58,340 nt of DNA. Source: Clostridia bacterium (GTDB lineage: Bacteria; Bacillota; Clostridia; Oscillospirales; Acutalibacteraceae). This document shows positions 1-58,340 of this stretch, piece after piece. The notes under the pieces are model-generated. The model saw only the letters and a list, made by a program, of their open reading frames with translations. It did not search any database and was not told the origin of the DNA. The first letter of the stretch is position 1; each line of letters opens with the position of its first letter. A program made the position numbers and the translations under genes. The stretch spans positions 1 through 58,340 of the forward strand of contig JAUNFH010000001.1 in NCBI GenBank assembly GCA_030525185.1. The letters are read 5' to 3'.

Positions 1-646
1 CGACCTTTCCTTCCGCAATGCAATACTTCACAACTTCGTTTCGGTAATCCGACGGAACGCCGCAAAGAAAAACCGCGTCTGCGTTTTCAAGAATTTCAAA
101 AAGTTCTTCGAGCGACGTTTTTTCCGAGTTGAGAGTACGCACAACTTTGAACCTCCGCTCAAGTTTTCGGATTCCTTTGAGCGAGATATAAGAATCAACA
201 TTGTTGAAAACAACAACCGTCCTTTTCGTTGCGTGGATTTTGTAATAAACAAAGTCCGCCGCAAAAACCCAAAGCACCGAAAACGCAGAAAACGCAAGGA
301 ACATTATTATGAACGGAACGAGCGAAACGAGTCGGTAACTCAAAAGCGAAAAAACAATGTAGCTCATTGCCTGCAAAAACGCAATCGCAATAATCTGAGA
401 AAAAATCAAATCCGACCGCGTTGCTGTTCCGACCTGAAAGCCGCCGAAAACTTTGACGAACGTGATATAAACGAAAACAATCAGTACGGCAAGGAAGTAG
501 TTACCGAACCGGAAGAACGGCGTCGGAATGTTCGGGTTGAAATACTGCACCCAGCAACGGTACATTGACCAGGTATAAACCGCAGTTATCAGAATTTTAA
601 AAACATAAAGCACAAGCTTTTCTTTAACATACTTTTTATTATGCAT
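1..646 (-). CDS. Polyprenyl glycosylphosphotransferase-type sugar transferase, N-terminal part (gene runs off the left edge)
   Basis: Absent from the ORF track because it is edge-truncated. The reverse-complement reading from ATG at 646-644 stays open to position 2 (215 codons): MHNKKYVKEKLVLYVFKILITAVYTWSMYRCW... It has four hydrophobic helices, then KRTVVVFNNVDSYISLKG...ADAVFLCGVPSDYRNEVVKYCIAEGKV. This is the TM plus Rossmann-like linker layout of WbaP/EpsE-type initiating transferases. The catalytic domain lies outside the window. Confidence 0.6.
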   Translation of the reverse strand, partial: MHNKKYVKEKLVLYVFKILITAVYTWSMYRCWVQYFNPNIPTPFFRFGNYFLAVLIVFVYITFVKVFGGFQVGTATRSDLIFSQIIAIAFLQAMSYIVFSLLSYRLVSLVPFIIMFLAFSAFSVLWVFAADFVYYKIHATKRTVVVFNNVDSYISLKGIRKLERRFKVVRTLNSEKTSLEELFEILENADAVFLCGVPSDYRNEVVKYCIAEGKV

Positions 647-808
647 AAACAATCCCCAATATTCAGAAAGTTTCGGGACGGATCCGTTTTCCTTTTTCAA
701 AAGGACGGATACGCCCGGAGCAATCGCAGAACAACCGAAAAGCGATGCGTCGCCCGGCTTTGTGATTATCAATTATTCTGCGGCTGCTTAATATTTACTT
801 AAAGGGTT

Positions 809-2125
809 TCATCTCACCATAAAAGTTGTTGCGTTAATGACGTCGGCTTTCCACTTGAGGACCGCGGCCTCGTCATATTTTTCGGGAATCTCCTTATATA
901 CCTTTTTGGCGGCGTCGCCTTTTGAAAGTGCGCCGGCGGTTCTGAGAAGAACGGGAAGATTTCCGATTCCCTTGACGGCTCTTGACGCAATGTCGGAAAA
1001 CGACATGTTTCCGCCCTGTCCCTTTCCGAAGCTGAGATCGCTTTCGGTGATAATTTCCTTGTCGAAAAGGAAGTTGATTCCTTCGGTGTCAATGCAGATA
1101 AGGATGTTTTTGAGAATGTCGATTGCCGCAAAGTTGAGTCCGTAGTGAAGAATATATTTTCTGTTATAATCCCAAAGGGTTTTTGCGGAGAATTCGCCTT
1201 CTTTGTCATTGAGAACGGTTTCGGCAAGAATCATTCCGGCTCGCATTGAAGCGCAAATTCCCGAGCCTGTCATCGGAAGCGTCATATATGCGCTGTCTCC
1301 GATTGCGGCATAACCGTCGCAGACCATTACCGAAAGCGGACGGCGAACCGGAATTTGGCCGACGGAGCCTCCGCGAAGAACCTTATGACCGATTTGAGGG
1401 CTGAATTCTCTCATTTTTTCAAGCTCTTCTTCAAGCTGAACCTTTGAAAGCGGAAGCATTTTTCCGATGAGAACGTCAACCTCGTCTTTTCCGGTGATTA
1501 CCCATGAAATTCCCTTGTCACCGTAAGGCTTGAGAAAAACTTCATACGGAACGTCCGGTTCCTTTGCGGGAAGTTTGTCGAAATACGCTCTGTACGCATA
1601 AAAACATTCGCCGTAATCGTAATCGCGGTCAACGTTGCAGCAAACGGGAAGACCTCTTCTTATCGGTGAATTGATTCCGGCCGCGTCAATGACAAGATCG
1701 CCGAAAACGTCGCCGTCAAAAGTTTTGAAGCCGATAACACGCAGTCCATCCGTAATCGGGGCAAGAATTTCCGTGTTGAAAACGAAGCGAACGCCCTTTT
1801 CCTCGGCATTGTCGAGAAGCATCTTGTAAAGATACTTTCTTTCAATCATAATCGAGCCTTCGCCCGTCGGATTGACGGTGATTGAGGATTTGAGGTTCGG
1901 ATTATAAAATTTCATGCTTGTTCCGGGTTTATATTGGCTTTCGTCCGGTTCGGGAAGGGAACATTCACGGAAAATTTTTCTTTCAACCGAGTCTTCCCAA
2001 TCATAGCCGAGTTCATCTTTTATTTTTCTTTCGTATACGGTAACGTCATAGCCTTTTTCGGCAAGAATCGCACCTGCAATGAGTCCTCCGTGGCCGGCGC
2101 CCGCGATGAGAATCTTTTTGTTCAT
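809..2125 (-). CDS. NAD(P)/FAD-dependent oxidoreductase (geranylgeranyl-reductase-like flavoprotein)
   Basis: ORF 809..2179, with the start moved to ATG 2125 (RBS GAAAGGGG upstream). The N-terminus MNKKILIAGAGHGGLIAGAILAEKGYDVTVYERK is a GxGxxG dinucleotide fold. The later VIDAAG and IGDSAY motifs are typical of this flavoprotein class. Confidence 0.7.
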   Translation of the reverse strand: MNKKILIAGAGHGGLIAGAILAEKGYDVTVYERKIKDELGYDWEDSVERKIFRECSLPEPDESQYKPGTSMKFYNPNLKSSITVNPTGEGSIMIERKYLYKMLLDNAEEKGVRFVFNTEILAPITDGLRVIGFKTFDGDVFGDLVIDAAGINSPIRRGLPVCCNVDRDYDYGECFYAYRAYFDKLPAKEPDVPYEVFLKPYGDKGISWVITGKDEVDVLIGKMLPLSKVQLEEELEKMREFSPQIGHKVLRGGSVGQIPVRRPLSVMVCDGYAAIGDSAYMTLPMTGSGICASMRAGMILAETVLNDKEGEFSAKTLWDYNRKYILHYGLNFAAIDILKNILICIDTEGINFLFDKEIITESDLSFGKGQGGNMSFSDIASRAVKGIGNLPVLLRTAGALSKGDAAKKVYKEIPEKYDEAAVLKWKADVINATTFMVR

Positions 2126-2271
2126 TCTTATTTTTTCCCCTTTCAGGTGGTTTATGTTTTCTTGGCAAAATAAGCGCAAATTCGCTTATACAGTTTGTAT
2201 TTTACCATAAATTAACGAAAATGTAAAGCCGTGAGAATTGCAGCCTTCTTTGACCGATTATCAAAAAACTA

Positions 2272-2300
2272 TTGACCGAAAAAAAGCCGAATAGTATAAT
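2272..2300 (+). promoter_or_regulatory. Sigma-A-type promoter for the MATE-fusion gene
   Basis: TTGACC (2272-2277), a 17-nt spacer, then TATAAT (2295-2300), about 28 nt upstream of the TTG start. Confidence 0.6.
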
Positions 2301-2327
2301 CTTTATTATCTTCCGGGAGGTGGAAAC

Positions 2328-4283
2328 TTGAAAAAGAAAACGCTTCAAAACGATTATTTCGGAACCGAATCAATCGGAAAAATCATGTTAAAAATTGCTC
2401 CGCCCGTAATGCTCGCCCAACTCATCCAATCGCTCTATAATATTGTTGACAGCTTTTTCGTCGGAAAATTTTCAAACGAAGCTCTGACTGCTCTTTCGGT
2501 AATTTATCCGATGCAGCTTGTAATGATTGCTCTTGCGGTCGGAACCGGTGTCGGCGTGAACACTTATATGGCAAGAAAATATGCTCAAAACTCAAAAGAG
2601 GACGCCGTCGGCTCTGCCGGAACCGGGCTTTTTCTCGCTTTGGCAACATGGGCGGTTTTTGCCCTCGTTTCGTTTTTGATTATGCCGTCTTATGTCAAAA
2701 CGGGCGCAACGGACGAAAAAGCAATCGAATATGCCGTAACTTACGGAAACATTGTTTGCATCGGAAGCATTGGCGTTTTTCTTGAAGGCTGCTTTTCAAA
2801 AATCCATCAGGCTCGCGGAAACATGCGCCGTCCGATGGCGGCTCAGATTACGGGAGCCGCGGTCAATGTTGTTCTTGATCCGCTTTTGATTTTCGGAATC
2901 GGCTTTTTCCCGAAAATGGGGGTTGCCGGTGCGGCCGTTGCAACCGTAATCGGTCAGCTTTGTTCGGCACTCATCGTTTCGTTCGGCGCCGTCCAAAAAA
3001 TTCCCGCTTCAAAAAAACTTTTCCATTATATCAAGCGGATTTACTTTTTCGGCTATTCGTCAATTTTCATGCAGCTTCTTTACACCGTCTATATTCTCGC
3101 TCTGAACATCATTCTCAAATCGTTTTCGGACTCTGCGGTCACGGTTCTCGGTCTTTACTATAAACTTCAAGGCTTTTTCTTCATTCCGCTGATCGGGCTT
3201 GAAACCTGCATTGTTCCGGTCATCAGTTTCAATTGCGGCGCAAAAAAATTTGACCGTTGCAAAAAAACAATGAATACGGCGTTTTTGATTTCGGCGGCAT
3301 TTATGATTTTCGGAATCATCGGTTTCGTTTTCTTCCCTGATTTTCTCATCTCAATTTTTTCAAACAGCGCCGAAGTTCACGAAATCGGAAGAACGGCGTT
3401 TCCGATCATCGGCGCCTGCTTCATTCCCGCCGTTTTCAGCCTTATGACGCCGACATTCTTCCAGGCGATCGGAAAAGGCGTTCAAAGCACCTTTCTTTCG
3501 CTCCTTCGTCAGGTCTTTTGCCTCATTCCGATTTTTTGGGCCTTTTCGCTCCTTGGCCTTGATTACACATGGATAGCCTTTCCGCTTTCCGAAACAATCG
3601 CCGGCACGGTCGGCCTTATAATGTATTTCCGTCAGCTCAAAATTTGGAAAAAAGTTCCGACGAACGAGACTGAAAAAACGGACGACCCGGTCATCAAACC
3701 GTCTTTCAAAGGAACAATAATCACAATCGGACGCGAGCACGGCTCTTCCGGAAAAGAAATCGGCCGCCTTGTTGCCGACAAGCTCAAAATTCCGTATTAC
3801 TTCAAAGAACTGACTGCCCTCGCCGCAAAAGAGAGCGGCCTTGCCCGTGAATTCATCGAGAACGACGAAGGCGACCCTTCAAAACAACTTTATGACCTTT
3901 ATCTCAGCACCCACGTTGTTGAGCACGCAGTTTCCGCGCAAAACAAAATTATTCAGAAAATTGCAAAAAACGGAAGTTGCGTAATCGTCGGAAGGGCAGC
4001 CGATCACATTCTCAAATCGAACCCCAATCTTCTGAGAGTTTTCATTTATGCGGACGAAGAAACAAAGGTCAAACGCATCATGAAAAATTACGGCGACAGC
4101 CGCGAAAAAGCAAAAAAGAGCATTCGCCGCGCGGACAGCGCAAGAAGTTCATATTACAAAAACATTTCCGGCCGCGTTTGGGGAAGCAGAGAAAACTACG
4201 ATTTGATGATCAACAGCTCCTGCGGAACGGAAAAGGCCGCGGAACTTATCTGCGCGTTTTCAAAGAATTTTGAAAATAAATAA
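2328..4283 (+). CDS. MATE family efflux transporter fused to a C-terminal cytidylate-kinase-like (Cytidylate_kin2-type) domain
   Basis: Single 651-aa ORF with a TTG start after GGAGGTGG. The first ~445 aa are a 12-TM MATE-like polytopic region (PPVMLAQLIQSLYNIVDSFFVG...). A linker KKVPTNETEKTDDPVIKPSF follows, then a soluble ~190-aa domain with the P-loop-like IITIGREHGSSGKEIGRLVADKLKIPYY and VIVGRAADHIL motifs. Confidence 0.75.
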   Translation: MKKKTLQNDYFGTESIGKIMLKIAPPVMLAQLIQSLYNIVDSFFVGKFSNEALTALSVIYPMQLVMIALAVGTGVGVNTYMARKYAQNSKEDAVGSAGTGLFLALATWAVFALVSFLIMPSYVKTGATDEKAIEYAVTYGNIVCIGSIGVFLEGCFSKIHQARGNMRRPMAAQITGAAVNVVLDPLLIFGIGFFPKMGVAGAAVATVIGQLCSALIVSFGAVQKIPASKKLFHYIKRIYFFGYSSIFMQLLYTVYILALNIILKSFSDSAVTVLGLYYKLQGFFFIPLIGLETCIVPVISFNCGAKKFDRCKKTMNTAFLISAAFMIFGIIGFVFFPDFLISIFSNSAEVHEIGRTAFPIIGACFIPAVFSLMTPTFFQAIGKGVQSTFLSLLRQVFCLIPIFWAFSLLGLDYTWIAFPLSETIAGTVGLIMYFRQLKIWKKVPTNETEKTDDPVIKPSFKGTIITIGREHGSSGKEIGRLVADKLKIPYYFKELTALAAKESGLAREFIENDEGDPSKQLYDLYLSTHVVEHAVSAQNKIIQKIAKNGSCVIVGRAADHILKSNPNLLRVFIYADEETKVKRIMKNYGDSREKAKKSIRRADSARSSYYKNISGRVWGSRENYDLMINSSCGTEKAAELICAFSKNFENK

Positions 4284-4309
4284 ATTGCAATATTTTTTCA
4301 ATATTTTCG

Positions 4310-4338
4310 TTGACAAACGTTCACAGATACATTATAAT
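4310..4338 (+). promoter_or_regulatory. Consensus sigma-A promoter
   Basis: TTGACA (4310-4315), a 17-nt spacer, then TATAAT (4333-4338). The 5' UTR contains a small hairpin, ATGGTG-taata-GCACCAT. Confidence 0.7.
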
Positions 4339-4396
4339 TCAGTTGTAATGGTGTAATAGCACCATAATCATTTTATCGAAACGGAGGATATCCAGT

Positions 4397-4834
4397 ATGA
4401 AGAAAATTATTGCAGTTTTGCTTTCAGTCCTTGTTCTTTTCTCGGCTGTAAGCGTCGGCGCTTTTGCCGAAGACGAAACGGATGTTCAGACCTATTACAC
4501 AATCACCTTCGTTGATTACAACGGCGAAAAGATTGCTTCAAGACAGGTTGAACACGGAAAGGTTGTCAACGCTCCCGCGAACCCGTCGAGAGAGTCAACC
4601 GAAAAAACCGAATACATCTTCAAGGGTTGGTCGGCTGACAACGGCGTAACCGTTTATTCCGGAAACACCCTTCCCGTTGCAACGGCAGACGTTACTTACA
4701 CCGCTGTTTACGCAGAAAAGGAAATCAAGGAAAACCTCACCTTCTGGAAGCTTGTTGCTTCAATCTTGGAAAGAATCAACATGATTTTTGAATACTTCGA
4801 CAAGATTTTTGATTTCGACTTCAAGCGTCCGTAA
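4397..4834 (+). CDS. Small secreted protein with one InlB B-repeat (Listeria/Bacteroides repeat) and an aromatic C-terminal tail
   Basis: RBS GGAGGA. Signal peptide MKKIIAVLLSVLVLFSAVSVGAFA/ED. The repeat signature is YTITFVDYNGE...HGKVV..P.NP.....YIFKGW......LPVATADVTYTAVY. The tail is NLTFWKLVASILERINMIFEYFDKIFDFDFKRP. Confidence 0.65.
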   Translation: MKKIIAVLLSVLVLFSAVSVGAFAEDETDVQTYYTITFVDYNGEKIASRQVEHGKVVNAPANPSRESTEKTEYIFKGWSADNGVTVYSGNTLPVATADVTYTAVYAEKEIKENLTFWKLVASILERINMIFEYFDKIFDFDFKRP

Positions 4835-4850
4835 TCACAAAAACGAAAAA

Positions 4851-4886
4851 ATCCGCGGGTCCGCAAAAAGGCGGATCCGCTTTTTT
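4851..4886 (+). terminator. Rho-independent terminator
   Basis: GCGGGTCCGC-aaaaag-GCGGATCCGC followed by TTTTTT. Confidence 0.7.
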
Positions 4887-4911
4887 AAACCGCAAGGAGC
4901 ACAGAACAAAA

Positions 4912-5496
4912 ATGAAACAATTTTTTGCAATGTTTTCAAGAATGAAATACATCAACCGCTGGGCACTGATGAAAAACACAAGGGAAGAAAACCTCAGCGA
5001 ACACAGCTCGGACGTTGCCGCAATTGCACACGCAATCGCCGTCTTGAAAAATCTTCGTTTCGGCGGAAACGTGAACGCGGACCGTGCGGCGGTTCTCGGC
5101 CTTTACCACGATATGCCGGAAATCATCACGGGCGATATGCCGACCCCGGTCAAATATCACAGTCAAACCCTCCGTTCGGCCTTTCTCGAAGTTGAAAACG
5201 AGGCGTGCGAACGGCTCCTTTCAATGCTTCCGGACGACATGAAGCAGTCCTTCCGCCCGTTCTTTTTCAAAGAAGAGGGCGACGAATACCTTTGGAAAAT
5301 TGTCAAAGCGGCGGACAAAATTTCCGCCCTCATCAAATGCATCGAAGAGGAAAAAGGCGGAAACCGCGAGTTTTCCCATGCCCTTGAGTCAACGAAAAGG
5401 TCAATCGAAAAAATGAACCTTCCGGAAGCGGACGCTTTCCTCGGCGAATTCATCGAAGCGTTCAGCCTGAGCCTTGACGAACAGAACGGAAACTGA
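4912..5496 (+). CDS. yfbR: HD-domain 5'-deoxynucleotidase (YfbR-like)
   Basis: RBS AAGGAG. MKYINRWALMKNTREENLSEHS...LYHDMPEIITGDMPTPVKY carries the H...HD...D metal-binding pattern and an N-terminus typical of YfbR-family HD hydrolases. Confidence 0.75.
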   Translation: MKQFFAMFSRMKYINRWALMKNTREENLSEHSSDVAAIAHAIAVLKNLRFGGNVNADRAAVLGLYHDMPEIITGDMPTPVKYHSQTLRSAFLEVENEACERLLSMLPDDMKQSFRPFFFKEEGDEYLWKIVKAADKISALIKCIEEEKGGNREFSHALESTKRSIEKMNLPEADAFLGEFIEAFSLSLDEQNGN

Positions 5497-5511
5497 AAAA
5501 ATCAAAGCGAT

Positions 5512-5549
5512 AAAAAAATACGGATGCCTTTTGGCATCCGTATTTTTAT
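5512..5549. terminator. Bidirectional rho-independent terminator between convergent genes
   Basis: AAAAAAATACGGATGCC-ttttg-GCATCCGTATTTTTATT, with A-run and T-run flanks on both sides. Confidence 0.8.
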
Positions 5550-5560
5550 TTCTAAAGTAA

Positions 5561-6610
5561 TCAATAATTGATGTCATAAACGTTCATGTCGTTCGTAAGT
5601 CTTGCTGTTCCGTCGATGGTTGAAAAAGCAATCTTTGCGTTTGCGGCAATGTCAACGTTGATATGGTGAACGATTGAAGTTACGTGGTCGTTCGTCGGGT
5701 CATAAGTAACCTGGAACGAGCTGTCGGTATAAGTAAGTTCAAAGTTGTTGACCGTAACACCGGGAACCTTGCTGACAACTTTGTCAACCTCGGTGTTGAT
5801 GTCCTTCATGCTTGCGGGCATCATTACCGCACCGTGGTACGACTGCGGAACGCAGGTGTCTGCCGGAGTGGGTTCGGGGTTCTTTTCGTCGTTGAGAACA
5901 AAACGAAGAGTTCTTGTTCCGTCGGCGTTATCGGTGCAAGAGGCTTCCTTGACGCAGCTGTAATCGGTAAGAACCGAACCTTTGTCGGTGTTGCAAATCG
6001 GAAGTTCGTGGTTGATTCGCGGCATTGTTGTTCCGTCTTCGGCGGTATAAACTTCGCCCTTTGTTGCGGTAACAAGCGAATTGGGGTTGTCTTCGGTGGT
6101 CATGTACGATTCGCCGAATTTAAGAAGCGAGTTGACTGCGCTTGAAAAGTTTCTGTATTCTTCGGGAAGAGCCTGATATTCCTTTTTTGAGTATCCGGGC
6201 TGATCCTGCTTCATTTTATTAAGAAGTTCGGTATATTTTTTGACGATTTCTTCATTCGTTTTCGGCGCGTCGGTTGAGGAAGAAGCCGGAGAATCGGTCT
6301 TTGTGTCTGCCGGAGCGTCGGTTTTTCCGTCTGCAGAAGCGGGAGCGGTTGTTTCCGCCGGAGCCTGGGTTGCCGGCTGAGCGGTCGGAGCAACCGTTGC
6401 GGCAACGGGAACGGCCTGAGCGCCGTTGTAATCAACGTCCGCATCAACGTTAACTTTGAAGTTCGTAATTCCGAAGGCGCCGCCGAGCATTGCGATGATG
6501 ATGAGAGCCGTAACAAGTTTCGGCCATGCTTTTTTCCAATTTTCGCTTCTCTTTTGACGTTTTTTGACAATCTTCATTGCTTCTTCAAGCATTTGTTCTT
6601 CTGTTTTCAT
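5561..6610 (-). CDS. Membrane-anchored hypothetical protein with an Ala/Pro/Thr-rich linker
   Basis: RBS GGAGAG. A basic N-terminus is followed by a single TM (WPKLVTALIIIAMLGGAFGITNF). Next comes a low-complexity linker, PVAATVAPTAQPATQAPAETTAPASADGKTDAPADTKTD, then a ~220-aa extracytoplasmic domain with paired Cys residues. I recognise no family. Confidence 0.6.
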   Translation of the reverse strand: MKTEEQMLEEAMKIVKKRQKRSENWKKAWPKLVTALIIIAMLGGAFGITNFKVNVDADVDYNGAQAVPVAATVAPTAQPATQAPAETTAPASADGKTDAPADTKTDSPASSSTDAPKTNEEIVKKYTELLNKMKQDQPGYSKKEYQALPEEYRNFSSAVNSLLKFGESYMTTEDNPNSLVTATKGEVYTAEDGTTMPRINHELPICNTDKGSVLTDYSCVKEASCTDNADGTRTLRFVLNDEKNPEPTPADTCVPQSYHGAVMMPASMKDINTEVDKVVSKVPGVTVNNFELTYTDSSFQVTYDPTNDHVTSIVHHINVDIAANAKIAFSTIDGTARLTNDMNVYDINY

Positions 6611-6812
6611 AGCGTTTTCTCTCCTGTTGTTTTTTCTTACAATTGAGAACTTTGAAAAAGTCCGTATGTACTTTCATATGTTAACACTTTTTTAATTTTC
6701 GGTCAATACTTTTAGCGATATTAAACAATTGATTTTTCACAAAAATTGGTATATAATTTGCCTTGTATTGATATATGCGGCTTTTGCCGCCGAAAAGGAG
6801 ATGTATTTATCC

Positions 6813-8282
6813 ATGAAAAAATCAAAGCTTGCCCTCGGACTCGTCGGAGCGGCCGCCGCCGCAAACGCAGTCCACGCAGCTGTTTTCAAACCGAAAAAAG
6901 CAGAACCCGCAACCATTTCAAAGGAAGAAGTCAACGTTGACCGCTACCGCAAGAATCTTTCAAAAGCAATTCAAATCAAAACGATTTCAAACAGAGATAC
7001 CGACCTCGTTGACTGGGACGAATTCAAGAAATTCCATGAATTTCTTGATGAGGCTTATCCCCTCGTTGCAAAAACGCTTGAAAAGGAAGTTGTTCCGCCG
7101 GCAAACCTTGTTTACCGCTGGAAAGGAAAGAGGAGCGACCTTGACGGCGTTGCCCTCCTTGCTCACCAAGACGTTGTTCCAGTTTCTTCCGGAACGGAAG
7201 AAGATTGGACTCACCCGGCCTTTGACGGCGTTGACGACGGCGAATTCATCTGGGGACGCGGCGCTCTTGACATGAAGAACCACCTCATTTGCGTAATGGA
7301 ATCCGTCGAAGCCCTTCTTGAAGACGGTTTTACGCCGGAAAGAGACGTATATCTCCTTTTCGGCGACAACGAAGAAGTTGTTGCGAACGACAAAAACGGC
7401 GCAAAAGACATTATGAACCATCTCCGTGAAAAAGGCGTTCATCTTGACGCAATTCTTGACGAAGGCGGCGCAATGCTCCCCGTCAACGTTCCCGGCGTAA
7501 TCAACGATAAATACCTCGCCGGAATCGGTCTTGCGGAAAAAGGATATGCGGACATTGAGGTTGTTGTCAACGCAAAAGGCGGCCACTCCTCACAGCCGCC
7601 GAAGCACACCGCTCTCGGAAAAATGGCCGATGTTATCAAAGACCTTGAAAACAACCAGTTCAAAGCTTCGTTTTCTTCAAACATGAAGTTCCTCTTTGAC
7701 TCAATCGCAAGAAACTGCACTTATCCGGTTCGTCTCCTTCTTTGCAACCTTCCGGTTCTTTATCCGGCGCTTCTTCAGGTTTGCAAACTCATCCCCCCGG
7801 CCGCTTGCATGACGAGAACAACAACCGGAATCACAATGGCCGAAGGTTCTCCGGCTTCAAACGTTCTTCCGCAAAGAGCGGCAATCACAGTCAACTTCAG
7901 AGCTATGCCCGGAACAACAACCGAAGACCTTGTCAACCACATCAAAAAGGTTGTCAGAAACAAGGACATTGAAGTCAACGTTCTCAACAGCAAGGAAGCT
8001 TCAAAGTTTTCTCCGATGGATTCGCGTTCATATAAAATCATTGAGCGTCTTTGCACGGCAATCGAACCGAGAGCAATCGTTTCTCCGTTCCTCGTCATGG
8101 GCGGAACCGACGCCTGCAACTATGAACCGATTTGCGAAAACATCTATCGCTACGCTCCGTTCAAGGTTGACACCGCACTCCTCCTTTGCACCCACGGAAC
8201 AAACGAAAGAATTCCCGTCGGCGCAATGAGCGACGCACTCGTTTTCTTCAAAAATTATATCCGCGAAGTAAGTGCGGAATAA
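6813..8282 (+). CDS. M20/M25/M40 family metallopeptidase (carboxypeptidase-like) with an N-terminal signal/anchor
   Basis: ORF 6729..8282. The preferred start is ATG 6813 (MKKSKLALGLVGAAAAANAVHA), 12 nt after AAGGAG; ATG 6801 is also possible. Family motifs are ALLAHQDVVP, WGRGALDMK, FGDNEEV, EGG and GGTDA. Confidence 0.75.
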   Translation: MKKSKLALGLVGAAAAANAVHAAVFKPKKAEPATISKEEVNVDRYRKNLSKAIQIKTISNRDTDLVDWDEFKKFHEFLDEAYPLVAKTLEKEVVPPANLVYRWKGKRSDLDGVALLAHQDVVPVSSGTEEDWTHPAFDGVDDGEFIWGRGALDMKNHLICVMESVEALLEDGFTPERDVYLLFGDNEEVVANDKNGAKDIMNHLREKGVHLDAILDEGGAMLPVNVPGVINDKYLAGIGLAEKGYADIEVVVNAKGGHSSQPPKHTALGKMADVIKDLENNQFKASFSSNMKFLFDSIARNCTYPVRLLLCNLPVLYPALLQVCKLIPPAACMTRTTTGITMAEGSPASNVLPQRAAITVNFRAMPGTTTEDLVNHIKKVVRNKDIEVNVLNSKEASKFSPMDSRSYKIIERLCTAIEPRAIVSPFLVMGGTDACNYEPICENIYRYAPFKVDTALLLCTHGTNERIPVGAMSDALVFFKNYIREVSAE

Positions 8283-8293
8283 AACAAACAACC

Positions 8294-8336
8294 AAAAAGC
8301 GTCACACCGGAAAAACCGATGTGACGCTTTTTTTTA
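8294..8336. terminator. Bidirectional rho-independent terminator
   Basis: AAAAAGCGTCACA-ccggaaaaaccga-TGTGACGCTTTTTTTT, between convergent genes. Confidence 0.8.
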
Positions 8337-8354
8337 TTGCTTTTCTTTTGTTTT

Positions 8355-10127
8355 TCAGCCGAGCTTTGCTTCAATTACCGAGCCGCTTTCGCCCTTCGTG
8401 TAAGTGAACGAAACACTGTCGCCGACGTTGAGAATCACAACGGCTTCGTTTGAAGAAGCTGAAACTTTGTAATAGCTCTTTCCCTTTTCAAGCTTAATGA
8501 AGTAATAGCTTTCACCACCCATAACGGCAGTCCTGATTTCGGAAACTACACCCTTGACGGTGACCGTTTCGGCTTCGGTTTGATCTTTTCCGGTCTGCGA
8601 ATTGTCGGTGTCGTTTTTGATGTCGTCAATGTCAACTTTGATGTTTATATTGCTCTGAGCAAGAAGCTTGACGTAATTTTCGGTGCATTCTGCAATCGTC
8701 TTTCCGGTTGCAACAACCTGATAGTTCTGAACGTTAACCATTGCGTAATGCTTGACGAGGTTTGCGTCGTCTTTGAGCGACATGAAATATGTCGGCTGGC
8801 CGCTGATGTTAAGAAGGATCGGGAAGGTTGCGGTCCATTTGTAGTTTTGAACCTGACCTTCGGCGGAGCTCATTGCCGAGTATTCCTTTGCGCCGGAAAC
8901 CTCATAGAAGTTTGATTCCTTTGTTCTCATGTTGACGAGAACAAAGCCGATGATTGCCTGGTCGTTACTTACGGAAGTCACTCCGGTATACATATAAACG
9001 TCGTCGTTGAGAGCGAGGAAGTTCGAGCCTTCGGTTGCAACTCTCACACCTTCCTGACCGATGATCGAGTTGATGAAACCGCCCGAATATTTTCCGTAAT
9101 AATTATACTGTTCAACAAGAAGGTCGTTTGAATAAATTCCGTCAATCCACTGGAACTCCTTGTCGTTCTTGATTGTTTCGAGCGAGTATTCGTTGCATTC
9201 GCCCGTGATTGCGTTGACGATTACAACGCCCTTGACGTCGGTACCGCCGAAAAGACCGATTGTCTTGTCGAGTACCGGGCAAAGCCAGAACGGACGGCCT
9301 TCTTCGTCGATTTCAAAGTGAGGCTCGTCAAAAATATAAGTCGGATAAGCAAAACGAACGTGTCTCATGAGATACTTTGAAAAATGCTCTTCCGTTGAAT
9401 ATCTGATATAATTTCCCTCTTTGAGCATTACAAATTCCGTCTTCTGAGTAACCATGTTGACGATGATATAGCCGGGCATACCTTCCTTTGTGTTTTTGAA
9501 CCACTTGAAGATATCGCCGTAAGCAAGCGTTCCGACGCGGACGGGAGAATTCTTATAGTTAATCTGAGTGAACTGCGAAGCAACCTCAAACTGCGATTCC
9601 TTGTTGATTGAAGCAAGGTCGCCGAGGGTACGGGTTGCAAGTGCGGCGGAAGCGGCGGTGTCAAGAACGGGAACGGACTTGAAGTCTGCCTGCTTTATGT
9701 CACTCGAAAAAGTTTTGTCCTCCGAAACGGAAATGATTTTGCTGTATGACGAAGCGCGGAAAACCACAGACGAAAAAAGCATTCCGACTCCGACAACAAC
9801 GGCAAGAACGCCGATTATTATTCCGGGAACAACCGACTGCTTTTTGACATACTTCGTATATTCCGGCTTTAAAATCACACCGGAAAGAAGAACCTGAAGC
9901 GCAAGATAAATCACGGCAACGATTCCGACGAAGAAATAAAGTTCGGTGCTTTTAAAATTGAGCGCGGGAAGCATAAAATAATACGCAATCGCCGCACCGA
10001 TAATTGTTCCGACAATTGAAATTGCGGTTTTGAGTCCGGCTTTTGAAGGTGAAAGATAAGCGTCTTTTCCGCTTCCCTTTCCTTTTCCGCCGTTTCCGCC
10101 GGTAAAGTCAACCTTAATAGGTTCCAT
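8355..10127 (-). CDS. Hypothetical polytopic membrane protein with a large extracytoplasmic domain
   Basis: RBS AAGGAG. A Gly/Lys-rich N-terminus is followed by three TM segments (AISIVGTIIGAAIAYYFMLPAL, LYFFVGIVAVIYLALQVLLSGVI, VPGIIIGVLAVVVGVGMLFSSVVF). A ~450-aa soluble region follows. No family is confidently recognised. Confidence 0.6.
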   Translation of the reverse strand: MEPIKVDFTGGNGGKGKGSGKDAYLSPSKAGLKTAISIVGTIIGAAIAYYFMLPALNFKSTELYFFVGIVAVIYLALQVLLSGVILKPEYTKYVKKQSVVPGIIIGVLAVVVGVGMLFSSVVFRASSYSKIISVSEDKTFSSDIKQADFKSVPVLDTAASAALATRTLGDLASINKESQFEVASQFTQINYKNSPVRVGTLAYGDIFKWFKNTKEGMPGYIIVNMVTQKTEFVMLKEGNYIRYSTEEHFSKYLMRHVRFAYPTYIFDEPHFEIDEEGRPFWLCPVLDKTIGLFGGTDVKGVVIVNAITGECNEYSLETIKNDKEFQWIDGIYSNDLLVEQYNYYGKYSGGFINSIIGQEGVRVATEGSNFLALNDDVYMYTGVTSVSNDQAIIGFVLVNMRTKESNFYEVSGAKEYSAMSSAEGQVQNYKWTATFPILLNISGQPTYFMSLKDDANLVKHYAMVNVQNYQVVATGKTIAECTENYVKLLAQSNINIKVDIDDIKNDTDNSQTGKDQTEAETVTVKGVVSEIRTAVMGGESYYFIKLEKGKSYYKVSASSNEAVVILNVGDSVSFTYTKGESGSVIEAKLG

Positions 10128-10178
10128 TTCTACAACTCCTTAATGTTTGAAGCCGAAGCTTCAAAAGATAGTATTCCC

Positions 10179-10207
10179 ATTATACATATATGCAAAGAAA
10201 AAAGCAA
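10179..10207 (-). promoter_or_regulatory. Sigma-A-type promoter for the 8355..10127 gene
   Basis: On the minus strand: TTGCTT (10207-10202), a 17-nt spacer, then TATAAT (10184-10179). The 5' UTR carries a UUCG-tetraloop hairpin, TTTGAAGC-ttcg-GCTTCAAA (10146-10165). Confidence 0.55.
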
Positions 10208-10294
10208 TAAATTTTTTGTGAATCGGCAGTTAATAAACAAATGCGGAAAAATCAGTCCGTTCCTCACGGTGAATTTTTCTTTTCCGAAAGCAAT

Positions 10295-10330
10295 AAAAAA
10301 GCGGCCGGCGCTTTCGTGCCGGCCGCTTTT
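10295..10330 (-). terminator. Rho-independent terminator of the 35-aa small gene
   Basis: On the minus strand: GCGGCCGGC-acgaaagc-GCCGGCCGC followed by TTTTTTATT, starting ~10 nt after the small-ORF stop codon. Confidence 0.8.
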
Positions 10331-10340
10331 GTTCACGAAA

Positions 10341-10448
10341 TTATTCTTCGTCGCTCTTTACGAATGACTTGATGAAATCATAGATATAACCGAGGATTGA
10401 AGAAACGAAATTGAAAATTTCGGTGAGCTTTGCCGAAAGGTTATCCAT
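10341..10448 (-). CDS. Unannotated small ORF encoding a 35-aa amphipathic aromatic peptide
   Basis: Below the ORF-track size cut-off. ATG (10448-10446) lies 7 nt after AGAGGTG. Translation: MDNLSAKLTEIFNFVSSILGYIYDFIKSFVKSDEE, with stop TAA at 10343-10341. It has its own promoter (10526-10554) and a strong terminator. Confidence 0.6.
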   Translation of the reverse strand: MDNLSAKLTEIFNFVSSILGYIYDFIKSFVKSDEE

Positions 10449-10525
10449 TGTTTTGCACCTCTTTTCCGATAAAAATAAAACTAAAATTGAACCCTCTCAA
10501 AACCGTCGGATTCAAGTTCACGAAT

Positions 10526-10554
10526 ATTTTACCATTTTTCAAAAGCGGTGTCAA
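10526..10554 (-). promoter_or_regulatory. Near-consensus extended -10 promoter of the small ORF
   Basis: On the minus strand: TTGACA (10554-10549), a 17-nt spacer, then TGgTAAAAT (-10 at 10531-10526). Confidence 0.6.
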
Positions 10555-10602
10555 TCGCAGAAAAATAAGAGTTTCAAAATTTTTCTTCTTTTTCCTCACA
10601 GT

Positions 10603-10635
10603 ATGACATTTTTCTTTTCGGTCTCTTTCTATAAT
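10603..10635 (+). promoter_or_regulatory. Candidate spoIIE promoter with a 21-nt spacer
   Basis: ATGACA (10603-10608), a 21-nt spacer, then TATAAT (10630-10635), 42 nt upstream of the spoIIE ATG. Confidence 0.4.
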
Positions 10636-10677
10636 GACTTATCGGATAACAATTTTTTTGCGAAAGGACAAGCCTTT

Positions 10678-12987
10678 ATGAAAACCGAAGAAAGATTGAA
10701 TGAAGAAAAAAAGCTCACTGATTTTTTGTTTGACGAAGAAAGAGAATTTTCGCCGTGGCTTTGCCAACTCTGCGCCGCCGCAGTTTCGTTTTTACTTTCC
10801 CAACTCAACTGCCTCGGCTCGCTTTCGCCGTTCTGCGTTTCGTTTTGCGCCGGAACGGATTACGGCTACGTTGCCTGTGCTCTCATCGGCGGAGTTTCGG
10901 GATATTTTCTCGCCTTCGATTGGAAAACCGCCCTGCGATACAGCGCGGCGTTGCTTTTTTGCGCCGTTGTCCGCTTTTTAATCGAAAAAAAGTTTCCGTT
11001 CCTTCTCAAAAGCTTCACTCTTCCGCTCGTCGGCTTTTTGTCATGCCTTCTTCCGGCTGCGGTTTTTTCCGCCTTCGGCGATGAAAAGCTCGTTCTCCTG
11101 CTTTTCGGTTTTTGCGAAGCGGTGATTGCTTTTTGCTCCGTCTGCCTTTTTGAAAGGAGCGAACGCACGCAAATTTTAAGAACCGGAATTGCAAACCTCT
11201 CCGTTCAGGATATTGCCGGGGTCGGCCTTTGCCTTTGCATTCTTCTCCTCTGCGCTTCCGGGCTTTCTCTCGGGCCGATTGTCCCGGCGCGGATTTTTGC
11301 CGTTCTTGTCGTTCTTTTCGCCGCGCATTACAAAGGCCCTGCGGTTGCAAGCCTTTTCGGAGTCTGCGCCGCTTTTTCGCTTTCCGTTTCGGCTCAAACA
11401 AAATTTTTGTTTCCGGTCTTTTCACTCGGTGCGCTTTGCGCCGGAGTTTTTTCTCCGCTCGGTCAGCTTGCGGCTTCGATTGCCTTTTCGGTCAGTGCGG
11501 CCGCGCTTTCATTTCTGAACGGCTTTTCGGAAAATGTTTTTTGGGCGCTTCTTGAAATCTGCGCCGGAGCGGCGATTTTTGCCGTTATCCCTTCAAAAAA
11601 GATTTTTGCCCTTCATGCCGAACTTGAAAAAGGGCTTCTTTCTTCCGACGATCAGCTCAACCGCCGGGTTTGCGCCTCGCTTAAGCGTGCGGCGGAAACG
11701 GTAAACGAAGTTTCAAGCATCGTCACAAACGTCAGCGCACGGCTTGACAACGTAATCAATCCCGAAATCAACCGCATTTTTGCAAAACTTCAGCAAAACA
11801 TTTGCTTCGGCTGTTCCTTCAAAAATGAATGCTGGAGCGAAAAGTTCAACGAAACCTCTGCCGACGTTCTCACTCTCACCGGCCTTCGGGACAAAGAAAA
11901 GGAGCGCACCGAGCTTGAAAAGCGTTGTCCGAGAGCAAACGCCCTCGTTTCGCAGATAAGCTCATGCTACAGCGACTTTGCAACCGGACTCGCTTCAAAA
12001 ATGAAAGTCAAGGAAATGCGTTCGCTCGTCAGCGACCAATTTTCGTCAATCGCCCAGTTCCTTTCGGAGTTTGCCGTCCAGATGTCAAACAGCCGTGTTG
12101 TTGACAACACCCGCTCAAGAGCGCTCAAGACCGCACTTTCCGACGCAGACATTTTTGTTGACTGCGTGAACTACTTCACGAATCCGAACGGAAGAATCAC
12201 GATTGAAGTCAATGTTCTTGAAAACGCATTCGAGCTGAACCTCAAGCGGATGAAAACAATTTTTGAAGCTTCGACAAAACGTACCTTTGAAAAACCGGAA
12301 ATTGCGATTATGGAGCTTCGTTCGGTGATTACTTTTGAGGAAAAAGCCGTCTATAAAGTTCTTTTCGGTTCATGTCAGATTCCGTTCGGGAACAACACGG
12401 TCTGCGGAGACAGCATTGCAAAACTTCGGGACATGAACGGAAACGAAATTGCCCTCATAAGCGACGGAATGGGAACCGGTTCCCGTGCCGCCGTTGACGG
12501 AACAATGACCGCAACGCTGATGGAAAAACTTCTCTCCTGCTCCTTTTCTTTTGAAAGCGCGCTGAAAACGGTGAACTGCGCCCTGATGGTGAAATCAACC
12601 GACGAATCAATCGCAACGGTTGACGGAATCAGCGTCAACGTTTACTCCGGAGAAACCGTCTTTTACAAAGCCGGAGCCGCCGTTTCGTTCATCCGCCGCG
12701 GGAAGGAAATTGCCGCAATCGAAGAGCAGTCGCTTCCGATCGGAATCATCCGTGACGTCTGCTTCGCGCAAAAGGCAACAAAACTTGAAACCGAAGACAT
12801 TGTTCTTCTTTTATCCGACGGGGCAACCTTCGGCGACTGCGGCTGGATAAACGACGAGCTTTTGGCTTGGAGCACGAACAACATGGACGATCTTGCGTCC
12901 CATATCGCTTCGCTTGCAAGGCTGAGAAGTTCAAAGGAAAACGAGGACGACATTACGGTTGTTGCGCTCAAGGTCATTGAAAACTGA
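10678..12987 (+). CDS. spoIIE: Stage II sporulation protein E (membrane PP2C phosphatase)
   Basis: ORF 10411..12987, with the start moved to ATG 10678 (MKTEERLNEEKK); the upstream extension overlaps the small gene and both promoters. About 10 TM helices are followed by a central regulatory region. The C-terminal PP2C/SpoIIE domain shows GDSIAKLRDMNGNEIALISDGMGTGSRAAVDG...LLSDG...DDITVVALKV. Confidence 0.85.
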   Translation: MKTEERLNEEKKLTDFLFDEEREFSPWLCQLCAAAVSFLLSQLNCLGSLSPFCVSFCAGTDYGYVACALIGGVSGYFLAFDWKTALRYSAALLFCAVVRFLIEKKFPFLLKSFTLPLVGFLSCLLPAAVFSAFGDEKLVLLLFGFCEAVIAFCSVCLFERSERTQILRTGIANLSVQDIAGVGLCLCILLLCASGLSLGPIVPARIFAVLVVLFAAHYKGPAVASLFGVCAAFSLSVSAQTKFLFPVFSLGALCAGVFSPLGQLAASIAFSVSAAALSFLNGFSENVFWALLEICAGAAIFAVIPSKKIFALHAELEKGLLSSDDQLNRRVCASLKRAAETVNEVSSIVTNVSARLDNVINPEINRIFAKLQQNICFGCSFKNECWSEKFNETSADVLTLTGLRDKEKERTELEKRCPRANALVSQISSCYSDFATGLASKMKVKEMRSLVSDQFSSIAQFLSEFAVQMSNSRVVDNTRSRALKTALSDADIFVDCVNYFTNPNGRITIEVNVLENAFELNLKRMKTIFEASTKRTFEKPEIAIMELRSVITFEEKAVYKVLFGSCQIPFGNNTVCGDSIAKLRDMNGNEIALISDGMGTGSRAAVDGTMTATLMEKLLSCSFSFESALKTVNCALMVKSTDESIATVDGISVNVYSGETVFYKAGAAVSFIRRGKEIAAIEEQSLPIGIIRDVCFAQKATKLETEDIVLLLSDGATFGDCGWINDELLAWSTNNMDDLASHIASLARLRSSKENEDDITVVALKVIEN

Positions 12988-13060
12988 AGGCAAAAATTCA
13001 AAGAAAGTTTCTGATTTTTTTGCAAAATCGGAACAATTAATTACAATTGTTTTACTTTTA

Positions 13061-13089
13061 TTTACAAACAAAACTATAAGTTGTATATT
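13061..13089 (+). promoter_or_regulatory. Sigma-A-type promoter
   Basis: TTTACA (13061-13066), a 17-nt spacer, then TATATT (13084-13089). It is immediately followed by a perfect 12-bp inverted repeat (13092-13125). Confidence 0.5.
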
Positions 13090-13193
13090 ACCAAGGTGAC
13101 ACCTTTCAAAAAAGGTGTCACCTTGACTGTTTATGAAAGGAAAACATCAAAAACTTTTTTCGGAAAAGCTTTTTGTGTTCAAGGGTGTTGAAT

Positions 13194-13988
13194 ATGAAAT
13201 TTCTTAAAGAACGGGTTAAAATGGTCTGGAACGGAATTTTTGAAGAGATGACCGTTTTTGAGTACATTCTTTGGTGGGTCGTCCGCATTCTCATGATTTA
13301 TGCCGTAATCATGCACACCGATCACAGGGAAAAGGTTCTTTGCGCCGTAAATTCTCTTGCGCTTTTTGCAATTCCGGCTCTTCGTTTTATTGCGCCGAAA
13401 AAAAGTCTCATCGGAAATTTGCCGTACCGCTGTCAACACGTCATCAATCTCATGGAATTTTGCGGTTCCTTCCTCGGAAACTATATTTTCCTTTACGGTG
13501 TTATTCCGAAATATGACCGCGTTCTCCACGCCGTTTCCGGCCCCGCCGCCGTTGTTGCGGGATACTTCGTCTACAAAGCGATCCTCAAAAAGGAAGGCCG
13601 TGAAAAAGACATTTCTCCGCTCATGGGTACTTTCTGCGGAATGGGCTTTTCGTTCATGATCATTCCCCTTTGGGAAATTACCGAATTTTTCGGCGACTTC
13701 TTCTGGGGAACGGCCAACCAGAGTTATTGGTACGCTCCGGCGGACGACGACATTTTTTACAAAATTTTCGGCCACGGTGCAGTAACCGACGGCGGACAGC
13801 TTCCGCTTTGGGACACAATGATGGATATGATTGACGCAAGCGTAACAACGCTCGTCTTTTCGATTATTTTCTATTTTATCCTTCGCGCAATCGTTAAAAG
13901 GAGCGCAAAAAAAGTTTCCTCAACCGTAACACAGGAAACAAAAACCGAAGCCGAGGACGAAAAGAAAGAGGTCTGCGAGGCTAAATAA
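13194..13988 (+). CDS. Hypothetical integral membrane protein
   Basis: ORF 13173..13988, with start ATG 13194 seven nt after AAGGGTG. There are ~6 hydrophobic segments (ILWWVVRILMIYAVIM, LALFAIPALRFIA, FCGSFLGNYIFLYGVI, AVSGPAAVVAGYFVY, FCGMGFSFMIIPLWEI, VTTLVFSIIFYFILRAI) and an acidic C-terminus. No family is recognised. Confidence 0.6.
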   Translation: MKFLKERVKMVWNGIFEEMTVFEYILWWVVRILMIYAVIMHTDHREKVLCAVNSLALFAIPALRFIAPKKSLIGNLPYRCQHVINLMEFCGSFLGNYIFLYGVIPKYDRVLHAVSGPAAVVAGYFVYKAILKKEGREKDISPLMGTFCGMGFSFMIIPLWEITEFFGDFFWGTANQSYWYAPADDDIFYKIFGHGAVTDGGQLPLWDTMMDMIDASVTTLVFSIIFYFILRAIVKRSAKKVSSTVTQETKTEAEDEKKEVCEAK

Positions 13989-14005
13989 AAAGCGATAATA
14001 ATAAA

Positions 14006-14056
14006 CGGAACACCCGACCGATGAAAATTCACCGGTCGGGTGTTCGTTTTGTTTTG
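14006..14056. terminator. Bidirectional rho-independent terminator
   Basis: CGGAACACCCGACCG-atgaaaattcac-CGGTCGGGTGTTCG followed by TTTTGTTTT, between convergent genes. Confidence 0.8.
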
Positions 14057-14069
14057 TGGGGTGAGTATA

Positions 14070-17000
14070 TTAATAGTGTTTTACACCGCATTCGCAGTAC
14101 TGATGGATTCTGAACAGTTTCCAGAAGAAACGTGTAATCTTATAAATGAAACCTGAAAATCCTCCTTTATGACAGGCGCATGAGCAGCCTTCGGAAGGAT
14201 TAAGAGAAACTCCGCAGTTATCGCATTTTCCGTCGCCATTTTTATCTGCGTGTCCGGTTGCAGGAACGGTTTCTCTTGCAACGAAGATTGTTCCGCAAGT
14301 TCCGCAGTGTTTACCTTCGGTGAGACCTGTTGCTTTGCAGGTGGCTTCAACAGCTTTATCAATAACAACGGTGTGCTCCTTCATCGGAACAGTGTCCTGC
14401 TTAACAATTACCGCTTTGCAGTCCTCGCAGTGTTTGCCTTCGGTAAGACCGGTTTTCGTGCAGGTTGCTTCGACAGCCTTGTCAACAACAATGTTTGTGT
14501 GATTGTTCGGATCAATCGGAATTTCTTTCTGCTCAACGAGAATCGTATCGCAAGCCACACAAATGCTGCAAGCGGTATAGCCTACTTCTGTGCAGGTTGC
14601 CGGCTGGGCTTCAATTTCTTCAATATCGGTATGGTTGTTCGGATTGATTGCGGTTACTTCCTGCTTAACAATAACCGTGTTGCAAACCGAGCAGTGTTTA
14701 CCTTCGGTGAGACCGGTCTTTGTGCAGGTTGCGGCAACGGCTTTGTCAACAACAACGGTGTGATCGGCTTTGGGTGTTGCTTCCTGTTTAACAATTACCG
14801 TGTTGCAAACCGAGCAGTGTTTGCCTTCGGTGAGGCCGGTCTTTGTGCAGGTTGCGGCAACAGCCTTGTCAATAACAACGGTGTGATCCGCTTTGGGAAC
14901 AACCTTTTGCTCAACCTTGTAATCGCAACGTGTGCAGTATTCGCCGGCGGTGAGACCGGTTTCAAGGCAGGTTGCGCTTTTTGCCGAAAGTTTTACAATG
15001 TTATGTCCGAGAGCCGGGATCGTTTCGGTATAGCTTTCGGTGCAGTCTTCGCCGGTGCAGGTATAAGTGCGAACGCCGGCTTCAAGGCAGGTCGGTTCTT
15101 TTGTGACGACGGAGGTATAGGTATGTTCATGGTCGCCGAGAAGAACAAACTTGCGGTTATATTTTTCGGCATAGCTTTGAGCCGATGAGTTTGCGTAACC
15201 GTAGATTGTTGCGTTTTTATAAATAGTAAGTTCATGATTATAAATAACGCAATCCGGATTATAAAAAGCAATTTTTTCAAGCTGACTGCAACTACCAAAA
15301 GTACTATAACCCACTGCCGTAACACTTGAGGGAATATTAACGCTTCTGAGACCGCTGTTATTGAATGCAGACCCTTCAATCGACGTTACACTTGACGGAA
15401 TGTTAATTGAGGCAAGACCGGAGCAACCGGAAAAAGCACTGTATCCGATTTTTGTTACAGTATCCGGAATTTCAACGGATTTAAGTCCCTTACAGCCGGA
15501 AAACGTACTATCGTTAATAACCGTAACGCCGCTCGGAATTATAACTTCGGTCAAACCGACGCATCCGCTGAATACATAGTTTCCGATTTCAACAACGGAA
15601 GCCGGAAGATCGATTTCCTGAAGTCCGGAACACCTACCAAAAGCAGATGCTTCCAAAGTTGTTACGGTATTCGGAATTGTTACCGATTTAAGACCGGTAC
15701 AGCCGTAAAAAGCATTGCTTCCGATTGTTGCAACACCTTCGGGTATATCAATTGTTTCAATTCCGACGCAGCCGTTAAAACAAGAATTGCTGATTGCGGT
15801 CAAGTTGTTTGAAAGCTTAACGGTTTTAAGACCCGTGCAACCGAAAAATGCACTTTCTCCGATTGTTACAACGCTTTCGGGAACGCTGAGATTAACAACA
15901 GCCTTGCAGCCGTTGAAAGCAGAAATTCCGATAACATTTAATCCTTCGGAAAGTGTTACGGTTTTAAGTGTGGTACAATTGATAAAAGCCTCTTCTCCGA
16001 TTTCAACAACGCTTTCGGGAATTGACATTGCGGTCAAAGCGGGACAATCCTTAAAAGCTTGCTTTCCAATTGAAACAAGTTCGCTTGAAAGTTTAGCCGA
16101 AGCAAGGCTTGTGCAGCCACTGAATGCTGAACTTCCAACAGCAGTAATGCTATCCGGAAGAACAATGCGAAGAAGGCCTGTGCAGCCGTAAAAAGCAGAT
16201 TCCTTTACCGAAGTGAGAGATTCCGAAAGTTTTGCCGTTTTAAGTGATGTGCAGTTTTGAAAAGCACGAGTTCCGACACTCGAAACACTGTCCGGAAGCG
16301 AGACAGCGGCAAGACTTTTACAACCGGAAAAAGCATTGTTTCCGATAGTTGCAAGCGTTGACGGGAATTTTACGCTTGCAAGAGATGTACAACCTGAAAA
16401 AGCGTTGTCTTCAATGTTGACAAGTCCTTCGGGAAAAGTAAGGGACACAAGACCCGTACATCCCGAAAAAGCATAACTTCCGATAGTTGTGAGCGATTCG
16501 GGAAATTTTACACTTGTTAAGCCTGTGCAGTTATAAAAAGCCATATACCCAATTGAAGCAAGATTGCTCGGAAGTATGAGTGATGAAAGGCCCTTACATC
16601 CACAAAAAGCATAGTTTGAAATTTTAACAAGCGACTGCGGAAAATTAAGCGACGCAAGAGTATAACAGCCGTTAAAAGCATCTGCTCCGATTGTAATCAG
16701 ATTTTCCGGAAAAGTTACGCTTGTCAAAGCAGAACAACCGAAAAACATTTTTTCACTTACTAATGTGAGATTCTTAGGCAAAACAGCCCTTGAAAGGGAT
16801 GTACAACCTCTAAAAGCCTCAGTTCCAATATCGTTTACGCTGTCCGGAATAACAACCGAGCTGATGGTAGTGTTATTCTTAAAAACGCTTGTTGAACCGG
16901 AAATTGCCGTTACCGGATATCCGCCGAGGGTTGACGGAATTTCAACTGCGCCGTAAACGACCGACTTGTCAATGCCGGTGATTTTTGCGCTCGTTCCGTT

Positions 17001-17126
17001 GACTACGGTGTAGGTGTAGCCGTTTTCCGTCTCTGCCGCAAGTGCAACCGTACCACTGAACGGAACAAGCCCGATCACAAGCAGAAGCGCAAGCAACAAC
17101 GAGGTGAGTTTTTTTGTTTTTTGCAT
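14070..17126 (-). CDS. Secreted BspA-type leucine-rich-repeat surface protein with C-terminal Cys-containing repeat modules
   Basis: RBS GGAGGA. Signal peptide MQKTKKLTSLLLALLLVIGLVPFSGTVALA/AE. About 22 repeats of ~23 aa follow the pattern (I/L)P.S(V/L).xIG..AF.GC..L..(V/A). Then come ~8 modules of ~41 aa of the form H.....K....TC...G...G..C..C. The protein ends in a Cys/His patch and an aromatic tail, GGFSGFIYKITRFFWKLFRIHQYCECGVKHY. Confidence 0.8.
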   Translation of the reverse strand: MQKTKKLTSLLLALLLVIGLVPFSGTVALAAETENGYTYTVVNGTSAKITGIDKSVVYGAVEIPSTLGGYPVTAISGSTSVFKNNTTISSVVIPDSVNDIGTEAFRGCTSLSRAVLPKNLTLVSEKMFFGCSALTSVTFPENLITIGADAFNGCYTLASLNFPQSLVKISNYAFCGCKGLSSLILPSNLASIGYMAFYNCTGLTSVKFPESLTTIGSYAFSGCTGLVSLTFPEGLVNIEDNAFSGCTSLASVKFPSTLATIGNNAFSGCKSLAAVSLPDSVSSVGTRAFQNCTSLKTAKLSESLTSVKESAFYGCTGLLRIVLPDSITAVGSSAFSGCTSLASAKLSSELVSIGKQAFKDCPALTAMSIPESVVEIGEEAFINCTTLKTVTLSEGLNVIGISAFNGCKAVVNLSVPESVVTIGESAFFGCTGLKTVKLSNNLTAISNSCFNGCVGIETIDIPEGVATIGSNAFYGCTGLKSVTIPNTVTTLEASAFGRCSGLQEIDLPASVVEIGNYVFSGCVGLTEVIIPSGVTVINDSTFSGCKGLKSVEIPDTVTKIGYSAFSGCSGLASINIPSSVTSIEGSAFNNSGLRSVNIPSSVTAVGYSTFGSCSQLEKIAFYNPDCVIYNHELTIYKNATIYGYANSSAQSYAEKYNRKFVLLGDHEHTYTSVVTKEPTCLEAGVRTYTCTGEDCTESYTETIPALGHNIVKLSAKSATCLETGLTAGEYCTRCDYKVEQKVVPKADHTVVIDKAVAATCTKTGLTEGKHCSVCNTVIVKQEATPKADHTVVVDKAVAATCTKTGLTEGKHCSVCNTVIVKQEVTAINPNNHTDIEEIEAQPATCTEVGYTACSICVACDTILVEQKEIPIDPNNHTNIVVDKAVEATCTKTGLTEGKHCEDCKAVIVKQDTVPMKEHTVVIDKAVEATCKATGLTEGKHCGTCGTIFVARETVPATGHADKNGDGKCDNCGVSLNPSEGCSCACHKGGFSGFIYKITRFFWKLFRIHQYCECGVKHY
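14661..14897 (-). repeat. Tandem 123-bp duplication inside the LRR-protein gene
   Basis: Copies start at 14661 and 14784 (period 123 nt, 41 codons). By eye there are about 8 mismatches over ~114 aligned nt. They encode KADHTVV(I/V)DKAVAATCTKTGLTEGKHCSVCNTVIVKQE. More diverged copies lie at about 14290-14520. Confidence 0.85.
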
Positions 17127-17151
17127 TTTGTTTCCTCCAATTTTGAGATTT

Positions 17152-17224
17152 TATAACCAAACGGTTATATCAATGGGTATTTTACACCAAGAATGATAGA
17201 ATGTCAATATAACCAAACAGTTAT
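17152..17224. promoter_or_regulatory. Two copies of a palindromic 17-18 bp motif (candidate XRE operator sites)
   Basis: TATAACCAAACGGTTATA (17152-17169) and TATAACCAAACAGTTAT (17208-17224). Each is an ATAAC-N6-GTTAT palindrome. Both lie in the divergent intergenic region between the LRR gene and the XRE gene. The second copy sits just downstream of a candidate extended -10, TGaTAGAAT (17194-17202). Confidence 0.5.
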
Positions 17225-17251
17225 TTTTCTTAATTTTCATGGAGGTGCAAA

Positions 17252-17461
17252 TTGGTGGCGTGTTACAAAAGGATTCGTGAGCTGCGTGAGGATAACGACA
17301 TGACTCAACAGCAAGTTGCGGATTACCTTTCAATGAAACAACCTCAGTATAACCGCTATGAACGCGGCTTTCGGGACATTCCGACCGACGTTCTGATTGC
17401 TCTTGCCGACCTTTATAAAACCTCAACCGATTATATTCTCGGACGGGTTGAAAATAAATAA
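17252..17461 (+). CDS. XRE-family helix-turn-helix transcriptional regulator
   Basis: GGAGGTG RBS, with a TTG (17252) or GTG (17255) start. IRELREDNDMTQQQVADYLSMKQPQYNRYERGFRDIPTDVLIALADLY is a classic Cro/C1 HTH_3 pattern. Confidence 0.8.
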   Translation: MVACYKRIRELREDNDMTQQQVADYLSMKQPQYNRYERGFRDIPTDVLIALADLYKTSTDYILGRVENK

Positions 17462-17465
17462 CAAT

Positions 17466-17516
17466 CAAAAAAACGGCTGTCGCAACTTATCACTGCGACA
17501 GCCGTTCGTTTTTATT
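17466..17516. terminator. Bidirectional rho-independent terminator
   Basis: AAAAAAACGGCTGTCGCA-acttatcac-TGCGACAGCCGTTCGTTTTTATT. Confidence 0.8.
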
Positions 17517-17517
17517 C

Positions 17518-18666
17518 TCAGATAAGTGAAAGATAAAGTTCTTTGATTTCTTCAACGCTTGTGTCTCTCGGGTTGCCCGGACGGCAAGCGTCGTCGAATG
17601 CGGATTGGGCAAGGAAGTCAACGTCCTCTCTCTTGACGATATCCTTGAGGTCTGCGGGGATTCCGACGTCCTTTGAAAGCTTTCTGACTGCGTCAACGGC
17701 GGCCTTTCTCGCTTCCTCAATGCTCATCTTTTCGGTTCCTTCAACGCCCATTGCCTTTGCAATGTCGCGGTATTTGTCTCCGGTTGCCGGTGCGTTGTAT
17801 TCCATAACGGTCGGAAGGATGATTGCGTTTGCAACTCCGTGCGGTGTGTCATAAACTGCGCCGAGCGGGTGCGCCATCGAGTGAACGATTCCGAGGCCGA
17901 CGTTTGAAAAGCCCATTCCGGCAACATACTGACCGAGAGCCATTCCTTCTCTTCCTTCCGGAGTGTTTTCAACCGCACCGCGAAGGTTCTTTGAAATGAG
18001 TTCAATCGCTTTGAGGTGGAACATGTCGCTCATTTCCCACGCACCCTTTGTGATGTAGCCTTCAATTGCGTGAGTGAGAGCATCCATTCCGGTTGCGGCG
18101 GTGAGGCCCTTCGGCATTGAGCTCATCATGTCCGGATCAACAACGGCAACAACGGGGATATCCTTCGGGTCAACGCAAACCATCTTTCTGTTCTTTGCGG
18201 CGTCCGTGATGACATAGTTGATTGTAACTTCTGCAGCCGTGCCTGCGGTTGTCGGAACGGCAATGATCGGAACGCACTTGTTTTCCGTCGGAGCAACGCC
18301 TTCAAGGGAAACAACGTCTGCAAACGAGGGATTCTTGATGATGATTCCGATTGCTTTTGCGGTATCCATTGACGAACCGCCGCCGATTGCAACAATGCAG
18401 TCCGCACCGCTCTTTTTGAAAGCTTCAACGCCGGTCTGAACGTTTTCGATTGTCGGGTTCGGCTTGATTTCGCTGTAAATTTCATAATCGATTGAAGCAT
18501 TGTCGAGAATATCGGTAACCTTCTTTGTTACGCCGAACTTAATGAGGTCGGGGTCGGAGCAAACAAAGGCTTTTTTGAACTTTCTTCCTTTGATTTCGGT
18601 TGCAATTTCATTGATTGCGCCTTTTCCGTGATAAGAAGTTTCGTTGAGTACAAATCTGTTAGCCAT
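17518..18666 (-). CDS. fucO: Lactaldehyde reductase / 1,2-propanediol oxidoreductase (iron-containing alcohol dehydrogenase)
   Basis: ORF 17518..18744, with the start moved to ATG 18666 (RBS AAAGGAGAA), giving 382 aa. It appears colinear with E. coli FucO as I recall it. Shared segments include MANRFVLNET..., AIGGGSSMDTAKAIG, PTTAGTAAEVTINYVITD, DALTHAIEGYIT, GFSNVGLGIVHSMAHPLG and TPHGVANAI. Confidence 0.85.
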   Translation of the reverse strand: MANRFVLNETSYHGKGAINEIATEIKGRKFKKAFVCSDPDLIKFGVTKKVTDILDNASIDYEIYSEIKPNPTIENVQTGVEAFKKSGADCIVAIGGGSSMDTAKAIGIIIKNPSFADVVSLEGVAPTENKCVPIIAVPTTAGTAAEVTINYVITDAAKNRKMVCVDPKDIPVVAVVDPDMMSSMPKGLTAATGMDALTHAIEGYITKGAWEMSDMFHLKAIELISKNLRGAVENTPEGREGMALGQYVAGMGFSNVGLGIVHSMAHPLGAVYDTPHGVANAIILPTVMEYNAPATGDKYRDIAKAMGVEGTEKMSIEEARKAAVDAVRKLSKDVGIPADLKDIVKREDVDFLAQSAFDDACRPGNPRDTSVEEIKELYLSLI

Positions 18667-18825
18667 AAAAGCGTTCTCCTTTTTCATAAAATATTCGCCG
18701 TGAGTGAATTTCGGCTCACTGTTAAATTTATTACCATATTTCAATAAAACGAACCTTAAAAAGCGTCATTTTTCCGATTGTTTGTTTCGATAATAATTTA
18801 TAATCCGGCACTCAAAAAAGAAGTA

Positions 18826-18854
18826 TTGTCAAACGAAAAACATTGTGATATAAT
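18826..18854 (+). promoter_or_regulatory. Extended -10 sigma-A promoter for the ABC exporter operon
   Basis: TTGTCA (18826-18831), a 17-nt spacer, then TGaTATAAT (-10 at 18849-18854). Confidence 0.65.
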
Positions 18855-18909
18855 GATAAACAGATTTTTCTGCCGATTTTCCGTCGGCTAAAAATGAGGG
18901 AGGATTTTC

Positions 18910-19755
18910 ATGGGTATTGCATCCGCAGTCAAAAACCATAAAGATAATTTTATGAAATATCGCTTTCTGCTCAAGGAACTTGTCAGAAAGAACATTAAAC
19001 TTCAATACAGAGATTCGTTTCTCGGAATGTTTTGGACGTTCCTTCAGCCGCTTCTTACGACGATCGTTCTCGTTTTCGTCTTCAACAACATTTTCGGACG
19101 AAGCTCAAACGGCGTCGGAAACTACACGGTTTTCCTTCTCATCGGCCGACTTCTTTTTGACTTTTTCAGCCAATCAACGAAGCGCGCAATGCGCTCGATC
19201 CGCTCAAACGGCGCAATGATCAAAAAGGTTTACGTTCCAAAATACATCTATCCCCTTTCGCAGATTCTTTCAACGTTCGTAACGTTTTTGATTTCGCTTT
19301 CGGTTCTCGTCGTCGTGATTCTCTTTTTCAACATCACGAACAACAACCCGATTCATCTCACCTGGCGCGTTGTTTACTGCGTGATTCCGGTCATGATTCT
19401 TTTCGTTTTCAGCCTCGGCGTCGGAATGTTCCTTGCAACGGTTTCGGTTTTCTTCCGAGACATGGAAAACCTTTATGACGTTATCACCACTCTTCTTTTC
19501 TACATAACGCCGATTGTTTATAACATTGAAAGCCTTAAATTCGCTTCCGGCGGAATTCAGAGAGTGATTTTTAAGCTTAATCCCCTTTACGGAATCATCG
19601 GAATGTTCCGAGCCGCAGTCATTTGGGGCGACAAGTTCACCCATTATTGGGACATGAAGCTCATGTGGTATTCCGCCGCGTGTTCCGTAATTGCGCTCAT
19701 CATCGGCTTTTTCGTATTCTATAAAAATCAGGACAGATTTATTCTCCATATCTGA
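18910..19755 (+). CDS. ABC-2 type transporter permease (Wzm/TagG-like polysaccharide or teichoic-acid exporter)
   Basis: RBS GAGGGAGG. FLLKELVRKNIKLQYRDSFLGMFWTFLQPLLTTIVLVFVF is the characteristic ABC-2 N-terminal signature. Six TM segments. Confidence 0.75.
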   Translation: MGIASAVKNHKDNFMKYRFLLKELVRKNIKLQYRDSFLGMFWTFLQPLLTTIVLVFVFNNIFGRSSNGVGNYTVFLLIGRLLFDFFSQSTKRAMRSIRSNGAMIKKVYVPKYIYPLSQILSTFVTFLISLSVLVVVILFFNITNNNPIHLTWRVVYCVIPVMILFVFSLGVGMFLATVSVFFRDMENLYDVITTLLFYITPIVYNIESLKFASGGIQRVIFKLNPLYGIIGMFRAAVIWGDKFTHYWDMKLMWYSAACSVIALIIGFFVFYKNQDRFILHI

Positions 19756-19770
19756 GAAAGAGGGATCCGT

Positions 19771-20517
19771 TTGAATAACAACTATGCAGTTGAAGTTGAC
19801 CACGTCAGCATGAAATTCAACATAAACAAAGAAGGCGTTGACAACGCCAAAGAATATTTCGTCAGACTCGTCAAGCACCAGCTTCACTTCGTTGAATTTT
19901 GGGCGCTCAAGGACATCAGCTTTAAAGTTGAAAAGGGCGACAGAGTCGGAATTTTAGGCTTCAACGGAGCCGGAAAAAGTACACTCCTCAAAGTCATTGC
20001 CGGCGTTTTGAAACCGACTCAGGGTTCAGTCAGCGTCAAAGGCGTTGTTGCGCCCATGCTGGAACTCGGTGCGGGTTTTGACGGAAATTACAGCGGAAGG
20101 GAAAACGTTTTTCTTTATGCCGCAACAATGGGCTTTTCAAGGAAGTTCATCGAAAAAAAATATGACGAAATTGTTGAATTCGCCGAACTTGAAGAATTCA
20201 TCGACGCTCCTCTTAAAAGCTACTCCTCCGGTATGAGAGCCCGTCTCGGCTTTGCAATCGCAACGGCGGTCAAACCCGACGTTCTCATCCTTGACGAAGT
20301 TCTCAGCGTCGGCGACGCCGCTTTCAGGGCGAAGAGCCAAAAGCGAATCGAAAGCATGATGGGCGACGGAGTAACCGTTTTGTACGTTTCTCACAGCACG
20401 GACAAGGTTGAGGAAATTTGCAACAAAGCGATTATCCTTGACCACGGTCAGATGATTGCCGCCGGAAACAGCGTTGAAATCAGCAAAATTTATCAGAGCA
20501 TGACGCTCAACAAATAA
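19771..20517 (+). CDS. ABC transporter ATP-binding protein (Wzt/TagH-like)
   Basis: TTG start after AGAGGGA. Walker A GFNGAGKST, signature YSSGMRARL, Walker B VLILDEVLSVGD, H-loop SHS. Confidence 0.8.
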   Translation: MNNNYAVEVDHVSMKFNINKEGVDNAKEYFVRLVKHQLHFVEFWALKDISFKVEKGDRVGILGFNGAGKSTLLKVIAGVLKPTQGSVSVKGVVAPMLELGAGFDGNYSGRENVFLYAATMGFSRKFIEKKYDEIVEFAELEEFIDAPLKSYSSGMRARLGFAIATAVKPDVLILDEVLSVGDAAFRAKSQKRIESMMGDGVTVLYVSHSTDKVEEICNKAIILDHGQMIAAGNSVEISKIYQSMTLNK

Positions 20518-20547
20518 CCAAGCTTTTTTGATTTGAAAGAGAACAGA

Positions 20548-21603
20548 ATGAATTTTAAAATTAATCCCTCGGCTTACGGCGACGTTTTTGTTTTGCCGAA
20601 GGCCGTTGTAAACAACAATCTGCGCCTTGCCGGAGCAATTCAGCTCAAGGCGCTTCTCTATCTTTACTGTAACTCCGGCGCAAAGGACACTTCTTGCGAA
20701 GCGATTGCCGAAGCGCTGGGCGCGGACAAGGGCGACGTTTCGGACGCAATGATTTTTTGGTGCGAACGCGGACTTGTCATAAAAGACGGCGAAGAAGTTG
20801 CCGCCGTTCCGGTGACTCTTCCTCTTGCGAACAACGAATTTCCGGTTTCCGTTTCTCTTCCGAGAGAAGAAAAACCGGTGCCGACACCGAAAAAAAAGGT
20901 TGCCGACCTTCCGATTTCACGGCCGAGCCACGAGCAGATTGCCGTAAGATGCAACGAATGCGAAGAGTTCAGAGAACTTTTTTCCGAAGCGCAAATGATT
21001 CTCGGAAAAACAATCGGCTACGAAGGCCAATCTATTCTCATAATGCTCCATGACAGCTATAACCTTCCGGTCGAAGTGATTTTAATGCTTCTTGAATATG
21101 TCACCGCAAAAGGAAAAACCGGATATAAATACATAGCGACGGTCGGAAAAGAATGGAGCGAAAAAGAAATCGTAACAATTGAGGCCGCCGAAGAATACAT
21201 CAGCTCTCAAAACGAAGCGGATGAAATTTGGAAGCGGTTCAAAGCTCTCACCGGAGTCAACAATCCGAATCCGACGGCAAAGCAGAAGAAATTCCTTTCC
21301 GTTTGGACAAAAGATTTCGGATTTTCGGTCGAGATGATTTGTCTTGCGTACGAAATCTGCATTGACAACACGGGAAAAATGAATCTTGAATATATGAACA
21401 AGGTTCTCAAAAACTGGAAAGACAAGGGCGTGAAATCGCCTTCGGACGCAAAACGTGAACAGGAACGCTGGAACGAAAGCAATTTCGGAAAGAAAAAAAC
21501 CGAAAAACCGAAGCAGGAAGTTTTTTCAAGCGACGCGTCATATGACATCAAAAAGTTTGAAAAGAACATCGTCGGTCTGAAATATCTCGACAGCGAAGAA
21601 TAA
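20548..21603 (+). CDS. DnaD-domain replication initiation / helicase-loading protein (B. subtilis DnaB/DnaD-like)
   Basis: ORF 20533..21603, start ATG 20548. An N-terminal winged-helix-like region is followed by two DnaB_2/DnaD C-terminal-type repeats (ILIMLHDSYNLPVEVILMLLEYV...YIATVGKEWSEKEI and FSVEMICLAYEICIDNTGKMNLEYMNKVLKNWKDKGV). Confidence 0.65.
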   Translation: MNFKINPSAYGDVFVLPKAVVNNNLRLAGAIQLKALLYLYCNSGAKDTSCEAIAEALGADKGDVSDAMIFWCERGLVIKDGEEVAAVPVTLPLANNEFPVSVSLPREEKPVPTPKKKVADLPISRPSHEQIAVRCNECEEFRELFSEAQMILGKTIGYEGQSILIMLHDSYNLPVEVILMLLEYVTAKGKTGYKYIATVGKEWSEKEIVTIEAAEEYISSQNEADEIWKRFKALTGVNNPNPTAKQKKFLSVWTKDFGFSVEMICLAYEICIDNTGKMNLEYMNKVLKNWKDKGVKSPSDAKREQERWNESNFGKKKTEKPKQEVFSSDASYDIKKFEKNIVGLKYLDSEE

Positions 21604-21629
21604 CCCAAAGAAGGAAACGGGGCGAAAAA

Positions 21630-22610
21630 ATGGCATACAGAAGAAGCGTGTATATCAAAGCGAAAAACATTCTTGAAGAACGGAGAAGAAAAGCGGAAGC
21701 CGAGCAGGAAAAGCGCCGTGCGGCCGCAATTTCCGTCTGTCCCGAAATTGCCGAAACCGAACGTGACATGGCCCGTTTTGCCGCCGAAGTGATCAAAAGC
21801 GTTTCAATGGGTCAAGACGCCGAACAGTTTGTCCTTTCGCTTTCCCAGAAAAATCTTGAAGCGCAGGAAAAGCGAAAGCTTCTTCTTGAAAGAAACGGTT
21901 TCCCGGCTGATTATCTTGAAACAAAATATACCTGCCCGATTTGCAAAGACACCGGCTCGCACGACGGATACTACTGCAAATGCTACCTTGATTTGATAAA
22001 ACAGACGGCAAAAGACGAACTCGGTGTTGCGCCGAGCATGAAAAAATGTACCTTCGATTCATTCAATCCGGAGCTTTATTCAAACGAGGTTGATTCCGAG
22101 CTTTCGGTCAGTCCGAGAAGACTTGCTCAGGGAACGCTGAATTTTTGCAAAAAATACGCCGAAGAATTTTCGCTTTCAAGCAAGAACATCATCATGCTCG
22201 GAAAAACGGGCGTCGGAAAAACTCACCTTTCCCTCGCAATCGCCGGAAAAGTGATTGACCGCGGTTTTGACGTTTATTATGCAAGCATTCATAAAATCAT
22301 GGATGCGCTTCAAAAAGAGCAGTTTTCAAGAGACAGGGTTGACGAAAGCATTACCGACCGTCTTTACGAAAGCGACCTTCTCGTCATTGACGACCTCGGA
22401 GCGGAGTTTTCGACTCAGTTCACCGTTGCGGCCCTTTATAACATCGTCAACACCCGCCTCAACGCTTCCCGCCCGATGATAATCAACACGAATTTGACGC
22501 TCGGCGAACTTGAAGAAAGATATTCTCAACGCGTTGCGTCAAGAATAATCGGTTCAAGCGATTGCGTAATGCTCATCGGAGACGACATAAGACAAAAGCT
22601 TTCACGGTGA
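21630..22610 (+). CDS. DnaI/DnaC-like AAA+ helicase loader
   Basis: N-terminal Cys cluster CPICKDTG...YCKC. Walker A LGKTGVGKTHL, Walker B LLVIDDLGAE, then a sensor region NIVNTRLNASRPMIINTN. It sits immediately downstream of the DnaD-like gene, as in the B. subtilis dnaB-dnaI arrangement. Confidence 0.7.
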   Translation: MAYRRSVYIKAKNILEERRRKAEAEQEKRRAAAISVCPEIAETERDMARFAAEVIKSVSMGQDAEQFVLSLSQKNLEAQEKRKLLLERNGFPADYLETKYTCPICKDTGSHDGYYCKCYLDLIKQTAKDELGVAPSMKKCTFDSFNPELYSNEVDSELSVSPRRLAQGTLNFCKKYAEEFSLSSKNIIMLGKTGVGKTHLSLAIAGKVIDRGFDVYYASIHKIMDALQKEQFSRDRVDESITDRLYESDLLVIDDLGAEFSTQFTVAALYNIVNTRLNASRPMIINTNLTLGELEERYSQRVASRIIGSSDCVMLIGDDIRQKLSR

Positions 22611-22641
22611 CAAAAAAGTCCTCAAAAAAGAGAAAATACTC

Positions 22642-22670
22642 TTTACTTTTTTAAAATTTTATGGTATAGT
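22642..22670 (+). promoter_or_regulatory. Extended -10 promoter for tRNA-Thr
   Basis: TTTACT (22642-22647), a 17-nt spacer, then TGgTATAGT (-10 at 22665-22670), ~35 nt upstream of the tRNA 5' end. Confidence 0.55.
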
Positions 22671-22704
22671 ATTCAAGCGTTCGGTTGCAAAAGCGATCGA
22701 ATAT

Positions 22705-22780
22705 GCTGGAGTGGCACAGTTGGTAGCGCAGCTGATTCGTAATCAGCAGGTCGTGGGTTCGAGTCCCATCTCCAGCTCCA
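22705..22780 (+). tRNA. tRNA-Thr (anticodon CGT), CCA encoded
   Basis: Manual cloverleaf. Acceptor stem GCTGGAG/CTCCAGC. Anticodon arm GCTGA-TTCGTAA-TCAGC, giving anticodon CGT. T arm GTGGG-TTCGAGT-CCCAT. Discriminator T followed by CCA. G1:C72 and C2:G71 fit Thr identity. Confidence 0.9.
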
Positions 22781-22783
22781 TTA

Positions 22784-22817
22784 ATCCCGTTCGCAAAATG
22801 CGGACGGGATTTTTTTT
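22784..22817 (+). terminator. Rho-independent terminator after the tRNA
   Basis: ATCCCGTTCGC-aaaat-GCGGACGGGAT followed by TTTTTTT. Confidence 0.85.
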
Positions 22818-22846
22818 GATTGCCAGCAAAACCAGAGCTTTTTCAT

Positions 22847-22885
22847 GAAAAAAAGTTGCACCCGAAACCGGATGCAACTTTTTTT
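22847..22885 (-). terminator. Rho-independent terminator of the MATE-GH3-esterase cluster
   Basis: On the minus strand: AAAAAAAGTTGCATCCGG-tttc-GGGTGCAACTTTTTTT, immediately after the esterase stop codon. Confidence 0.75.
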
Positions 22886-23777
22886 ATTTTATCTTTCTTT
22901 TGAAAAAGTCCGTCATGGTTTTGATTTCTCTTTTCGCCGGCTCGGAATACGGGTTGACAACGCTGAAAACGTGCTGAAGCGGCTTTCCGTCAAGTCGGTC
23001 CGTATAACGGTAAAAGACGTTTTCGACTCCGTGGCGGTCAAGAATTTTTTTGAGCTTTTCCGCCTGCTTTCTGAGGAAATCGCCGTCGGCCGTGACGATG
23101 TAAAACGGAGCCATTCCGAGATAAGCAACGTTTTCATAGTTCATATACTTATAAAGCGGATTTTCCTTCGGCTTTTCTCCGAGGAGCGATTTAAGATTCA
23201 CGTTCATCATGAAGTTCGGCGAAAGAAGGTCAACCGCCGGGCAAATTGCTCCGATTGCGCGGAAAGAAAGCGTCGGCGTTACGCAAAATGCTTTTTGAAG
23301 CTTTTTGCTTCCTCTTATCGCTTCGCTCATGCAAACGAGCTGTCCGCCGGCACTGTCGCCGACGAGGAAGATGTTCCCGGTGTCCGCCGGATAATCTTTA
23401 AGATTTTTTGAAAGCCATGAAAAGGCGGAAAAAACGTCGGCAATCTGATCAATGAACTGAACTTTGTCCGCAAGGCGGTAATTGACCGAAGCAACAAGAA
23501 AACCTTTTTCCGCAAGCTTCAGACAGTAATACTTGTTGATTTCCTTATATCCGTAAAGCCAGCCGCCGCCGTGAACGTCAATGATTACGGGGAGTTTTTC
23601 GGTCGTCCCTTCGGGATAGTAAAGATCAAGAAGATGCTCCTTCATGTTGTCGTCCGCATACGGAATGTCGGTAATCTGAGTGATTCCGGGCGTCGGTGTC
23701 TGAGAAGCGATGCGCTTGTTGTCGTTCTTTTCAGTAATCTTCCAAAATTTGAGAAGAACGGGTTTGAGAATATCCAT
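22884..23777 (-). CDS. Alpha/beta hydrolase, hormone-sensitive-lipase-like carboxylesterase
   Basis: HGGG oxyanion motif (IIDVHGGGWLYG) and nucleophile elbow GDSAGG (IFLVGDSAGGQLV). The ATG overlaps the GH3 stop codon (TAATG). Confidence 0.75.
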   Translation of the reverse strand: MDILKPVLLKFWKITEKNDNKRIASQTPTPGITQITDIPYADDNMKEHLLDLYYPEGTTEKLPVIIDVHGGGWLYGYKEINKYYCLKLAEKGFLVASVNYRLADKVQFIDQIADVFSAFSWLSKNLKDYPADTGNIFLVGDSAGGQLVCMSEAIRGSKKLQKAFCVTPTLSFRAIGAICPAVDLLSPNFMMNVNLKSLLGEKPKENPLYKYMNYENVAYLGMAPFYIVTADGDFLRKQAEKLKKILDRHGVENVFYRYTDRLDGKPLQHVFSVVNPYSEPAKREIKTMTDFFKRKIK

Positions 23778-26263
23778 TATTCGGAAACCTCCGCTTTTTC
23801 GTTTTCAAAATCATATCTTCCGAGTTTGTTTTCCATTGCCATTTTGAGAACGTGCATTGCACACTGCTGGAATTCGCCGATTGTGAGACCGTTTTTGACG
23901 CTCTTTTTTGCGGTTCCGTCCGGCTTTTTCTTTCCGACTCTTGCACCGCCCGGCATGAGAACGTCAACTCCGGCTCTGACTCTGTAGCCCTGGTCAATAA
24001 TTCCGGGGAATTCGTGGCTTTCGTCTTTCTGCATCCACCAGTCGGTCATAACGTTGCCCTCATAGCCCCATTCGCCTCTGAGAACGGTTGTGACAAGGTC
24101 ATAGTTATAATGGCTCCAAACGCCGTTGATTTTGTTATACGAGGTCATGATATTGTGCGGATTTGCGGCCTTGACGCAGAATTCAAAGCCCTTAAGATAT
24201 ATTTCGCGAAGAGCACGTTCCGAAACACGGGAATCGTTCTTCGTTCTGTTAACCTCCTGATTGTTGCAGGCAAAATGCTTCGGGCAGGCGGAAAGTCCGC
24301 TTTCCTGAACGCCGAGAACAACCGCCGCGGCCGTCATTCCGGAAAGGAACGGATCTTCCGAAAAATATTCAAAGTTTCTTCCGCAAAGAGGGTTGCGGTG
24401 AATGTTCATTCCGGGGGCAAGAATGATGTCGCTTCCCCTTTCGAGCATTTCCTTTGAAAACTCCGAATAAAGTTCACGGACGAGCTTTTTGTTGAACGAG
24501 CAGGCAAGCGCCGCACCGTTCGGAAGAAGCGAACAATTCGCCGCAAGTCTGATTCCGCTCGGTCCGTCGGTTGTCGTTACGGGAGGAACACCCTTTTCGC
24601 GAAGCGAAGGAAGAACACCGGCCATTACGCCTGCGTTGCCCTTTGCGCCGAGCGGGTTGTTCATGATATATCCGCCTCTTGTGATTGCTTCAAGCTCGTC
24701 AAACGAAAGCTGAGAAACAAAATCTTCCATTGAAACCTTTCCGTCCTTGACGTCGGAAAGCTTGTAACCGAGGTCGCCCTTTTGTTCAATCGTTTCCGGA
24801 AGGTTTTCAAGAATTCTTTCCCTGAGGTTTTCGCTCATGACCGGAGCGCGCTCAAGAACGCCCTTGAGTTTTCCTTTTTCGTCAGTAACGGCCTTGAGGC
24901 GGTCGAACGGGGTTTTCGGATCGGGCGCACAAATCTGAGAAAGCTGCTTTGTGACGATTGTTCTTTCGAGGGTGAAACGTTTGCATTCGGTTGCGGAACG
25001 GACATCCGAGCCGAAATAAAGAACATATTCGCCCTTTTCGAGGACATAGGCGCTTTTGTTTCCGGTTGCTCCGCCGTCATCATAAGAAGCAAAGTCCGAA
25101 AGATTAAAAGTAAGCCTGATTTTTTCGCTTTCGCCGGGAGCGAGGGTTTCGGTTTTTTCATAGGTAACGAGAACCCTTTCCGCCTTTCCGAGCTTTCCCT
25201 GCGGAGCGGAAAGATAAAGTTCGGCAACGTATTTTCCGCTTCTTTCGCCGATGTTTCTGATATCCGCCCAAAGATTGATCTCGTTGTTTTCCGAGCGGGT
25301 AACTCTTGTTACCTTTCCTTCAAATCTTGTGTAGCTAAGGCCGAAACCGAACGGGAAAAGAACCTTGTCTTTTCTGAAAGTTTCAAAGTATCTGTAACCG
25401 ACGTAAATATCTTCCGTATATTCGTTGAACTCTCTTCCGCCGAAGAAACGCGCGGAAGGATAATAAGCATATTTTTCGGCGATTGTGTCCGCAAGTTTTC
25501 CGCAGGGTGAAACGTTTCCGGAAAGAACGTCCGCAACGCAGTTTCCGCTTTCCATTCCGCTCTGCCAAACATAAAGAACGGCGGAAACGTCAAACTCGTT
25601 GACCCAAGCCATATCCATAATGCTTCCGCAGTCGAGAAGAACAACCGTCTTTCTGAACGACGAGCAAACCTTTGAAAGAAGAACGCGCTCTTCCTTCGTC
25701 AGATAATAGCTTCCTTCGGTGAGAGTGTTTTCTCTGTCCTCTCCGGCGGCTCTTCCGATTGCTACGATTGCGGTGTCGCTCTTTTTTGCGGCGTCCATGA
25801 CGGTTTTTCGTGAAATCGGCATTTCCTCATAGCTCATCGGCCAATTTCCCCAGAAGCCGTCGTCGGGCGGATTCTTTTCGCACCAATCTTCATAGATTTT
25901 TGCAAGTTCTTCGTTAACCGTGATGTTTTCGTTCGCACGAAGGCCGTCAAGAAGACTGACTTTGTACGGCGCATTGACGTCTCCTCCGGAGCCGTAACCG
26001 ACATAAAACCAGTTTTTCTGAACTCTTCCGAAAACGGAAACAACTCTGTCCTTTGAAAGCGGAAGAACGTTATTCTGATTTTTAAGAAGGACGATTCCTT
26101 CCGCACCCGCCTTTCTGCAAAGGGCGGACATTTTTTCGCTTGAGGTTTCGCCGGAACCCGCTCCGGCCTTAGTCTGAGAAACGGAGTCGGTAACTGCGTT
26201 GACAACCGTTCCGACGCCACGCATTACCGTGTTTTTAATCTTTCTTTTGATACCCAATTTCAA
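23777..26263 (-). CDS. Glycoside hydrolase family 3 (beta-glucosidase/xylosidase-like) with reversed domain order
   Basis: The GH3 C-terminal-type domain comes first (IVLLKNQNNVLPL). An Fn3-like region follows (FPFGFGLSYTRF...AELYLSAP...L.PGESEKI). The catalytic TIM-barrel domain comes last (PSGIRL..., KHFACNNQE, SYNKINGVW, GNVMTDWW nucleophile motif). The start is TTG at 26263 or TTG at 26257, after AAAGGAGGA. Confidence 0.8.
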   Translation of the reverse strand: MKLGIKRKIKNTVMRGVGTVVNAVTDSVSQTKAGAGSGETSSEKMSALCRKAGAEGIVLLKNQNNVLPLSKDRVVSVFGRVQKNWFYVGYGSGGDVNAPYKVSLLDGLRANENITVNEELAKIYEDWCEKNPPDDGFWGNWPMSYEEMPISRKTVMDAAKKSDTAIVAIGRAAGEDRENTLTEGSYYLTKEERVLLSKVCSSFRKTVVLLDCGSIMDMAWVNEFDVSAVLYVWQSGMESGNCVADVLSGNVSPCGKLADTIAEKYAYYPSARFFGGREFNEYTEDIYVGYRYFETFRKDKVLFPFGFGLSYTRFEGKVTRVTRSENNEINLWADIRNIGERSGKYVAELYLSAPQGKLGKAERVLVTYEKTETLAPGESEKIRLTFNLSDFASYDDGGATGNKSAYVLEKGEYVLYFGSDVRSATECKRFTLERTIVTKQLSQICAPDPKTPFDRLKAVTDEKGKLKGVLERAPVMSENLRERILENLPETIEQKGDLGYKLSDVKDGKVSMEDFVSQLSFDELEAITRGGYIMNNPLGAKGNAGVMAGVLPSLREKGVPPVTTTDGPSGIRLAANCSLLPNGAALACSFNKKLVRELYSEFSKEMLERGSDIILAPGMNIHRNPLCGRNFEYFSEDPFLSGMTAAAVVLGVQESGLSACPKHFACNNQEVNRTKNDSRVSERALREIYLKGFEFCVKAANPHNIMTSYNKINGVWSHYNYDLVTTVLRGEWGYEGNVMTDWWMQKDESHEFPGIIDQGYRVRAGVDVLMPGGARVGKKKPDGTAKKSVKNGLTIGEFQQCAMHVLKMAMENKLGRYDFENEKAEVSE

Positions 26264-26293
26264 GTCCTCCTTTTGGGATTTTTGTTGTTCGCT

Positions 26294-27709
26294 TTAAGAT
26301 CTGTTTTCTTTGAAATATTCTTCTTTTGCCTTCATTCCCTCTTGAGTGACCGGCTTGAGCCAGCGAAGGGAACGGTGGCGGATAATGCAGAAGACGCTTT
26401 TGGGAATATCTTCCGCAAGATAAGCAATCATGAAAACGGCAATGAACGGAAGCGAAAAAACCTTCGCCGCAAGAACCGTTGCCGGAATTGCAAGGAACCA
26501 AAGCGAGCCGATGTCGCAAAGCATTGCCATGAACGTGTCGCCGCCGGAACGGAAAATTCCGACAACCTGGACGTATGAAATCATTTTTATCGGAAGCTCA
26601 CAGCCGAGAAAAAGCGCAATTGTGAGCGCCGTTGAAAGAGAAAGCTCGGAGATGTTGTTGCCCATATTAAAAATCGAAATGAGCTGACTGCGGAAAATCA
26701 CCATCAACGCGCCGACAAAAACCGCAACGAGCGGAACAACGAAGGAAAAACGGTGAGCGTCTTCAACCGCACGGCCGATTTTTCCCGAGCCGACGGATTT
26801 TCCGACCATGATTACGCAGGCATTGCAAAGTCCGACGAAGAACGCAAACGAAAGGTCCGAAAATGTTTTGACAATCGTGACCGCCGCATAATATTCATAG
26901 CCCATGTTTGAATAAACAATGTTGAGAACGAAAATTCCGAGCGACCAGAGCGATTCGTTGATTACGACCGGGAATGCACGCTGAACAAACGCAACAAGAT
27001 GATGCGGCCTGAAGGAAAAGATATCCTTCGGAGAGCGGACAAGGTGGTTCTTTTGAAAAAGCGAGATGATGATGAGAAGAACGGGACCCGACCAGGAAGA
27101 AATGCAGGTTGCCGTTGCGGCGCCGGCAACGCCGAGTTCCGGAAGGCCGAACTTTCCGAAAATGAAACCGTAATTAAAAAAGGCATTGAGAACCGTCGTC
27201 ACCATTGAAACATACATCGGAACCTTGACCTTTTCAATGTTCCTCAAAAATCCGGAAAGAACAACGGAAAGAAAAACCGCCGGATATGAAAAACAGGCAA
27301 TTTTCATATAGCTGCTTCCGGAAGCGATGACTGACGCTTCTTTGTTAAAAATCGAAATTACCCTTTCCGGCGCAAGAAACGCAGGAAAAAAGAAGATTGC
27401 CGCAAGAACGGTGATGAACAAAAGCGAGATTCCGAGAACGCGGCGCATCGCCTTATAATTTTTGATTCCCCAATATTGCGAAGCGAAAACCGACATTCCC
27501 GAACAGATTCCGAAGCTTACGATGCTCATGAACCAGCTCCACTGTCCGGCCATTCCGACCGAGGAAAGCGCAACGTCACCGAGCCGGCTGACCATAAGTG
27601 TGTCAACAATCGCAAACGAGCTTGTGAGCATATTCTGAACGGCGATCGGAAAACCGAGCTTCAGCGTTACCCTCCAAAACGGTTTGTCGCCGAGATATTT
27701 TTTAATCAT
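26294..27709 (-). CDS. MATE family efflux transporter
   Basis: ORF 26294..27847, with the start moved to ATG 27709 (MIKKYLGDKPFWRVTLKLGFPIAVQNMLTSSFAIVDTLMVSRLG is a typical MATE N-terminus). 12 TM segments. There is no strong SD near this ATG, so the start is uncertain. Confidence 0.75.
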   Translation of the reverse strand: MIKKYLGDKPFWRVTLKLGFPIAVQNMLTSSFAIVDTLMVSRLGDVALSSVGMAGQWSWFMSIVSFGICSGMSVFASQYWGIKNYKAMRRVLGISLLFITVLAAIFFFPAFLAPERVISIFNKEASVIASGSSYMKIACFSYPAVFLSVVLSGFLRNIEKVKVPMYVSMVTTVLNAFFNYGFIFGKFGLPELGVAGAATATCISSWSGPVLLIIISLFQKNHLVRSPKDIFSFRPHHLVAFVQRAFPVVINESLWSLGIFVLNIVYSNMGYEYYAAVTIVKTFSDLSFAFFVGLCNACVIMVGKSVGSGKIGRAVEDAHRFSFVVPLVAVFVGALMVIFRSQLISIFNMGNNISELSLSTALTIALFLGCELPIKMISYVQVVGIFRSGGDTFMAMLCDIGSLWFLAIPATVLAAKVFSLPFIAVFMIAYLAEDIPKSVFCIIRHRSLRWLKPVTQEGMKAKEEYFKENRS

Positions 27710-27909
27710 GATAAAAATCCGTGCGGCCTTGCCGCATCCTTTCAATGCAAAAAAGTATTCATTTTTATTATAAAGAAGCGGGCCGAAAGTGTCAAGGGTG
27801 AAAAAGAAGAAGAAAAGACGAAGTTTTCTTTCTTCGCCGTATCTCACAAAATTTTCTAAAAAATTCTTTGTTTATTCATAATTTTTGACAAATATTTTTC
27901 CGATTTCGC

Positions 27910-27938
27910 TTTACTTGATTCGGTGCTGCTGATATAAT
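27910..27938 (+). promoter_or_regulatory. Sigma-A promoter for the hydrogenase operon
   Basis: TTTACT (27910-27915), a 17-nt spacer, then TATAAT (27933-27938). Confidence 0.6.
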
Positions 27939-28027
27939 GTATATAATTATGCGGAAATTTGATTCGAGCCTTATTTTTGCATAAAGTAACCTCAAAAAAG
28001 TTACTAAAATCGAGAGGAGTTTAAAAT

Positions 28028-29857
28028 TTGAGCAGATTATCAATTCCAACCCCGATAAGCGCTCAGGGCGTTATCGACGAGATTTACGGAGATCTTGTCC
28101 GCCGCCTTCAGGCGAACCCCGTGAGCGTTTGTCCCGTTGACATGGCTGCCGCCTTCGTCGGAGTCTGCCACAGCCAGTCCTGCGGAAAATGTACCCCCTG
28201 CCGGGTCGGTCTCGGCCAACTTCACAAACTCATTGAATCCGTCCTTGACGGAGACGCGACTGAAAGCACCCTTAACCTCATTGAAAAAACCGCAAGAGTA
28301 ATCAACGCAACCGCCGACTGCGCAATCGGCTATGAAGCGGCGCAAATGGTTCTTCGCGGTCTCAACGGCTTTCGTGAGGACTACGAAGCGCACCTGAACG
28401 GAACGTGCCTTTGCCGTTTTGACAAGGCTGTTCCCTGCGTTTCACTCTGCCCGGCGAATGTTGACATTCCGGGCTATGTTTCCCTTGTTAAAGAGGGCAG
28501 ATACCAAGACGCGGTTCGCCTCATCAGGAAGGACAATCCTTTCCCGTCGGCGTGCGCCCTTATTTGCGAACACCCCTGCGAATCGCATTGCCGCAGACGT
28601 CTTGTTGACGCGGCGGTCAACATCAGAGGGCTCAAACGCATGGCTGTTGACAATGCCGGCGACGTTCCCGTTCCGCCTTGCGCCCCGGCAACCGGCAAAA
28701 AAGTTGCCGTAATCGGCGGAGGCCCGTCCGGACTTACGGCGGCGTACTTCCTTTCTCTCATGGGACACAAAGTCACCGTTTATGAAAAAAGAAAATTCCT
28801 CGGCGGAATGCTTCGCTACGGCATTCCAAGCTACCGCCTTCCAAGAGAGATTCTTGAAAAAGAAATCGAAACAATTCTTTCAACCGGAATTGACGTCAAA
28901 ATGGGCGTTGACATCGGAACGGACATTACCTTTGAAGAAATCAGAGAGAACTTTGACGCAACATATATCGCAATCGGCGCTCATACCGACAACAAGCTCG
29001 GCATTGAGGGCGAAGACGGAAACGGTGTGATTTCAGCCGTTGAAATGCTGCGTATGATCGGCGACGGAGATATGCCGGACTTTTCCGGAAAGAACATCGT
29101 TGTCATCGGCGGCGGCAACGTTGCAATGGACTGCACAAGAAGTTCAATGCGTCTCGGCGCAAAGAGCGTCACCTGCGTTTACAGACGCCGCAGAGAGGAC
29201 ATGACCGCAATGCCCGAAGAAGTTGAAGGCGCAATGGCGGAGGACTGCGATATTCTTGAGCTTATGACGCCGGAAAAAATTGAACTTGACGAAAACGGAA
29301 ACGTCAAGGCGCTTTGGGTCGCTCCGCAGATGATCAGCAACATCAAGCGCGGAAGACCGGCTCCGATTCGCACCGAAGAACCGCTCAGAAAGCTTGACTG
29401 CGACATGATTATCGTCGCAATCGGCCAGGCGATCGAATCGCACCACTTTGCAAACAGCGGTGTTCAAACAAAATGGGGAAGAATCATGGCCGACATGAAA
29501 ACAATCGTCAGCGACCACGACGGCCTTTTCTCCGGCGGAGACTGCGTAACCGGTCCCGCAAGCGCAATCATGGCGATTGCCGCCGGAAAAACCGCGGCGG
29601 CGAACATTGACCATTACCTCGGCTTCGACTCAAAAATCAGCGTTGACGTTGAAATTCCCGAACCGCCGATTGCACCCCAGCCGCCCTGCGGCAGAATCAA
29701 CCTCACCGAAAGGTCGGCCGAGGAAAGAAAACACGACTTCCTTCTTATGGAAAATTCAATGACGCTTCAGCAGGCGTATCAGGAAGCTTCGCGCTGCCTG
29801 AGATGCGACAAATTCGGCTACGGAGCGCTTAAAGGAGGAAGAATATTCAAATGGTAA
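28028..29857 (+). CDS. GltD-like NAD(P)H-dependent Fe-S flavoprotein with an N-terminal NuoF-type 4Fe-4S module (hydrogenase partner)
   Basis: TTG start after GAGGAG. The NuoF-like motif is SCGKCTPCRVG. GltD-type Cys clusters are CVSLCPANVDIPGY and CEHPCESHCRR. Two Rossmann motifs are present: KKVAVIGGGPSGLTAAYFL and KNIVVIGGGNVAMDC. Confidence 0.75.
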   Translation: MSRLSIPTPISAQGVIDEIYGDLVRRLQANPVSVCPVDMAAAFVGVCHSQSCGKCTPCRVGLGQLHKLIESVLDGDATESTLNLIEKTARVINATADCAIGYEAAQMVLRGLNGFREDYEAHLNGTCLCRFDKAVPCVSLCPANVDIPGYVSLVKEGRYQDAVRLIRKDNPFPSACALICEHPCESHCRRRLVDAAVNIRGLKRMAVDNAGDVPVPPCAPATGKKVAVIGGGPSGLTAAYFLSLMGHKVTVYEKRKFLGGMLRYGIPSYRLPREILEKEIETILSTGIDVKMGVDIGTDITFEEIRENFDATYIAIGAHTDNKLGIEGEDGNGVISAVEMLRMIGDGDMPDFSGKNIVVIGGGNVAMDCTRSSMRLGAKSVTCVYRRRREDMTAMPEEVEGAMAEDCDILELMTPEKIELDENGNVKALWVAPQMISNIKRGRPAPIRTEEPLRKLDCDMIIVAIGQAIESHHFANSGVQTKWGRIMADMKTIVSDHDGLFSGGDCVTGPASAIMAIAAGKTAAANIDHYLGFDSKISVDVEIPEPPIAPQPPCGRINLTERSAEERKHDFLLMENSMTLQQAYQEASRCLRCDKFGYGALKGGRIFKW

Positions 29858-31572
29858 AACTTGTTATTGATAATATCCCCGTTGAAGTTGAAAACGGGGC
29901 AACGATCCTTGAAGCGGCAAAAAAGGCGAATATACACATTCCGACTCTTTGCTATTTCAAAGAGCTTAACGAAATCGGCGCTTGCCGAATCTGCGTTGTT
30001 GAAGTCAAGGATAACGAGCGTCTTGTTGCCGCCTGCAACACAAAGGCGGAGGACGGAATGGTAATTTTCACAAACAGTCCGCGCGTTCGCGAAGCAAGGA
30101 ACGTCAACATCAAGCTCATTCTCAGCGAGCACGACTGCTACTGCACAACCTGCGTTCGCAGCGGAACGTGCCGGCTTCAAAAGGTTGCCAACGACCTCAA
30201 CATTTTCAGGAACGAATACGAAACCCGAATTGAACGCAACAAACCGCACGGCGATTTTCCGCTTGTCAGAGACGCCGGCCGCTGCATAAAATGTATGCGT
30301 TGCATTCAGGTTTGCGACAAAATTCAGGCGCTCCGCGTTTGGGAGGTACAAAACACCGGTTCAAGAACAACCGTTGCCGTTAAGGAACACAAAAAGCTTT
30401 GGGAAACCGACTGCTCGCTTTGCGGCCAGTGCATCACCCATTGTCCGACCGGTGCGCTCAGAGAAAGGGACGACACCCAAAAGGTTTACCGCGCCCTTGC
30501 CGACCAGAACAAAATCACCGTTGTTCAGTTTGCTCCGGCCGTCCGTACCGCGTGGGCGGAATCGTTCGGACTCGACAAGGAGTTCGCAACCGAAAAGCGC
30601 ATGGTTGCCGCCGCAAAAGCGCTCGGCTTCAACTATGTTTTTGACACCGATTTTTCCGCCGACCTCACGATTATGGAGGAGGGCAGCGAGTTCCTCGACA
30701 GGCTTCAAAACGGCGGAAAGCTTCCGCTCATGACCTCCTGCTGTCCCGGTTGGGTACGCTTCCTCAAGGGTCAGTATCCGGAATTCACGGACAACCTTTC
30801 GACCGCAAAGTCGCCGCAGCAGATGTTCGGCGCGGTCACAAAAAGCTACTTTGCAAAAATGATCGGCGTAAGACCGGAAAACATTTTCTGCGTTTCCGTC
30901 ATGCCGTGTACGGCGAAAAAGCACGAATGTTCAATCGAAAACATGAACGATGCCTGCGGCGATCCGGACGTTGACGTTTCACTCACAACGAGGGAGTTTG
31001 CAAGAATGCTTCGCGCCGATCACGTCGGCGTGGCAAGACTTCCCGAATGTGAATTCGACAGTCCCCTCGGTGCGGCCACCGGCGCCGGAGTGATTTTCGG
31101 TGCAACGGGCGGCGTTATGGAAGCGGCGCTTCGCAGCGCGTACTACCTCGTTACGGGAGAAAATCCGGACGCAGATGCTTTTTCGGGCGTCAGAGGGCTT
31201 GACGGTTGGAAGGAAGCAACATACGAAATCAAGGGAACAAAAGTAAGAGTTGCCGTTGTCAGCGGACTCAAGAACACCAAAAAGCTCATGGAAGCGCTCA
31301 AAGCCGGCGATGTCAGCTATGATTTCATTGAGGTTATGGCGTGTCCGGGCGGCTGCGCGGGCGGCGGCGGACAGCCTATTCACGACGGCGAAGAACTTGC
31401 CGGCGAAAGAGGAAAAATCCTTTATGAGCTCGACAAAAACAACACTCTCAGGTTTTCCCACGAAAATCCGGAGGTTCAGGCTCTTTATAAAGACTTCCTC
31501 AAAAAACCGCTTTCCCACACGGCGCACCATCTTCTTCATACCGATCACCACGCCTGGGAAATGACAAAATAA
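29851..31572 (+). CDS. hydA: [FeFe]-hydrogenase catalytic subunit
   Basis: An N-terminal 2Fe-2S ferredoxin-like fold (CYFKELNEIGACRIC) is followed by 4Fe-4S motifs. The H-cluster signatures are TSCCPGW, MPCTAKKHE and EVMACPGGCAGGGGQP. The start overlaps the upstream stop by 7 nt (ATGGTAA). Confidence 0.9.
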   Translation: MVKLVIDNIPVEVENGATILEAAKKANIHIPTLCYFKELNEIGACRICVVEVKDNERLVAACNTKAEDGMVIFTNSPRVREARNVNIKLILSEHDCYCTTCVRSGTCRLQKVANDLNIFRNEYETRIERNKPHGDFPLVRDAGRCIKCMRCIQVCDKIQALRVWEVQNTGSRTTVAVKEHKKLWETDCSLCGQCITHCPTGALRERDDTQKVYRALADQNKITVVQFAPAVRTAWAESFGLDKEFATEKRMVAAAKALGFNYVFDTDFSADLTIMEEGSEFLDRLQNGGKLPLMTSCCPGWVRFLKGQYPEFTDNLSTAKSPQQMFGAVTKSYFAKMIGVRPENIFCVSVMPCTAKKHECSIENMNDACGDPDVDVSLTTREFARMLRADHVGVARLPECEFDSPLGAATGAGVIFGATGGVMEAALRSAYYLVTGENPDADAFSGVRGLDGWKEATYEIKGTKVRVAVVSGLKNTKKLMEALKAGDVSYDFIEVMACPGGCAGGGGQPIHDGEELAGERGKILYELDKNNTLRFSHENPEVQALYKDFLKKPLSHTAHHLLHTDHHAWEMTK

Positions 31573-31574
31573 AA

Positions 31575-31618
31575 AGAACAGGGTTGCGGCGAACAAATCG
31601 TCACAACCCTGTTTTATT
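31575..31618. terminator. Bidirectional rho-independent terminator
   Basis: AAAAAGAACAGGGTTG-...-CAACCCTGTTTTATTATT, between convergent genes. Confidence 0.75.
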
Positions 31619-31627
31619 ATTCTGCTC

Positions 31628-33487
31628 TTAGAATTTAATTTCGGAATCCGCAATGTCGCTGAACGGAAGGGTGAGCGAATCGTTATATCCCTTCGGGTCA
31701 ATATAGCTGAAGAGAACTCCGTCTTCATCAATGCACCATGCCGACGAATTGACAAGCTGACCGATGTTTTCGCTGTCCGTCGGAAGTTCGGTGTAATCTT
31801 CGGAAAGAAGACCGTTGTTTTTGAGATAAATTTCAAAAAGCTTCTGCTGAACGCTGTAATAATCTTTTCCGAGAACGCTGTCCTTTTTGAGGAATTCGCC
31901 GCTCTTGATTTCAAGTGTATAGCCTTCAAAGGTCGTTGTCGGAAGAAGGATTGACGGAACAAGACTTTCTCCGTTTTCCTCGGCCTGAGTTTTCTTTTCG
32001 TTGAACCATGAAAAAATCGGAAGATATTCGTCCGTTTCCTCAAGGAGCGAAATATAGCCGTTTTTATTGTATGTGACCTTTGATGTGACATAGGCGTAAG
32101 CCGGGAGATCCTTTTTGTTTCCGCCAAGTTCAAGATACCGCTTATAAAGTCTGTCGGCCTTTTTGGCCTTGTTGCGATATTTTGTAATCAACTCGTTATA
32201 AAGAGTGTTGAGAATTTCGGCCGATTTCTTTCCGTCCTCGTCGCCGTCCTTTGCGGAAAAGACGGGATATTCAATGATGTAATTCGCAAAAAGGACGCCG
32301 TTCGTTGTTTTTGCGGCAATTTTCTTCCGTTCGATTTTGAAGCTCAAAGCCTCATTCTTTTCTTCGGTAATCTTCACTCCGTCTTCGGAGAAAAGAGGAG
32401 ACGACGAAAGCTCAAGAAGGCTCCATTTGAGGTTTTCTTCCTGCTTTTCAAGCGAGACTACGCAATAAACGGATTTCTTTTCACCGCTTTTGTCCGTAAA
32501 GTCGCACTGAACGTAATAATTTCCGTCCTCGGTACGCTTTGAAGAAGAAACTTCGGCCGAATAAGCGTCTTTTTTTGCCGCGGTTCCGGCTTCGGCCGCA
32601 AAATAATAGTAGCCGTCATAGTAATAATAGTTCTTTCCGTTCGCGCAATTGACTATGTTGCTTCCGAGACCGGAGGCAATTTTTCTGATGTTCGATCTTT
32701 TGACCTTGCAATAGCTGTAGCCGTCGTCGGTTTTGAAGCGGTCCGCCGGATCGGCCTCATCGGTAACGATGTTTGCGGCCGTGAAAAATGCGCCGTAAAG
32801 TCCCGTCGAACTTTCGGGTTTCATCATTTCAAGAAGACCTTCCTGCGAAACCTCATCACGGTTAAAGCCCGATTCAAAGAACACCGAGAAAAACGAAGCG
32901 TATTCTTCAAACGACGCCTTTTCGCTGTTTGAAAAACCCGAAAACGCAACGGTTTTCACCGCCTCGGCCGATGTTTTGAAAACGTCGGTATATTTACTGA
33001 CGAACGAAAGTCCGATCATTGCGGCAATGCAGAACGTGCAAAGAGAAAGCGCAATTATTCTTGACGTTTTTTCCTTTTTCGCCTGTTCTTTGTTGACTTT
33101 CGGCTGAGCCGAAACCTTTGCAACCTGCGGCGCAGACTGACCGCGAACCGGAGGTCGGCTCGTCTTTTCCGCCGCAACGGCGGAAGGCACGTTCGGCTTC
33201 GGTTCGGAAAAAGGTTTTTCAGGCGCTTTTTCGGTTTTGAAAGCAATTCTTTCCGCGCTTGAAAACTCCGGCTTTTTGATTTCCGGCTTTTTTTCCGGAA
33301 TCGGAGCGGGAGTCGGTTCGGATTCGGTCTTCGCCGGTTCTTCGGTCTCACGACGAAGGTCCGGCTCTTCGTTCAGTTTTTCTTCGGGAATATTGATCTG
33401 AAATCGCTTTTTTGAAACTCTTTTTTTGCAGTGAGGACAAAATGTTTCACCGTCGGGGATTTGCGAAAAGCAGTTATTACAAATCAC
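31628..33487 (-). CDS. Zinc-ribbon membrane protein with a large extracytoplasmic domain (anti-sigma / RsiV-like architecture)
   Basis: GTG start after AAGGAGAA. The N-terminus has CNNCFSQIPDGETFCPHC, followed by a K/E/P-rich disordered region of ~130 aa and a single TM (IIALSLCTFCIAAMIGLSFV). A ~450-aa outer domain follows. Its C-terminal half (YIIEYPVFSAKDGD...LNTLYNELI) resembles DUF3298/DUF4163-type modules, but that assignment is tentative. Confidence 0.55.
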   Translation of the reverse strand: MICNNCFSQIPDGETFCPHCKKRVSKKRFQINIPEEKLNEEPDLRRETEEPAKTESEPTPAPIPEKKPEIKKPEFSSAERIAFKTEKAPEKPFSEPKPNVPSAVAAEKTSRPPVRGQSAPQVAKVSAQPKVNKEQAKKEKTSRIIALSLCTFCIAAMIGLSFVSKYTDVFKTSAEAVKTVAFSGFSNSEKASFEEYASFFSVFFESGFNRDEVSQEGLLEMMKPESSTGLYGAFFTAANIVTDEADPADRFKTDDGYSYCKVKRSNIRKIASGLGSNIVNCANGKNYYYYDGYYYFAAEAGTAAKKDAYSAEVSSSKRTEDGNYYVQCDFTDKSGEKKSVYCVVSLEKQEENLKWSLLELSSSPLFSEDGVKITEEKNEALSFKIERKKIAAKTTNGVLFANYIIEYPVFSAKDGDEDGKKSAEILNTLYNELITKYRNKAKKADRLYKRYLELGGNKKDLPAYAYVTSKVTYNKNGYISLLEETDEYLPIFSWFNEKKTQAEENGESLVPSILLPTTTFEGYTLEIKSGEFLKKDSVLGKDYYSVQQKLFEIYLKNNGLLSEDYTELPTDSENIGQLVNSSAWCIDEDGVLFSYIDPKGYNDSLTLPFSDIADSEIKF

Positions 33488-33510
33488 GTTAATTCTCCTT
33501 TTCTCAAAAA

Positions 33511-34191
33511 TTAAAGGTAATTGAGAACGTCTCTGATGTCTTCAATTTCGGCAAAGACCCCTTCTTTTCCGAGCCCTTTGCCTTTGAAATCGCCGTAATT
33601 CATGCGGATAACCTTCATGTCTGCGCCGAGCGCACCCTCAACGTCATTGATCGGGTGGTCGCCGACAAAAAGGCTCTCCTCGTTTTTCACGCCGGCGCGT
33701 CTCACCGCTTCGTCAAAAATTCTGCGGTCCGGCTTATATATTCCGATGTCTCCGGAAACAACAACAACGTCAAAAAGGTCTCTGATTCCGGCGGTGTCAA
33801 GCTTCATGTTCTGAAGCGAGGAAACGCCGTTTGTGATTGCGCCGAGAATGTATCCTCTGCGCTTGACCTCTTTGAGCATATCGATCGCACCGGGGAGCAT
33901 ATCGACATTCTTTCCGTAATCATAATTGAACGAATCGAAAAGCTCCTGCATCGGCGGATGGTCTTTCCAATCCCAAAGTTCGATAAGTTCCGGAAAATAA
34001 ACTTCCCTTTCCTTATAGCCGCCGTCAACGTGCTCTTCCATTTCGTCAAGCTTTTTTTCTCTTTCCTCCTGCGATATGCCGGGGAAATATTTCGTCAAAA
34101 AGTTTTCGCAGTAAATTCTGTAAGCTCCCTTTCTGCTTTGGAGCGTGTCGTCAAAATCAAAAAATACCGCTTTAACGTCAAGTTTTTTCAT
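33511..34191 (-). CDS. HAD-superfamily hydrolase
   Basis: ORF 33511..34275, with the start moved to ATG 34191 (RBS AAAGGAAAG, downstream of the ribF stop). HAD motif I is VFFDFDDTL, motif II is ITNG, and motif III/IV is K.....F...........LFVGDHPINDVEGA. Confidence 0.75.
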   Translation of the reverse strand: MKKLDVKAVFFDFDDTLQSRKGAYRIYCENFLTKYFPGISQEEREKKLDEMEEHVDGGYKEREVYFPELIELWDWKDHPPMQELFDSFNYDYGKNVDMLPGAIDMLKEVKRRGYILGAITNGVSSLQNMKLDTAGIRDLFDVVVVSGDIGIYKPDRRIFDEAVRRAGVKNEESLFVGDHPINDVEGALGADMKVIRMNYGDFKGKGLGKEGVFAEIEDIRDVLNYL

Positions 34192-34222
34192 TGGTTCTTT
34201 CCTTTTTTCAAACTTGCGGCCT

Positions 34223-35137
34223 TCAGATTTTTTCTTCGGTCGCTTCATAAATTTCTCTTGCTTTTTTTGCGTCACGGCTGATTGCGTCCGTCAGCGTTTC
34301 AACCGAATCGAACTTTGTTTCGTCACGCAGAAAATCAAGAAGAAAAACTTCAACCTCTGCGCCGTAAAGGTCACCGGAAAAGCCGAGAATGCACGTTTCG
34401 CTTCTGAAACTTTCCCCGTCAACCGTCGGACGGGTCCCGATGTTTGTGACGGCCGGATACCACCTGTGGGAAAGTTCGACTTTTGAAGCGTAAACACCCT
34501 TCCGAAGTTTCACAAAGTTCGGCGGGAAAAACTGATTGATCGTCGGAAAGCCGAGGAGCCTTCCCCTTCTGTCTCCGCTGACAACTTCAATGCAATAAGA
34601 AAACTCGCGTCCGAGCATTGCGTTCGCATTTTTGATTTCCCCGTTTTGAAGAGCATTGCGGATTCTCGTTGAGCTTATCGCTTCGCCTTCAAAAATTGTT
34701 TCCGGAGCAACGAAAAGCGAAATTCCGAGCTTTTCGCATTCGGTTTTGAGCAAAGAAGTGTCGCCCTGCGCGTCTTTTCCGAATCGATAGTTATAGCCGC
34801 AGGATATCGCACGAACATTAAGCGAACAATAAATTTTCGTTATAAACTCCGCTGCGGAAAGATTTTGAATTTCGGAAAAGGAAGCGGTGACAATCGAAAA
34901 GCCCATTTTTGAAAGCTGTTCCCTTTTGTCGCTTTCCGTAATAATCGAAGGCGGAGCTTCACCGAAAAGGACTTTTTTCGGGTGCTCGTCAAAAAGAAGA
35001 ACCGCCGGAACAAGGCCCCTTTTCTCCGCTTCAAAAAGCGCTTTTTCAAGAACGGCTCTGTGCCCTTTGTGAATTCCGTCAAAATTTCCGAGCGCCAAAA
35101 GGCAGTCGGAGCATAATCTTTTATCCGTCTTAAACAA
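34223..35137 (-). CDS. ribF: Bifunctional riboflavin kinase / FMN adenylyltransferase
   Basis: ALGNFDGIHKGH is the nucleotidyltransferase motif. The C-terminal riboflavin kinase motifs are GRLLGFPTIN, GVYA and NIGTRPT. Confidence 0.9.
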   Translation of the reverse strand: MFKTDKRLCSDCLLALGNFDGIHKGHRAVLEKALFEAEKRGLVPAVLLFDEHPKKVLFGEAPPSIITESDKREQLSKMGFSIVTASFSEIQNLSAAEFITKIYCSLNVRAISCGYNYRFGKDAQGDTSLLKTECEKLGISLFVAPETIFEGEAISSTRIRNALQNGEIKNANAMLGREFSYCIEVVSGDRRGRLLGFPTINQFFPPNFVKLRKGVYASKVELSHRWYPAVTNIGTRPTVDGESFRSETCILGFSGDLYGAEVEVFLLDFLRDETKFDSVETLTDAISRDAKKAREIYEATEEKI

Positions 35138-35185
35138 ATCCGACCCCCCTGTTTGAGGTAATAAGTAAGAAGTTGATTTTTTAAG

Positions 35186-36079
35186 TTATTTGCTCATAAT
35201 TTTTTTCGGGCGAAGAAGTCCGGCTTCGTTGTCCGAAATTCCGACGCCGAGAAAATCCTTTTCCGGCGAAAAAACGCTGTAAAGAACCTTGTCCTTTGTC
35301 TTTTTATTCAGCCGTTCAAGAAAAAGCTCTCCGCCGTTTGAAAAGCGCTTTGCCTGATTTTCCGTAACGGTTATTCTTTCAAACGAAAGAACGTCTTCAA
35401 TCGGAACAACCGCTTCAAAAAGCCTGTCCGTCTCTTTGAGTTTTTCAAGTTCCTCAAGCGTGAAACACCGATCGATTGAAGCGGCGTTCGCTTTCACGCG
35501 CCGAAGTGAAGTCATAACGGCTTTTGTCGAAAGCGCTTCTCCGATGTCCGCAATCAGCGAGCGGACGTAAGTTCCGGCCGAGCAGGCAACGTAAAATTTT
35601 CCCTCATGACTTTTTTCGTCGTAGGAGAGAAGCCGAATGTCGGTGATGTTAATCTTTCGCTTTTCACGCTCGACGCTTTCGCCTTTTCGCGCAAGCTCGT
35701 AAAGACGGACGCCGTCCTTTTTAAGCGCGGAATACATCGGCGGAAGCTGAAACGTTTCGCCTTTGAATTTTTCGAACACGGCTTCAATCTCTTCTTCCTT
35801 CACCGAAACGTCGCAGACGGACAAAACGTTTCCCGTAATGTCCAGCGTGTCGGTTTCTTTTCCGAAGAGGAACGAAGCTTCATAGGCTTTTCCCGTTTCG
35901 GGAAGAAGGTCAATGAACCTTGTTGCCGCGGAAAGGGCAACAACCATTGCGCCCGTTGCCATTGGGTCAAGAGTTCCGGTGTGACCGGACTTTTTTTCGC
36001 CGAAAATCCGCCGAACTTTTGCACAAAGCAAAAACGACGAAATATCCTTCGGCTTGTCAACAAAAACAAAACCGTTCAC
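35186..36079 (-). CDS. truB: tRNA pseudouridine(55) synthase
   Basis: GFVFVDKPKDISSF...KSGHTGTLDPMATG contains the catalytic Asp motif. The position after rbfA/nrnA is canonical. Confidence 0.9.
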   Translation of the reverse strand: MNGFVFVDKPKDISSFLLCAKVRRIFGEKKSGHTGTLDPMATGAMVVALSAATRFIDLLPETGKAYEASFLFGKETDTLDITGNVLSVCDVSVKEEEIEAVFEKFKGETFQLPPMYSALKKDGVRLYELARKGESVEREKRKINITDIRLLSYDEKSHEGKFYVACSAGTYVRSLIADIGEALSTKAVMTSLRRVKANAASIDRCFTLEELEKLKETDRLFEAVVPIEDVLSFERITVTENQAKRFSNGGELFLERLNKKTKDKVLYSVFSPEKDFLGVGISDNEAGLLRPKKIMSK

Positions 36080-36092
36080 ACTTTCTGTCTCC

Positions 36093-37043
36093 TTAAAAAT
36101 ACTTTTTCATTTCGTCAAGGACGGCCTTTTTCGCTTCTTCGAGCGAACATTCAAACTGGCAGCCCGCCGCTCTTGCGTGTCCTCCTCCTCCGAAAGCGGA
36201 GCAGAATGCGGCCGCGTCAAGTCCTTCGTGGGTACGGACCGAAACTTTGAACGAACCGTCCTTTTTTTCTTTGAACGTTATTCCCGCCCGAACTCCTTCA
36301 ATCTGGCGCGAAAGCGCAACAATTGCGTCGCAGTCCTCTTCGCCGCAGGAACAGTCGGAAAGCATCTTCTGAGTGACGACAATCACGCTGACCTTTCCCT
36401 CAAAATAAAGTTCGAGCGAAGCAAGGCAAAGGCTTTGAAGCTTCAAAAAGCCCGGCTTTTTTGTTTCAAACATTCTTACGTTGACTTCGCCGTGCCTTGC
36501 GCCGAATTCAATGAGTTCGGCGGCAATGCGGTGGGTTCTCGGCGTAACGTTTGAATAACGGAAGCACCCGGTGTCGGTTGAACATCCGGTATAAAGCCTT
36601 GTTGCGATTTCTCCGTCAATTTTGACGCCGAGCTCTTTGATGATAAGATAAACAATTTCACAAACAGAAGCGGAATCGCCTTCAAGGTAGGTTTCTTTTG
36701 CAAAAAGTTTATTCGTCGAATGGTGGTCAATCGCAAGGGAAACCTTTGAGCCGAATTTTTCGTTGATCTCTTTTCCGAGAAGGACTTTATCCGCAACGTC
36801 AACGCTGACAACAAAACCGCTTTCCTCCGGAACGTCGTCGCTTTCGGCAATAAGAAAGCGGTATTTTTCCGGAATCGGGTCATTGTTTATAAGCTTTGCC
36901 TTTTTTCCGAGGCCGCGGAGCGCCAAAAGGAGCGCAAAGCCGCCTCCGAGTGTGTCGCCGTCCGCATTCGCATGGGTGAGAATGAGAAAATTGTCGTTCT
37001 CTTTAAGGAGCGAAACGGCGCGCGAAAAATCAATCTTCATCAT
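36093..37043 (-). CDS. nrnA: DHH/DHHA1 phosphoesterase (NrnA-type oligoribonuclease / pAp phosphatase)
   Basis: ORF 36093..37076, with the start at ATG 37043 (MMKIDF). DHH motifs are ILTHANADGDTLGG, DVAD and AIDHH. The DHHA1 motif is GGGGHARAAG. The gene overlaps the rbfA 3' end. Confidence 0.8.
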   Translation of the reverse strand: MMKIDFSRAVSLLKENDNFLILTHANADGDTLGGGFALLLALRGLGKKAKLINNDPIPEKYRFLIAESDDVPEESGFVVSVDVADKVLLGKEINEKFGSKVSLAIDHHSTNKLFAKETYLEGDSASVCEIVYLIIKELGVKIDGEIATRLYTGCSTDTGCFRYSNVTPRTHRIAAELIEFGARHGEVNVRMFETKKPGFLKLQSLCLASLELYFEGKVSVIVVTQKMLSDCSCGEEDCDAIVALSRQIEGVRAGITFKEKKDGSFKVSVRTHEGLDAAAFCSAFGGGGHARAAGCQFECSLEEAKKAVLDEMKKYF

Positions 37044-37392
37044 GTGTTCCTCTTTTTGCTTTGTCAAGCTTTTCAAAGAGCTTCACGCCCTGTTCAACGG
37101 AATCGTCCGCAACGAATCTGATTTCCGGAGCTTTTCTCAGGTGAAGACGGTTTCCGACTTCACGTCTGATCAGTCCCGTTGCGGCGGTGAGGCCTTTGAC
37201 GGCCTCCTTCGCTTCGTCAATTCCCGAAAGGGCGCTGACAAAAACTTTTGCAAAGGAAGCGTCCGGGCTGACCTCAACCCTCACAACGGTGAGCATTTTA
37301 TCTTTCACGCGCGGATCCTTGAGTTCGCGGATCAGCGCGGTAATTTCTCTTCGTATGTCTTCGGACACACGGTCTTTTCTGAAACCTGCCAT
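37030..37392 (-). CDS. rbfA: Ribosome-binding factor A
   Basis: RVSEDIRREITALIRELKDPRV...LTVVRVEVSPDASFAKVFV is an RbfA signature. It lies downstream of infB. Confidence 0.9.
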   Translation of the reverse strand: MAGFRKDRVSEDIRREITALIRELKDPRVKDKMLTVVRVEVSPDASFAKVFVSALSGIDEAKEAVKGLTAATGLIRREVGNRLHLRKAPEIRFVADDSVEQGVKLFEKLDKAKRGTHDED

Positions 37393-37443
37393 AGCAATAA
37401 ATTCCTTTCTCTCAAAGCGGTTTTATTGCCTTGAGCGGAAGAA

Positions 37444-39936
37444 TCAGTCTCTGTATTCTTCCATCATGAAGGCTTCAAGAATGTCGCCTTCCTTGATATC
37501 ATTGAACTTTGTAAGGCCGATGCCGCATTCAAAGCCGGACGCAACTTCCTTTACATCATCCTTGAAACGGCGAAGCGAAGCGATTTCGTCCTCCGCAACA
37601 ACAATACCGTCGCGGACAACACGAATCTGTGCGCTTCTTGTGACCTTTCCGTCGAGAACGTAGCTTCCGGCAATTTTTCCTGCGGAAGAAAGGTTCATGA
37701 CGGTTCTGACTTCGACTTTTCCGAGAGGAACCTCACGGAACTTCGGAGCGAGCATTCCCTTCATTGCCGCTTCAACTTCTTCGATGCAGTCATAAATAAC
37801 GCGGTACATTCTCATTTCAACGCCTTCACGCTCTGCGGTTGCCTGAGCGTTTGCGTCCGGGCGAACATTGAAGCCGACGATGATTGCGTTTGAAACGTTT
37901 GCAAGCATAACGTCCGAATCGTTGATTGCGCCGACGCCGCCGTGAATTACACGAACGCGGACTTCGTCGTTTGAAAGCTTTTCAAGGTTTTGCTTAACGG
38001 CTTCAACCGAACCCTGAACGTCCGCCTTGACAACGATTGCAAGCTCTTTCATTTCGCCTTCTTTAAGCGACGAGAAAAGGTTGTCGAGCGTAACTTTGTG
38101 GAACGCCTTGAACTGTTCTTCCTTTTCCTTTTGCTTTCTCTGTTCAACAAGTTCTCTTGCAAGCTTTTCGTCCGAAACGGCGTCAAAGCTGTCGCCTGCG
38201 TTCGGAGTTTCCGCAAGGCCGGTAATTTCAACGGGAACGGACGGACCTGCCTCTTTGAGACGTCTTCCGTTTTCGTTAACCATTACGCGGACACGGCCGA
38301 CCGCCGTTCCGGCAACAATTGTGTCGCCCGAATGAAGAGTACCGTTCTGAACAAGAAGCGTTGCGACGGGGCCGCGGCCCTTGTCAAGTCTTGCCTCGAT
38401 AACAACACCCTTTGCCGGTCTGTTCGGGTTGGCCTTGAGTTCTGCCATTTCGGCGACAAGAAGGATTGATTCAAGAAGCGAGTCAATACCCATCTGGGTC
38501 TTTGCCGAAACGGGAACACAGATTGTGTCGCCACCCCATTCTTCCGGAACAAGGTTGTATTCTGTGAGCTGCTGCTTGATTCTGTCGGGGTTCGCACCCT
38601 CTTTATCCATTTTGTTGATTGCAACGATAATCTGAATTCCGGCCGCTTTTGCGTGGTTGATTGCTTCAATCGTCTGCGGCATGATTCCGTCGTCGGCGGC
38701 AACAACCAAAACGGCAATATCCGTTGCCATTGCGCCTCTTGCTCTCATCGAAGTGAAAGCGGCGTGGCCCGGAGTGTCGAGGAATGTGAGCATCTGGCCG
38801 TTGCATTCAACTCTGTAAGCACCGATGTGCTGAGTAATTCCGCCGGCTTCGGTTGCGGTGACGGCGGTGTTTCTGATTGCGTCAAGAATTGAGGTTTTAC
38901 CGTGGTCAACGTGTCCCATAACAACAACAACGGGATCGCGCTTTTGAAGGTCCTCTTCCTTGTCTTCGCTGTCGTCGATGATTCTTTCTTCGATTGAAAC
39001 AACGACCTGCTTTTCAACCTTTGCGCCGAGTTCGGTTGCAACGATTTCCGCAGTGTCATAGTCGATAACTTCATTGACCGTTGCCATTACACCGAGCGAG
39101 AAGAGCTTTTTGATGACTTCGGAAGCGGTCATCTTGAGCATTGAAGCAAGTTCGCCGACGGTGATTTCTTCGGGAACTTTGATTGTAATCTGCTTTTTCG
39201 CTCTTTCGGCGGCAATTCTCTTGAGTCTTTCGGCTTCGGTTTCACGCTTTGAAGAGCGCATACCCTGCTTTCTGTACTGCTGGCTCTTTTGCTTGATCTT
39301 CTGCTTTGAAGAGCCCATGTCACGCATTTTGTTCGCCGGAGCGATCTGTTCGTAACGTTCGTTGTACTTTTCAAGGTCAACGTTGCTGCTTCTTGTGTCG
39401 ATATGTTTCTTTTCGCCCTTTGTTCTCGCCTGAAGCGGCTTGTTCGCTTTTTCCTTTGCCTTTTCTTCCTTCTTTGAAGGTGCGGCGGGAGCGGCGGCTT
39501 TCGGCTGTTCGGACTTTTTGTTTTCGGTTTTCTTTCCGTCCGTTGCTTTTTCGCCCTTCTTTTCGGACTTTCTTTCGGTTTTCTTTGCGTCCTGCTTCAA
39601 AGGTTTTTCGGTCTTCTTTTCGGCCGGCTTTTGGGCATCCTTCGGCTTTGCTTCCTTTTGGGCGGGAGCGGCCTCTGGCTGTTCGCTTTCTTCTTTTGAA
39701 GCGGCATTTTGCTTTTCGGCCTTTTCCTTTTCTCCGGCCGCAAAATATGCGTCGAACGATTCAACCTGATTCTGCTGGGTAATCGTTTCAAAAATGAGGT
39801 CAAGCTCCGAATCTTCAAGAGCGGTTGAGTGCTTTTTCGGTTCTGCGGAATCACCGTCAAGAATTTCCAGAATCTTTTTGCTGTTTACACCGAAATCTTT
39901 TGCAACCTCGTGAACTCTGTATTTATCTCTCGGCAT
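37444..39936 (-). CDS. infB: Translation initiation factor IF-2
   Basis: ORF 37444..39969, with the start at ATG 39936 ([17 protein letters not shown]). The G-domain motifs are [14 protein letters not shown] and NKMD, followed by the conserved C-terminal domains. Confidence 0.95.
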
Positions 39937-39940
39937 GTAA

Positions 39941-40270
39941 TCATTCCTTTCTCTGTGTATCTTGTTCAAACATTGACAAAAGCTTTTTTGAAAAGCCTTC
40001 GTCGTTTATGGAAATAACGGCAGCTTTTGTGCCGATTGCTTTTGAAAGTTCTTTAATTCCGAATTCTGCTTTCAAAACGGGGATGTTTTTGTTTTCATAG
40101 GAGCAGGCGTGTCTGACTTCCCTTTCAAGCCTTTCCGACGCGTCAAAGCAAAGGACGCAAAGTTTCGCTTTGTTTTTGACAATGCTTTCAATCACGGCGT
40201 CGTGGCCGGGGGCGAGCCTTCCGGCTCTTCTTGCAAGGCCGAAAAGAGAAAGAATTTTTTCCTCATTCAT
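39941..40270 (-). CDS. ylxQ: L7Ae/L30e-family RNA-binding protein (YlxQ)
   Basis: [31 protein letters not shown]. The position between ylxR and infB is canonical. Confidence 0.8.
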
Positions 40271-40550
40271 TCTCCTTCATCTCCTTTTCCATCCGGTCAA
40301 AAACTTCCTCCGGAATTTTGCAGGAGAGCGCACGCTCGATTCTTTTTGCCTTTCTTGCGGCGGCAAGGCAGGAAGCTTTTTTGCAAACGTATGCCCCGCG
40401 TCCGGCCTTTTTTCCGGTCAGGTCAAGGCTGATTTCATAATCGTCCTCGCCTTCGCCCGTTTTCGTCTTAACGACTCTGACGAGCTCTTTTTTCGGGAGC
40501 ATTTCGTTGCAGCCGAGACATTTTCTCATCGGAACTTTTTTTGCGTGCAT
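40263..40550 (-). CDS. ylxR: YlxR/RnpM family protein (DUF448)
   Basis: KKVPMRKCLGCNEMLPKKELVRVV...GRGAYVC matches the B. subtilis YlxR pattern. It lies downstream of nusA. Confidence 0.85.
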   Translation of the reverse strand: MHAKKVPMRKCLGCNEMLPKKELVRVVKTKTGEGEDDYEISLDLTGKKAGRGAYVCKKASCLAAARKAKRIERALSCKIPEEVFDRMEKEMKENE

Positions 40551-40574
40551 GATTTTTCTCCTTAAAGTAAAAAA

Positions 40575-41651
40575 TTATTCTGCGCTTTCGGCGGGCTTTT
40601 CAACCTTTTCGGAAGAAGCGGAAAGCGGCTTGATGTCAATCTTCCAGCCGGTGAGCCTTGCGGCAAGGCGAACGTTCTGGCCCTTGTTTCCGATTGCGAG
40701 CGAAAGCTGGCTGTCGGGAACGACAACGTGGCAACACTTTTGAACGTCCTCGTCAACGTCAACGGAAAGAACCTGAGCCGGAGCGAGAGCGGCGGCGATA
40801 TATTCGGCCGGATCTTCGCTGTAGCGGACAATGTCGATTTTTTCTCCACCGAGCGAATCGATGATGTTGTTGACTCTCTGACCTCTCTGACCGATGCAGG
40901 CGCCGACTGCGTCAACGTTTTCGTCTTTGCTGTATACGGCGATTTTTGTTCTTGAACCGGCTTCTCTTGAAACGGACATGATTTCAACAACGCCGTCATA
41001 AATTTCCGGAACTTCGGTTTCAAAAAGTCTCTTGACAAGACCGGGGTGTCTTCTTGAAATGCTTGCGTAGCTCGTTGTTCCCTCCTCTTTGATTGAGGCA
41101 ACGTAAACTTTGATGAGCTGGCCGGGCTTGAGGTTATCGTTCGGAAGCTGGTCGGCCTTCGGGAAGAAAGCGTTCGCTCTTCCGATTTCGATTGTTGCGT
41201 CGCCGGTTTCCGGGTCAACCATCTGAACCTTTGCGGTGACAACTTCCTGGAATCTGTTCTGGAATTCCTTGGAAGCGAGCTCTCTTTCGGCCTCTCTGAT
41301 GCCCTGGCGGATAACGCTCTTTGCGGTTTGGGCAACGATACGTCCGAATTTTTTCGGGTCAAGGTTAATTTGAACAACAGAACCGACCTGTGCGTTCGGG
41401 TCATAGTTTCTTGCTTCTTCAAGGGTCATTTCGGCTGCGGGTTCGGTGACTTCGTCAACGACGGCAATGTTGACATAAACGCTCATCGTCTGCTTTTCCG
41501 GGTCAATTTCGCAAACAACGTTGTCACGGTTTCCGTACTGATTCTTGGTTGCGGAGATGATTGCCGCCTTGATCTTTTCATAGATATAATCGGCTGAAAT
41601 TCCTTTTTCGGTTTCGAGAAGCTTTACCGCTTCAAAAAAATCCTTGTTCAT
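40575..41651 (-). CDS. nusA: Transcription termination/antitermination factor NusA
   Basis: The N-terminal domain begins FFEAVKLLETEKGIS. The S1 domain contains GDATIEIGRANAFFPKADQLP. The KH domains contain SREAGSRTKIAV and GACIGQRGQRV, then LAIGNKGQNVRLAARLTGWKIDI. Confidence 0.95.
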   Translation of the reverse strand: MNKDFFEAVKLLETEKGISADYIYEKIKAAIISATKNQYGNRDNVVCEIDPEKQTMSVYVNIAVVDEVTEPAAEMTLEEARNYDPNAQVGSVVQINLDPKKFGRIVAQTAKSVIRQGIREAERELASKEFQNRFQEVVTAKVQMVDPETGDATIEIGRANAFFPKADQLPNDNLKPGQLIKVYVASIKEEGTTSYASISRRHPGLVKRLFETEVPEIYDGVVEIMSVSREAGSRTKIAVYSKDENVDAVGACIGQRGQRVNNIIDSLGGEKIDIVRYSEDPAEYIAAALAPAQVLSVDVDEDVQKCCHVVVPDSQLSLAIGNKGQNVRLAARLTGWKIDIKPLSASSEKVEKPAESAE

Positions 41652-41714
41652 GTTTTTATAATCAATCCTTTCCGGTATATTACAATGTTTGTTTTTTTAC
41701 TTTTTGCGTCCGAC

Positions 41715-42185
41715 TCAAAAATCAAAATCGTCAAGCTTTATCCATGACGTTTCCTTTTTTGTTACGGAAAGACCGCTTTCATCCTCAAAACGGACGGTAA
41801 CAAGACCGTCGTCATAGCTTTCGAGAATTCCGGAAAATTCTCTCTTTCCGTCAACGGGGCGAATCGTTTTGAGTTTAACCTTTTCACCGATGTACTTTTG
41901 AAAATGTTCGTCTCTGACAAGTTCGCGTTCCACTCCGGGTGAGCTGACCTCAAGGCAGTACGCCTGCTCAATGAGGTCCGCCTCGTCAAGCGGATCGTTG
42001 AGCGCGCGGCTCATTTCAACGCAGTCGTCAATTCCGACGCCGCCGTCCTTGTCAATGAAGATTCTCAAAAACCAGCCGGTACCCTCTTTGAGAAAGCGGA
42101 TATCCCAAATCTGAAGTCCGAGCTTTTCCGCAATCGGCTGTGCGATTGCGCGAACGGCCGAAACGGTGTTCGAGTCTTTTGCCAT
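41715..42185 (-). CDS. rimP: Ribosome maturation factor RimP
   Basis: ORF 41715..42191, with the preferred start at ATG 42185, 9 nt after AAAGGGG. LGLQIWDIRFLKEGTGWFLRIFIDKDGGVGIDDC...YCLEVSSPGVEREL is the RimP signature. Confidence 0.9.
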   Translation of the reverse strand: MAKDSNTVSAVRAIAQPIAEKLGLQIWDIRFLKEGTGWFLRIFIDKDGGVGIDDCVEMSRALNDPLDEADLIEQAYCLEVSSPGVERELVRDEHFQKYIGEKVKLKTIRPVDGKREFSGILESYDDGLVTVRFEDESGLSVTKKETSWIKLDDFDF

Positions 42186-42344
42186 ATGCAATACCCCTTT
42201 TTATTTTAATCTTGAAAACACATTTAAGAATCGTCAAAACCCATCAAAGCCGGTTTTTCAAAACCGGCCGCCGACCGGTTAAAAGGCAATAAAGAAGAGC
42301 GGACTTCAAAAGCCCACTCTGAGTTTCACAATTCTACCTTGAAT

Positions 42345-42373
42345 ATAATACCACAACAAAACGTAAATATCAA
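42345..42373 (-). promoter_or_regulatory. Extended -10 sigma-A promoter of the rimP-nusA-infB operon
   Basis: On the minus strand: TTGATA (42373-42368), a 17-nt spacer, then TGgTATTAT (-10 at 42350-42345). This gives a leader of ~150 nt. Confidence 0.6.
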
Positions 42374-42468
42374 GTCCTTTGAGCATTTATTTTTCCGTTC
42401 TTTCAAAGGTTTTCGTTTCGGCTTTATGTCACGTTCTGTTTTCCGCATTCAAAAACGTCAAAAAACGG

Positions 42469-42522
42469 GCGGATATTTTCTTTCCGCAAACGGTGCTTCC
42501 CGCTTTGAAAGAAAATATCCGC
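42469..42522 (-). terminator. Rho-independent terminator of the ATP-grasp gene
   Basis: A 16-bp stem, GCGGATATTTTCTTTC / GAAAGAAAATATCCGC. On the minus strand it is followed by CCGTTTTTTGACGTTTTT. Confidence 0.75.
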
Positions 42523-42536
42523 ATTGTCTTTTCGGT

Positions 42537-43556
42537 TTATAAATTTTCGTAACCGGGAATTGCGTGAATCGTCGGAAGAATTCCCGTGTCTTTTCCGGAA
42601 AGGTTATAGTTTTGATACATATCATAGCCCGGAAGGACGTTTCCTTCAATGAGGAGCGGACCTTCTTCGGTAATCGCCGCATCCCAACCGACATAGCCGA
42701 CCTGAGGAATAACGTTCGCCGCCTTTTTGCAAAGTTCGACCGCTTCTTTGTGCATCGGAACTTCAAAATTCAAAAGATCGACCCCGGTCATCGGGTGAGT
42801 GGTATAGAAAAGGCCGGTTTTATCGCAGAAAGCCTTTGAAGCGGCTTTTCCGTCCTCACCGAGAAGGAAGTACATTCCGCCGCTCGTGATGTTGTCAACG
42901 GCTTTCGTTCCGTTTCCGAAGCGGAGAAGGGAATAAAGGTAATGAACCTCGCCGTTTTTATCGCGGAGAGTAACGATTCTGATTGAGTTGACCGAACTCG
43001 GGCAAAGTTCGTTCATGACGTGATGCTGTTTGATTTTTTCTTCAATCAAAACCTGGCCGTTTTCTTTGAGCTTTTCATAAAGAGCCGAAAAATCGGTGCT
43101 TTCGTCGGTGTCAACCTTTTCAATCTGCTGACCGCCGAACGAACGGGGATATTTTGCAAAAACGGTTCCGTGTTTTTTGCAAAAAGCCTCGAATTGCTTT
43201 TCATCGGCCTTTTCAAGGTTCAGCCAATCCCTCTTGATGAAATCGGAAAACGTTTCGTCGAATTTGAGCTTATCTTTGAAAAACGGCGTATACTCGGGAT
43301 CGTTCGCCGAAGACGAAAGCGCAACGTTTTTGTTGTATGTGAGGAAAGTGTCGCGTTTTGCGCCCTTGACTTTCGCAAAGCCGAAAACGGTGTAATCAAG
43401 ATATCCGATTCCCCTTTTTGCCGCGCAAACGCACATGTCCGCCGCAGTGAGAAGTTTGTTTGAACCGTAGTTTTCGTGAATTTGGTTGATATACATATTC
43501 ATGCGCTTAAAGCTCATGGATTTTACTCTTGCTTTAAAATTTGAAAAACTGCTCAT
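42537..43556 (-). CDS. ATP-grasp domain protein (sugar-transfer-associated ATP-grasp-like)
   Basis: 339 aa. The N-terminal region (MYINQIHENYGSNKLLTAADMCVCAAKRGIGYLDYTVFGF, DKLKFDETFSDFIKRDW) and the C-terminal GYVGWDAAITEEGPLLIEGNVLPGYDMYQ resemble this stand-alone ATP-grasp family. The assignment is from recall only. Confidence 0.5.
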   Translation of the reverse strand: MSSFSNFKARVKSMSFKRMNMYINQIHENYGSNKLLTAADMCVCAAKRGIGYLDYTVFGFAKVKGAKRDTFLTYNKNVALSSSANDPEYTPFFKDKLKFDETFSDFIKRDWLNLEKADEKQFEAFCKKHGTVFAKYPRSFGGQQIEKVDTDESTDFSALYEKLKENGQVLIEEKIKQHHVMNELCPSSVNSIRIVTLRDKNGEVHYLYSLLRFGNGTKAVDNITSGGMYFLLGEDGKAASKAFCDKTGLFYTTHPMTGVDLLNFEVPMHKEAVELCKKAANVIPQVGYVGWDAAITEEGPLLIEGNVLPGYDMYQNYNLSGKDTGILPTIHAIPGYENL

Positions 43557-43733
43557 TTTTTTACCTCTGTTATTATTTTATCGCCGTGTTAATTTTACCA
43601 TGCCGTTTCGATTTGTCAACAAGTCGGAAAAAGATATTACAAAATTTTAATAAAAGCCAAAGACAAAAATCATTCTAAACGAATTAAAATTTTTTTGATA
43701 AAATTAAACAGTATGTATTTTTCCCGGTTAAAC

Positions 43734-43762
43734 TTGCTAACCGTGTCGAATTATGCTATACT
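43734..43762 (+). promoter_or_regulatory. Sigma-A promoter of lipase-like gene 1
   Basis: TTGCTA (43734-43739), a 17-nt spacer, then TATACT (43757-43762). The 5' UTR has a hairpin, TACTTTTC-accctttt-GAAAAGTA, just before the RBS. Confidence 0.6.
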
Positions 43763-43825
43763 TTTTAAGCTAAATTTTAGGTACTTTTCACCCTTTTGAA
43801 AAGTATACGGAAAGAAGGATAAAAC

Positions 43826-45760
43826 ATGAAGAAAGTTTTAAGCGTTCTTCTTGCCCTTGTGCTTGCGCTTTCGTGCGTTTCGGTTGCGGCCGCGGCAGAA
43901 GAAAAAGTCACCCCGCTCATCATCGTTCCCGGCTACAGTGCTTCCGAGCTTTACCTTGACTACGGCGAAGAAACCGAAGAGCATATTTGGGGCGTTCAGA
44001 TGAAGCCGATCATTGACAAGGTTCTTCAGCGTCTCGGCGCACTCGGCATCAGTCTCGGCGCACTCGGCGTCGGCGATAAGGAACTGCTCATCAAAACGGT
44101 CGGCGACGCCGTTCGCGAACTTTACGGCGTTCTTGCAAACAACGACGACGGAACGAGCAAGTATAACGTCACGGCCGCACTCACCGACCCGGCAACCACA
44201 ACAACAAAATATTTCGTTGATAAATACGGCGAAGACTCCGGAATGCTTCATCTTCCCGAAATCAACTGCCACTTTGCTTCGCAAATCGGCGGCGAAAACA
44301 TTTTCAACGCTCACATCGACTTCAGACAGGGCGCAATCAAATGCGCTCAGGATCTTCGCAAGTATGTTGAAGCCGTAAAAGAATACACCGGTTCGGACAA
44401 AGTCAGCCTTTACGGTCTCAGCCACGGAGGAATGACTGTCGGCGTTTATCTCAGCCTTTACGGCGACCTCGGAGACATTGAATCGGCGGTAATGTTCCAC
44501 CCCGCTCTCAGAGGCGCATACTTCCTCAACGACATCATTTCAAGAAATCTTGACATTGATTTCCACACCGTTGTCGAATACGCTCAGGTCGGCGCATTCA
44601 CCGAAACCGAATATGAATTTCTCATGGTAATCAGTCGCCTCGGTCTCGTCAACGACCTTGCAAACGCTCTCGTTGACGAAGTTTTCGACGATATCGCAGG
44701 CAACTGGGGAAGCATTTGGGACTTTATGCCGCCCGAATTTTATGAAAAGTACAAAGAGATGTATCTTGACCCCGTCGCAAACGCAAAGATTATCGAAGCG
44801 AGCGACAAAATGCATTACGAAATCATGCCGAACTATTCCGAAGCTTTCAAAAACGCTCAGGCTCACGGTGCACGTGTTTCGGTCATCTCGGGCACGGGCA
44901 GACCGATAATCACAGGCGGACAGGTCAACTCCGACGGAATCCTTGCCTGCTATTCAACAAGCGGAAGCGTTTGCGCTCCTTTGGGTCAGCGTTTTGCGGA
45001 CGGTTATAAAAAGTCCGGAAGCAACTGCGTCGATCCGACCCACAACCACGTTTCCCCTTCAATGGAAGTTGACGCTTCATATGCATACCTTCCCGAAAAC
45101 ACATGGTTCGTTGAAGGTCAGCTTCACGGCCAGGTTTGGTGGGACGATTACACAAAAGAGCTTTGCTCAAAGCTCCTTTTCTCCGACGAAATCGAAGATG
45201 TCTATTCAAGCGAAAAGTTCCCGCAGTTTGAATATTCACAAAACCCGAAAGACGAAATCCATATAAGTTTCGACAACGCACCGGTCGGCTTCCTTTCGCA
45301 GGGAAGCAAGGGTGTTTACATCACGAACCTTTCAAAAGAATATGCAATCAAGGTTCTTGGTCTCACCGCAAAGAGAAGCAAACTTTATTTCGATACCCTC
45401 ACTCAGTCGGTCATCAAAGCGGGCGAAACCGTTTATCTTCCGCTCAAGGGCGAAATTCCGAACCTCAACGCCGCAAAGGACGAACTTACCGTCAGCTATC
45501 TTCAGCTCGGTTCCGTTTCCGCACCGGGAACAAGAACATTCGACTTCACAATCACCGGCGGAGAAGACGTTTCCTTTGACGCGAAAAATCCGTATTGCGA
45601 CGCAAATCTTGCCGATCCGTTTGACGACCACATCGACGGAACGAATGTTGACAAAATTTTTGAATTCTTCGGAATCAAAGCGTTCATTTCAAGCATTTAT
45701 AATTGGATTATGACTTATCTCAAACCGATTTTTGACCTCATCGGAAAAATCAGAGGCTGA
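43826..45760 (+). CDS. Secreted alpha/beta-fold serine hydrolase (lipase/LCAT-like), paralogue 1
   Basis: RBS GAAGGA. Signal peptide MKKVLSVLLALVLALSCVSVAAAA/EE. TPLIIVPGYSASELY is followed by the nucleophile elbow KVSLYGLSHGGMTV (GxSxG). A conserved late block reads THNHVSPSMEVDASYAYLPENTWF. The aromatic C-terminal tail is KIFEFFGIKAFISSIYNWIMTYLKPIFDLIGKIRG. Confidence 0.65.
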   Translation: MKKVLSVLLALVLALSCVSVAAAAEEKVTPLIIVPGYSASELYLDYGEETEEHIWGVQMKPIIDKVLQRLGALGISLGALGVGDKELLIKTVGDAVRELYGVLANNDDGTSKYNVTAALTDPATTTTKYFVDKYGEDSGMLHLPEINCHFASQIGGENIFNAHIDFRQGAIKCAQDLRKYVEAVKEYTGSDKVSLYGLSHGGMTVGVYLSLYGDLGDIESAVMFHPALRGAYFLNDIISRNLDIDFHTVVEYAQVGAFTETEYEFLMVISRLGLVNDLANALVDEVFDDIAGNWGSIWDFMPPEFYEKYKEMYLDPVANAKIIEASDKMHYEIMPNYSEAFKNAQAHGARVSVISGTGRPIITGGQVNSDGILACYSTSGSVCAPLGQRFADGYKKSGSNCVDPTHNHVSPSMEVDASYAYLPENTWFVEGQLHGQVWWDDYTKELCSKLLFSDEIEDVYSSEKFPQFEYSQNPKDEIHISFDNAPVGFLSQGSKGVYITNLSKEYAIKVLGLTAKRSKLYFDTLTQSVIKAGETVYLPLKGEIPNLNAAKDELTVSYLQLGSVSAPGTRTFDFTITGGEDVSFDAKNPYCDANLADPFDDHIDGTNVDKIFEFFGIKAFISSIYNWIMTYLKPIFDLIGKIRG

Positions 45761-45776
45761 TTTTAAAAAAATTATC

Positions 45777-45814
45777 AATCGGCTGCCGTGTGTTTTGCGG
45801 CGGCCGATTTTTTG
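45777..45814 (+). terminator. Rho-independent terminator
   Basis: AATCGGCTGCCG-tgtgttttg-CGGCGGCCGATTTTTTG. Confidence 0.8.
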
Positions 45815-45939
45815 TTTGCCATTCGGCAAAGTAAAGCGTCACGGGGCATCAAGCGTTCGTCCGAAAATTTAATATTGACTTTCATGAAACCCTTCGTTGC
45901 AACTTTTCAAATTAAGCCGTTTGAGTTTTAAATTCACAT

Positions 45940-45975
45940 AAAAAGGAACCGCCCTTTCGGACGGTTCCTTTTTAA
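45940..45975 (-). terminator. Rho-independent terminator of the MFS gene (usable from both strands)
   Basis: AAAAAGGAACCGCCC-tttc-GGACGGTTCCTTTTTAAT. Confidence 0.8.
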
Positions 45976-46012
45976 TATTGTTTTTCTTTTTATGTACCGA
46001 AGCAAGGAGCGA

Positions 46013-47371
46013 TTATTCGGCGATTTTCTCTGTTTCCTTTGCTTCGGAAATTCTCTTTTTATGGTGCTTTGCGGCGAAAATTGCCGGAACAACCGAAAGA
46101 AGAATCACAACCGCGCCGACGAGGAAAATGTTTCCGTTCGGAATGTACTGCGTCTGTCCGCTTGCGGCGTCAACAAAAGTTTCGCCGCTCGTTTTGACAA
46201 CGGCTTCGCCGATGAGCGAACCGCCGATCATCGGAATGAGAACGAAGAAGAGAATCCAAATTCCCTCAAACTGTCCCTTACTGTCCTTCGGATAAAGCTG
46301 CTTTGTCCAAACCTTCGTAACCTGCAAAATCGCAACATAACCGACGCCGACAAGGAAAATTCCGAGCCAGATTCTGAGGTTGAAGATATTATCCGTATTG
46401 ACGTCCGCAGCCTTAATCGGAGCGATTACAATAAGTCCGAGAATGTTGACGACGATTGCAAAGAATGTGATCGGAATGTTCTTGTTTTTATTGATAAGAA
46501 TCGAAACCGGAATCGCCGTGAGCATTGCAAGAACGAGCGGAACCGCTTCGATAATTCCCATCATGTCTGCGGTATAGCCGAGATAATGAATGATGTAGTT
46601 GCCCATGTAAGCGAAGTAAACGTTGAATCCGATGAAGAAAACGGAAACCATGATGTTTACCCAAACAAGCTCTTTAAGCTTAAAGAACTCCTTGAAATTG
46701 AAAACGCTCAAAAACTGCTTTGTGAACGAGCCGCGAACCGAAGGCGCAACGTCGTCTCCCTTTCCGAGCGAGAACAGCGAAATGATTCCGAAAGCAATTA
46801 CGAAAACGCCCATAACAACGAAAAGGCGCATATAATTGTCGTTTTCGCCGACGAGAAGTCCGCCGATAACCGTTCCGAGAATAGTTCCGAGAACGGGTTG
46901 GGTTGCAAGCGCCGCACCGATTTGGCCGCGGTTTTTGTCGGTCATGATGTCGTTTGTCCAGGTGTTGAAGCCCGCGTCGTTACCCATTGAGCCGAAGAAG
47001 CTCATGATTGTGTCTGCGGCAACAACGGCAATTGCGGCAAGAAGATAATGACTCTTGCTGATGAATTCCGTCATTCCGAACGCAATCGTGAAGATACCCC
47101 AGAGGATATATCCGATTGAAATGAACATTCTGCGCTTTCCGGTTCTGTCTGCCCACGTTCCGAAAAAGAACGTTGCAAACGTTGTTGCGGCGGCGCTGCA
47201 AATGAGCATTCCGGTGATGATTGACGGATCTTTTGCGATTTTTGAATAGACAAAAGTGTTAAACCACTGGTTTTCCATATTCCAGCAAATCTGACCCGCA
47301 AGGCCGAGACCCCAAACAAGAAGCCACATTTTAAAGCCGGAGGCCTTTTTTTGAAGCTTTGATTCTTTCAT
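46013..47371 (-). CDS. MFS transporter
   Basis: ORF 46013..47392, with the start moved to ATG 47371 (MKESKL), 7 nt after AAAGGAG. About 12 TM segments. The N-terminal region WLLVWGLGLAGQICWNMENQWFNTFVY and the loop WADRTGKRR are typical of MFS/GPH-like sugar or lipid carriers. Substrate unknown. Confidence 0.7.
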   Translation of the reverse strand: MKESKLQKKASGFKMWLLVWGLGLAGQICWNMENQWFNTFVYSKIAKDPSIITGMLICSAAATTFATFFFGTWADRTGKRRMFISIGYILWGIFTIAFGMTEFISKSHYLLAAIAVVAADTIMSFFGSMGNDAGFNTWTNDIMTDKNRGQIGAALATQPVLGTILGTVIGGLLVGENDNYMRLFVVMGVFVIAFGIISLFSLGKGDDVAPSVRGSFTKQFLSVFNFKEFFKLKELVWVNIMVSVFFIGFNVYFAYMGNYIIHYLGYTADMMGIIEAVPLVLAMLTAIPVSILINKNKNIPITFFAIVVNILGLIVIAPIKAADVNTDNIFNLRIWLGIFLVGVGYVAILQVTKVWTKQLYPKDSKGQFEGIWILFFVLIPMIGGSLIGEAVVKTSGETFVDAASGQTQYIPNGNIFLVGAVVILLSVVPAIFAAKHHKKRISEAKETEKIAE

Positions 47372-47396
47372 TGATTTTCTCCTTTTAAGCATAATT

Positions 47397-47427
47397 CCCC
47401 GGGCAGGGCAAAAAGCCTTGCCCGGGG
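47397..47427. other. GC-rich 13-bp hairpin without a U-tract between the DUF1667 and MFS genes
   Basis: CCCCGGGCAGGGC-aaaaa-GCCTTGCCCGGGG. No T-run follows on either strand, so it is not a canonical terminator. It could be a processing or stability element, or a weak pause site. Confidence 0.4.
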
Positions 47428-47433
47428 AAAAAT

Positions 47434-47793
47434 TTACATTTCATTCGTTGCAACAATGTCAACGCCGGTGTCACAAACATTGCTGATGAGTACTTCACCG
47501 ATTTTTATCGGTGCGTCAACAACCTCGTTGTTGATTGCTTTCATGCATTCAAACATCATGCCCTTCGGAATCGGGGCAGAAGTTTTGACGGGAACAACGG
47601 GGTGATTTCCGCCGTTGACCTTCATTGTCGAAGTGAGCATACGAACCGGGTTCGTACATTCGTCTCTTGCATATTTATCTCCGCGCTTGCAGGTGTTTCC
47701 CGAAACGGACAAAACTTCCTTTCCGTCCTCGGAAAGCTCAACCGAAAGCGAACAGCCGATCGGGCAGGATACACAAACAAGTTCTCTTTTCAT
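47434..47793 (-). CDS. DUF1667 domain protein
   Basis: ORF 47434..47820, with the start at ATG 47793, 7 nt after GGAGGTG. MKRELVCVSCPIGCSLSVE...GNTCKRG is a Cys-rich signature typical of the third gene in clostridial GlpA-like clusters. Confidence 0.75.
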   Translation of the reverse strand: MKRELVCVSCPIGCSLSVELSEDGKEVLSVSGNTCKRGDKYARDECTNPVRMLTSTMKVNGGNHPVVPVKTSAPIPKGMMFECMKAINNEVVDAPIKIGEVLISNVCDTGVDIVATNEM

Positions 47794-47797
47794 TGTC

Positions 47798-49054
47798 TTA
47801 CACCTCCGCTGAAACAACAAGCTCTTTCTTTGAAAGCGAATGGATGTCGTCCTTTTTGATTACGACATATTCCATTTCGCCCGGGCAAAGCTTGGGCTTT
47901 TTCTTTGAATAAATCACTTTGTTTCCGCTCTTGACGGTGATTTTTGCGTTGCGATAAACGTCGCGGACTCTGAAATAAAGTTTTACGTCGTCCTCCGTGT
48001 CAAGATTGATGTTTTGCGGAACAACATAGCGCACTCCGTCTCCGGCCTTCGTTTCGGCATACTTGAACGAGCGGCGGCGGTTTTTGGAAAGTATGTACTT
48101 TGCCGCGCCTTCACCGGCAAGCTGGCTTTCAAGCGTAACATAGTCAACGAGGTCATGAACCTGCAAAACGTTTCCGCAGGCGAATACGCCGGGACGGGTC
48201 GTCTGGCGGTTTTCGTCAACGACCGCGCCGTTCGTTACGGGATCGATTACGATTCCGGCCATTCTTGTGAGTTCGTTTTCCGGAATAAGACCGACGGAAA
48301 GAAGGAGCGTGTCGCATTCAACGAAGCGTTCCGTTCCGGGAATCGGCCTTCTGTTTTCGTCAACGTCGGCAATTGTTACGCCCTCAAGACGTTCGATTCC
48401 GTGGGTTTTGATAACCGTGCAGGAAAGTTTGAGCGGAATTCCGAGATCTTCAAGGCACTGAACGATGTTTCTTGTGAGGCCGCCCGAATACGGCATAAGT
48501 TCGCAAACCATTTCAACCTTTGCACCCTCAAGGGTCATGCGGCGGGCCATAATAAGACCGATGTCGCCCGAACCGAGGATAACAATCTTTTTGCCGGGCA
48601 TATAGCCGTCGATGTTGACATATTTCTGCGCCGTACCTGCGGTCATGATTCCGGAAGCGCGCGAACCGGGAATGTCAAGCGCACCTCTCGGTCTTTCGCG
48701 GCAGCCCATTGCAAGAACGATTGCCGTTGCGGAAATTTCAAGAAGTCCGTCGGCTTTGTTCGTTGCGATAACAACGTTGCCGGTTCTGATTTCGGTAACC
48801 ATTGTGTCAACTTTAACGTCGATGTCGGTTTCTTTGACTTTTTCAATGAAACGCGCGGCATATTCCGGGCCGGAAAGTTCTTCGCCGAAATAGTGAAGAC
48901 CGAAGCCGGTGTGAATACACTGCTCAAGAATTCCGCCGAGCGTTTCCGCTCTTTCAAGAATGATGATTTTTTTGACGCCGCATTCCTTCGCTTTGAGCGC
49001 GGCAGCCATTCCGGCAGGGCCTCCGCCGATAACAACAAGATCATATTTAAGCAT
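47798..49054 (-). CDS. NAD(P)/FAD-dependent pyridine-nucleotide-disulfide-type oxidoreductase
   Basis: YDLVVIGGGPAGMAAA is the first Rossmann motif and KKIVILGSGDIGL is the second. GVFACGN lies near the C-terminal third. Confidence 0.75.
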   Translation of the reverse strand: MLKYDLVVIGGGPAGMAAALKAKECGVKKIIILERAETLGGILEQCIHTGFGLHYFGEELSGPEYAARFIEKVKETDIDVKVDTMVTEIRTGNVVIATNKADGLLEISATAIVLAMGCRERPRGALDIPGSRASGIMTAGTAQKYVNIDGYMPGKKIVILGSGDIGLIMARRMTLEGAKVEMVCELMPYSGGLTRNIVQCLEDLGIPLKLSCTVIKTHGIERLEGVTIADVDENRRPIPGTERFVECDTLLLSVGLIPENELTRMAGIVIDPVTNGAVVDENRQTTRPGVFACGNVLQVHDLVDYVTLESQLAGEGAAKYILSKNRRRSFKYAETKAGDGVRYVVPQNINLDTEDDVKLYFRVRDVYRNAKITVKSGNKVIYSKKKPKLCPGEMEYVVIKKDDIHSLSKKELVVSAEV

Positions 49055-49065
49055 TTGTATTCACC

Positions 49066-50511
49066 TCACTTTGTCTTTTTGAAAAGGATTTTTGAACCGT
49101 TTCCGTGTTTGGTAACCTGGTTCATCGGAATATCAAGTTCTCTTGAAAGAATTTCAACAACCTTTGAACCGCAGAAACCGCCCTGACATCTGCCCATTCC
49201 GGCTCTTGTTCTTCTCTTCACTCCGTCAACGTCTCTTGCGCCGCAGGGAGCTTTGATTGCGTCAACAATTTCACCCTCGGTGATTCCTTCGCAGCGGCAA
49301 ATGATTTTTCCGTAACGCGGATCTTTTTCGATGAGAGCGGCTCTTTCCTCGTCGGAAAGTTCGTTGACTCTGACGGGAGCGGGTCTTGTTGTCACAAATT
49401 TTTCTTTTCTTTCGTACTGCGGAGCCATCTCGCGGAAAATCTGACCGACATATCTTGCGATTGCGGGAGCGGCGGTAAGACCCGGCGATTCGATTCCGGC
49501 AACGTTGATGAACTTGTCGTTCGCCTTGCTTCTTCCGATCACGAAATCGCTGTTGTCGCCTGCAATATGTGCGCGAAGTCCGGCGAATGAGGTGATTGCG
49601 TTCCTCGTTGTGAGGGTCGGGATAACCTCTTTAACGGCGCGCTTAACTTCGTCAAGACCTTCAATCGTTGTGTCAACGTCAAGCTTGCTGTCGAAGTCAA
49701 GGTCAATCGCAGTCGGACCCATGAGAACGTTTCCATGCGCCGTCGGGGTAACAAGAATTCCTTTACCCATTTTTGACGGACAGTGGAAAAGAACGTGGTT
49801 AACCATTTTGCTTTCGTTTTTGTCAAGGAGATAATATTCGCCTTTTCTCGGAATGATTTTGAACGAGGTGTCTCCGATCATGTTTGCAATCTGGTCGGCA
49901 AAAACGCCGGCGCAGTTGATGACGTACTTTGCCTTCACAACACCCGAAGCGGTTGTGATGAAGAAAAGGTCGTCTTTGAATTCAATGTCGAAAACGCCGC
50001 TGTTGCGTTTTACTCTTGCGCCGTTGAGGCAGGCGTTTTCCGTTGCGGCGATTGCAAGCTCATAGGGGCTTACGATTCCGGCAGTGGGCGCCCAAAGCGC
50101 GCCGATTGCTTTTTCGCTGATGTACGGCTCCATTTCGCGAAGTCTTTCCTGGCTGATGATTTCCATGTTCGGAACGCCGTTTGCAAAACCTCTTTCAAAA
50201 AGGTCTTCAAGCGTCTGCATATCGTCCCACGAATAGGCAACGACGAGCGAGCCGATGTTTTTATATGGTACTGAAAGTTTGTTGCAGTAATACGCCATAA
50301 GGGACGCACCCTGAACGTTGAGCTTTGCTTTGAGCGAACCCGTTTCCGCGTCAAAGCCGGCGTGAACGATTGCACTGTTCGCCTTTGAGGTACCCATTGA
50401 AATGTCACTGAATTTTTCAAGCATAACGATCTTGAGATTGAGCTTTGAAAGCTCACGCGTGATGAGAGCGCCGCAAACGCCTGCGCCGATCACGGCAACA
50501 TCATATTGCAT
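49066..50511 (-). CDS. FAD-dependent glycerol-3-phosphate-dehydrogenase-like oxidoreductase with a BFD-like [2Fe-2S] domain
   Basis: ORF 49066..50553, with the start at ATG 50511 (MQYDVAVIGAGVCGALITRELS). It has a DAO-family fold. The C-terminal CRCEGITEGEIVDAI...RRTRAGMGRCQGGFC is the BFD-like motif. Confidence 0.75.
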   Translation of the reverse strand: MQYDVAVIGAGVCGALITRELSKLNLKIVMLEKFSDISMGTSKANSAIVHAGFDAETGSLKAKLNVQGASLMAYYCNKLSVPYKNIGSLVVAYSWDDMQTLEDLFERGFANGVPNMEIISQERLREMEPYISEKAIGALWAPTAGIVSPYELAIAATENACLNGARVKRNSGVFDIEFKDDLFFITTASGVVKAKYVINCAGVFADQIANMIGDTSFKIIPRKGEYYLLDKNESKMVNHVLFHCPSKMGKGILVTPTAHGNVLMGPTAIDLDFDSKLDVDTTIEGLDEVKRAVKEVIPTLTTRNAITSFAGLRAHIAGDNSDFVIGRSKANDKFINVAGIESPGLTAAPAIARYVGQIFREMAPQYERKEKFVTTRPAPVRVNELSDEERAALIEKDPRYGKIICRCEGITEGEIVDAIKAPCGARDVDGVKRRTRAGMGRCQGGFCGSKVVEILSRELDIPMNQVTKHGNGSKILFKKTK

Positions 50512-50608
50512 AAGATCACCGATCCTTTCGTTTTTTTGATCTTTTCTTACCAAAGTCTGTCTGCGATTTTCTCAAAGTATCGGCAGACAGGGCTTCTTCT
50601 CACAATAG

Positions 50609-50637
50609 ATAATACCACTAATATTTGGAATAGTCAA
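50609..50637 (-). promoter_or_regulatory. Sigma-A promoter of the GlpA-like cluster
   Basis: On the minus strand: TTGACT (50637-50632), a 17-nt spacer, then TATTAT (50614-50609). The leader contains the hairpin CTGTCTGC-18 nt-GCAGACAG (50557-50590). Confidence 0.6.
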
Positions 50638-50731
50638 CAAAAAAAGAAGCCGTGGCTCTTACTTTTTTGTAAAAAGTTTGTGGCACGGGTTCTTTTTTCC
50701 TTATTGTTTTCAATTAATCCGAAAATTCCTT

Positions 50732-51535
50732 TCAGTCTTTGAGCGAAAGGAGACCTTCAAAGTCGATTCCGTATTTTTTGACGCCGTTCTCAATCGCTTT
50801 TTCAACCGCATGAACGGCTTTTCTCACCGCGGTTTCCGTTTTTTCTCCCGAAAGCAGCGCACCGAAAAGGACGCTTGAAAACGTGTCTCCCGTTCCGCAG
50901 GAAACGCCCTCATGTTTCTTTGAAAAAACATAAGTCACTTTTCCGTTTTCAAGGAAGGCAACGCCGATTTTTCCCTCTTCAAAGCTCACCCCGGTAATCA
51001 TCGGAATTTTGCAGCCGAGCTTTTGAAGTCCGAAAAGCGTTTCTTCAATGAAGCTTTCGTCATATCCCGAAAGGACGGCCGGTTTTTCAAGGAGAAGGGC
51101 GGCTTCGGTGAGATTCGGCGTGATTATATCCGCGCGGGAAACGAGCGCACGCATTTTTTCGCCGAAAGATTCGTTCAGCATTGCGTATGCCTTTCCGTCG
51201 TCACCCATCACCGGATCGACAAGAACAAGAGAATCCCTTTTTACGAGCGAATCAAGGCAGTCAAGCGCAAACGACGCCTGTTTGTCCGAAAGCATATACC
51301 CCGAAAAAAAGCCGTCAAAGGAAAGCGAAAGAGCCTTCCAGTCAAGAAGTGTTTTTTCCATTTCTTCCGTCAGGTCAAAGCAGGTGAATTTCGGAAATCC
51401 CGTGTGCGCCGAAAGGAGCGCAGTCGGCAAAAGAGCGCACTCAACGTCAAACGCGGAAACAATCGGAAGCGCAACGGTTGAAGAGCATTTTCCGAAGCAT
51501 GAGATATCCTGAATAATTACGGCCTTTTTTTGCAT
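50732..51535 (-). CDS. pdxK: Pyridoxal/pyridoxine/pyridoxamine kinase
   Basis: ORF 50732..51565, with the start at ATG 51535, 9 nt after AAAGGA. AVIIQDISCFGKCSSTVALPI, VDPVMGDDG, ITPNLTEA and GTGDTFSS are ribokinase-superfamily PdxK motifs. Confidence 0.8.
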   Translation of the reverse strand: MQKKAVIIQDISCFGKCSSTVALPIVSAFDVECALLPTALLSAHTGFPKFTCFDLTEEMEKTLLDWKALSLSFDGFFSGYMLSDKQASFALDCLDSLVKRDSLVLVDPVMGDDGKAYAMLNESFGEKMRALVSRADIITPNLTEAALLLEKPAVLSGYDESFIEETLFGLQKLGCKIPMITGVSFEEGKIGVAFLENGKVTYVFSKKHEGVSCGTGDTFSSVLFGALLSGEKTETAVRKAVHAVEKAIENGVKKYGIDFEGLLSLKD

Positions 51536-51611
51536 AAACTCAGTCCTTTTGATTTTGATGATCACTTTTTAAAGATTTTATCACAAAGAAAGCGAAATTA
51601 CAACCGAACGA

Positions 51612-51641
51612 TTGACCTTTCCCTCACTTATATGATATAAT
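51612..51641 (+). promoter_or_regulatory. Extended -10 promoter of lipase-like gene 2
   Basis: TTGACC (51612-51617), an 18-nt spacer, then TGaTATAAT (-10 at 51636-51641). Confidence 0.6.
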
Positions 51642-51690
51642 TTCAGACAAATGTTTCATAACGTTTTCAAAAAAGAAAGAGGGAGTTACA

Positions 51691-53331
51691 ATGAAAAAAT
51701 TCTTTAAAAAGTCACTTTCGGTTTTTCTTGCGCTTTGCATTGTTTTTTCGGTTTCCGCCGTTTCGTTTGCGGCGCATGAAAAAGGAAAAACGCCGGTTAT
51801 TCTCATTCCCGGCTTCGGACAAAGCGAAACGACCGTCTGCGACAACGACGGAAATTACCTCGGAGACATCAGCACGTTTTCGCTCGCCGGCCTTGAAACA
51901 AAAACGCTCGTCAAAAACGTAATCAAGGACCTTCTTGTTCCGCTCGGTGCCTCGGCAATCACGAGAAGCGACAAGGAGCTTTCCGCCGCAGTGAAAAAAT
52001 TCATGCACGAACTTTTCAAGCCCTTTGAGCTGAACGACGACGGAAGCGCGGTATACAACAAAAAAGTCCGCCGTTTTGAAAAGCCGTATTCGGAACTTTC
52101 CGAAGAAGAGCAGAAAATCATTTATTCAAACGTTTCCCTTGACGGACTGAGCGAATACGACAGCGTGAGATATTACTATACCTACGATTCCTTCGGAAGC
52201 GTGAAAGACGCCGCCGACGGACTTCACGATTACCTTCATAACATCGTTCTTGCCCAAACGAAAGCGGAAAAAGTCAATCTTGTTCCGATCAGCCAGGGCG
52301 GCGCGGTTCTCATTCAGTATCTTGCTTCATACCCGGAAGATTACAAGTACATTAAAAAAATCGTCAACATGATTCCGGCCTTTGACGGTTCACAAATTGT
52401 CGGCGATATTCTCACCGACAACGTGAGAATTTATGACGTTGAACGTCTTCACAGAGAGATTCTTCCCGCCATTCTTGACGGCGACCTTGCTTATGAACTC
52501 AGCATTGCGCTGAGACTTGCCCTTTCTTCCGAAACTCTTGAAAAGGTTCTCAGAACCGCCCTTGAGGAAGCGAAGGATATGCTCGCAAAGAAGAGCAGTA
52601 TGATGTGGGCGCTCTGTCCGTCCGGAAGCTACGAAGAAGCAAGGGACCTTCTTCTTTCCGACGAAAAGTACTCCGCCGTCCGCGCGGAGACGGAAGCTTT
52701 TTCAGAAGCGAGAAAAGCCCTTCCCGAAACGCTTCAAAAGCTCAAGGGAAGCGGCGTTTATATTCATATCATTGCAAGCTACGACATGGGATACTTCATG
52801 GCTCCGCTTTTCGGCTGCTATAAAGAAGACGCGGACAACCTTCTTTCCCCGTCATCTTCGGCACTCGGAACAGTTTCCGCCGCATTCGGCGAAACGCTCG
52901 GCGATTCTTACGTTTCACCCCGCACCTATTGCAAAAACGAAACTCACAACCACATTTCTCCGGACAACAAGCTTGACGCTTCAACCGGATTCTTCCCAGA
53001 AAACACATGGTACTTCAAGAGCGTTTCACACATGGGAATGAACGGCCGCGAAGACGTCAAGAACTTTGCCGCCGAACTTGTTATGGACGACGACGTTTTT
53101 GATATTTACTCCTTCCCCGGTCACACTCAATTCACCGATCCGAGAGACAACATTGCCGAAAGCGTCCTTTCTTCAAACGGAAAACGAATTTATCATTACG
53201 ATAAGGACGGAAACTATCTTTTCGGCGAAAGCGTTCCGACCGAAGAAAAAGGCTTTTCTTTCTGGAAAGTTCTTTACACCGCTTTCAACGTTGCTTTTTC
53301 CGTTCTTTCAAAGCTCGGCTTTTCAAAATAA
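51691..53331 (+). CDS. Secreted alpha/beta-fold hydrolase (lipase/LCAT-like), paralogue 2
   Basis: RBS AGAGGGAG. Signal peptide MKKFFKKSLSVFLALCIVFSVSAVSFA/AH. TPVILIPGFGQSET is followed by the elbow KVNLVPISQGGAVL, where Pro replaces the first Gly of GxSxG. The shared late block is THNHISPDNKLDASTGFFPENTWY. The tail is GFSFWKVLYTAFNVAFSVLSKLGFSK. Confidence 0.6.
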   Translation: MKKFFKKSLSVFLALCIVFSVSAVSFAAHEKGKTPVILIPGFGQSETTVCDNDGNYLGDISTFSLAGLETKTLVKNVIKDLLVPLGASAITRSDKELSAAVKKFMHELFKPFELNDDGSAVYNKKVRRFEKPYSELSEEEQKIIYSNVSLDGLSEYDSVRYYYTYDSFGSVKDAADGLHDYLHNIVLAQTKAEKVNLVPISQGGAVLIQYLASYPEDYKYIKKIVNMIPAFDGSQIVGDILTDNVRIYDVERLHREILPAILDGDLAYELSIALRLALSSETLEKVLRTALEEAKDMLAKKSSMMWALCPSGSYEEARDLLLSDEKYSAVRAETEAFSEARKALPETLQKLKGSGVYIHIIASYDMGYFMAPLFGCYKEDADNLLSPSSSALGTVSAAFGETLGDSYVSPRTYCKNETHNHISPDNKLDASTGFFPENTWYFKSVSHMGMNGREDVKNFAAELVMDDDVFDIYSFPGHTQFTDPRDNIAESVLSSNGKRIYHYDKDGNYLFGESVPTEEKGFSFWKVLYTAFNVAFSVLSKLGFSK

Positions 53332-53344
53332 GAATATTTCAATC

Positions 53345-53379
53345 GGCCGCCGTTTCATTCCGATTCGGCGGCATTTTTT
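53345..53379 (+). terminator. Rho-independent terminator
   Basis: GCCGCCG-tttcattccgatt-CGGCGGC followed by ATTTTTT. Confidence 0.75.
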
Positions 53380-53412
53380 AGCCGTCACCGCCGTTTTAAA
53401 TAAAACTTTTAC

Positions 53413-53441
53413 TTGATTATACCGCCGCTTTGTTGTATAAT
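53413..53441 (+). promoter_or_regulatory. Sigma-A promoter upstream of zapA
   Basis: TTGATT (53413-53418), a 17-nt spacer, then TATAAT (53436-53441). This predicts a GC-rich leader of ~110 nt. Confidence 0.6.
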
Positions 53442-53556
53442 AATAAATAATAGATTCCGGCGGACTAAAAGCGGTCTGTCGGCTTCGGCGGGAAGGTTTC
53501 CGCCGCGCGGTTTCGGTGCCTACGCCGTTTCCGCTTAATGAAAGGATGATGTCAAA

Positions 53557-53961
53557 ATGGTCAGGAACAAAGTTAAACTTATGATCGCCGGTGCCGAATA
53601 TGCAATTCTCACCGAAGACGATGTAAAATATGTTTCCGAACTCGGAAAAGAGGTTGACCTTGCAATTGCAAAAACGATGAAGGATAACCAGAGAATTTCA
53701 ACAACTCAGGCGGCTGTTCTCACAACGCTTCAGTATGCCGACGACTGCAAAAAAGCAACAATCTCCGCCGACAGACTCCGTGAGCAGATCAAGGATTACC
53801 TTGACGACGCTTCAAGTGCAAAAGCAAAGGCCGACCTTTCAAAGCACGAGGCCGAAAAAGCAAAGCGCGAGCTTGAAAACGCAAACCTTGAAATTGAACG
53901 TCTCAAAGCTCAGCTTTCCTCCGTCCTTGATCAGATCGGAAAAAAGAAGAATGAAAAATAA
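53557..53961 (+). CDS. zapA: Cell division protein ZapA
   Basis: VKLMIAGAEYAILTEDDVKYVSELGKEVDLAI...STTQAAVLTTLQYADD is followed by a C-terminal coiled coil, the ZapA pattern. Confidence 0.8.
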   Translation: MVRNKVKLMIAGAEYAILTEDDVKYVSELGKEVDLAIAKTMKDNQRISTTQAAVLTTLQYADDCKKATISADRLREQIKDYLDDASSAKAKADLSKHEAEKAKRELENANLEIERLKAQLSSVLDQIGKKKNEK

Positions 53962-56011
53962 GCCCGAAATTCTTGCTCCCGCCGGTTCTTTTGAATGCGT
54001 TCTCAGCGCCGTAAGAACCGGTGCGGACGCCGTGTATCTCGGAACAAAAAACTTCAATGCCCGCAAAGGCGCCGAAAACTTCGGCCGAGACGAGCTGAAA
54101 AAAACGATTGAATATTGCCGCGCAAGGGGTGTCAGAGTTCACATTGCTTTGAACACTCTCGTTTCCGATGAGGAATTTGACGCGGCTTTATCTGTTGTTA
54201 AGGAGGTTTCCTCCCTCGGTGCGGATGCGCTCATTTTGCAAGATCTCGGCCTTTCACGGTATGCAAAAATGTGCTCGCCCGACCTCGAACGCCACGCTTC
54301 AACCCAAATGTCCGTTCAAACGGCCGCCGGACTTGAGCTTCTCAAAGAGCTCGGTTTTTCGCGCGCCGTTCTTCCGAGAGAACTTTCAAAGAAAGAGATT
54401 GAAGACCTTCGCAATTCAACCGACCTTGAGCTTGAAGTTTTTGTTCACGGCGCACTTTGCATGTGCGTTTCGGGCCAATGTTACATGAGCGCAATGCTCG
54501 GCTCACGAAGCGGAAACCGCGGTCTTTGCGCCCAACCGTGCCGCCTCCCCTTTTCCGCTGCGGAACCCGGACGGCATGACCTCAGCCTCAAAGACCTTTC
54601 GCTCATTGACGAACTTCCGACCCTTTCGGAAATCGGAATCAACTCGTTTAAAATCGAAGGCCGAATGAAACGCCCGGAATATGTTGCCGCCGCGGTGACA
54701 AGCGCCAAGGAAACCCTTTCGGGTGAACTTCATTCCGAAACTCAGGAAAAGCTCAGTGCCGTTTTTTCACGTTCCGGCTTCACAAAAGGCTATTTTGAAA
54801 ACCGTCTCGGAAGCGAAATGTTCGGAACAAGACGAAGGGAGGACGTTGTTTCCGCCTCGTCAAAAGTTCTTTCCTCTCTCAAAAATCTTTATTCAAAAGA
54901 GACTCCGCGAGTCGGCGTAAGCCTTTTCCTCAGCGTGATTGAAAACGAGCCGATTTCGCTTTCCGCAAAAGCGAACGGAAAAACCGTTTTCCTTTCTTCG
55001 GAAACTTCGGCCGAAAAAGCGTTGAACAAACCGATTTCAAAGGAGCTTCTTTCCTCTTGGCTTTCAAAATGCGGCTCAACCCCGTTTTATCCCGAAGAAA
55101 TCGAAATCGAACTTGACGAAGGCGTGACAGTCTCCGCCGGAGCGATCAACAAACTCCGCCGCGAAGCCCTTGAACGATTGGAAAAGGAACTTTCGTCTGT
55201 AAAGTCAAAGCACTTTACAGATATAAATTTTAAACTCGTTCCCCACGTCGCAAAAGAGGCGAAAAAATTCCGTCTTGTCCTTTCAAAAGGCGACCAAATT
55301 CCGGAAAATCTCAGCGATGTTGAAAACATTTATTTTCCTCTCAATGTTGAGGAAAAGTATGTTGAAAGCGTTAAAAATAAAGGAATTACCCTTGGAATTG
55401 AGATTCCGCACGCCCTTTTCGGTGTTCAAAGTGAGGTTGAAAAGCTTCTTGAACGTGTAAAGTCCTTCGGCATTACCAATGCGCTTTGCCCGACTCTTGA
55501 CGCTGTTGCGCTTGCGCTCAGACACGGTTTCAACGTTGACGGAGGTTTTTCTTTGAACGTATTTAACAGCCGAAGTCTTGCCGTTTTTGAAGAGCTGAAT
55601 GTAAAGTCAGTCACCTTGTCACCCGAACTTACGCTCGGACAGATCGAAAAAATCGGCGGAAGCGTTCAAAGAGGTATCGTTGCTTACGGAAGACTGCCTT
55701 TAATGCTCGTGAGGAATTGTCCGATCAAGAACGTTAAGACCTGCGCCGAGTGCAAAGGAAAAAGTTTTCTCACCGACAGAATGGGAATCCGTTTTCCCGT
55801 CGCCTGCAAAGGATATTACCGTGAGATTCTCAATTCCCGCGCGATATACATGGGAGACAGGCTCGACGAAATCAAAAATACCGACTTTCTTCTTTTCCTT
55901 TTTACCCGTGAGAAACGTGAAAACGTTGACGCCGTTCTTGAAGCTTATCGCAAAGGGAAAAAGGCAAAAGGAGACTTCACGAGAGGACTTTATTACAGAG
56001 GAGTCGAGTGA
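53951..56011 (+). CDS. Peptidase U32 family protein
   Basis: ORF 53735..56011, with the start at ATG 53951 (MKNKPEILAPAGSFECVLSAVRTGADAVYLG), overlapping the zapA end by 11 nt. Motifs VHIALNTL, E.FVHGALCMCVSGQCYMS and SGNRGLCAQPCR are hallmark U32 motifs. Confidence 0.85.
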   Translation: MKNKPEILAPAGSFECVLSAVRTGADAVYLGTKNFNARKGAENFGRDELKKTIEYCRARGVRVHIALNTLVSDEEFDAALSVVKEVSSLGADALILQDLGLSRYAKMCSPDLERHASTQMSVQTAAGLELLKELGFSRAVLPRELSKKEIEDLRNSTDLELEVFVHGALCMCVSGQCYMSAMLGSRSGNRGLCAQPCRLPFSAAEPGRHDLSLKDLSLIDELPTLSEIGINSFKIEGRMKRPEYVAAAVTSAKETLSGELHSETQEKLSAVFSRSGFTKGYFENRLGSEMFGTRRREDVVSASSKVLSSLKNLYSKETPRVGVSLFLSVIENEPISLSAKANGKTVFLSSETSAEKALNKPISKELLSSWLSKCGSTPFYPEEIEIELDEGVTVSAGAINKLRREALERLEKELSSVKSKHFTDINFKLVPHVAKEAKKFRLVLSKGDQIPENLSDVENIYFPLNVEEKYVESVKNKGITLGIEIPHALFGVQSEVEKLLERVKSFGITNALCPTLDAVALALRHGFNVDGGFSLNVFNSRSLAVFEELNVKSVTLSPELTLGQIEKIGGSVQRGIVAYGRLPLMLVRNCPIKNVKTCAECKGKSFLTDRMGIRFPVACKGYYREILNSRAIYMGDRLDEIKNTDFLLFLFTREKRENVDAVLEAYRKGKKAKGDFTRGLYYRGVE

Positions 56012-56068
56012 AAAAATTTCACAGCATTTTTTTGCGTATACAATAAAAATTACCGGGAGTGAAAAACG

Positions 56069-56569
56069 ATGTCAGCAAAAAGAAAAGATTATCTTTCATG
56101 GGACGAATATTTTATGGGAATCGCAATCCTTTCGTCCTATCGCAGCAAAGATCCCAACACGCAGGTCGGAGCTTGCATTGTTAACGACAGAAACAAAATC
56201 ATGTCCGTCGGCTATAACGGATTTCCTATAGGTTGCAGCGACGACGAATTTCCGTGGGAAAGGGACGGCAACGCATACGACACAAAGTATCCTTATGTTT
56301 GCCACGCCGAACTCAACGCAATTCTCAACAACGCCGGAGCTTCGCTTGAAGGTTGCCGTGTTTATGTTGCGCTTTTTCCCTGCAACGAATGTGCAAAGGC
56401 AATCATTCAAAGCGGAATCAAAGAGGTTGTTTATCTTTCGGACAAGTACAACGGAACACCGATGAACCTTGCTTCAAAAAGAATGTTCAATGCCGCCGGA
56501 GTCAAGCTCACAAAACTCAATCCGGAAAAGAAACAGCTCGTCATTGACTTCAGAGAGGAAAACATCTGA
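56069..56569 (+). CDS. comEB: Deoxycytidylate (dCMP) deaminase
   Basis: [20 protein letters not shown], the zinc motifs CHAELNAI and PCNECAKAI, and VVYLSDKY. Confidence 0.85.
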
Positions 56570-56570
56570 C

Positions 56571-58097
56571 ATGAAAAAAAGCAACAAAAAGTTTCTTTCT
56601 CTTGTCCTTTCTCTTATGATTCTTTTTTCGGTTTCGGCCGTTGCTTTTGCGGCGGAGTACTCAATCTCGAATCCGTATGAGAACATTGACTGGAACACGG
56701 TGAAAACATACAAAACCGCCCTTCATTCGCACACAAACGCTTCCGACGGCGACCAAACGCTCACTCAGTCGATTGAACGCCACGCCGAAACGGGCTTTGA
56801 CATCATTGCGATAACCGACCACGGAACAACGGATTACGGTTGGACGAAGGACAACAAAACTGGAATTCACACTCTTTTGAAGCTTGCCGGAAGAACCGAA
56901 GGTGAAATTTCTCCGCTCGGTGAAAACGGAAGCTTTGAAAACGGAATGACATATTCATACCGCACGGCCGAAAACGGCGATGATTATCTCAAAATCGACG
57001 GAAAAAAAGACATTTTGAGAATCCCCTTCGGAATCGAAAACAACGCCGTTTCCGTCAATGCACACGTCAACAGCTGGTTCGTCGATTTTCGTGACAATTC
57101 GGTCACAACGTACAAAGACGCAATCGGAAAAGTTGACAATCTCGGCGGAGTTTCGGTAATCAACCACCCGGGCGAATACACAAAAGCACGCTACGAAGTC
57201 CGCTCGCAAAATGCGTACAGCGAAAGCAATTTTACTTACAGATATTACATCAACAAATTCGCCGCTCTTCTTGAAGAATATCCGACCTGTCTCGGAATCG
57301 ACATCAACTCCAAGGGTGACGCAAGAACGCGCTTTGACCGAATTCTTTGGGACAAACTTCTTTCAAGATTTTCAAAAAGCGGAAAAACGGTCTTTGCAAT
57401 CGCTTCAAGCGACGCCCATCAACTCGACAAAATCAACACCGGATACACACTCCTTCTGATGCCTTCGCTCGATTCAAAGAGCGCAAAAAAATCCCTTGAA
57501 AGCGGAGAATTTTTCGTCGCGAGCCATTGCATCGGAAATTACGATGAGCTTTTTGAAATCGAGAGCGCGCTCAAAGAGTTTTACGGCGAAGAAAACGAAA
57601 CCTTCAAAGCGGTTTCCGCCTCAAGAAAAGAAATTGAGGAACGCATTGAAGGCATTGAAAACGGAAAATACAAGGCAAAATCTTCAATAGGTTCCGTTTT
57701 CAGCGTTCTTGACGAGGACGGTTACCTCGCCGCAAAAACCGAACCTTCCGTCAAAAAAATTACCGTTGACGAAAAAACGGACACCGTTTCGGTAAAAACG
57801 GCGAACGCTTTAATTGTTCGCCTAATTTCGGACGGAAAGCTGATTGAAACGAAAAAAAGTTCCGAAGCCGACTTCGATCTCGGAGATTACGAAGGAAAAC
57901 TCGGAGATTACGTCCGGTTTGAAATTTTCGGTGAAGGCGGAATCATTTACACTCAGCCGTTTTTGCTGAATGCCGACGAAAAGGACAGTGAAAATTCCGC
58001 TGTTGACAAAGGCTTTTTCGACCTCGGTTTTTCTGACTTCCTTTTCGGAGAAATCAACCGCTGGGTTTCCGTTCTCGGAAGAATGTTGAAAAAATAA
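56571..58097 (+). CDS. Secreted PHP-domain (polymerase/histidinol-phosphatase-type) metal-dependent phosphoesterase
   Basis: ORF 56469..58097, with the start at ATG 56571, one nt after the comEB stop. Signal peptide MKKSNKKFLSLVLSLMILFSVSAVAFA/AE. The PHP motifs are ALHSHTNASDGD, IIAITDHG, NAHVN and INHPG. The aromatic C-terminal tail is GFFDLGFSDFLFGEINRWVSVLGRMLKK. Confidence 0.65.
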   Translation: MKKSNKKFLSLVLSLMILFSVSAVAFAAEYSISNPYENIDWNTVKTYKTALHSHTNASDGDQTLTQSIERHAETGFDIIAITDHGTTDYGWTKDNKTGIHTLLKLAGRTEGEISPLGENGSFENGMTYSYRTAENGDDYLKIDGKKDILRIPFGIENNAVSVNAHVNSWFVDFRDNSVTTYKDAIGKVDNLGGVSVINHPGEYTKARYEVRSQNAYSESNFTYRYYINKFAALLEEYPTCLGIDINSKGDARTRFDRILWDKLLSRFSKSGKTVFAIASSDAHQLDKINTGYTLLLMPSLDSKSAKKSLESGEFFVASHCIGNYDELFEIESALKEFYGEENETFKAVSASRKEIEERIEGIENGKYKAKSSIGSVFSVLDEDGYLAAKTEPSVKKITVDEKTDTVSVKTANALIVRLISDGKLIETKKSSEADFDLGDYEGKLGDYVRFEIFGEGGIIYTQPFLLNADEKDSENSAVDKGFFDLGFSDFLFGEINRWVSVLGRMLKK

Positions 58098-58154
58098 AAT
58101 TCTTCGTATTTTTTGAAAGTAGCTCTTCAGGTTATTTTTAACGGAACATTTTTC

Positions 58155-58203
58155 AAAAGTACCGCCTTTTGCTCTCAATCAGAGCTTTGGCGGTACTTTT
58201 TTT
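58155..58203. terminator. Rho-independent terminator (bidirectional geometry)
   Basis: AAAAGTACCGCC-...GCTCT-caatc-AGAGC...-GGCGGTACTTTTTTT. Confidence 0.8.
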
Positions 58204-58204
58204 G

Positions 58205-58340
58205 AGGTTGTCTCATTTTACCGCCCGCCGTGATTTATTCTCGGTCCACTCCTGTGAGGGCGGCCGGCGGCTTTTCCGACTGAGTGAGAGATTTCCTACA
58301 CTACGGCTTATTCTTTTGGTGTTGTTGCTTTAACCGCACG
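58205..58340. other. Unassigned GC-rich structured segment at the right window edge
   Basis: There is no long ORF in any frame: every minus-strand frame stops by 58303, and the plus strand has no SD-preceded start. The segment contains complementary blocks CCGCCCGCCG / GGGCGGCCGGCGG and CACTC / GAGTG with pseudoknot-like potential. Its identity is unknown. Confidence 0.3.

What the first reader, a model, noticed from the sequence alone, without database searches (positions are those of the whole stretch)
4397..58097. Five unrelated Sec-signal proteins share an aromatic amphipathic C-terminal tail (KGF / FWK type)
Five proteins have unrelated passenger domains: an InlB B-repeat protein (145 aa), a BspA-LRR protein (1018 aa), two lipase-like hydrolases (644 and 546 aa) and a PHP phosphoesterase (508 aa).

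All five start with a classical AxA signal peptide. All five end in a 26-35 aa aromatic segment:
- NLTFWKLVASILERINMIFEYFDKIFDFDFKRP (4733-4831)
- HKGGFSGFIYKITRFFWKLFRIHQYCECGVKHY (tail about 14073-14165, minus strand)
- VDKIFEFFGIKAFISSIYNWIMTYLKPIFDLIGKIRG (45653-45757)
- EEKGFSFWKVLYTAFNVAFSVLSKLGFSK (53251-53328)
- VDKGFFDLGFSDFLFGEINRWVSVLGRMLKK (58011-58094)

Several elements recur. The tails open with a K-G-F or VDK-x-F entry. FWK(L/V) appears in three of the five. The F/W/Y/I/L residues are spaced in a helical pattern, and the last residues are basic.

I see no LPXTG motif, no uninterrupted ~20-residue TM stretch, and no CTERM sorting signature that I recognise. My inference is a modular surface-retention, sorting or in-plane membrane-anchor signal. 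I am not aware of a named family for it.
Basis: partly seen in the sequence, partly recalled or inferred. Interest (0 to 1): 0.72.

Follow-up and report, generated by a model that had tools for sequence, protein, structure and literature searches.

The report
Aromatic helix tails on exported proteins
Five exported proteins of a gut Clostridia-type bacterium each end in a short greasy-on-one-side helix that probably holds them on the cell membrane, and one of these tails belongs to a very large, unnamed, cysteine/histidine-framed tail family.

Summary
All five proteins, their signal peptides and the quoted tails are in the sequence. A few tail coordinates are off by 2-3 codons.

Each tail is an amphipathic, aromatic-rich helix. 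It lies at the extreme C-terminus and is conserved in orthologues. In this window that property is tied to signal-peptide proteins.

The five tails are not one sequence family.

**The BspA-LRR tail (14073-14186, minus strand).** It belongs to a sharply conserved module of about 40 aa: C-x-[C/H]-x-C-H-K, then the helix GFxGFI[YW]KIxRFFWKLF, then C-x-C-G-x-x-H-Y-stop.
- It matches at least 1,656 protein clusters.
- 148 of the 150 best matches end at the last residue.
- 73 carriers together match 36 Pfam families.
- No Pfam, NCBIfam or PDB entry covers it.
- One ligand position alternates between Cys and His, which points to metal binding.
- The layout resembles the eukaryotic LITAF zinc-clasped in-plane membrane anchor.

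**The other four tails.** Each is specific to its own protein family. Profile HMMs do not connect them to each other or to the Cys/His module. Only faint traces are shared (FWK, RFFxxLF, an Asn).

**Best reading (inferred).** These are interfacial membrane anchors that retain Sec-exported proteins. I found no TM segment, LPXTG, tripartite CTERM signal or conserved neighbouring enzyme.

**Rating.** New variant of a known kind. Interest is moderate to high, mainly because of the Cys/His module.

The parts
4397..4468 (+). Signal peptide of the 145-aa Flg_new (InlB B-repeat) protein: MKKIIAVLLSVLVLFSAVSVGAFA.
   Evidence: for the sequence; for Flg_new at residues 34-103; heuristic signal-peptide call.
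4733..4831 (+). Tail T1: NLTFWKLVASILERINMIFEYFDKIFDFDFKRP. An amphipathic aromatic helix with no Cys frame.
   Evidence: It is conserved in the orthologues L003 19339-19776 and L004 19467-19907. muH 0.58 at 100 degrees, shuffle p = 0.057. It is the top non-self hit of the lipase-tail HMM, but only at E 0.5-0.8.
17037..17126 (-). Signal peptide of the 1018-aa BspA-LRR protein: MQKTKKLTSLLLALLLVIGLVPFSGTVALA.
   Evidence: (LRR_5, E = 2.7e-165).
14073..14186 (-). Tail T2, the complete Cys/His-framed C-terminal module: CSCACHK-GGFSGFIYKITRFFWKLFRI-HQY-CECGVKHY-stop.
   Evidence: It matches 1,656 representative proteins at E <= 1e-3, and 148 of the best 150 end at the last residue. Invariant residues are C1, C5, H6, G9, C33, C35 and H39. 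Position 3 is C in 105 sequences and H in 41.
14169..14186 (-). N-side ligand cluster C-S-C-A-C-H (residues 981-986).
   Evidence: invariant C, C, H, with C/H alternation at the middle position. One search lists the invariant columns.
14106..14165 (-). Cationic aromatic amphipathic helix of the module (residues 988-1007, GGFSGFIYKITRFFWKLFRI).
   Evidence: AF2 with an MSA predicts a helix at residues 989-1004, pLDDT 90-93. muH 0.70, shuffle p = 0.002. HELIQUEST-type D = 1.93.
14073..14096 (-). C-side ligand cluster C-E-C-G-V-K-H-Y-stop (residues 1011-1018).
   Evidence: C33, C35 and H39 are invariant, G36 is present in 145/146 and Y40 in 138/146. AF2 places beta-bridges here.
43826..43894 (+). 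Signal peptide of the 644-aa lipase-like hydrolase: MKKVLSVLLALVLALSCVSVAAA.
45647..45757 (+). Tail T3: VDKIFEFFGIKAFISSIYNWIMTYLKPIFDLIGKIRG.
   Evidence: Orthologues at 79-84% identity keep ADKVLDFFGIKKLLSAIYNWLMTYLAPLFRFISQVKG. Shuffle p = 0.045.
51691..51771 (+). Signal peptide of the 546-aa lipase-like hydrolase: MKKFFKKSLSVFLALCIVFSVSAVSFA.
   Evidence: Nearly all of the 120 listed homologues have a comparable N-terminus; a few are fragments.
53242..53328 (+). Tail T4: EEKGFSFWKVLYTAFNVAFSVLSKLGFSK. AF2 predicts a helix at residues 524-541, which is 53260-53313.
   Evidence: a tail is present in nearly all full-length homologues down to 32% identity; pLDDT 82-89 over the helix. The passenger fold resembles LCAT, LPLA2 and Tle4 lipases.
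56571..56651 (+). Signal peptide of the 508-aa PHP phosphoesterase: MKKSNKKFLSLVLSLMILFSVSAVAFA. The true start is probably the ATG at 56571, not the TTG at 56469.
   Evidence: Homologues start at the equivalent MKK.
58002..58094 (+). Tail T5: VDKGFFDLGFSDFLFGEINRWVSVLGRMLKK.
   Evidence: It is conserved in the 120 listed homologues, with consensus DKGFFDLGFLDFLFAEFNNWFAIIGRFFANLF. Shuffle p = 0.003. hhalign against the Cys-type gives probability 63% versus 2% for the reversed control.

Best explanation
**Source organism.** The window comes from a gut Oscillospirales bacterium of the Acutalibacteraceae type.

**What the tails are.** Its five classical signal-peptide proteins each end in a short amphipathic alpha-helix rich in F, W and Y.

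**Proposed mechanism (inferred).**
1. The protein is exported by Sec and the signal peptide is cleaved.
2. The helix then lies in the interfacial region of the outer leaflet of the cytoplasmic membrane.
3. Its aromatic face sits in the lipid. Its Lys/Arg residues contact anionic head groups.
4. This retains the protein at the cell surface without a TM segment or covalent sorting.

**Two classes.**
- (a) The BspA-LRR tail is a member of a large, conserved, so far unnamed module of about 40 aa. A strongly cationic aromatic helix (GFxGFI[YW]KIxRFFWKLF[KR]) is framed by C-x-[C/H]-x-C-H-K on one side and C-x-C-G-x-x-H-Y-COOH on the other. These two clusters probably bind zinc and clasp the ends of the helix. 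That is the same design as the LITAF in-plane anchor. The module is attached, always at the very C-terminus, to many unrelated extracellular passengers.
- (b) The other four tails are unframed helices specific to their own families: Flg_new, two lipase-like hydrolases and PHP. They are maintained by selection within each family. They probably do the same job in the simpler PBP5 manner.

**Shown versus inferred.**
- Shown: presence, extreme C-terminal position, conservation, modularity of class (a), helicity (predicted), amphipathicity, and absence of known sorting signatures.
- Inferred: membrane binding, zinc binding, and surface retention.
For: **Tails and signal peptides**
They are present as quoted.

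**Amphipathicity and position**
- The helical periodicity exceeds shuffles for each tail.
- HELIQUEST-type discriminant: 1.93 for T2, 1.65 for T5, and 0.80-1.22 for T1, T3 and T4.
- No 19-aa window is hydrophobic enough for a TM helix. The maximum mean Kyte-Doolittle value is 0.53-1.25.
- In the window the tails are tied to signal-peptide proteins and to the C-terminus.

**Conservation in orthologues**
- Lipase family: nearly all full-length homologues among the 120 listed, down to 32% identity.
- PHP family: the 120 listed of 845 hits.
- T1: orthologues in L003 and L004.
- T3: orthologues in L042 and L043.
- AF2 predicts helices at residues 524-541 of the lipase and 989-1004 of the BspA protein.

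**Class (a), the Cys/His module**
- 38 genome loci, all from Oscillospirales-type gut MAGs. 38 of 44 unique tails end exactly at the stop codon.
- 1,656 representative proteins at E <= 1e-3. 148 of the best 150 matches end at the last residue.
- 96 of 150 have a recognisable signal peptide. Most of the rest appear to be fragments.
- Passengers include LRR_5, NPCBM, CotH, NlpC/P60, transglutaminase, papain-type peptidase, GH78, Big_2, cohesin and PG_binding_1. All are extracellular-type domains.
- Many carriers have Pro/Glu/Asp/Thr-rich linkers just before the module.
- The Cys<->His swap at one framed position (C in 105, H in 41) fits a metal ligand. It does not fit a disulfide or lipidation.

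**Analogy**
LITAF has strictly conserved Cys pairs on either side of a hydrophobic amphipathic helix. It binds zinc and embeds as an in-plane anchor (PMC5142333).
Against: - There is no experimental localisation for any member.
- I could not inspect model coordinates. So I cannot exclude that the lipase tail helix packs on the catalytic domain or on the (normally cleaved) signal peptide. The pLDDT of both helices is high.
- T1 is nearly charge-neutral and the PHP consensus tail is neutral (D = 0.58-0.80). That is weak for binding anionic lipid.
- In independent loci, unframed aromatic tails are not generally enriched on signal-peptide proteins. Class (b) is therefore not a proteome-wide device.
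- Linkers before T1 and T3-T5 are only about 5-15 residues. Passengers would sit at the membrane, beneath the wall. That suits enzymes but is less obvious for an adhesin-like Flg_new protein.
- A metal site in an extracellular protein is plausible in an anaerobe but is unproven here.
- The HELIQUEST thresholds are recalled from memory.
Confidence: 0.5

Rival explanations
1. The tails are recognition signals rather than lipid anchors. A dedicated partner binds them. That partner could be a membrane receptor, an S-layer or wall component, or a processing peptidase/transpeptidase. The partner then docks, cleaves or covalently attaches the protein, as sortase, exosortase or myxosortase systems do.
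For: - The Cys/His module is far more conserved than lipid binding alone would require. Seven Cys, His and Gly positions are invariant, and about a dozen further positions, including most of GFxGFI[YW]KIxRFFWKLF, are nearly so.
- It always ends at ...HY-COOH. This looks like a specific recognition surface.
- A conserved Asn sits in the helix of the lipase, PHP, T1 and T3 tails. That could reflect a specific polar contact.
- Cys-containing C-terminal sorting signals processed by CPBP-type proteases exist (10.1101/2023.06.07.544157).
Against: - The known signals are tripartite: a motif, then a TM segment, then an Arg cluster. These tails have no TM segment.
- They match no NCBIfam CTERM model.
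- No gene family other than the tail proteins and ABC ATPases recurs in the 38 loci.
- The four unframed tails share no common recognisable motif.
Confidence: 0.2
2. The four unframed tails (T1, T3, T4, T5) are ordinary structural elements of their own protein families. Each would be a C-terminal helix that packs on the catalytic domain, acts as a lid or lipid-interface element, or mediates oligomerisation. On this reading their resemblance to each other and to T2 is convergent composition, not a shared function.
For: - Each tail is conserved only inside its own family. Profile HMMs do not connect the families.
- The PHP tail is as well conserved as a folded element.
- The AF2 helix has fairly high pLDDT.
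- The lipase-like passengers resemble LCAT, LPLA2 and lipases, which have their own membrane or lipid-binding elements.
- Outside the window, unframed tails are not enriched on signal-peptide proteins.
- The hydrophobic positions follow an i, i+3, i+4, i+7 pattern, which is compatible with a coiled coil.
Against: - All five classical signal-peptide proteins in one 58-kb window carry such a helix at the extreme C-terminus. From the background rate, about 0.17 would be expected.
- In the lipase family the tail sequence drifts widely while amphipathicity is kept. This is more typical of lipid contact than of a packed helix.
- FWK[LVIM] is almost exclusive to C-terminal tails across families.
- Lipase tails and PHP tails each resemble the Cys-type core more than their reversed sequences do.
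Confidence: 0.15
3. The Cys/His module of T2 is primarily a metal- or redox-active functional unit, or a stabilising cap of the Cys-rich repeat stalk. Examples would be metal capture or extracellular zinc or iron sensing. On this reading it is not an anchor.
For: - There are seven conserved Cys/His positions, one of which swaps between C and H.
- About half of the carriers have an H-x-D-x3-D-G-x-C-D-x-C element upstream and Cys-rich repeats of about 40 aa. The module could be the terminal unit of a metal-stabilised stalk.
Against: - The most conserved stretch between the clusters is a cationic aromatic amphipathic helix. A pure metal site has no need for it.
- The module also follows Pro/Glu-rich linkers on proteins that have no Cys-repeat stalk.
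- Its strict position at the very C-terminus of exported proteins is the hallmark of anchoring or sorting domains.
Confidence: 0.08
4. The pattern is a compositional coincidence. Aromatic amphipathic stretches are common, and five happening to sit at C-termini has no meaning.
For: - Similar 18-mers occur about once per 1000 internal residues.
- Cross-family HMM scores are at noise level.
- The Asn motif and the 'KGF entry' were defined after looking at the data.
Against: - The tails are conserved in orthologues for all five proteins.
- The C-terminal and signal-peptide association in the window is significant: p = 0.003 by Fisher test, and about 0.17 segments expected versus 5 observed.
- T2 belongs to a family with 1,656 significant matches.
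Confidence: 0.04

Closest known systems
LITAF / SIMPLE-like domain (eukaryotic; Pfam zf-LITAF-like)
   Same: Conserved Cys (and His) knuckles lie on both sides of a hydrophobic helix of about 22-25 residues with amphipathic character. LITAF binds zinc, which brings the two ends together. The helix embeds in one leaflet as an in-plane, monotopic anchor (PMC5142333). The T2 module has the same order of elements: ligand cluster, helix, ligand cluster plus beta-bridge.
   Different: - No sequence relationship: there is no Pfam hit at E <= 10.
- The ligand spacing is CxCxCH...CxCGxxH, not CxxC...HxCxxC.
- The helix is cationic and aromatic rather than plainly hydrophobic.
- The module is bacterial, extracytoplasmic, about 40 aa and at the extreme C-terminus of signal-peptide proteins. 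LITAF is cytosolic on endosomal membranes.
- Zinc binding is untested here.
C-terminal amphipathic-helix anchors of low-molecular-weight PBPs (E. coli PBP5/PBP6 DD-carboxypeptidases and Gram-positive counterparts)
   Same: These are Sec-exported enzymes held on the outer face of the cytoplasmic membrane by an amphipathic helix of about 18-20 residues at the very C-terminus. They have no TM segment and no covalent attachment. PBP5 membrane attachment through its amphipathic C-terminal anchor is discussed in PMC2909392, which appears in the results. I did not read that paper, so the rest is my own knowledge. This is the best functional model for T1 and T3-T5.
   Different: There is no sequence similarity. 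The tails here are much richer in F and W. They occur on unrelated passengers (lipase-like, PHP, Flg_new) in Oscillospirales. Membrane association has not been shown.
Tripartite C-terminal sorting signals (LPXTG/sortase; PEP-CTERM/exosortase; GlyGly-CTERM/rhombosortase; MYXO-, JDVT-, Synerg- and CGP-CTERM/CPBP-type myxosortases)
   Same: They are short modular domains at the extreme C-terminus of signal-peptide proteins. They sit on many unrelated passengers and occur several times per genome. Some have an invariant Cys (10.1101/2023.06.07.544157).
   Different: All of these have a signature motif, then a hydrophobic TM helix, then a basic cluster. A cognate enzyme cleaves them. The tails here have no TM helix, no LPXTG, no NCBIfam CTERM hit and no recurrent neighbouring enzyme.
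Non-covalent Gram-positive wall-binding modules (SLH, CWB2, choline-binding repeats, ChW, LysM, GW, WxL)
   Same: They are C-terminal, modular surface-retention devices on diverse exoproteins of Firmicutes.
   Different: Those are folded domains or repeats of 20 to more than 150 aa that bind wall polymers. None is hit by the five proteins or the tails. The tails here are single helices.

Membership tests
LPXTG sortase substrates | LPXTG-like motif followed by a hydrophobic TM segment and a basic tail at the C-terminus | tested here: not met
   A regex scan found none in 478 proteins of the window plus loci. None is visible in the five tails.
Tripartite CTERM sorting signals (PEP-, GlyGly-, PGF-, MYXO-, Firmicu-CTERM and others) | Match to a curated TIGRFAM/NCBIfam CTERM model | tested here: not met
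   The five tails gave 0 NCBIfam families at E <= 10. The full-length proteins gave no CTERM hit.
Tripartite CTERM sorting signals | Uninterrupted hydrophobic TM helix followed by an Arg/Lys cluster | tested here: not met
   The maximum mean Kyte-Doolittle value over 19 aa in the last 40 residues is 0.53-1.25. Charged residues interrupt every tail.
Tripartite CTERM sorting signals | Co-occurring dedicated sorting enzyme | tested here: inconclusive
   No recurrent neighbour family appears in the 38 loci. Whole-genome phylogenetic profiling was not possible with these tools.
LITAF domain | Sequence match to Pfam zf-LITAF-like; CxxC ... (H)xCxxC knuckles | tested here: not met
   No Pfam hit at E <= 10. 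The spacing here is CxCxCH ... CxCGxxH.
LITAF domain | Conserved Cys/His clusters flanking a hydrophobic or amphipathic helix of about 22-25 aa | tested here: met
   Invariant C1, C5, H6 and C33, C35, H39 flank a predicted helix. The comparison is with PMC5142333.
LITAF domain | Zinc binding and monotopic membrane insertion | not testable with these tools
   The only indirect evidence is the C/H alternation at ligand position 3.
PBP5-type C-terminal amphipathic anchors | Sec signal peptide plus an amphipathic helix of about 18-20 aa at the extreme C-terminus, with no TM segment | tested here: met
PBP5-type C-terminal amphipathic anchors | Tail-dependent membrane association | not testable with these tools
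   This needs fractionation or liposome binding.
Cys/His-framed C-terminal module defined here (unnamed) | C-x-[C/H]-x-C-H-K ... GFxGFI[YW]KIxRFFWKLF ... C-x-C-G-x-x-H-[YW] ending at the stop codon, on a signal-peptide protein | tested here: met
   Window residues 981-1018 of the BspA-LRR protein match every invariant column. The phmmer family has 1,656 members. T1, T3, T4 and T5 do NOT meet this definition.
Any named Pfam / NCBIfam / PDB family for the tails | Significant profile or sequence match over the tail | tested here: not met
   - The tails alone have no Pfam or NCBIfam hit.
- No Pfam family is common to the 73 carriers.
- There is no match by PDB profile, sequence or fold.

The most novel reading that the evidence does not exclude
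The Cys/His-framed tail (CxCxCHK, cationic aromatic helix, CxCGxxHY-COOH) is a previously undescribed zinc-clasped, in-plane membrane anchor. It would be independent of sortase and act on the outer face of the membrane, making it a bacterial extracytoplasmic analogue of the LITAF domain. It would also be a principal way in which abundant gut Oscillospirales display BspA-type LRR adhesins, glycosidases, peptidases and cohesin scaffolds on their surface. The unframed tails of the lipase-like, PHP and Flg_new proteins would be degenerate or convergent versions of the same device.
Probability: 0.35. Interest if true: 0.8.

Novelty: new variant of a known kind. Interest (0 to 1): 0.62.

Why it matters
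Oscillospirales (Acutalibacteraceae, Ruminococcaceae and Oscillospiraceae) are abundant and mostly uncultured members of human and animal gut microbiota. How they display surface proteins is known mainly through sortase and cohesin-dockerin systems.

A conserved 40-aa C-terminal module found on at least 1,656 protein clusters would be a missing entry in the catalogue of bacterial surface-anchoring devices. Its carriers include BspA-LRR adhesin-like proteins, peptidoglycan hydrolases, glycosidases and cohesin proteins.

Recognising the module would have three practical effects:
- It would improve localisation prediction. These proteins currently look 'secreted'.
- It would help annotate thousands of hypothetical proteins.
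- It would offer a compact tag for surface display.

A zinc-clasped in-plane anchor outside the cytoplasm would also be a new context for a design known so far from eukaryotic LITAF.

The unframed tails on lipase-like and PHP enzymes suggest these enzymes work at the membrane surface. That narrows down their likely substrates.

Tried and rejected
1. **Word-indexed homology search with the 49-aa T2 tail.** No candidate was found, because the query was too short for the index. One search was wasted.
2. **Exact look-up of the window lipase.** It is not on record. The source genome is not in the collection. The nearest relative found is a Hadza gut MAG, L003.
3. **One common profile for the five tails.** I rejected this. 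The Cys-core HMMs, the lipase-tail HMM and the PHP-tail HMM each detect only their own family.
4. **Profile-profile comparison (hhalign).**
   - PHP versus Cys-type gives 63% probability over 15 columns (IIGRFFANLF against KILRFFWKLF).
   - Lipase versus Cys-type gives 10%.
   - Lipase versus PHP gives nothing.
   - Real tails do score 1-3 bits above reversed or shuffled tails at the population level. However, members of one family are not independent, so this is only a hint.
5. **Asn-centred motif (hydrophobic-N-x-[AILW]-[FMV]-[STE]-hydrophobic-hydrophobic).** I defined it after seeing the data. It finds one independent C-terminal case (L033 5093-6139) but also internal and non-exported hits. 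I did not adopt it as a signature.
6. **General enrichment of unframed aromatic tails on signal-peptide proteins in independent loci.** None was found.
7. **Conserved neighbouring gene as a candidate sorting enzyme.** None was found. Window neighbours are ordinary housekeeping genes.
8. **Shared DNA cassette between the tail-coding segments.** Only matches of 22 nt or less were found.
9. **Other collections.** The module is absent from viral contigs, plasmids, PDB sequences and PDB folds.
10. **Source names for ten module-bearing clusters.** None was recorded.
11. **Literature.** A search for 'FFWKLF' gave 0 papers.
12. **TM-helix reading of the tails.** Rejected on hydropathy.

Full report

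Translation of the five ORFs reproduces every quoted N-terminus and tail. Pfam confirms the unrelated passengers:
- Flg_new in the 145-aa protein.
- BspA-type LRR_5 in the 1018-aa protein (E = 2.7e-165).
- Weak alpha/beta-hydrolase hits in the 644-aa and 546-aa proteins.
- PHP in the last protein. Its real start is almost certainly the ATG at 56571 (508 aa), as in its homologues.

All five begin with a Lys-rich n-region, a hydrophobic core and an AxA-type site. This rests on inspection and a heuristic; no dedicated predictor was available. Some quoted coordinates are 2-3 codons short of the quoted peptides.

Neither the tails alone nor the full proteins hit any Pfam or NCBIfam model over the tail, even at E <= 10.

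**2. Is it more than chance?**

- Within the window, the last 32 residues of the five proteins carry 6-9 F/W/Y. Other proteins carry 0-5, apart from one polytopic permease.
- Each tail has its hydrophobic-moment maximum at or near the alpha-helical angle (90-110 degrees). Each beats its own shuffles, with p between 0.002 and 0.057.
- Comparable aromatic amphipathic 18-mers occur about once per 1000 internal residues. About 0.17 would therefore be expected in the last 36 residues of five proteins. Five are seen.
- The association with signal-peptide proteins gives Fisher p = 0.003.
- No tail contains a TM-grade hydrophobic stretch.
- No LPXTG-like signal exists in 478 proteins of the window and related loci.

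**3. Conservation**

- All 120 listed homologues of the 546-aa hydrolase come from Acutalibacteraceae, Ruminococcus or Clostridia MAGs. Apart from a few fragments, they keep a signal peptide and a C-terminal amphipathic tail down to 32% identity. The tail sequence drifts strongly (FSFWKLLYTAVNALFSVFSKL, then ...LTKITKxLNxGVNxxFxxV, then ...IVRFVNNIFA).
- The PHP family has 845 hits. The 120 listed keep a well-conserved tail, DKGFFDLGFLDFLFAEFNNWFAIIGRFFANLF.
- T1 is conserved in L003 and L004.
- T3 is conserved in two metagenomic orthologues.
- AF2 with a 60-sequence alignment models the hydrolase at pLDDT 93. The tail forms a helix at residues 524-541 after a small beta region.
- The passenger resembles LCAT, lysosomal PLA2, Tle4 and bacterial lipases.

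**4. The BspA-LRR tail is a member of a large, sharply defined module**

A two-sequence alignment was enough to retrieve 38 genome loci. It combined the window tail with a tail found by chance on a 1597-aa neighbour in L001. All 38 loci come from Oscillospirales-type gut MAGs.

Those loci hold 44 distinct tails of the same design. 38 end exactly at the stop codon. Often two or three adjacent genes carry one.

An exhaustive phmmer search with the 45-aa window tail gave the following:
- 1,656 of 1.84 billion representative proteins match at E <= 1e-3, and 97 at E <= 1e-10.
- 148 of the best 150 matches end at the last residue of proteins 44-2370 aa long.
- 96 of the 150 have a recognisable signal peptide. 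Most of the rest appear to be fragments.

Column statistics over 146 sequences show the design:
- Invariant residues: C1, C5, H6, G9, C33, C35 and H39.
- Near-invariant residues: K7, F13, K16, I17, F21, K23 and F25.
- Position 3 is Cys in 105 sequences and His in 41. This swap is expected for a metal ligand. It is not expected for a disulfide or a lipidation site.

The helix between the clusters places K16, R19, K23 and K26 on one face and F/I/L/W on the other.

AF2 with a 36-sequence alignment predicts a helix at residues 989-1004 (pLDDT 90-93). Short beta-bridges follow over the CxCGxxHY end.

73 carriers together match 36 Pfam families, and none is common to all. They include LRR_5, DUF6273, transglutaminase, Flg_new, papain-type peptidase, Big_2, cohesin, GH78, CotH, PG_binding_1 and NlpC/P60-amidase.

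I found no PDB sequence, profile or fold match. There is no plasmid or viral copy, no source name and no paper containing the core string.

**5. Are the five tails one family?**

No. The evidence is as follows:
- HMMs of the Cys-type core, built from 44 and then 193 sequences, hit every Cys-type tail. T1, T3, T4 and T5 are left in the noise.
- The lipase-tail HMM reaches T1 only at E 0.5-0.8 in a 478-protein set.
- The PHP-tail HMM finds nothing else.

What remains is faint:
- hhalign gives 63% probability for PHP versus Cys-type over IIGRFFANLF and KILRFFWKLF. The reversed control gives 2%. Lipase versus Cys-type gives 10%.
- Real tails score 1-3 bits above reversed tails at the population level. 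These sequences are not independent.
- FWK[LVIM] is almost exclusive to C-terminal tails (35 of 37 occurrences) and occurs in the T1, T2 and T4 families.
- A helix-internal Asn recurs, but I noticed it after looking at the data.
- The tail-coding DNA shares no cassette.

So the resemblance lies in physical chemistry, with at most very remote or convergent sequence similarity. In independent loci, unframed aromatic tails are not generally enriched on exported proteins. A few further examples do exist: L032 2148-3812, L033 5093-6139, L014 52-, L018 6472-, and subterminally L001 18287-19708.

**6. Mechanism**

The features that define known C-terminal sorting signals are a motif, a TM helix, a basic cluster and a cognate enzyme. 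They are absent here.

What is present:
- An export signal.
- An extreme C-terminal position.
- A short polar or Pro/acidic linker.
- A helix with an aromatic face and, in most cases, net positive charge. A HELIQUEST-type discriminant gives 1.93 for T2, 1.65 for T5, and 0.8-1.2 for T1, T3 and T4 (the thresholds are from memory).

This is the profile of an interfacial (in-plane) membrane helix. The established precedent on the outer face of a bacterial membrane is the C-terminal anchor of PBP5-type carboxypeptidases (PMC2909392 appears in the results; I did not read it, and the rest is my own knowledge).

For the Cys/His module the closest design is the LITAF domain. There, strictly conserved Cys pairs on both sides of a hydrophobic amphipathic helix bind zinc, and the helix embeds as an in-plane anchor (PMC5142333). 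The module is not a LITAF family member, because it has no sequence match and a different ligand spacing.

I therefore propose surface retention by interfacial anchoring. Class (a) would be zinc-clasped. Class (b) would be unframed and family-specific. My confidence is about 0.5.

The main rivals are:
- A recognition or sorting signal for an unidentified partner. The very high conservation of the module favours this.
- For the four unframed tails, ordinary family-specific structural helices.

Sortase substrates exist in the same bacterial family (PMC12997984). The tails therefore add to LPXTG anchoring rather than replace it.

**7. Novelty and verdict**

The general kind is known: C-terminal retention devices and amphipathic-helix anchors. 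The Cys/His-framed module appears to be undescribed and very widespread in gut Oscillospirales. I rate it a new variant of a known kind.

Function remains inferred. The decisive tests are fractionation of tail fusions, C-terminal mass spectrometry, metal analysis, liposome binding and genome-wide phylogenetic profiling.

Noticed in passing
window 14200-15250 (minus strand; residues ~640-975 of the BspA-LRR protein); tandem DNA duplication at 14653-14897: Between the LRR region and the tail lies a stalk of about eight Cys-rich units of about 40 aa (H...A-T-C-x3-G-x5-6-C-x2-C...H). It has no significant Pfam or PDB match. Two units are a 92%-identical 123-nt tandem duplication. Many other carriers of the Cys/His tail have the same kind of units and an H-x-D-x3-D-G-x-C-D-x-C element just upstream of the tail. 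This looks like an undescribed metal-stabilised stalk repeat.
   Followed up: partly
L022 3560-12738; L031 2864-12779; L016 2972-12957; L024 3149-12601; L029 3020-12322; L023 3-10126: Genes carrying the Cys/His tail are often clustered, with two or three consecutive genes on one strand. Typically a giant protein (2100-2400 aa) is followed by smaller proteins whose tails are more divergent (for example CSCLCHSEKPFMQLLMPLFKLIWQLLGIDNCYGTCDAVHY). A few tails carry 1-44 extra residues after ...HY.
   Followed up: partly
window 22884-23777 (minus strand), N-terminus: The only FWK[LVIM] outside C-terminal tails is at residues 9-12 of a BD-FAE/Abhydrolase_3 esterase that has no signal peptide (MDILKPVLLKFWKITEK...). 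It is also present in the L003 orthologue. It may be an N-terminal amphipathic element or a coincidence.
   Followed up: no
L014 52-6600 (a protein of 2182 aa or more, N-terminally cut by the contig end): This giant protein ends in an unframed tail (GLLKFFQKIIEWFKKIFEKISNLFK). It also contains four internal matches to the Asn-centred helix pattern (INSILSYL, YNTILSIF, INALVSLI, VNSLVSVI). It may be a helical-repeat surface protein.
   Followed up: no
L001 18287-19708 (minus strand): A signal-peptide Metallophos phosphoesterase carries a tail-like helix (FWNGFVRSVSRIAAFFNNIA) about 24 residues before its C-terminus, not at the end. This shows that subterminal variants exist.
   Followed up: no
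window 6807-8282 (+): An M20/M28 peptidase has an N-terminal hydrophobic segment (MKKSKLALGLVGAAAAANAVHAAV) but no aromatic C-terminal tail. It is probably an N-terminal signal anchor. It is the one possibly exported protein in the window without a tail.
   Followed up: partly
AF2 model of window 51691-53328: The signal-peptide helix (residues 3-28) is modelled with unusually high confidence (pLDDT 85-93), alongside the C-terminal tail helix (82-89). The two hydrophobic helices may be packed against each other in the model.
   Followed up: no
window 56469-56570: The mechanical ORF of the PHP protein starts at a TTG 34 codons upstream of the conserved MKKSNKK start. The extension ([34 protein letters not shown]) is absent from homologues and is probably not translated.
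   Followed up: yes
window 5561-6610 (-), 8355-10127 (-), 13173-13988 (+), 31628-33487 (-): Four proteins have no Pfam match. At least two have N-terminal or internal hydrophobic segments, and 31628-33487 starts with a CxxC...CxxC zinc-ribbon-like motif. All are uncharacterised, and some are probably envelope proteins.
   Followed up: no

What the first reader, a model, noticed from the sequence alone, without database searches (positions are those of the whole stretch)
10295..10554. Unannotated stand-alone 35-aa gene next to spoIIE encodes a tail-like amphipathic peptide
A complete transcription unit sits on the minus strand, and the ORF track misses it. Its parts are:
- a promoter, TTGACA-17 nt-TGgTAAAAT (10554-10526)
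- an RBS, AGAGGTG, 7 nt before the ATG at 10448
- the ORF MDNLSAKLTEIFNFVSSILGYIYDFIKSFVKSDEE, with its stop at 10341
- a 9-bp GC-only hairpin followed by a U-tract (10330-10295)

Finding all four expression signals around so short an ORF is unlikely by chance.

The peptide has no signal peptide. It is predicted to be helical and amphipathic, rich in F/I/Y, with an acidic C-terminus. It resembles the C-terminal tails of the five secreted proteins; compare IFEYFDKIFDF and FISSIYNWI. It could be a membrane-active peptide, a small regulatory or sporulation protein, or a partner or competitor of the tails. Its function is inference only.
Basis: partly seen in the sequence, partly recalled or inferred. 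Interest (0 to 1): 0.62.

Follow-up and report, generated by a model that had tools for sequence, protein, structure and literature searches.

The report
Expressed 35-aa amphipathic peptide gene
A tiny gene beside the sporulation gene spoIIE is real: it is conserved, under protein-level selection and abundantly transcribed in gut samples, and it encodes one long, acidic, greasy-faced helix that founds an unnamed small-protein family in a few uncultured gut Clostridia, but what it does is still inferred.

Summary
**Observation: confirmed.**
- The minus strand carries TTGACA-17-TGgTAAAAT (10554-10526), RBS AAGAGGTG (10463-10456), a 35-codon ORF (10448-10341) and a 13-bp terminator stem with 9 G-C pairs (10330-10297).
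- The same four-part module, with an intact frame, recurs in about 13 related species or MAG lineages.
- Sequence between the parts is not conserved. Among nine ORF variants, third-codon positions vary most (26 of 33) and dN/dS is mostly 0.08-0.4. It is therefore a protein gene, not an sRNA.
- In four probable metatranscriptome runs from one study, whole 161-187-nt contigs cover only 10321/10338-10498/10505, at depth 10-16. spoIIE is near zero. DNA runs cross these borders at even depth.

**The product.**
- It is a single helix (AlphaFold pLDDT 88) and strongly amphipathic (µH 0.48 against 0.16 for shuffles).
- It is aromatic-rich, has net charge -2 to -3, and has no signal peptide and no true TM segment.
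- It matches no Pfam, NCBIfam, PHROG, PADLOC, PDB, phage or plasmid entry.

**Interpretation.**
- The family sits in one subclade of a gut Oscillospirales-type genus. It is nearly always divergent from spoIIE, with one exception where the module moved.
- Likeness to the secreted-protein tails is compositional only.
- My best guess is a leaderless membrane- or interface-active peptide, like PSM-beta or delta-lysin in architecture but not by homology. The main rival is a cytoplasmic small regulator.

The parts
10549..10554 (-). -35 hexamer TTGACA of the peptide gene's promoter
   Evidence: It is invariant in all relatives read.
10526..10534 (-). Extended -10 element, TGgTAAAAT, after a 17-nt spacer
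   Evidence: TGnTAAWAT with a 17-nt spacer is conserved in the relatives. The assembly holds 119 sites of this quality.
10449..10519 (-). Predicted 5' UTR of about 70 nt, with a 5' stem-loop. The start point is inferred from the -10 element and has not been mapped.
   Evidence: The fold is. Neither the length nor the sequence of the UTR is conserved. The probable RNA contigs begin at 10505 or 10498.
10456..10463 (-). Ribosome-binding site AAGAGGTG, 7 nt before the ATG
   Evidence: An equivalent purine-rich RBS lies 6-9 nt before the ATG in every relative.
10341..10448 (-). 35-codon ORF plus stop, encoding MDNLSAKLTEIFNFVSSILGYIYDFIKSFVKSDEE
   Evidence: Translation is. The family is shown. dN/dS is mostly 0.08-0.4, and variable sites by codon position are 16/11/26. 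The product is a single helix over residues 2-34 with pLDDT 88.
10291..10330 (-). Intrinsic terminator: a 13-bp stem with 9 G-C pairs, an 8-nt loop and a U-tract
   Evidence: Each relative has its own terminator of unrelated sequence.
10321..10505 (.). Extent of the discrete probable RNA contigs, which are unstranded
   Evidence: Whole contigs of 161-187 nt in runs X12-X15, at depth 2.1-16.1 with zero depth on both flanks. DNA controls cross both borders.
10593..10617 (.). Conserved block between the two back-to-back promoters (AAAAGAAAAATGTCRYACYGTG). It contains a Spo0A-box-like TGTCGCA, which is TGTCATA in the window. It belongs to the divergent spoIIE promoter: ATGACA, then 21 nt, then TATAAT at 10630-10635.
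   Evidence: The alignment is, and the same block appears in L082. The Spo0A assignment is an inference from the B. subtilis consensus TGTCGAA, taken from my own knowledge.
10678..12987 (+). spoIIE, the divergent neighbour. Its true start is the ATG at 10678.
   Evidence: Pfam SpoIIE_N and SpoIIE, and TIGR02865. The start MKTEE is conserved in relatives.

Best explanation
This is a genuine, autonomously transcribed and strongly expressed protein-coding gene. It is driven by a near-consensus vegetative (sigma-A type) promoter with a TG extension and closed by its own terminator.

**The product.**
- It is 35 aa long with no leader, and folds into one continuous alpha-helix.
- The hydrophobic face is wide (about 200 degrees) and aromatic (L4, L8, I11, F12, F14, V15, I18, L19, Y21, I22, Y23, F25, I26, F29, V30).
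- The polar stripe is narrow and made of small or charged residues (T9, E10, N13, S16, S17, G20, D24, K27, S28, K31).
- The C-terminus is acidic, and net charge is -2 to -3.
- It founds an unnamed small-protein family confined to one subclade of an uncultured gut Oscillospirales-type genus.

**Most likely mode of action (inferred, not shown).** The helix self-associates at or in a membrane or other hydrophobic interface, as a surfactant-like or pore- or bundle-forming peptide. This is the architecture of the staphylococcal PSM-beta and delta-lysin class: leaderless, helical along its whole length, highly expressed and genus-restricted. There is no sequence homology to that class.

**Open point.** Whether the peptide acts on the cytoplasmic face or is exported by a non-Sec route is not resolved.

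**Confidence by step.**
- Real, expressed coding gene: about 0.9.
- Single amphipathic helix: about 0.85.
- Membrane- or interface-active mechanism: about 0.45.
For: **Gene reality.**
- All four signals are present.
- The module is conserved in G238, G059, G022, G010, G017 and in metagenome contigs.
- More distant members keep the core. They are P0015-P0018; the promoter, RBS and terminator were read only for P0015 and P0016.
- UTRs and terminators are not conserved, while the ORF is.
- Among the nine ORF variants, dN/dS is 0.08-0.4 in nearly all pairs that could be computed. Variable sites by codon position are 16/11/26 of 33.

**Expression.**
- In runs X12-X15, whole contigs of 161-187 nt span only 10321/10338-10498/10505.
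- Depth there is 10-16 in the three deeper runs, the second highest in the 58-kb window. spoIIE and both flanks are near zero.
- DNA runs give even depth, and their contigs cross both borders.
- The RNA variant encodes A6T, N13K and L19F, which is the G238/P0013 protein, so the frame is kept.

**Structure.**
- AlphaFold gives a single helix over residues 2-34 with pLDDT 88.
- µH over residues 4-32 is 0.48, against 0.16 ± 0.08 for shuffles; none of 5000 shuffles reached it.
- The invariant residues are mostly on the hydrophobic face, plus D24 and K31.
- A sum I made by hand from the Hessa insertion scale gives about +8 kcal/mol for the best 19-mer. On that estimate it is not a stand-alone TM segment.

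**Autonomy.**
- In L080 the whole promoter-RBS-ORF-terminator module sits away from spoIIE.
- No conserved neighbour exists on the downstream side.
Against: - There is no direct evidence that the peptide is made, exported or binds membranes.
- Net negative charge disfavours binding to anionic bacterial membranes as a monomer.
- There is no adjacent transporter or immunity gene.
- Sequence matches to known membrane-active peptide families are all below threshold: PSMalpha E = 0.13 in 1 of 14 members, and PorA 12.8 bits against a cut-off of 50.
- The RNA evidence comes from one study and two samples. It rests on unstranded assembled contigs, and the tool only guessed that the libraries are RNA.
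- The almost constant position beside spoIIE is equally compatible with a sporulation-linked cytoplasmic role.
Confidence: 0.5

Rival explanations
1. It is a cytoplasmic small regulatory protein. The helix docks onto a specific protein partner, and the obvious candidate is the multi-pass membrane domain of the divergently encoded SpoIIE. It would hold SpoIIE or a division factor in check during vegetative growth, in the way small proteins such as MciZ, Sda or SpoVM tune sporulation.
For: - The divergent pairing with spoIIE holds across the window, G238, G059, G022, G010, G017, L038, L040-42, L081 and L082, even at about 50% peptide identity and saturated dS.
- Polar-face residues D24 and K31 are invariant, and K27 and S16 nearly so. 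This suggests a specific contact.
- There is no signal peptide or transporter nearby, so a cytoplasmic location is the default.
- It is expressed while spoIIE is off, as a vegetative inhibitor would be.
- Peptide-bearing genomes are exactly those whose SpoIIE N-terminal region forms a distinct group: 58% identity or more, against 41% or less in the rest of the genus.
Against: - One relative (L080) has the module away from spoIIE.
- Synteny on the other side of spoIIE (DUF2238) is equally conserved. The linkage may therefore only reflect a young gene born in that intergenic region.
- A near-consensus promoter and a transcript far more abundant than most genes of the window are unusual for a stoichiometric regulator of a sporulation protein that is not even expressed.
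- The rest of the genus sporulates with SpoIIE and has no such ORF.
Confidence: 0.25
2. It is a leaderless bacteriocin-like antimicrobial peptide released to kill competitors.
For: It is a short, leaderless, amphipathic helix with strong expression and a narrow taxonomic range.
Against: - The peptide is anionic in every member. Known leaderless class II bacteriocins are cationic (my own knowledge).
- No ABC transporter, immunity gene or accessory gene is conserved next to it.
- It is single-copy, with no paralogue in its own genome.
- It has no Pfam or NCBIfam bacteriocin hit.
Confidence: 0.07
3. It is a free partner or competitor of the cationic aromatic C-terminal tails of the secreted proteins.
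For: - The tails are also aromatic amphipathic helices (best 18-mer µH 0.47-0.70) but of opposite charge.
- In the probable RNA runs, the two most abundant transcripts of the window are the peptide and the 145-aa tail-bearing protein.
Against: - No sequence relationship is detectable in either direction.
- The peptide has no signal peptide, while the tails are on Sec-exported proteins. The two would be in different compartments.
- Tail-bearing homologues occur in 60 of 61 genus genomes, most of which lack the peptide.
Confidence: 0.07
4. It is a type I toxin, or a non-coding or dual-function sRNA whose ORF is incidental.
For: It is a short structured transcript of about 200 nt with a strong terminator (z = -2.6). 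The peptide is small, hydrophobic and has an acidic tail, superficially like Fst-type toxins.
Against: - Conservation is confined to the promoter, RBS and ORF. Substitutions are enriched at wobble positions and dN/dS is 0.08-0.4.
- UTR length varies by about 35 nt.
- There is no conserved antisense promoter or 3' overlap region.
- There is no Rfam hit.
- There is no true TM segment.
- A strong RBS and high steady-state RNA are the opposite of the tight repression typical of type I toxins.
Confidence: 0.05

Closest known systems
Staphylococcal phenol-soluble modulins (beta-type) and delta-lysin
   Same: - The gene is a stand-alone unit for a 20-45-aa peptide with no signal peptide.
- The helix is amphipathic along essentially its whole length.
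- Expression is very high and the taxonomic range is narrow.
- Beta-type PSMs are also net-negative (my own knowledge).
   Different: - There is no detectable homology. Pfam PSMalpha gives E = 0.13 in 1 of 14 members and nothing for the others.
- The gene is single-copy rather than in tandem sets.
- The host is a spore-forming gut anaerobe.
- Export, N-formyl retention, quorum-sensing control and any lytic activity are all untested.
SpoVM and other small sporulation proteins of Bacillus (MciZ, Sda, CmpA)
   Same: - It is a small protein of fewer than 50 aa in a spore-former.
- SpoVM is likewise a single amphipathic helix that binds membrane peripherally.
- The gene lies beside a key stage II sporulation gene.
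   Different: - There is no Pfam or NCBIfam match.
- The promoter is a vegetative consensus type, not a sporulation-sigma type.
- It is transcribed while spoIIE is silent.
- It is anionic, whereas SpoVM is basic.
Corynebacterial PorA/PorH small channel peptides
   Same: - It is a leaderless, acidic, helical peptide of about 45 aa or less.
- There is a local GY(I/V)(Y/F)DF(I/L) resemblance.
- PorA is the only NCBIfam hit.
   Different: - The hit scores 12.8 bits against a cut-off of 50 (E = 0.085).
- PorA acts in a mycolic-acid outer membrane and is O-mycoloylated. Clostridia have neither feature.
Type I toxins of the Fst/Ldr kind
   Same: It is a peptide of about 35 aa with a hydrophobic N-terminal two-thirds and an acidic C-terminal tail.
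   Different: - There is no true TM segment.
- There is no conserved antisense RNA.
- It has a strong RBS and abundant mRNA.
Unnamed small-ORF families catalogued from human and animal gut metagenomes
   Same: Relatives are already present as unnamed 34-47-aa gene calls in public catalogues from NCBI, ENA and Logan.
   Different: No name, Pfam family or function is attached to them. The expression, selection and structural evidence assembled here is new for this family.

Membership tests
Phenol-soluble modulins / delta-lysin (Pfam PSMalpha and related) | Sequence match to the family profiles above the curated threshold | tested here: not met
   Pfam scan of 14 members: PSMalpha E = 0.13 in 1 member, and no other PSM or delta-lysin family listed.
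Phenol-soluble modulins / delta-lysin (Pfam PSMalpha and related) | Leaderless peptide forming one amphipathic alpha-helix | tested here: met
   There is no N-terminal basic or hydrophobic signal region in the sequence. AlphaFold gives a helix over residues 2-34 with pLDDT 88. µH is 0.48, with none of 5000 shuffles reaching it.
Phenol-soluble modulins / delta-lysin (Pfam PSMalpha and related) | Export by a dedicated ABC transporter, retention of N-formyl-Met, and surfactant or lytic activity | not testable with these tools
   This needs peptide chemistry, MS and genetics. No transporter is conserved next to the gene.
Leaderless class II bacteriocins | Cationic peptide with linked immunity and transport genes | tested here: not met
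   Net charge is -2 to -3 in the four members computed. No gene on the downstream side is conserved.
Type I toxin-antitoxin (Fst/Ldr-like) | Transmembrane toxin peptide plus a conserved overlapping antisense RNA | tested here: not met
   No conserved sequence or promoter lies on the opposite strand or 3' of the ORF. A sum I made by hand from the Hessa scale gives about +8 kcal/mol for the best 19-mer. There is no Rfam hit.
SpoVM (Pfam) and other small sporulation proteins | Profile match, and a sporulation-specific promoter or expression pattern | tested here: not met
   There is no Pfam or NCBIfam match. The promoter is a sigma-A consensus type. RNA is abundant while spoIIE is near zero.
PorA family porin (NF033925) | Score at or above the NCBIfam cut-off of 50 bits | tested here: not met
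   12.8 bits, E = 0.085.
Aromatic amphipathic C-terminal tails of the window's secreted proteins | Detectable sequence relationship and shared phyletic distribution | tested here: not met
   The peptide profile searched against the genome, and phmmer with two of the tails, give no significant cross-hit. The tails are basic and the peptide acidic. The tail protein is in 60 of 61 genus genomes, while the peptide is in one subclade only.
New small-protein family (this report) | 34-43 aa; core L-x-x-[IMV]-[FS]-x-F-[VI]-[STA]-x-I-[LFIV]-x-[YN]-[ILV]-x-[DN]-F; own sigma-A promoter and terminator | tested here: met
   Alignments A1 and A4, the distant members, and promoters and terminators read.

The most novel reading that the evidence does not exclude
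Gut Oscillospirales-type Clostridia make their own class of leaderless, N-formylated, surfactant-like amphipathic peptides. These would be functional counterparts of staphylococcal PSMs that arose independently. They would be abundantly produced in the gut and released, where they could shape cell-surface or biofilm behaviour and be sensed by host formyl-peptide receptors.
Probability: 0.15. Interest if true: 0.7.

Novelty: new variant of a known kind. Interest (0 to 1): 0.42.

Why it matters
Small proteins of uncultured gut anaerobes are mostly unannotated and rarely backed by evidence. This case combines four kinds of support: complete and conserved expression signals, a clear signature of purifying selection, a discrete and abundant transcript in gut samples, and a confident structural prediction. 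That makes it a well-founded candidate for experiment.

- If the peptide is membrane- or interface-active, it would extend the PSM type of biology beyond staphylococci to abundant gut commensals.
- If it instead binds SpoIIE, it would be a lineage-specific regulator of entry into sporulation.
- It is also a clean example of a young, lineage-restricted gene that carries its own near-consensus promoter and terminator as a portable module.

Tried and rejected
1. **YidC lead.** The family profile hit the N-terminus of YidC in another genus (MTEIFNFFGNILGYLLWFFY; E = 2e-5 per genome). The window genome's own YidC N-terminus (MFDFLYSIFGFLFRILYQFI...) is not similar. I treat the hit as compositional convergence.
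2. **Possible paralogue on contig C19.** The hit lies in the wrong frame of a different small gene, MDVRVGDVLVMKKKHPCG..., which has its own promoter. It is spurious. The other weak hits in the assembly were also not significant.
3. **Sub-threshold family matches.** Pfam SelK_SelG matched 7 of 14 members with a best E of 5e-4, but the members re-scanned alone scored 12.8 and 14.8 bits against a cut-off of 23.3. DUF2953, PSMalpha and NCBIfam PorA were also below threshold.
4. **PDB profile search.** Only chance helix matches, with E of 0.4 or more. I did not run fold search, because a single helix matches any helix.
5. **PHROGs, PADLOC, phage and plasmid collections.** Nothing found.
6. **Homology to the secreted-protein tails.** None found.
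7. **A diverged small ORF upstream of spoIIE elsewhere in the genus.** None in 25 further loci.
8. **Replication of expression in other species.**
   - No RNA run was found for the G022 type.
   - The runs labelled RNA-Seq for the G059 type (X16-X18) behave like genomic DNA, with even depth and 1-5-kb contigs. X19 is too shallow.
9. **Tool limit.** Putting a 40-aa member first in the alignment solved it.
10. **Literature.** Searches for a described small protein next to spoIIE, or for PSM-like peptides in Ruminococcaceae, found nothing relevant.
Full report
**1. The observation**

- The promoter is TTGACA (10554-10549), a 17-nt spacer ending in TG (10534-10533), and TAAAAT (10531-10526).
- The RBS is AAGAGGTG (10463-10456), 7 nt before the ATG at 10448.
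- The ORF has 35 codons and ends at TAA 10343-10341.
- The hairpin spans 10330-10297. Its core is nine G-C pairs, extended to 13 pairs by A-U, and it is followed by TTTTTTATT.

The consensus scan independently reports the promoter (11 of 12, TG present) and this terminator as the strongest of their kind in 9000-12000. Genome-wide, only 119 sites on both strands of the 2.36-Mb assembly reach this promoter quality. No upstream in-frame start codon exists. Rfam finds only a tRNA in the window.

The neighbour on the plus strand is spoIIE (Pfam SpoIIE_N and SpoIIE, TIGR02865). Its real start is the ATG at 10678, so the two genes are divergent and separated by 229 bp.

**2. Is it a gene?**

*Relatives.*
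- A six-frame search of 40 relatives found intact homologues in three species of the same genus.
- A profile search of 300 genomes of the family added two more, again of the same genus.
- The 5.8-billion-protein catalogue holds 13 further unnamed proteins of 34-68 aa; the 47- and 68-aa entries are longer calls of the same ORF.
- An exhaustive profile search of 1.84 billion cluster representatives found only six clusters of true relatives. These include four more distant ones, P0015-P0018, of 35-43 aa.
- All come from MAGs or metagenome contigs. The sources include gut and manure samples, and the records are labelled Ruminococcaceae, Clostridiaceae or Eubacteriales bacterium.

*Conservation pattern.* In every locus I read, the ORF is preceded by a perfect TTGACA, a 17-nt spacer, TGnTAAWAT and a purine-rich RBS 6-9 nt before the ATG. 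It is followed by a terminator hairpin of unrelated sequence. In the DNA alignment, conservation is confined to the promoter hexamers, the RBS and the ORF. The 5' UTR differs in length by about 35 nt, and the 3' region does not align.

*Selection.* Among nine distinct ORF sequences, the variable sites by codon position are 16, 11 and 26 of 33 codons. Pairwise dN/dS is 0.08-0.4 for nearly all pairs that could be computed, while dS often exceeds 1. This is the signature of a translated, selected protein, not of an sRNA.

**3. Expression**

Four runs of one study (X12-X15, two samples), which the tool guesses to be RNA, contain whole contigs of 161-187 nt. These map only to 10321/10338-10498/10505, at about 95% identity.
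- The differences from the window give A6T, N13K, L19F and one synonymous change. That is exactly the protein of species G238 and P0013, so the contigs come from a sister species and keep the frame.
- Across the whole 58-kb window these runs give patchy coverage bounded by genes.
- The peptide unit has depth 10-16 in the three deeper runs. Only the 145-aa secreted-protein gene (4385-4851) is higher, at 16-26.
- Most other pieces are at 2-9. spoIIE is near zero, and both flanks of the peptide unit are zero.
- In the shallow run X12, the peptide contig is one of only two fully matching pieces from the first 20 kb.

As a control, DNA metagenomes show even depth and contigs that run straight across the promoter, the ORF and the spoIIE start. 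One of these contigs is 5.3 kb at depth 15. Runs labelled RNA-Seq for another species behaved the same DNA-like way. This shows what genomic coverage looks like with this tool.

I conclude that a discrete, abundant transcript matching the predicted unit exists in vivo and is made when spoIIE is not. Three caveats apply:
- the contigs are unstranded;
- they fall about 14 nt short of the predicted start and about 30-45 nt short of the predicted end;
- only one study supports them.

**4. The product**

- AlphaFold with the family alignment predicts one helix over residues 2-34, with mean pLDDT 88.
- The helical hydrophobic moment of residues 4-32 is 0.48, against 0.16 ± 0.08 for shuffles; none of 5000 shuffles reached it. 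The four relatives computed give 0.43-0.48.
- The hydrophobic face spans about 200 degrees and is unusually aromatic, with five Phe and two Tyr.
- The polar stripe is narrow and made of Ser, Thr, Asn, Gly, Asp and Lys. Net charge is -2 to -3.
- The invariant columns are M1, L8, I11, F12, F14, V15, I18, Y21, D24, F25 and K31.
- There is no signal peptide, lipobox, Cys or double-glycine motif. Position 20 alternates between G and N.
- A sum I made by hand from the Hessa insertion scale gives about +8 kcal/mol for the best 19-mer. On that estimate it is not a stand-alone transmembrane segment.
- No family in Pfam, NCBIfam, PHROGs, PADLOC or the PDB matches above threshold, and there is no phage or plasmid match.

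**5. Distribution and context**

- The genus is deep. The SpoIIE N-terminal region is 58-95% identical among the four peptide-bearing species found in that search (G238, G022, G010, G017) and 41% or less in the other members found.
- The 25 spoIIE upstream regions from that search that lie outside the subclade have no comparable small divergent ORF. The family is therefore a lineage-specific invention.
- The gene is divergent from spoIIE in the window, G238, G059, G022, G010, G017, L038, L040-42, L081 (P0017) and L082 (P0015).
- Its downstream neighbour differs each time: a 590-aa ORF here, a 352-aa ORF, a phage terminase-portal-capsid block, or a 217-aa ORF.
- In L080 (P0016) the complete module lies immediately after the stop codon of an unrelated same-strand gene, with a PTAC-family (phosphate propanoyltransferase) gene convergent downstream. 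The module is therefore autonomous, and the spoIIE linkage is not obligatory.
- Between the two back-to-back promoters lies a conserved block that contains TGTCGCA (TGTCATA in the window). It sits where the spoIIE promoter has ATGACA, 21 nt before TATAAT. I read it as a Spo0A-box-like element of the spoIIE promoter. This is an inference from the B. subtilis consensus. It lies about 45 nt upstream of the peptide's -35 element.

**6. The 'tail-like' idea**

- The five secreted proteins do end in aromatic amphipathic segments, with a best 18-mer µH of 0.47-0.70.
- The family profile does not score them, and two tails used as queries do not find the peptide or each other.
- The tails are basic, whereas the peptide is acidic.
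- The tails are on Sec-exported proteins, whereas the peptide has no leader.
- Full-length homologues of the 145-aa tail-bearing protein occur in 60 of 61 genus genomes.

The likeness is one of physico-chemical style only, and an obligate partnership is excluded. A lineage-specific add-on role cannot be excluded. The only hint for it is that the 145-aa gene and the peptide are the two most abundant transcripts of the window.

**7. Mechanism**

*What is shown.* It is a real, selected and abundantly transcribed gene for a leaderless, single, strongly amphipathic acidic helix.

*What is inferred.* A helix with a 200-degree aromatic face cannot stay monomeric in water. It must bury that face in a membrane interface, in a homo-oligomer or against a partner.
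- The near-consensus promoter, high transcript level, autonomy of the module and narrow taxonomic range fit best the architecture of leaderless surfactant or pore-forming peptides of the PSM-beta and delta-lysin kind. PSM-beta peptides are likewise anionic. I put this at about 0.45-0.5.
- The main rival, at about 0.25, is a cytoplasmic small regulator that docks on a protein. SpoIIE's membrane domain is the obvious candidate, given the linkage and the invariant D24 and K31.
- Leaderless bacteriocin, tail partner, type I toxin and sRNA are each unlikely, for the reasons given under the rival explanations.

**8. Novelty and verdict**

The family is unnamed and has no detectable homology to any described family. 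The kind of thing it is, a small leaderless amphipathic peptide, is known. I rate it a new variant of a known kind and of moderate interest. It is a solid, experiment-ready small-protein candidate from uncultured gut Clostridia, with unusually good in-silico and in-vivo support for being real, but its function is not yet demonstrated.

Noticed in passing
window 10593-10635: The spoIIE promoter has the layout ATGACA (TGCGACA in relatives), then 21 nt, then TATAAT. A 21-nt block around the Spo0A-box-like TGTCGCA is conserved in all relatives. This suggests Spo0A-dependent activation with an over-long spacer, as in Bacillus spoIIE and spoIIG.
   Followed up: partly
window 4385-4851: The 145-aa secreted Flg_new/InlB-B-repeat protein with the aromatic C-terminal tail is the most abundant transcript of the 58-kb window in runs X13-X15 (depth 16-26). 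It has full-length homologues in 60 of 61 genomes of the genus.
   Followed up: partly
L038 6378-12111: In one relative, a phage packaging and head block (small and large terminase, portal, capsid) starts about 270 nt after the peptide gene's stop. The region just downstream of the peptide terminator may therefore be a prophage or phage-like element insertion site.
   Followed up: no
window 8355-10127 (-) and 5561-6610 (-): The 590-aa and 349-aa ORFs have no Pfam family. ORFs of nearly the same length (591 and 352 aa) sit near the peptide gene in relatives but in a different order (L040), which points to local rearrangement around the M20 peptidase gene.
   Followed up: no
L025 1492-1569 (another genus of the family): The N-terminus of a YidC insertase (MTEIFNFFGNILGYLLWFFY) matches the peptide profile at E = 2e-5 per genome and is 11 of 23 identical to the window peptide. 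The window genome's own YidC does not share this. It is probably convergence of aromatic helices.
   Followed up: yes
window 10484-10515: The window and its sister species G238 carry an extra segment of about 35 nt in the 5' UTR that the other species lack. It forms a predicted 5'-terminal stem-loop, which might stabilise the mRNA.
   Followed up: partly
runs X16-X18 laid on L077 2000-6500: Runs whose library description says RNA-Seq (source GENOMIC, LS454) give even depth and kilobase-long contigs across genes and intergenic DNA. They behave as DNA and should not be used as expression evidence.
   Followed up: yes
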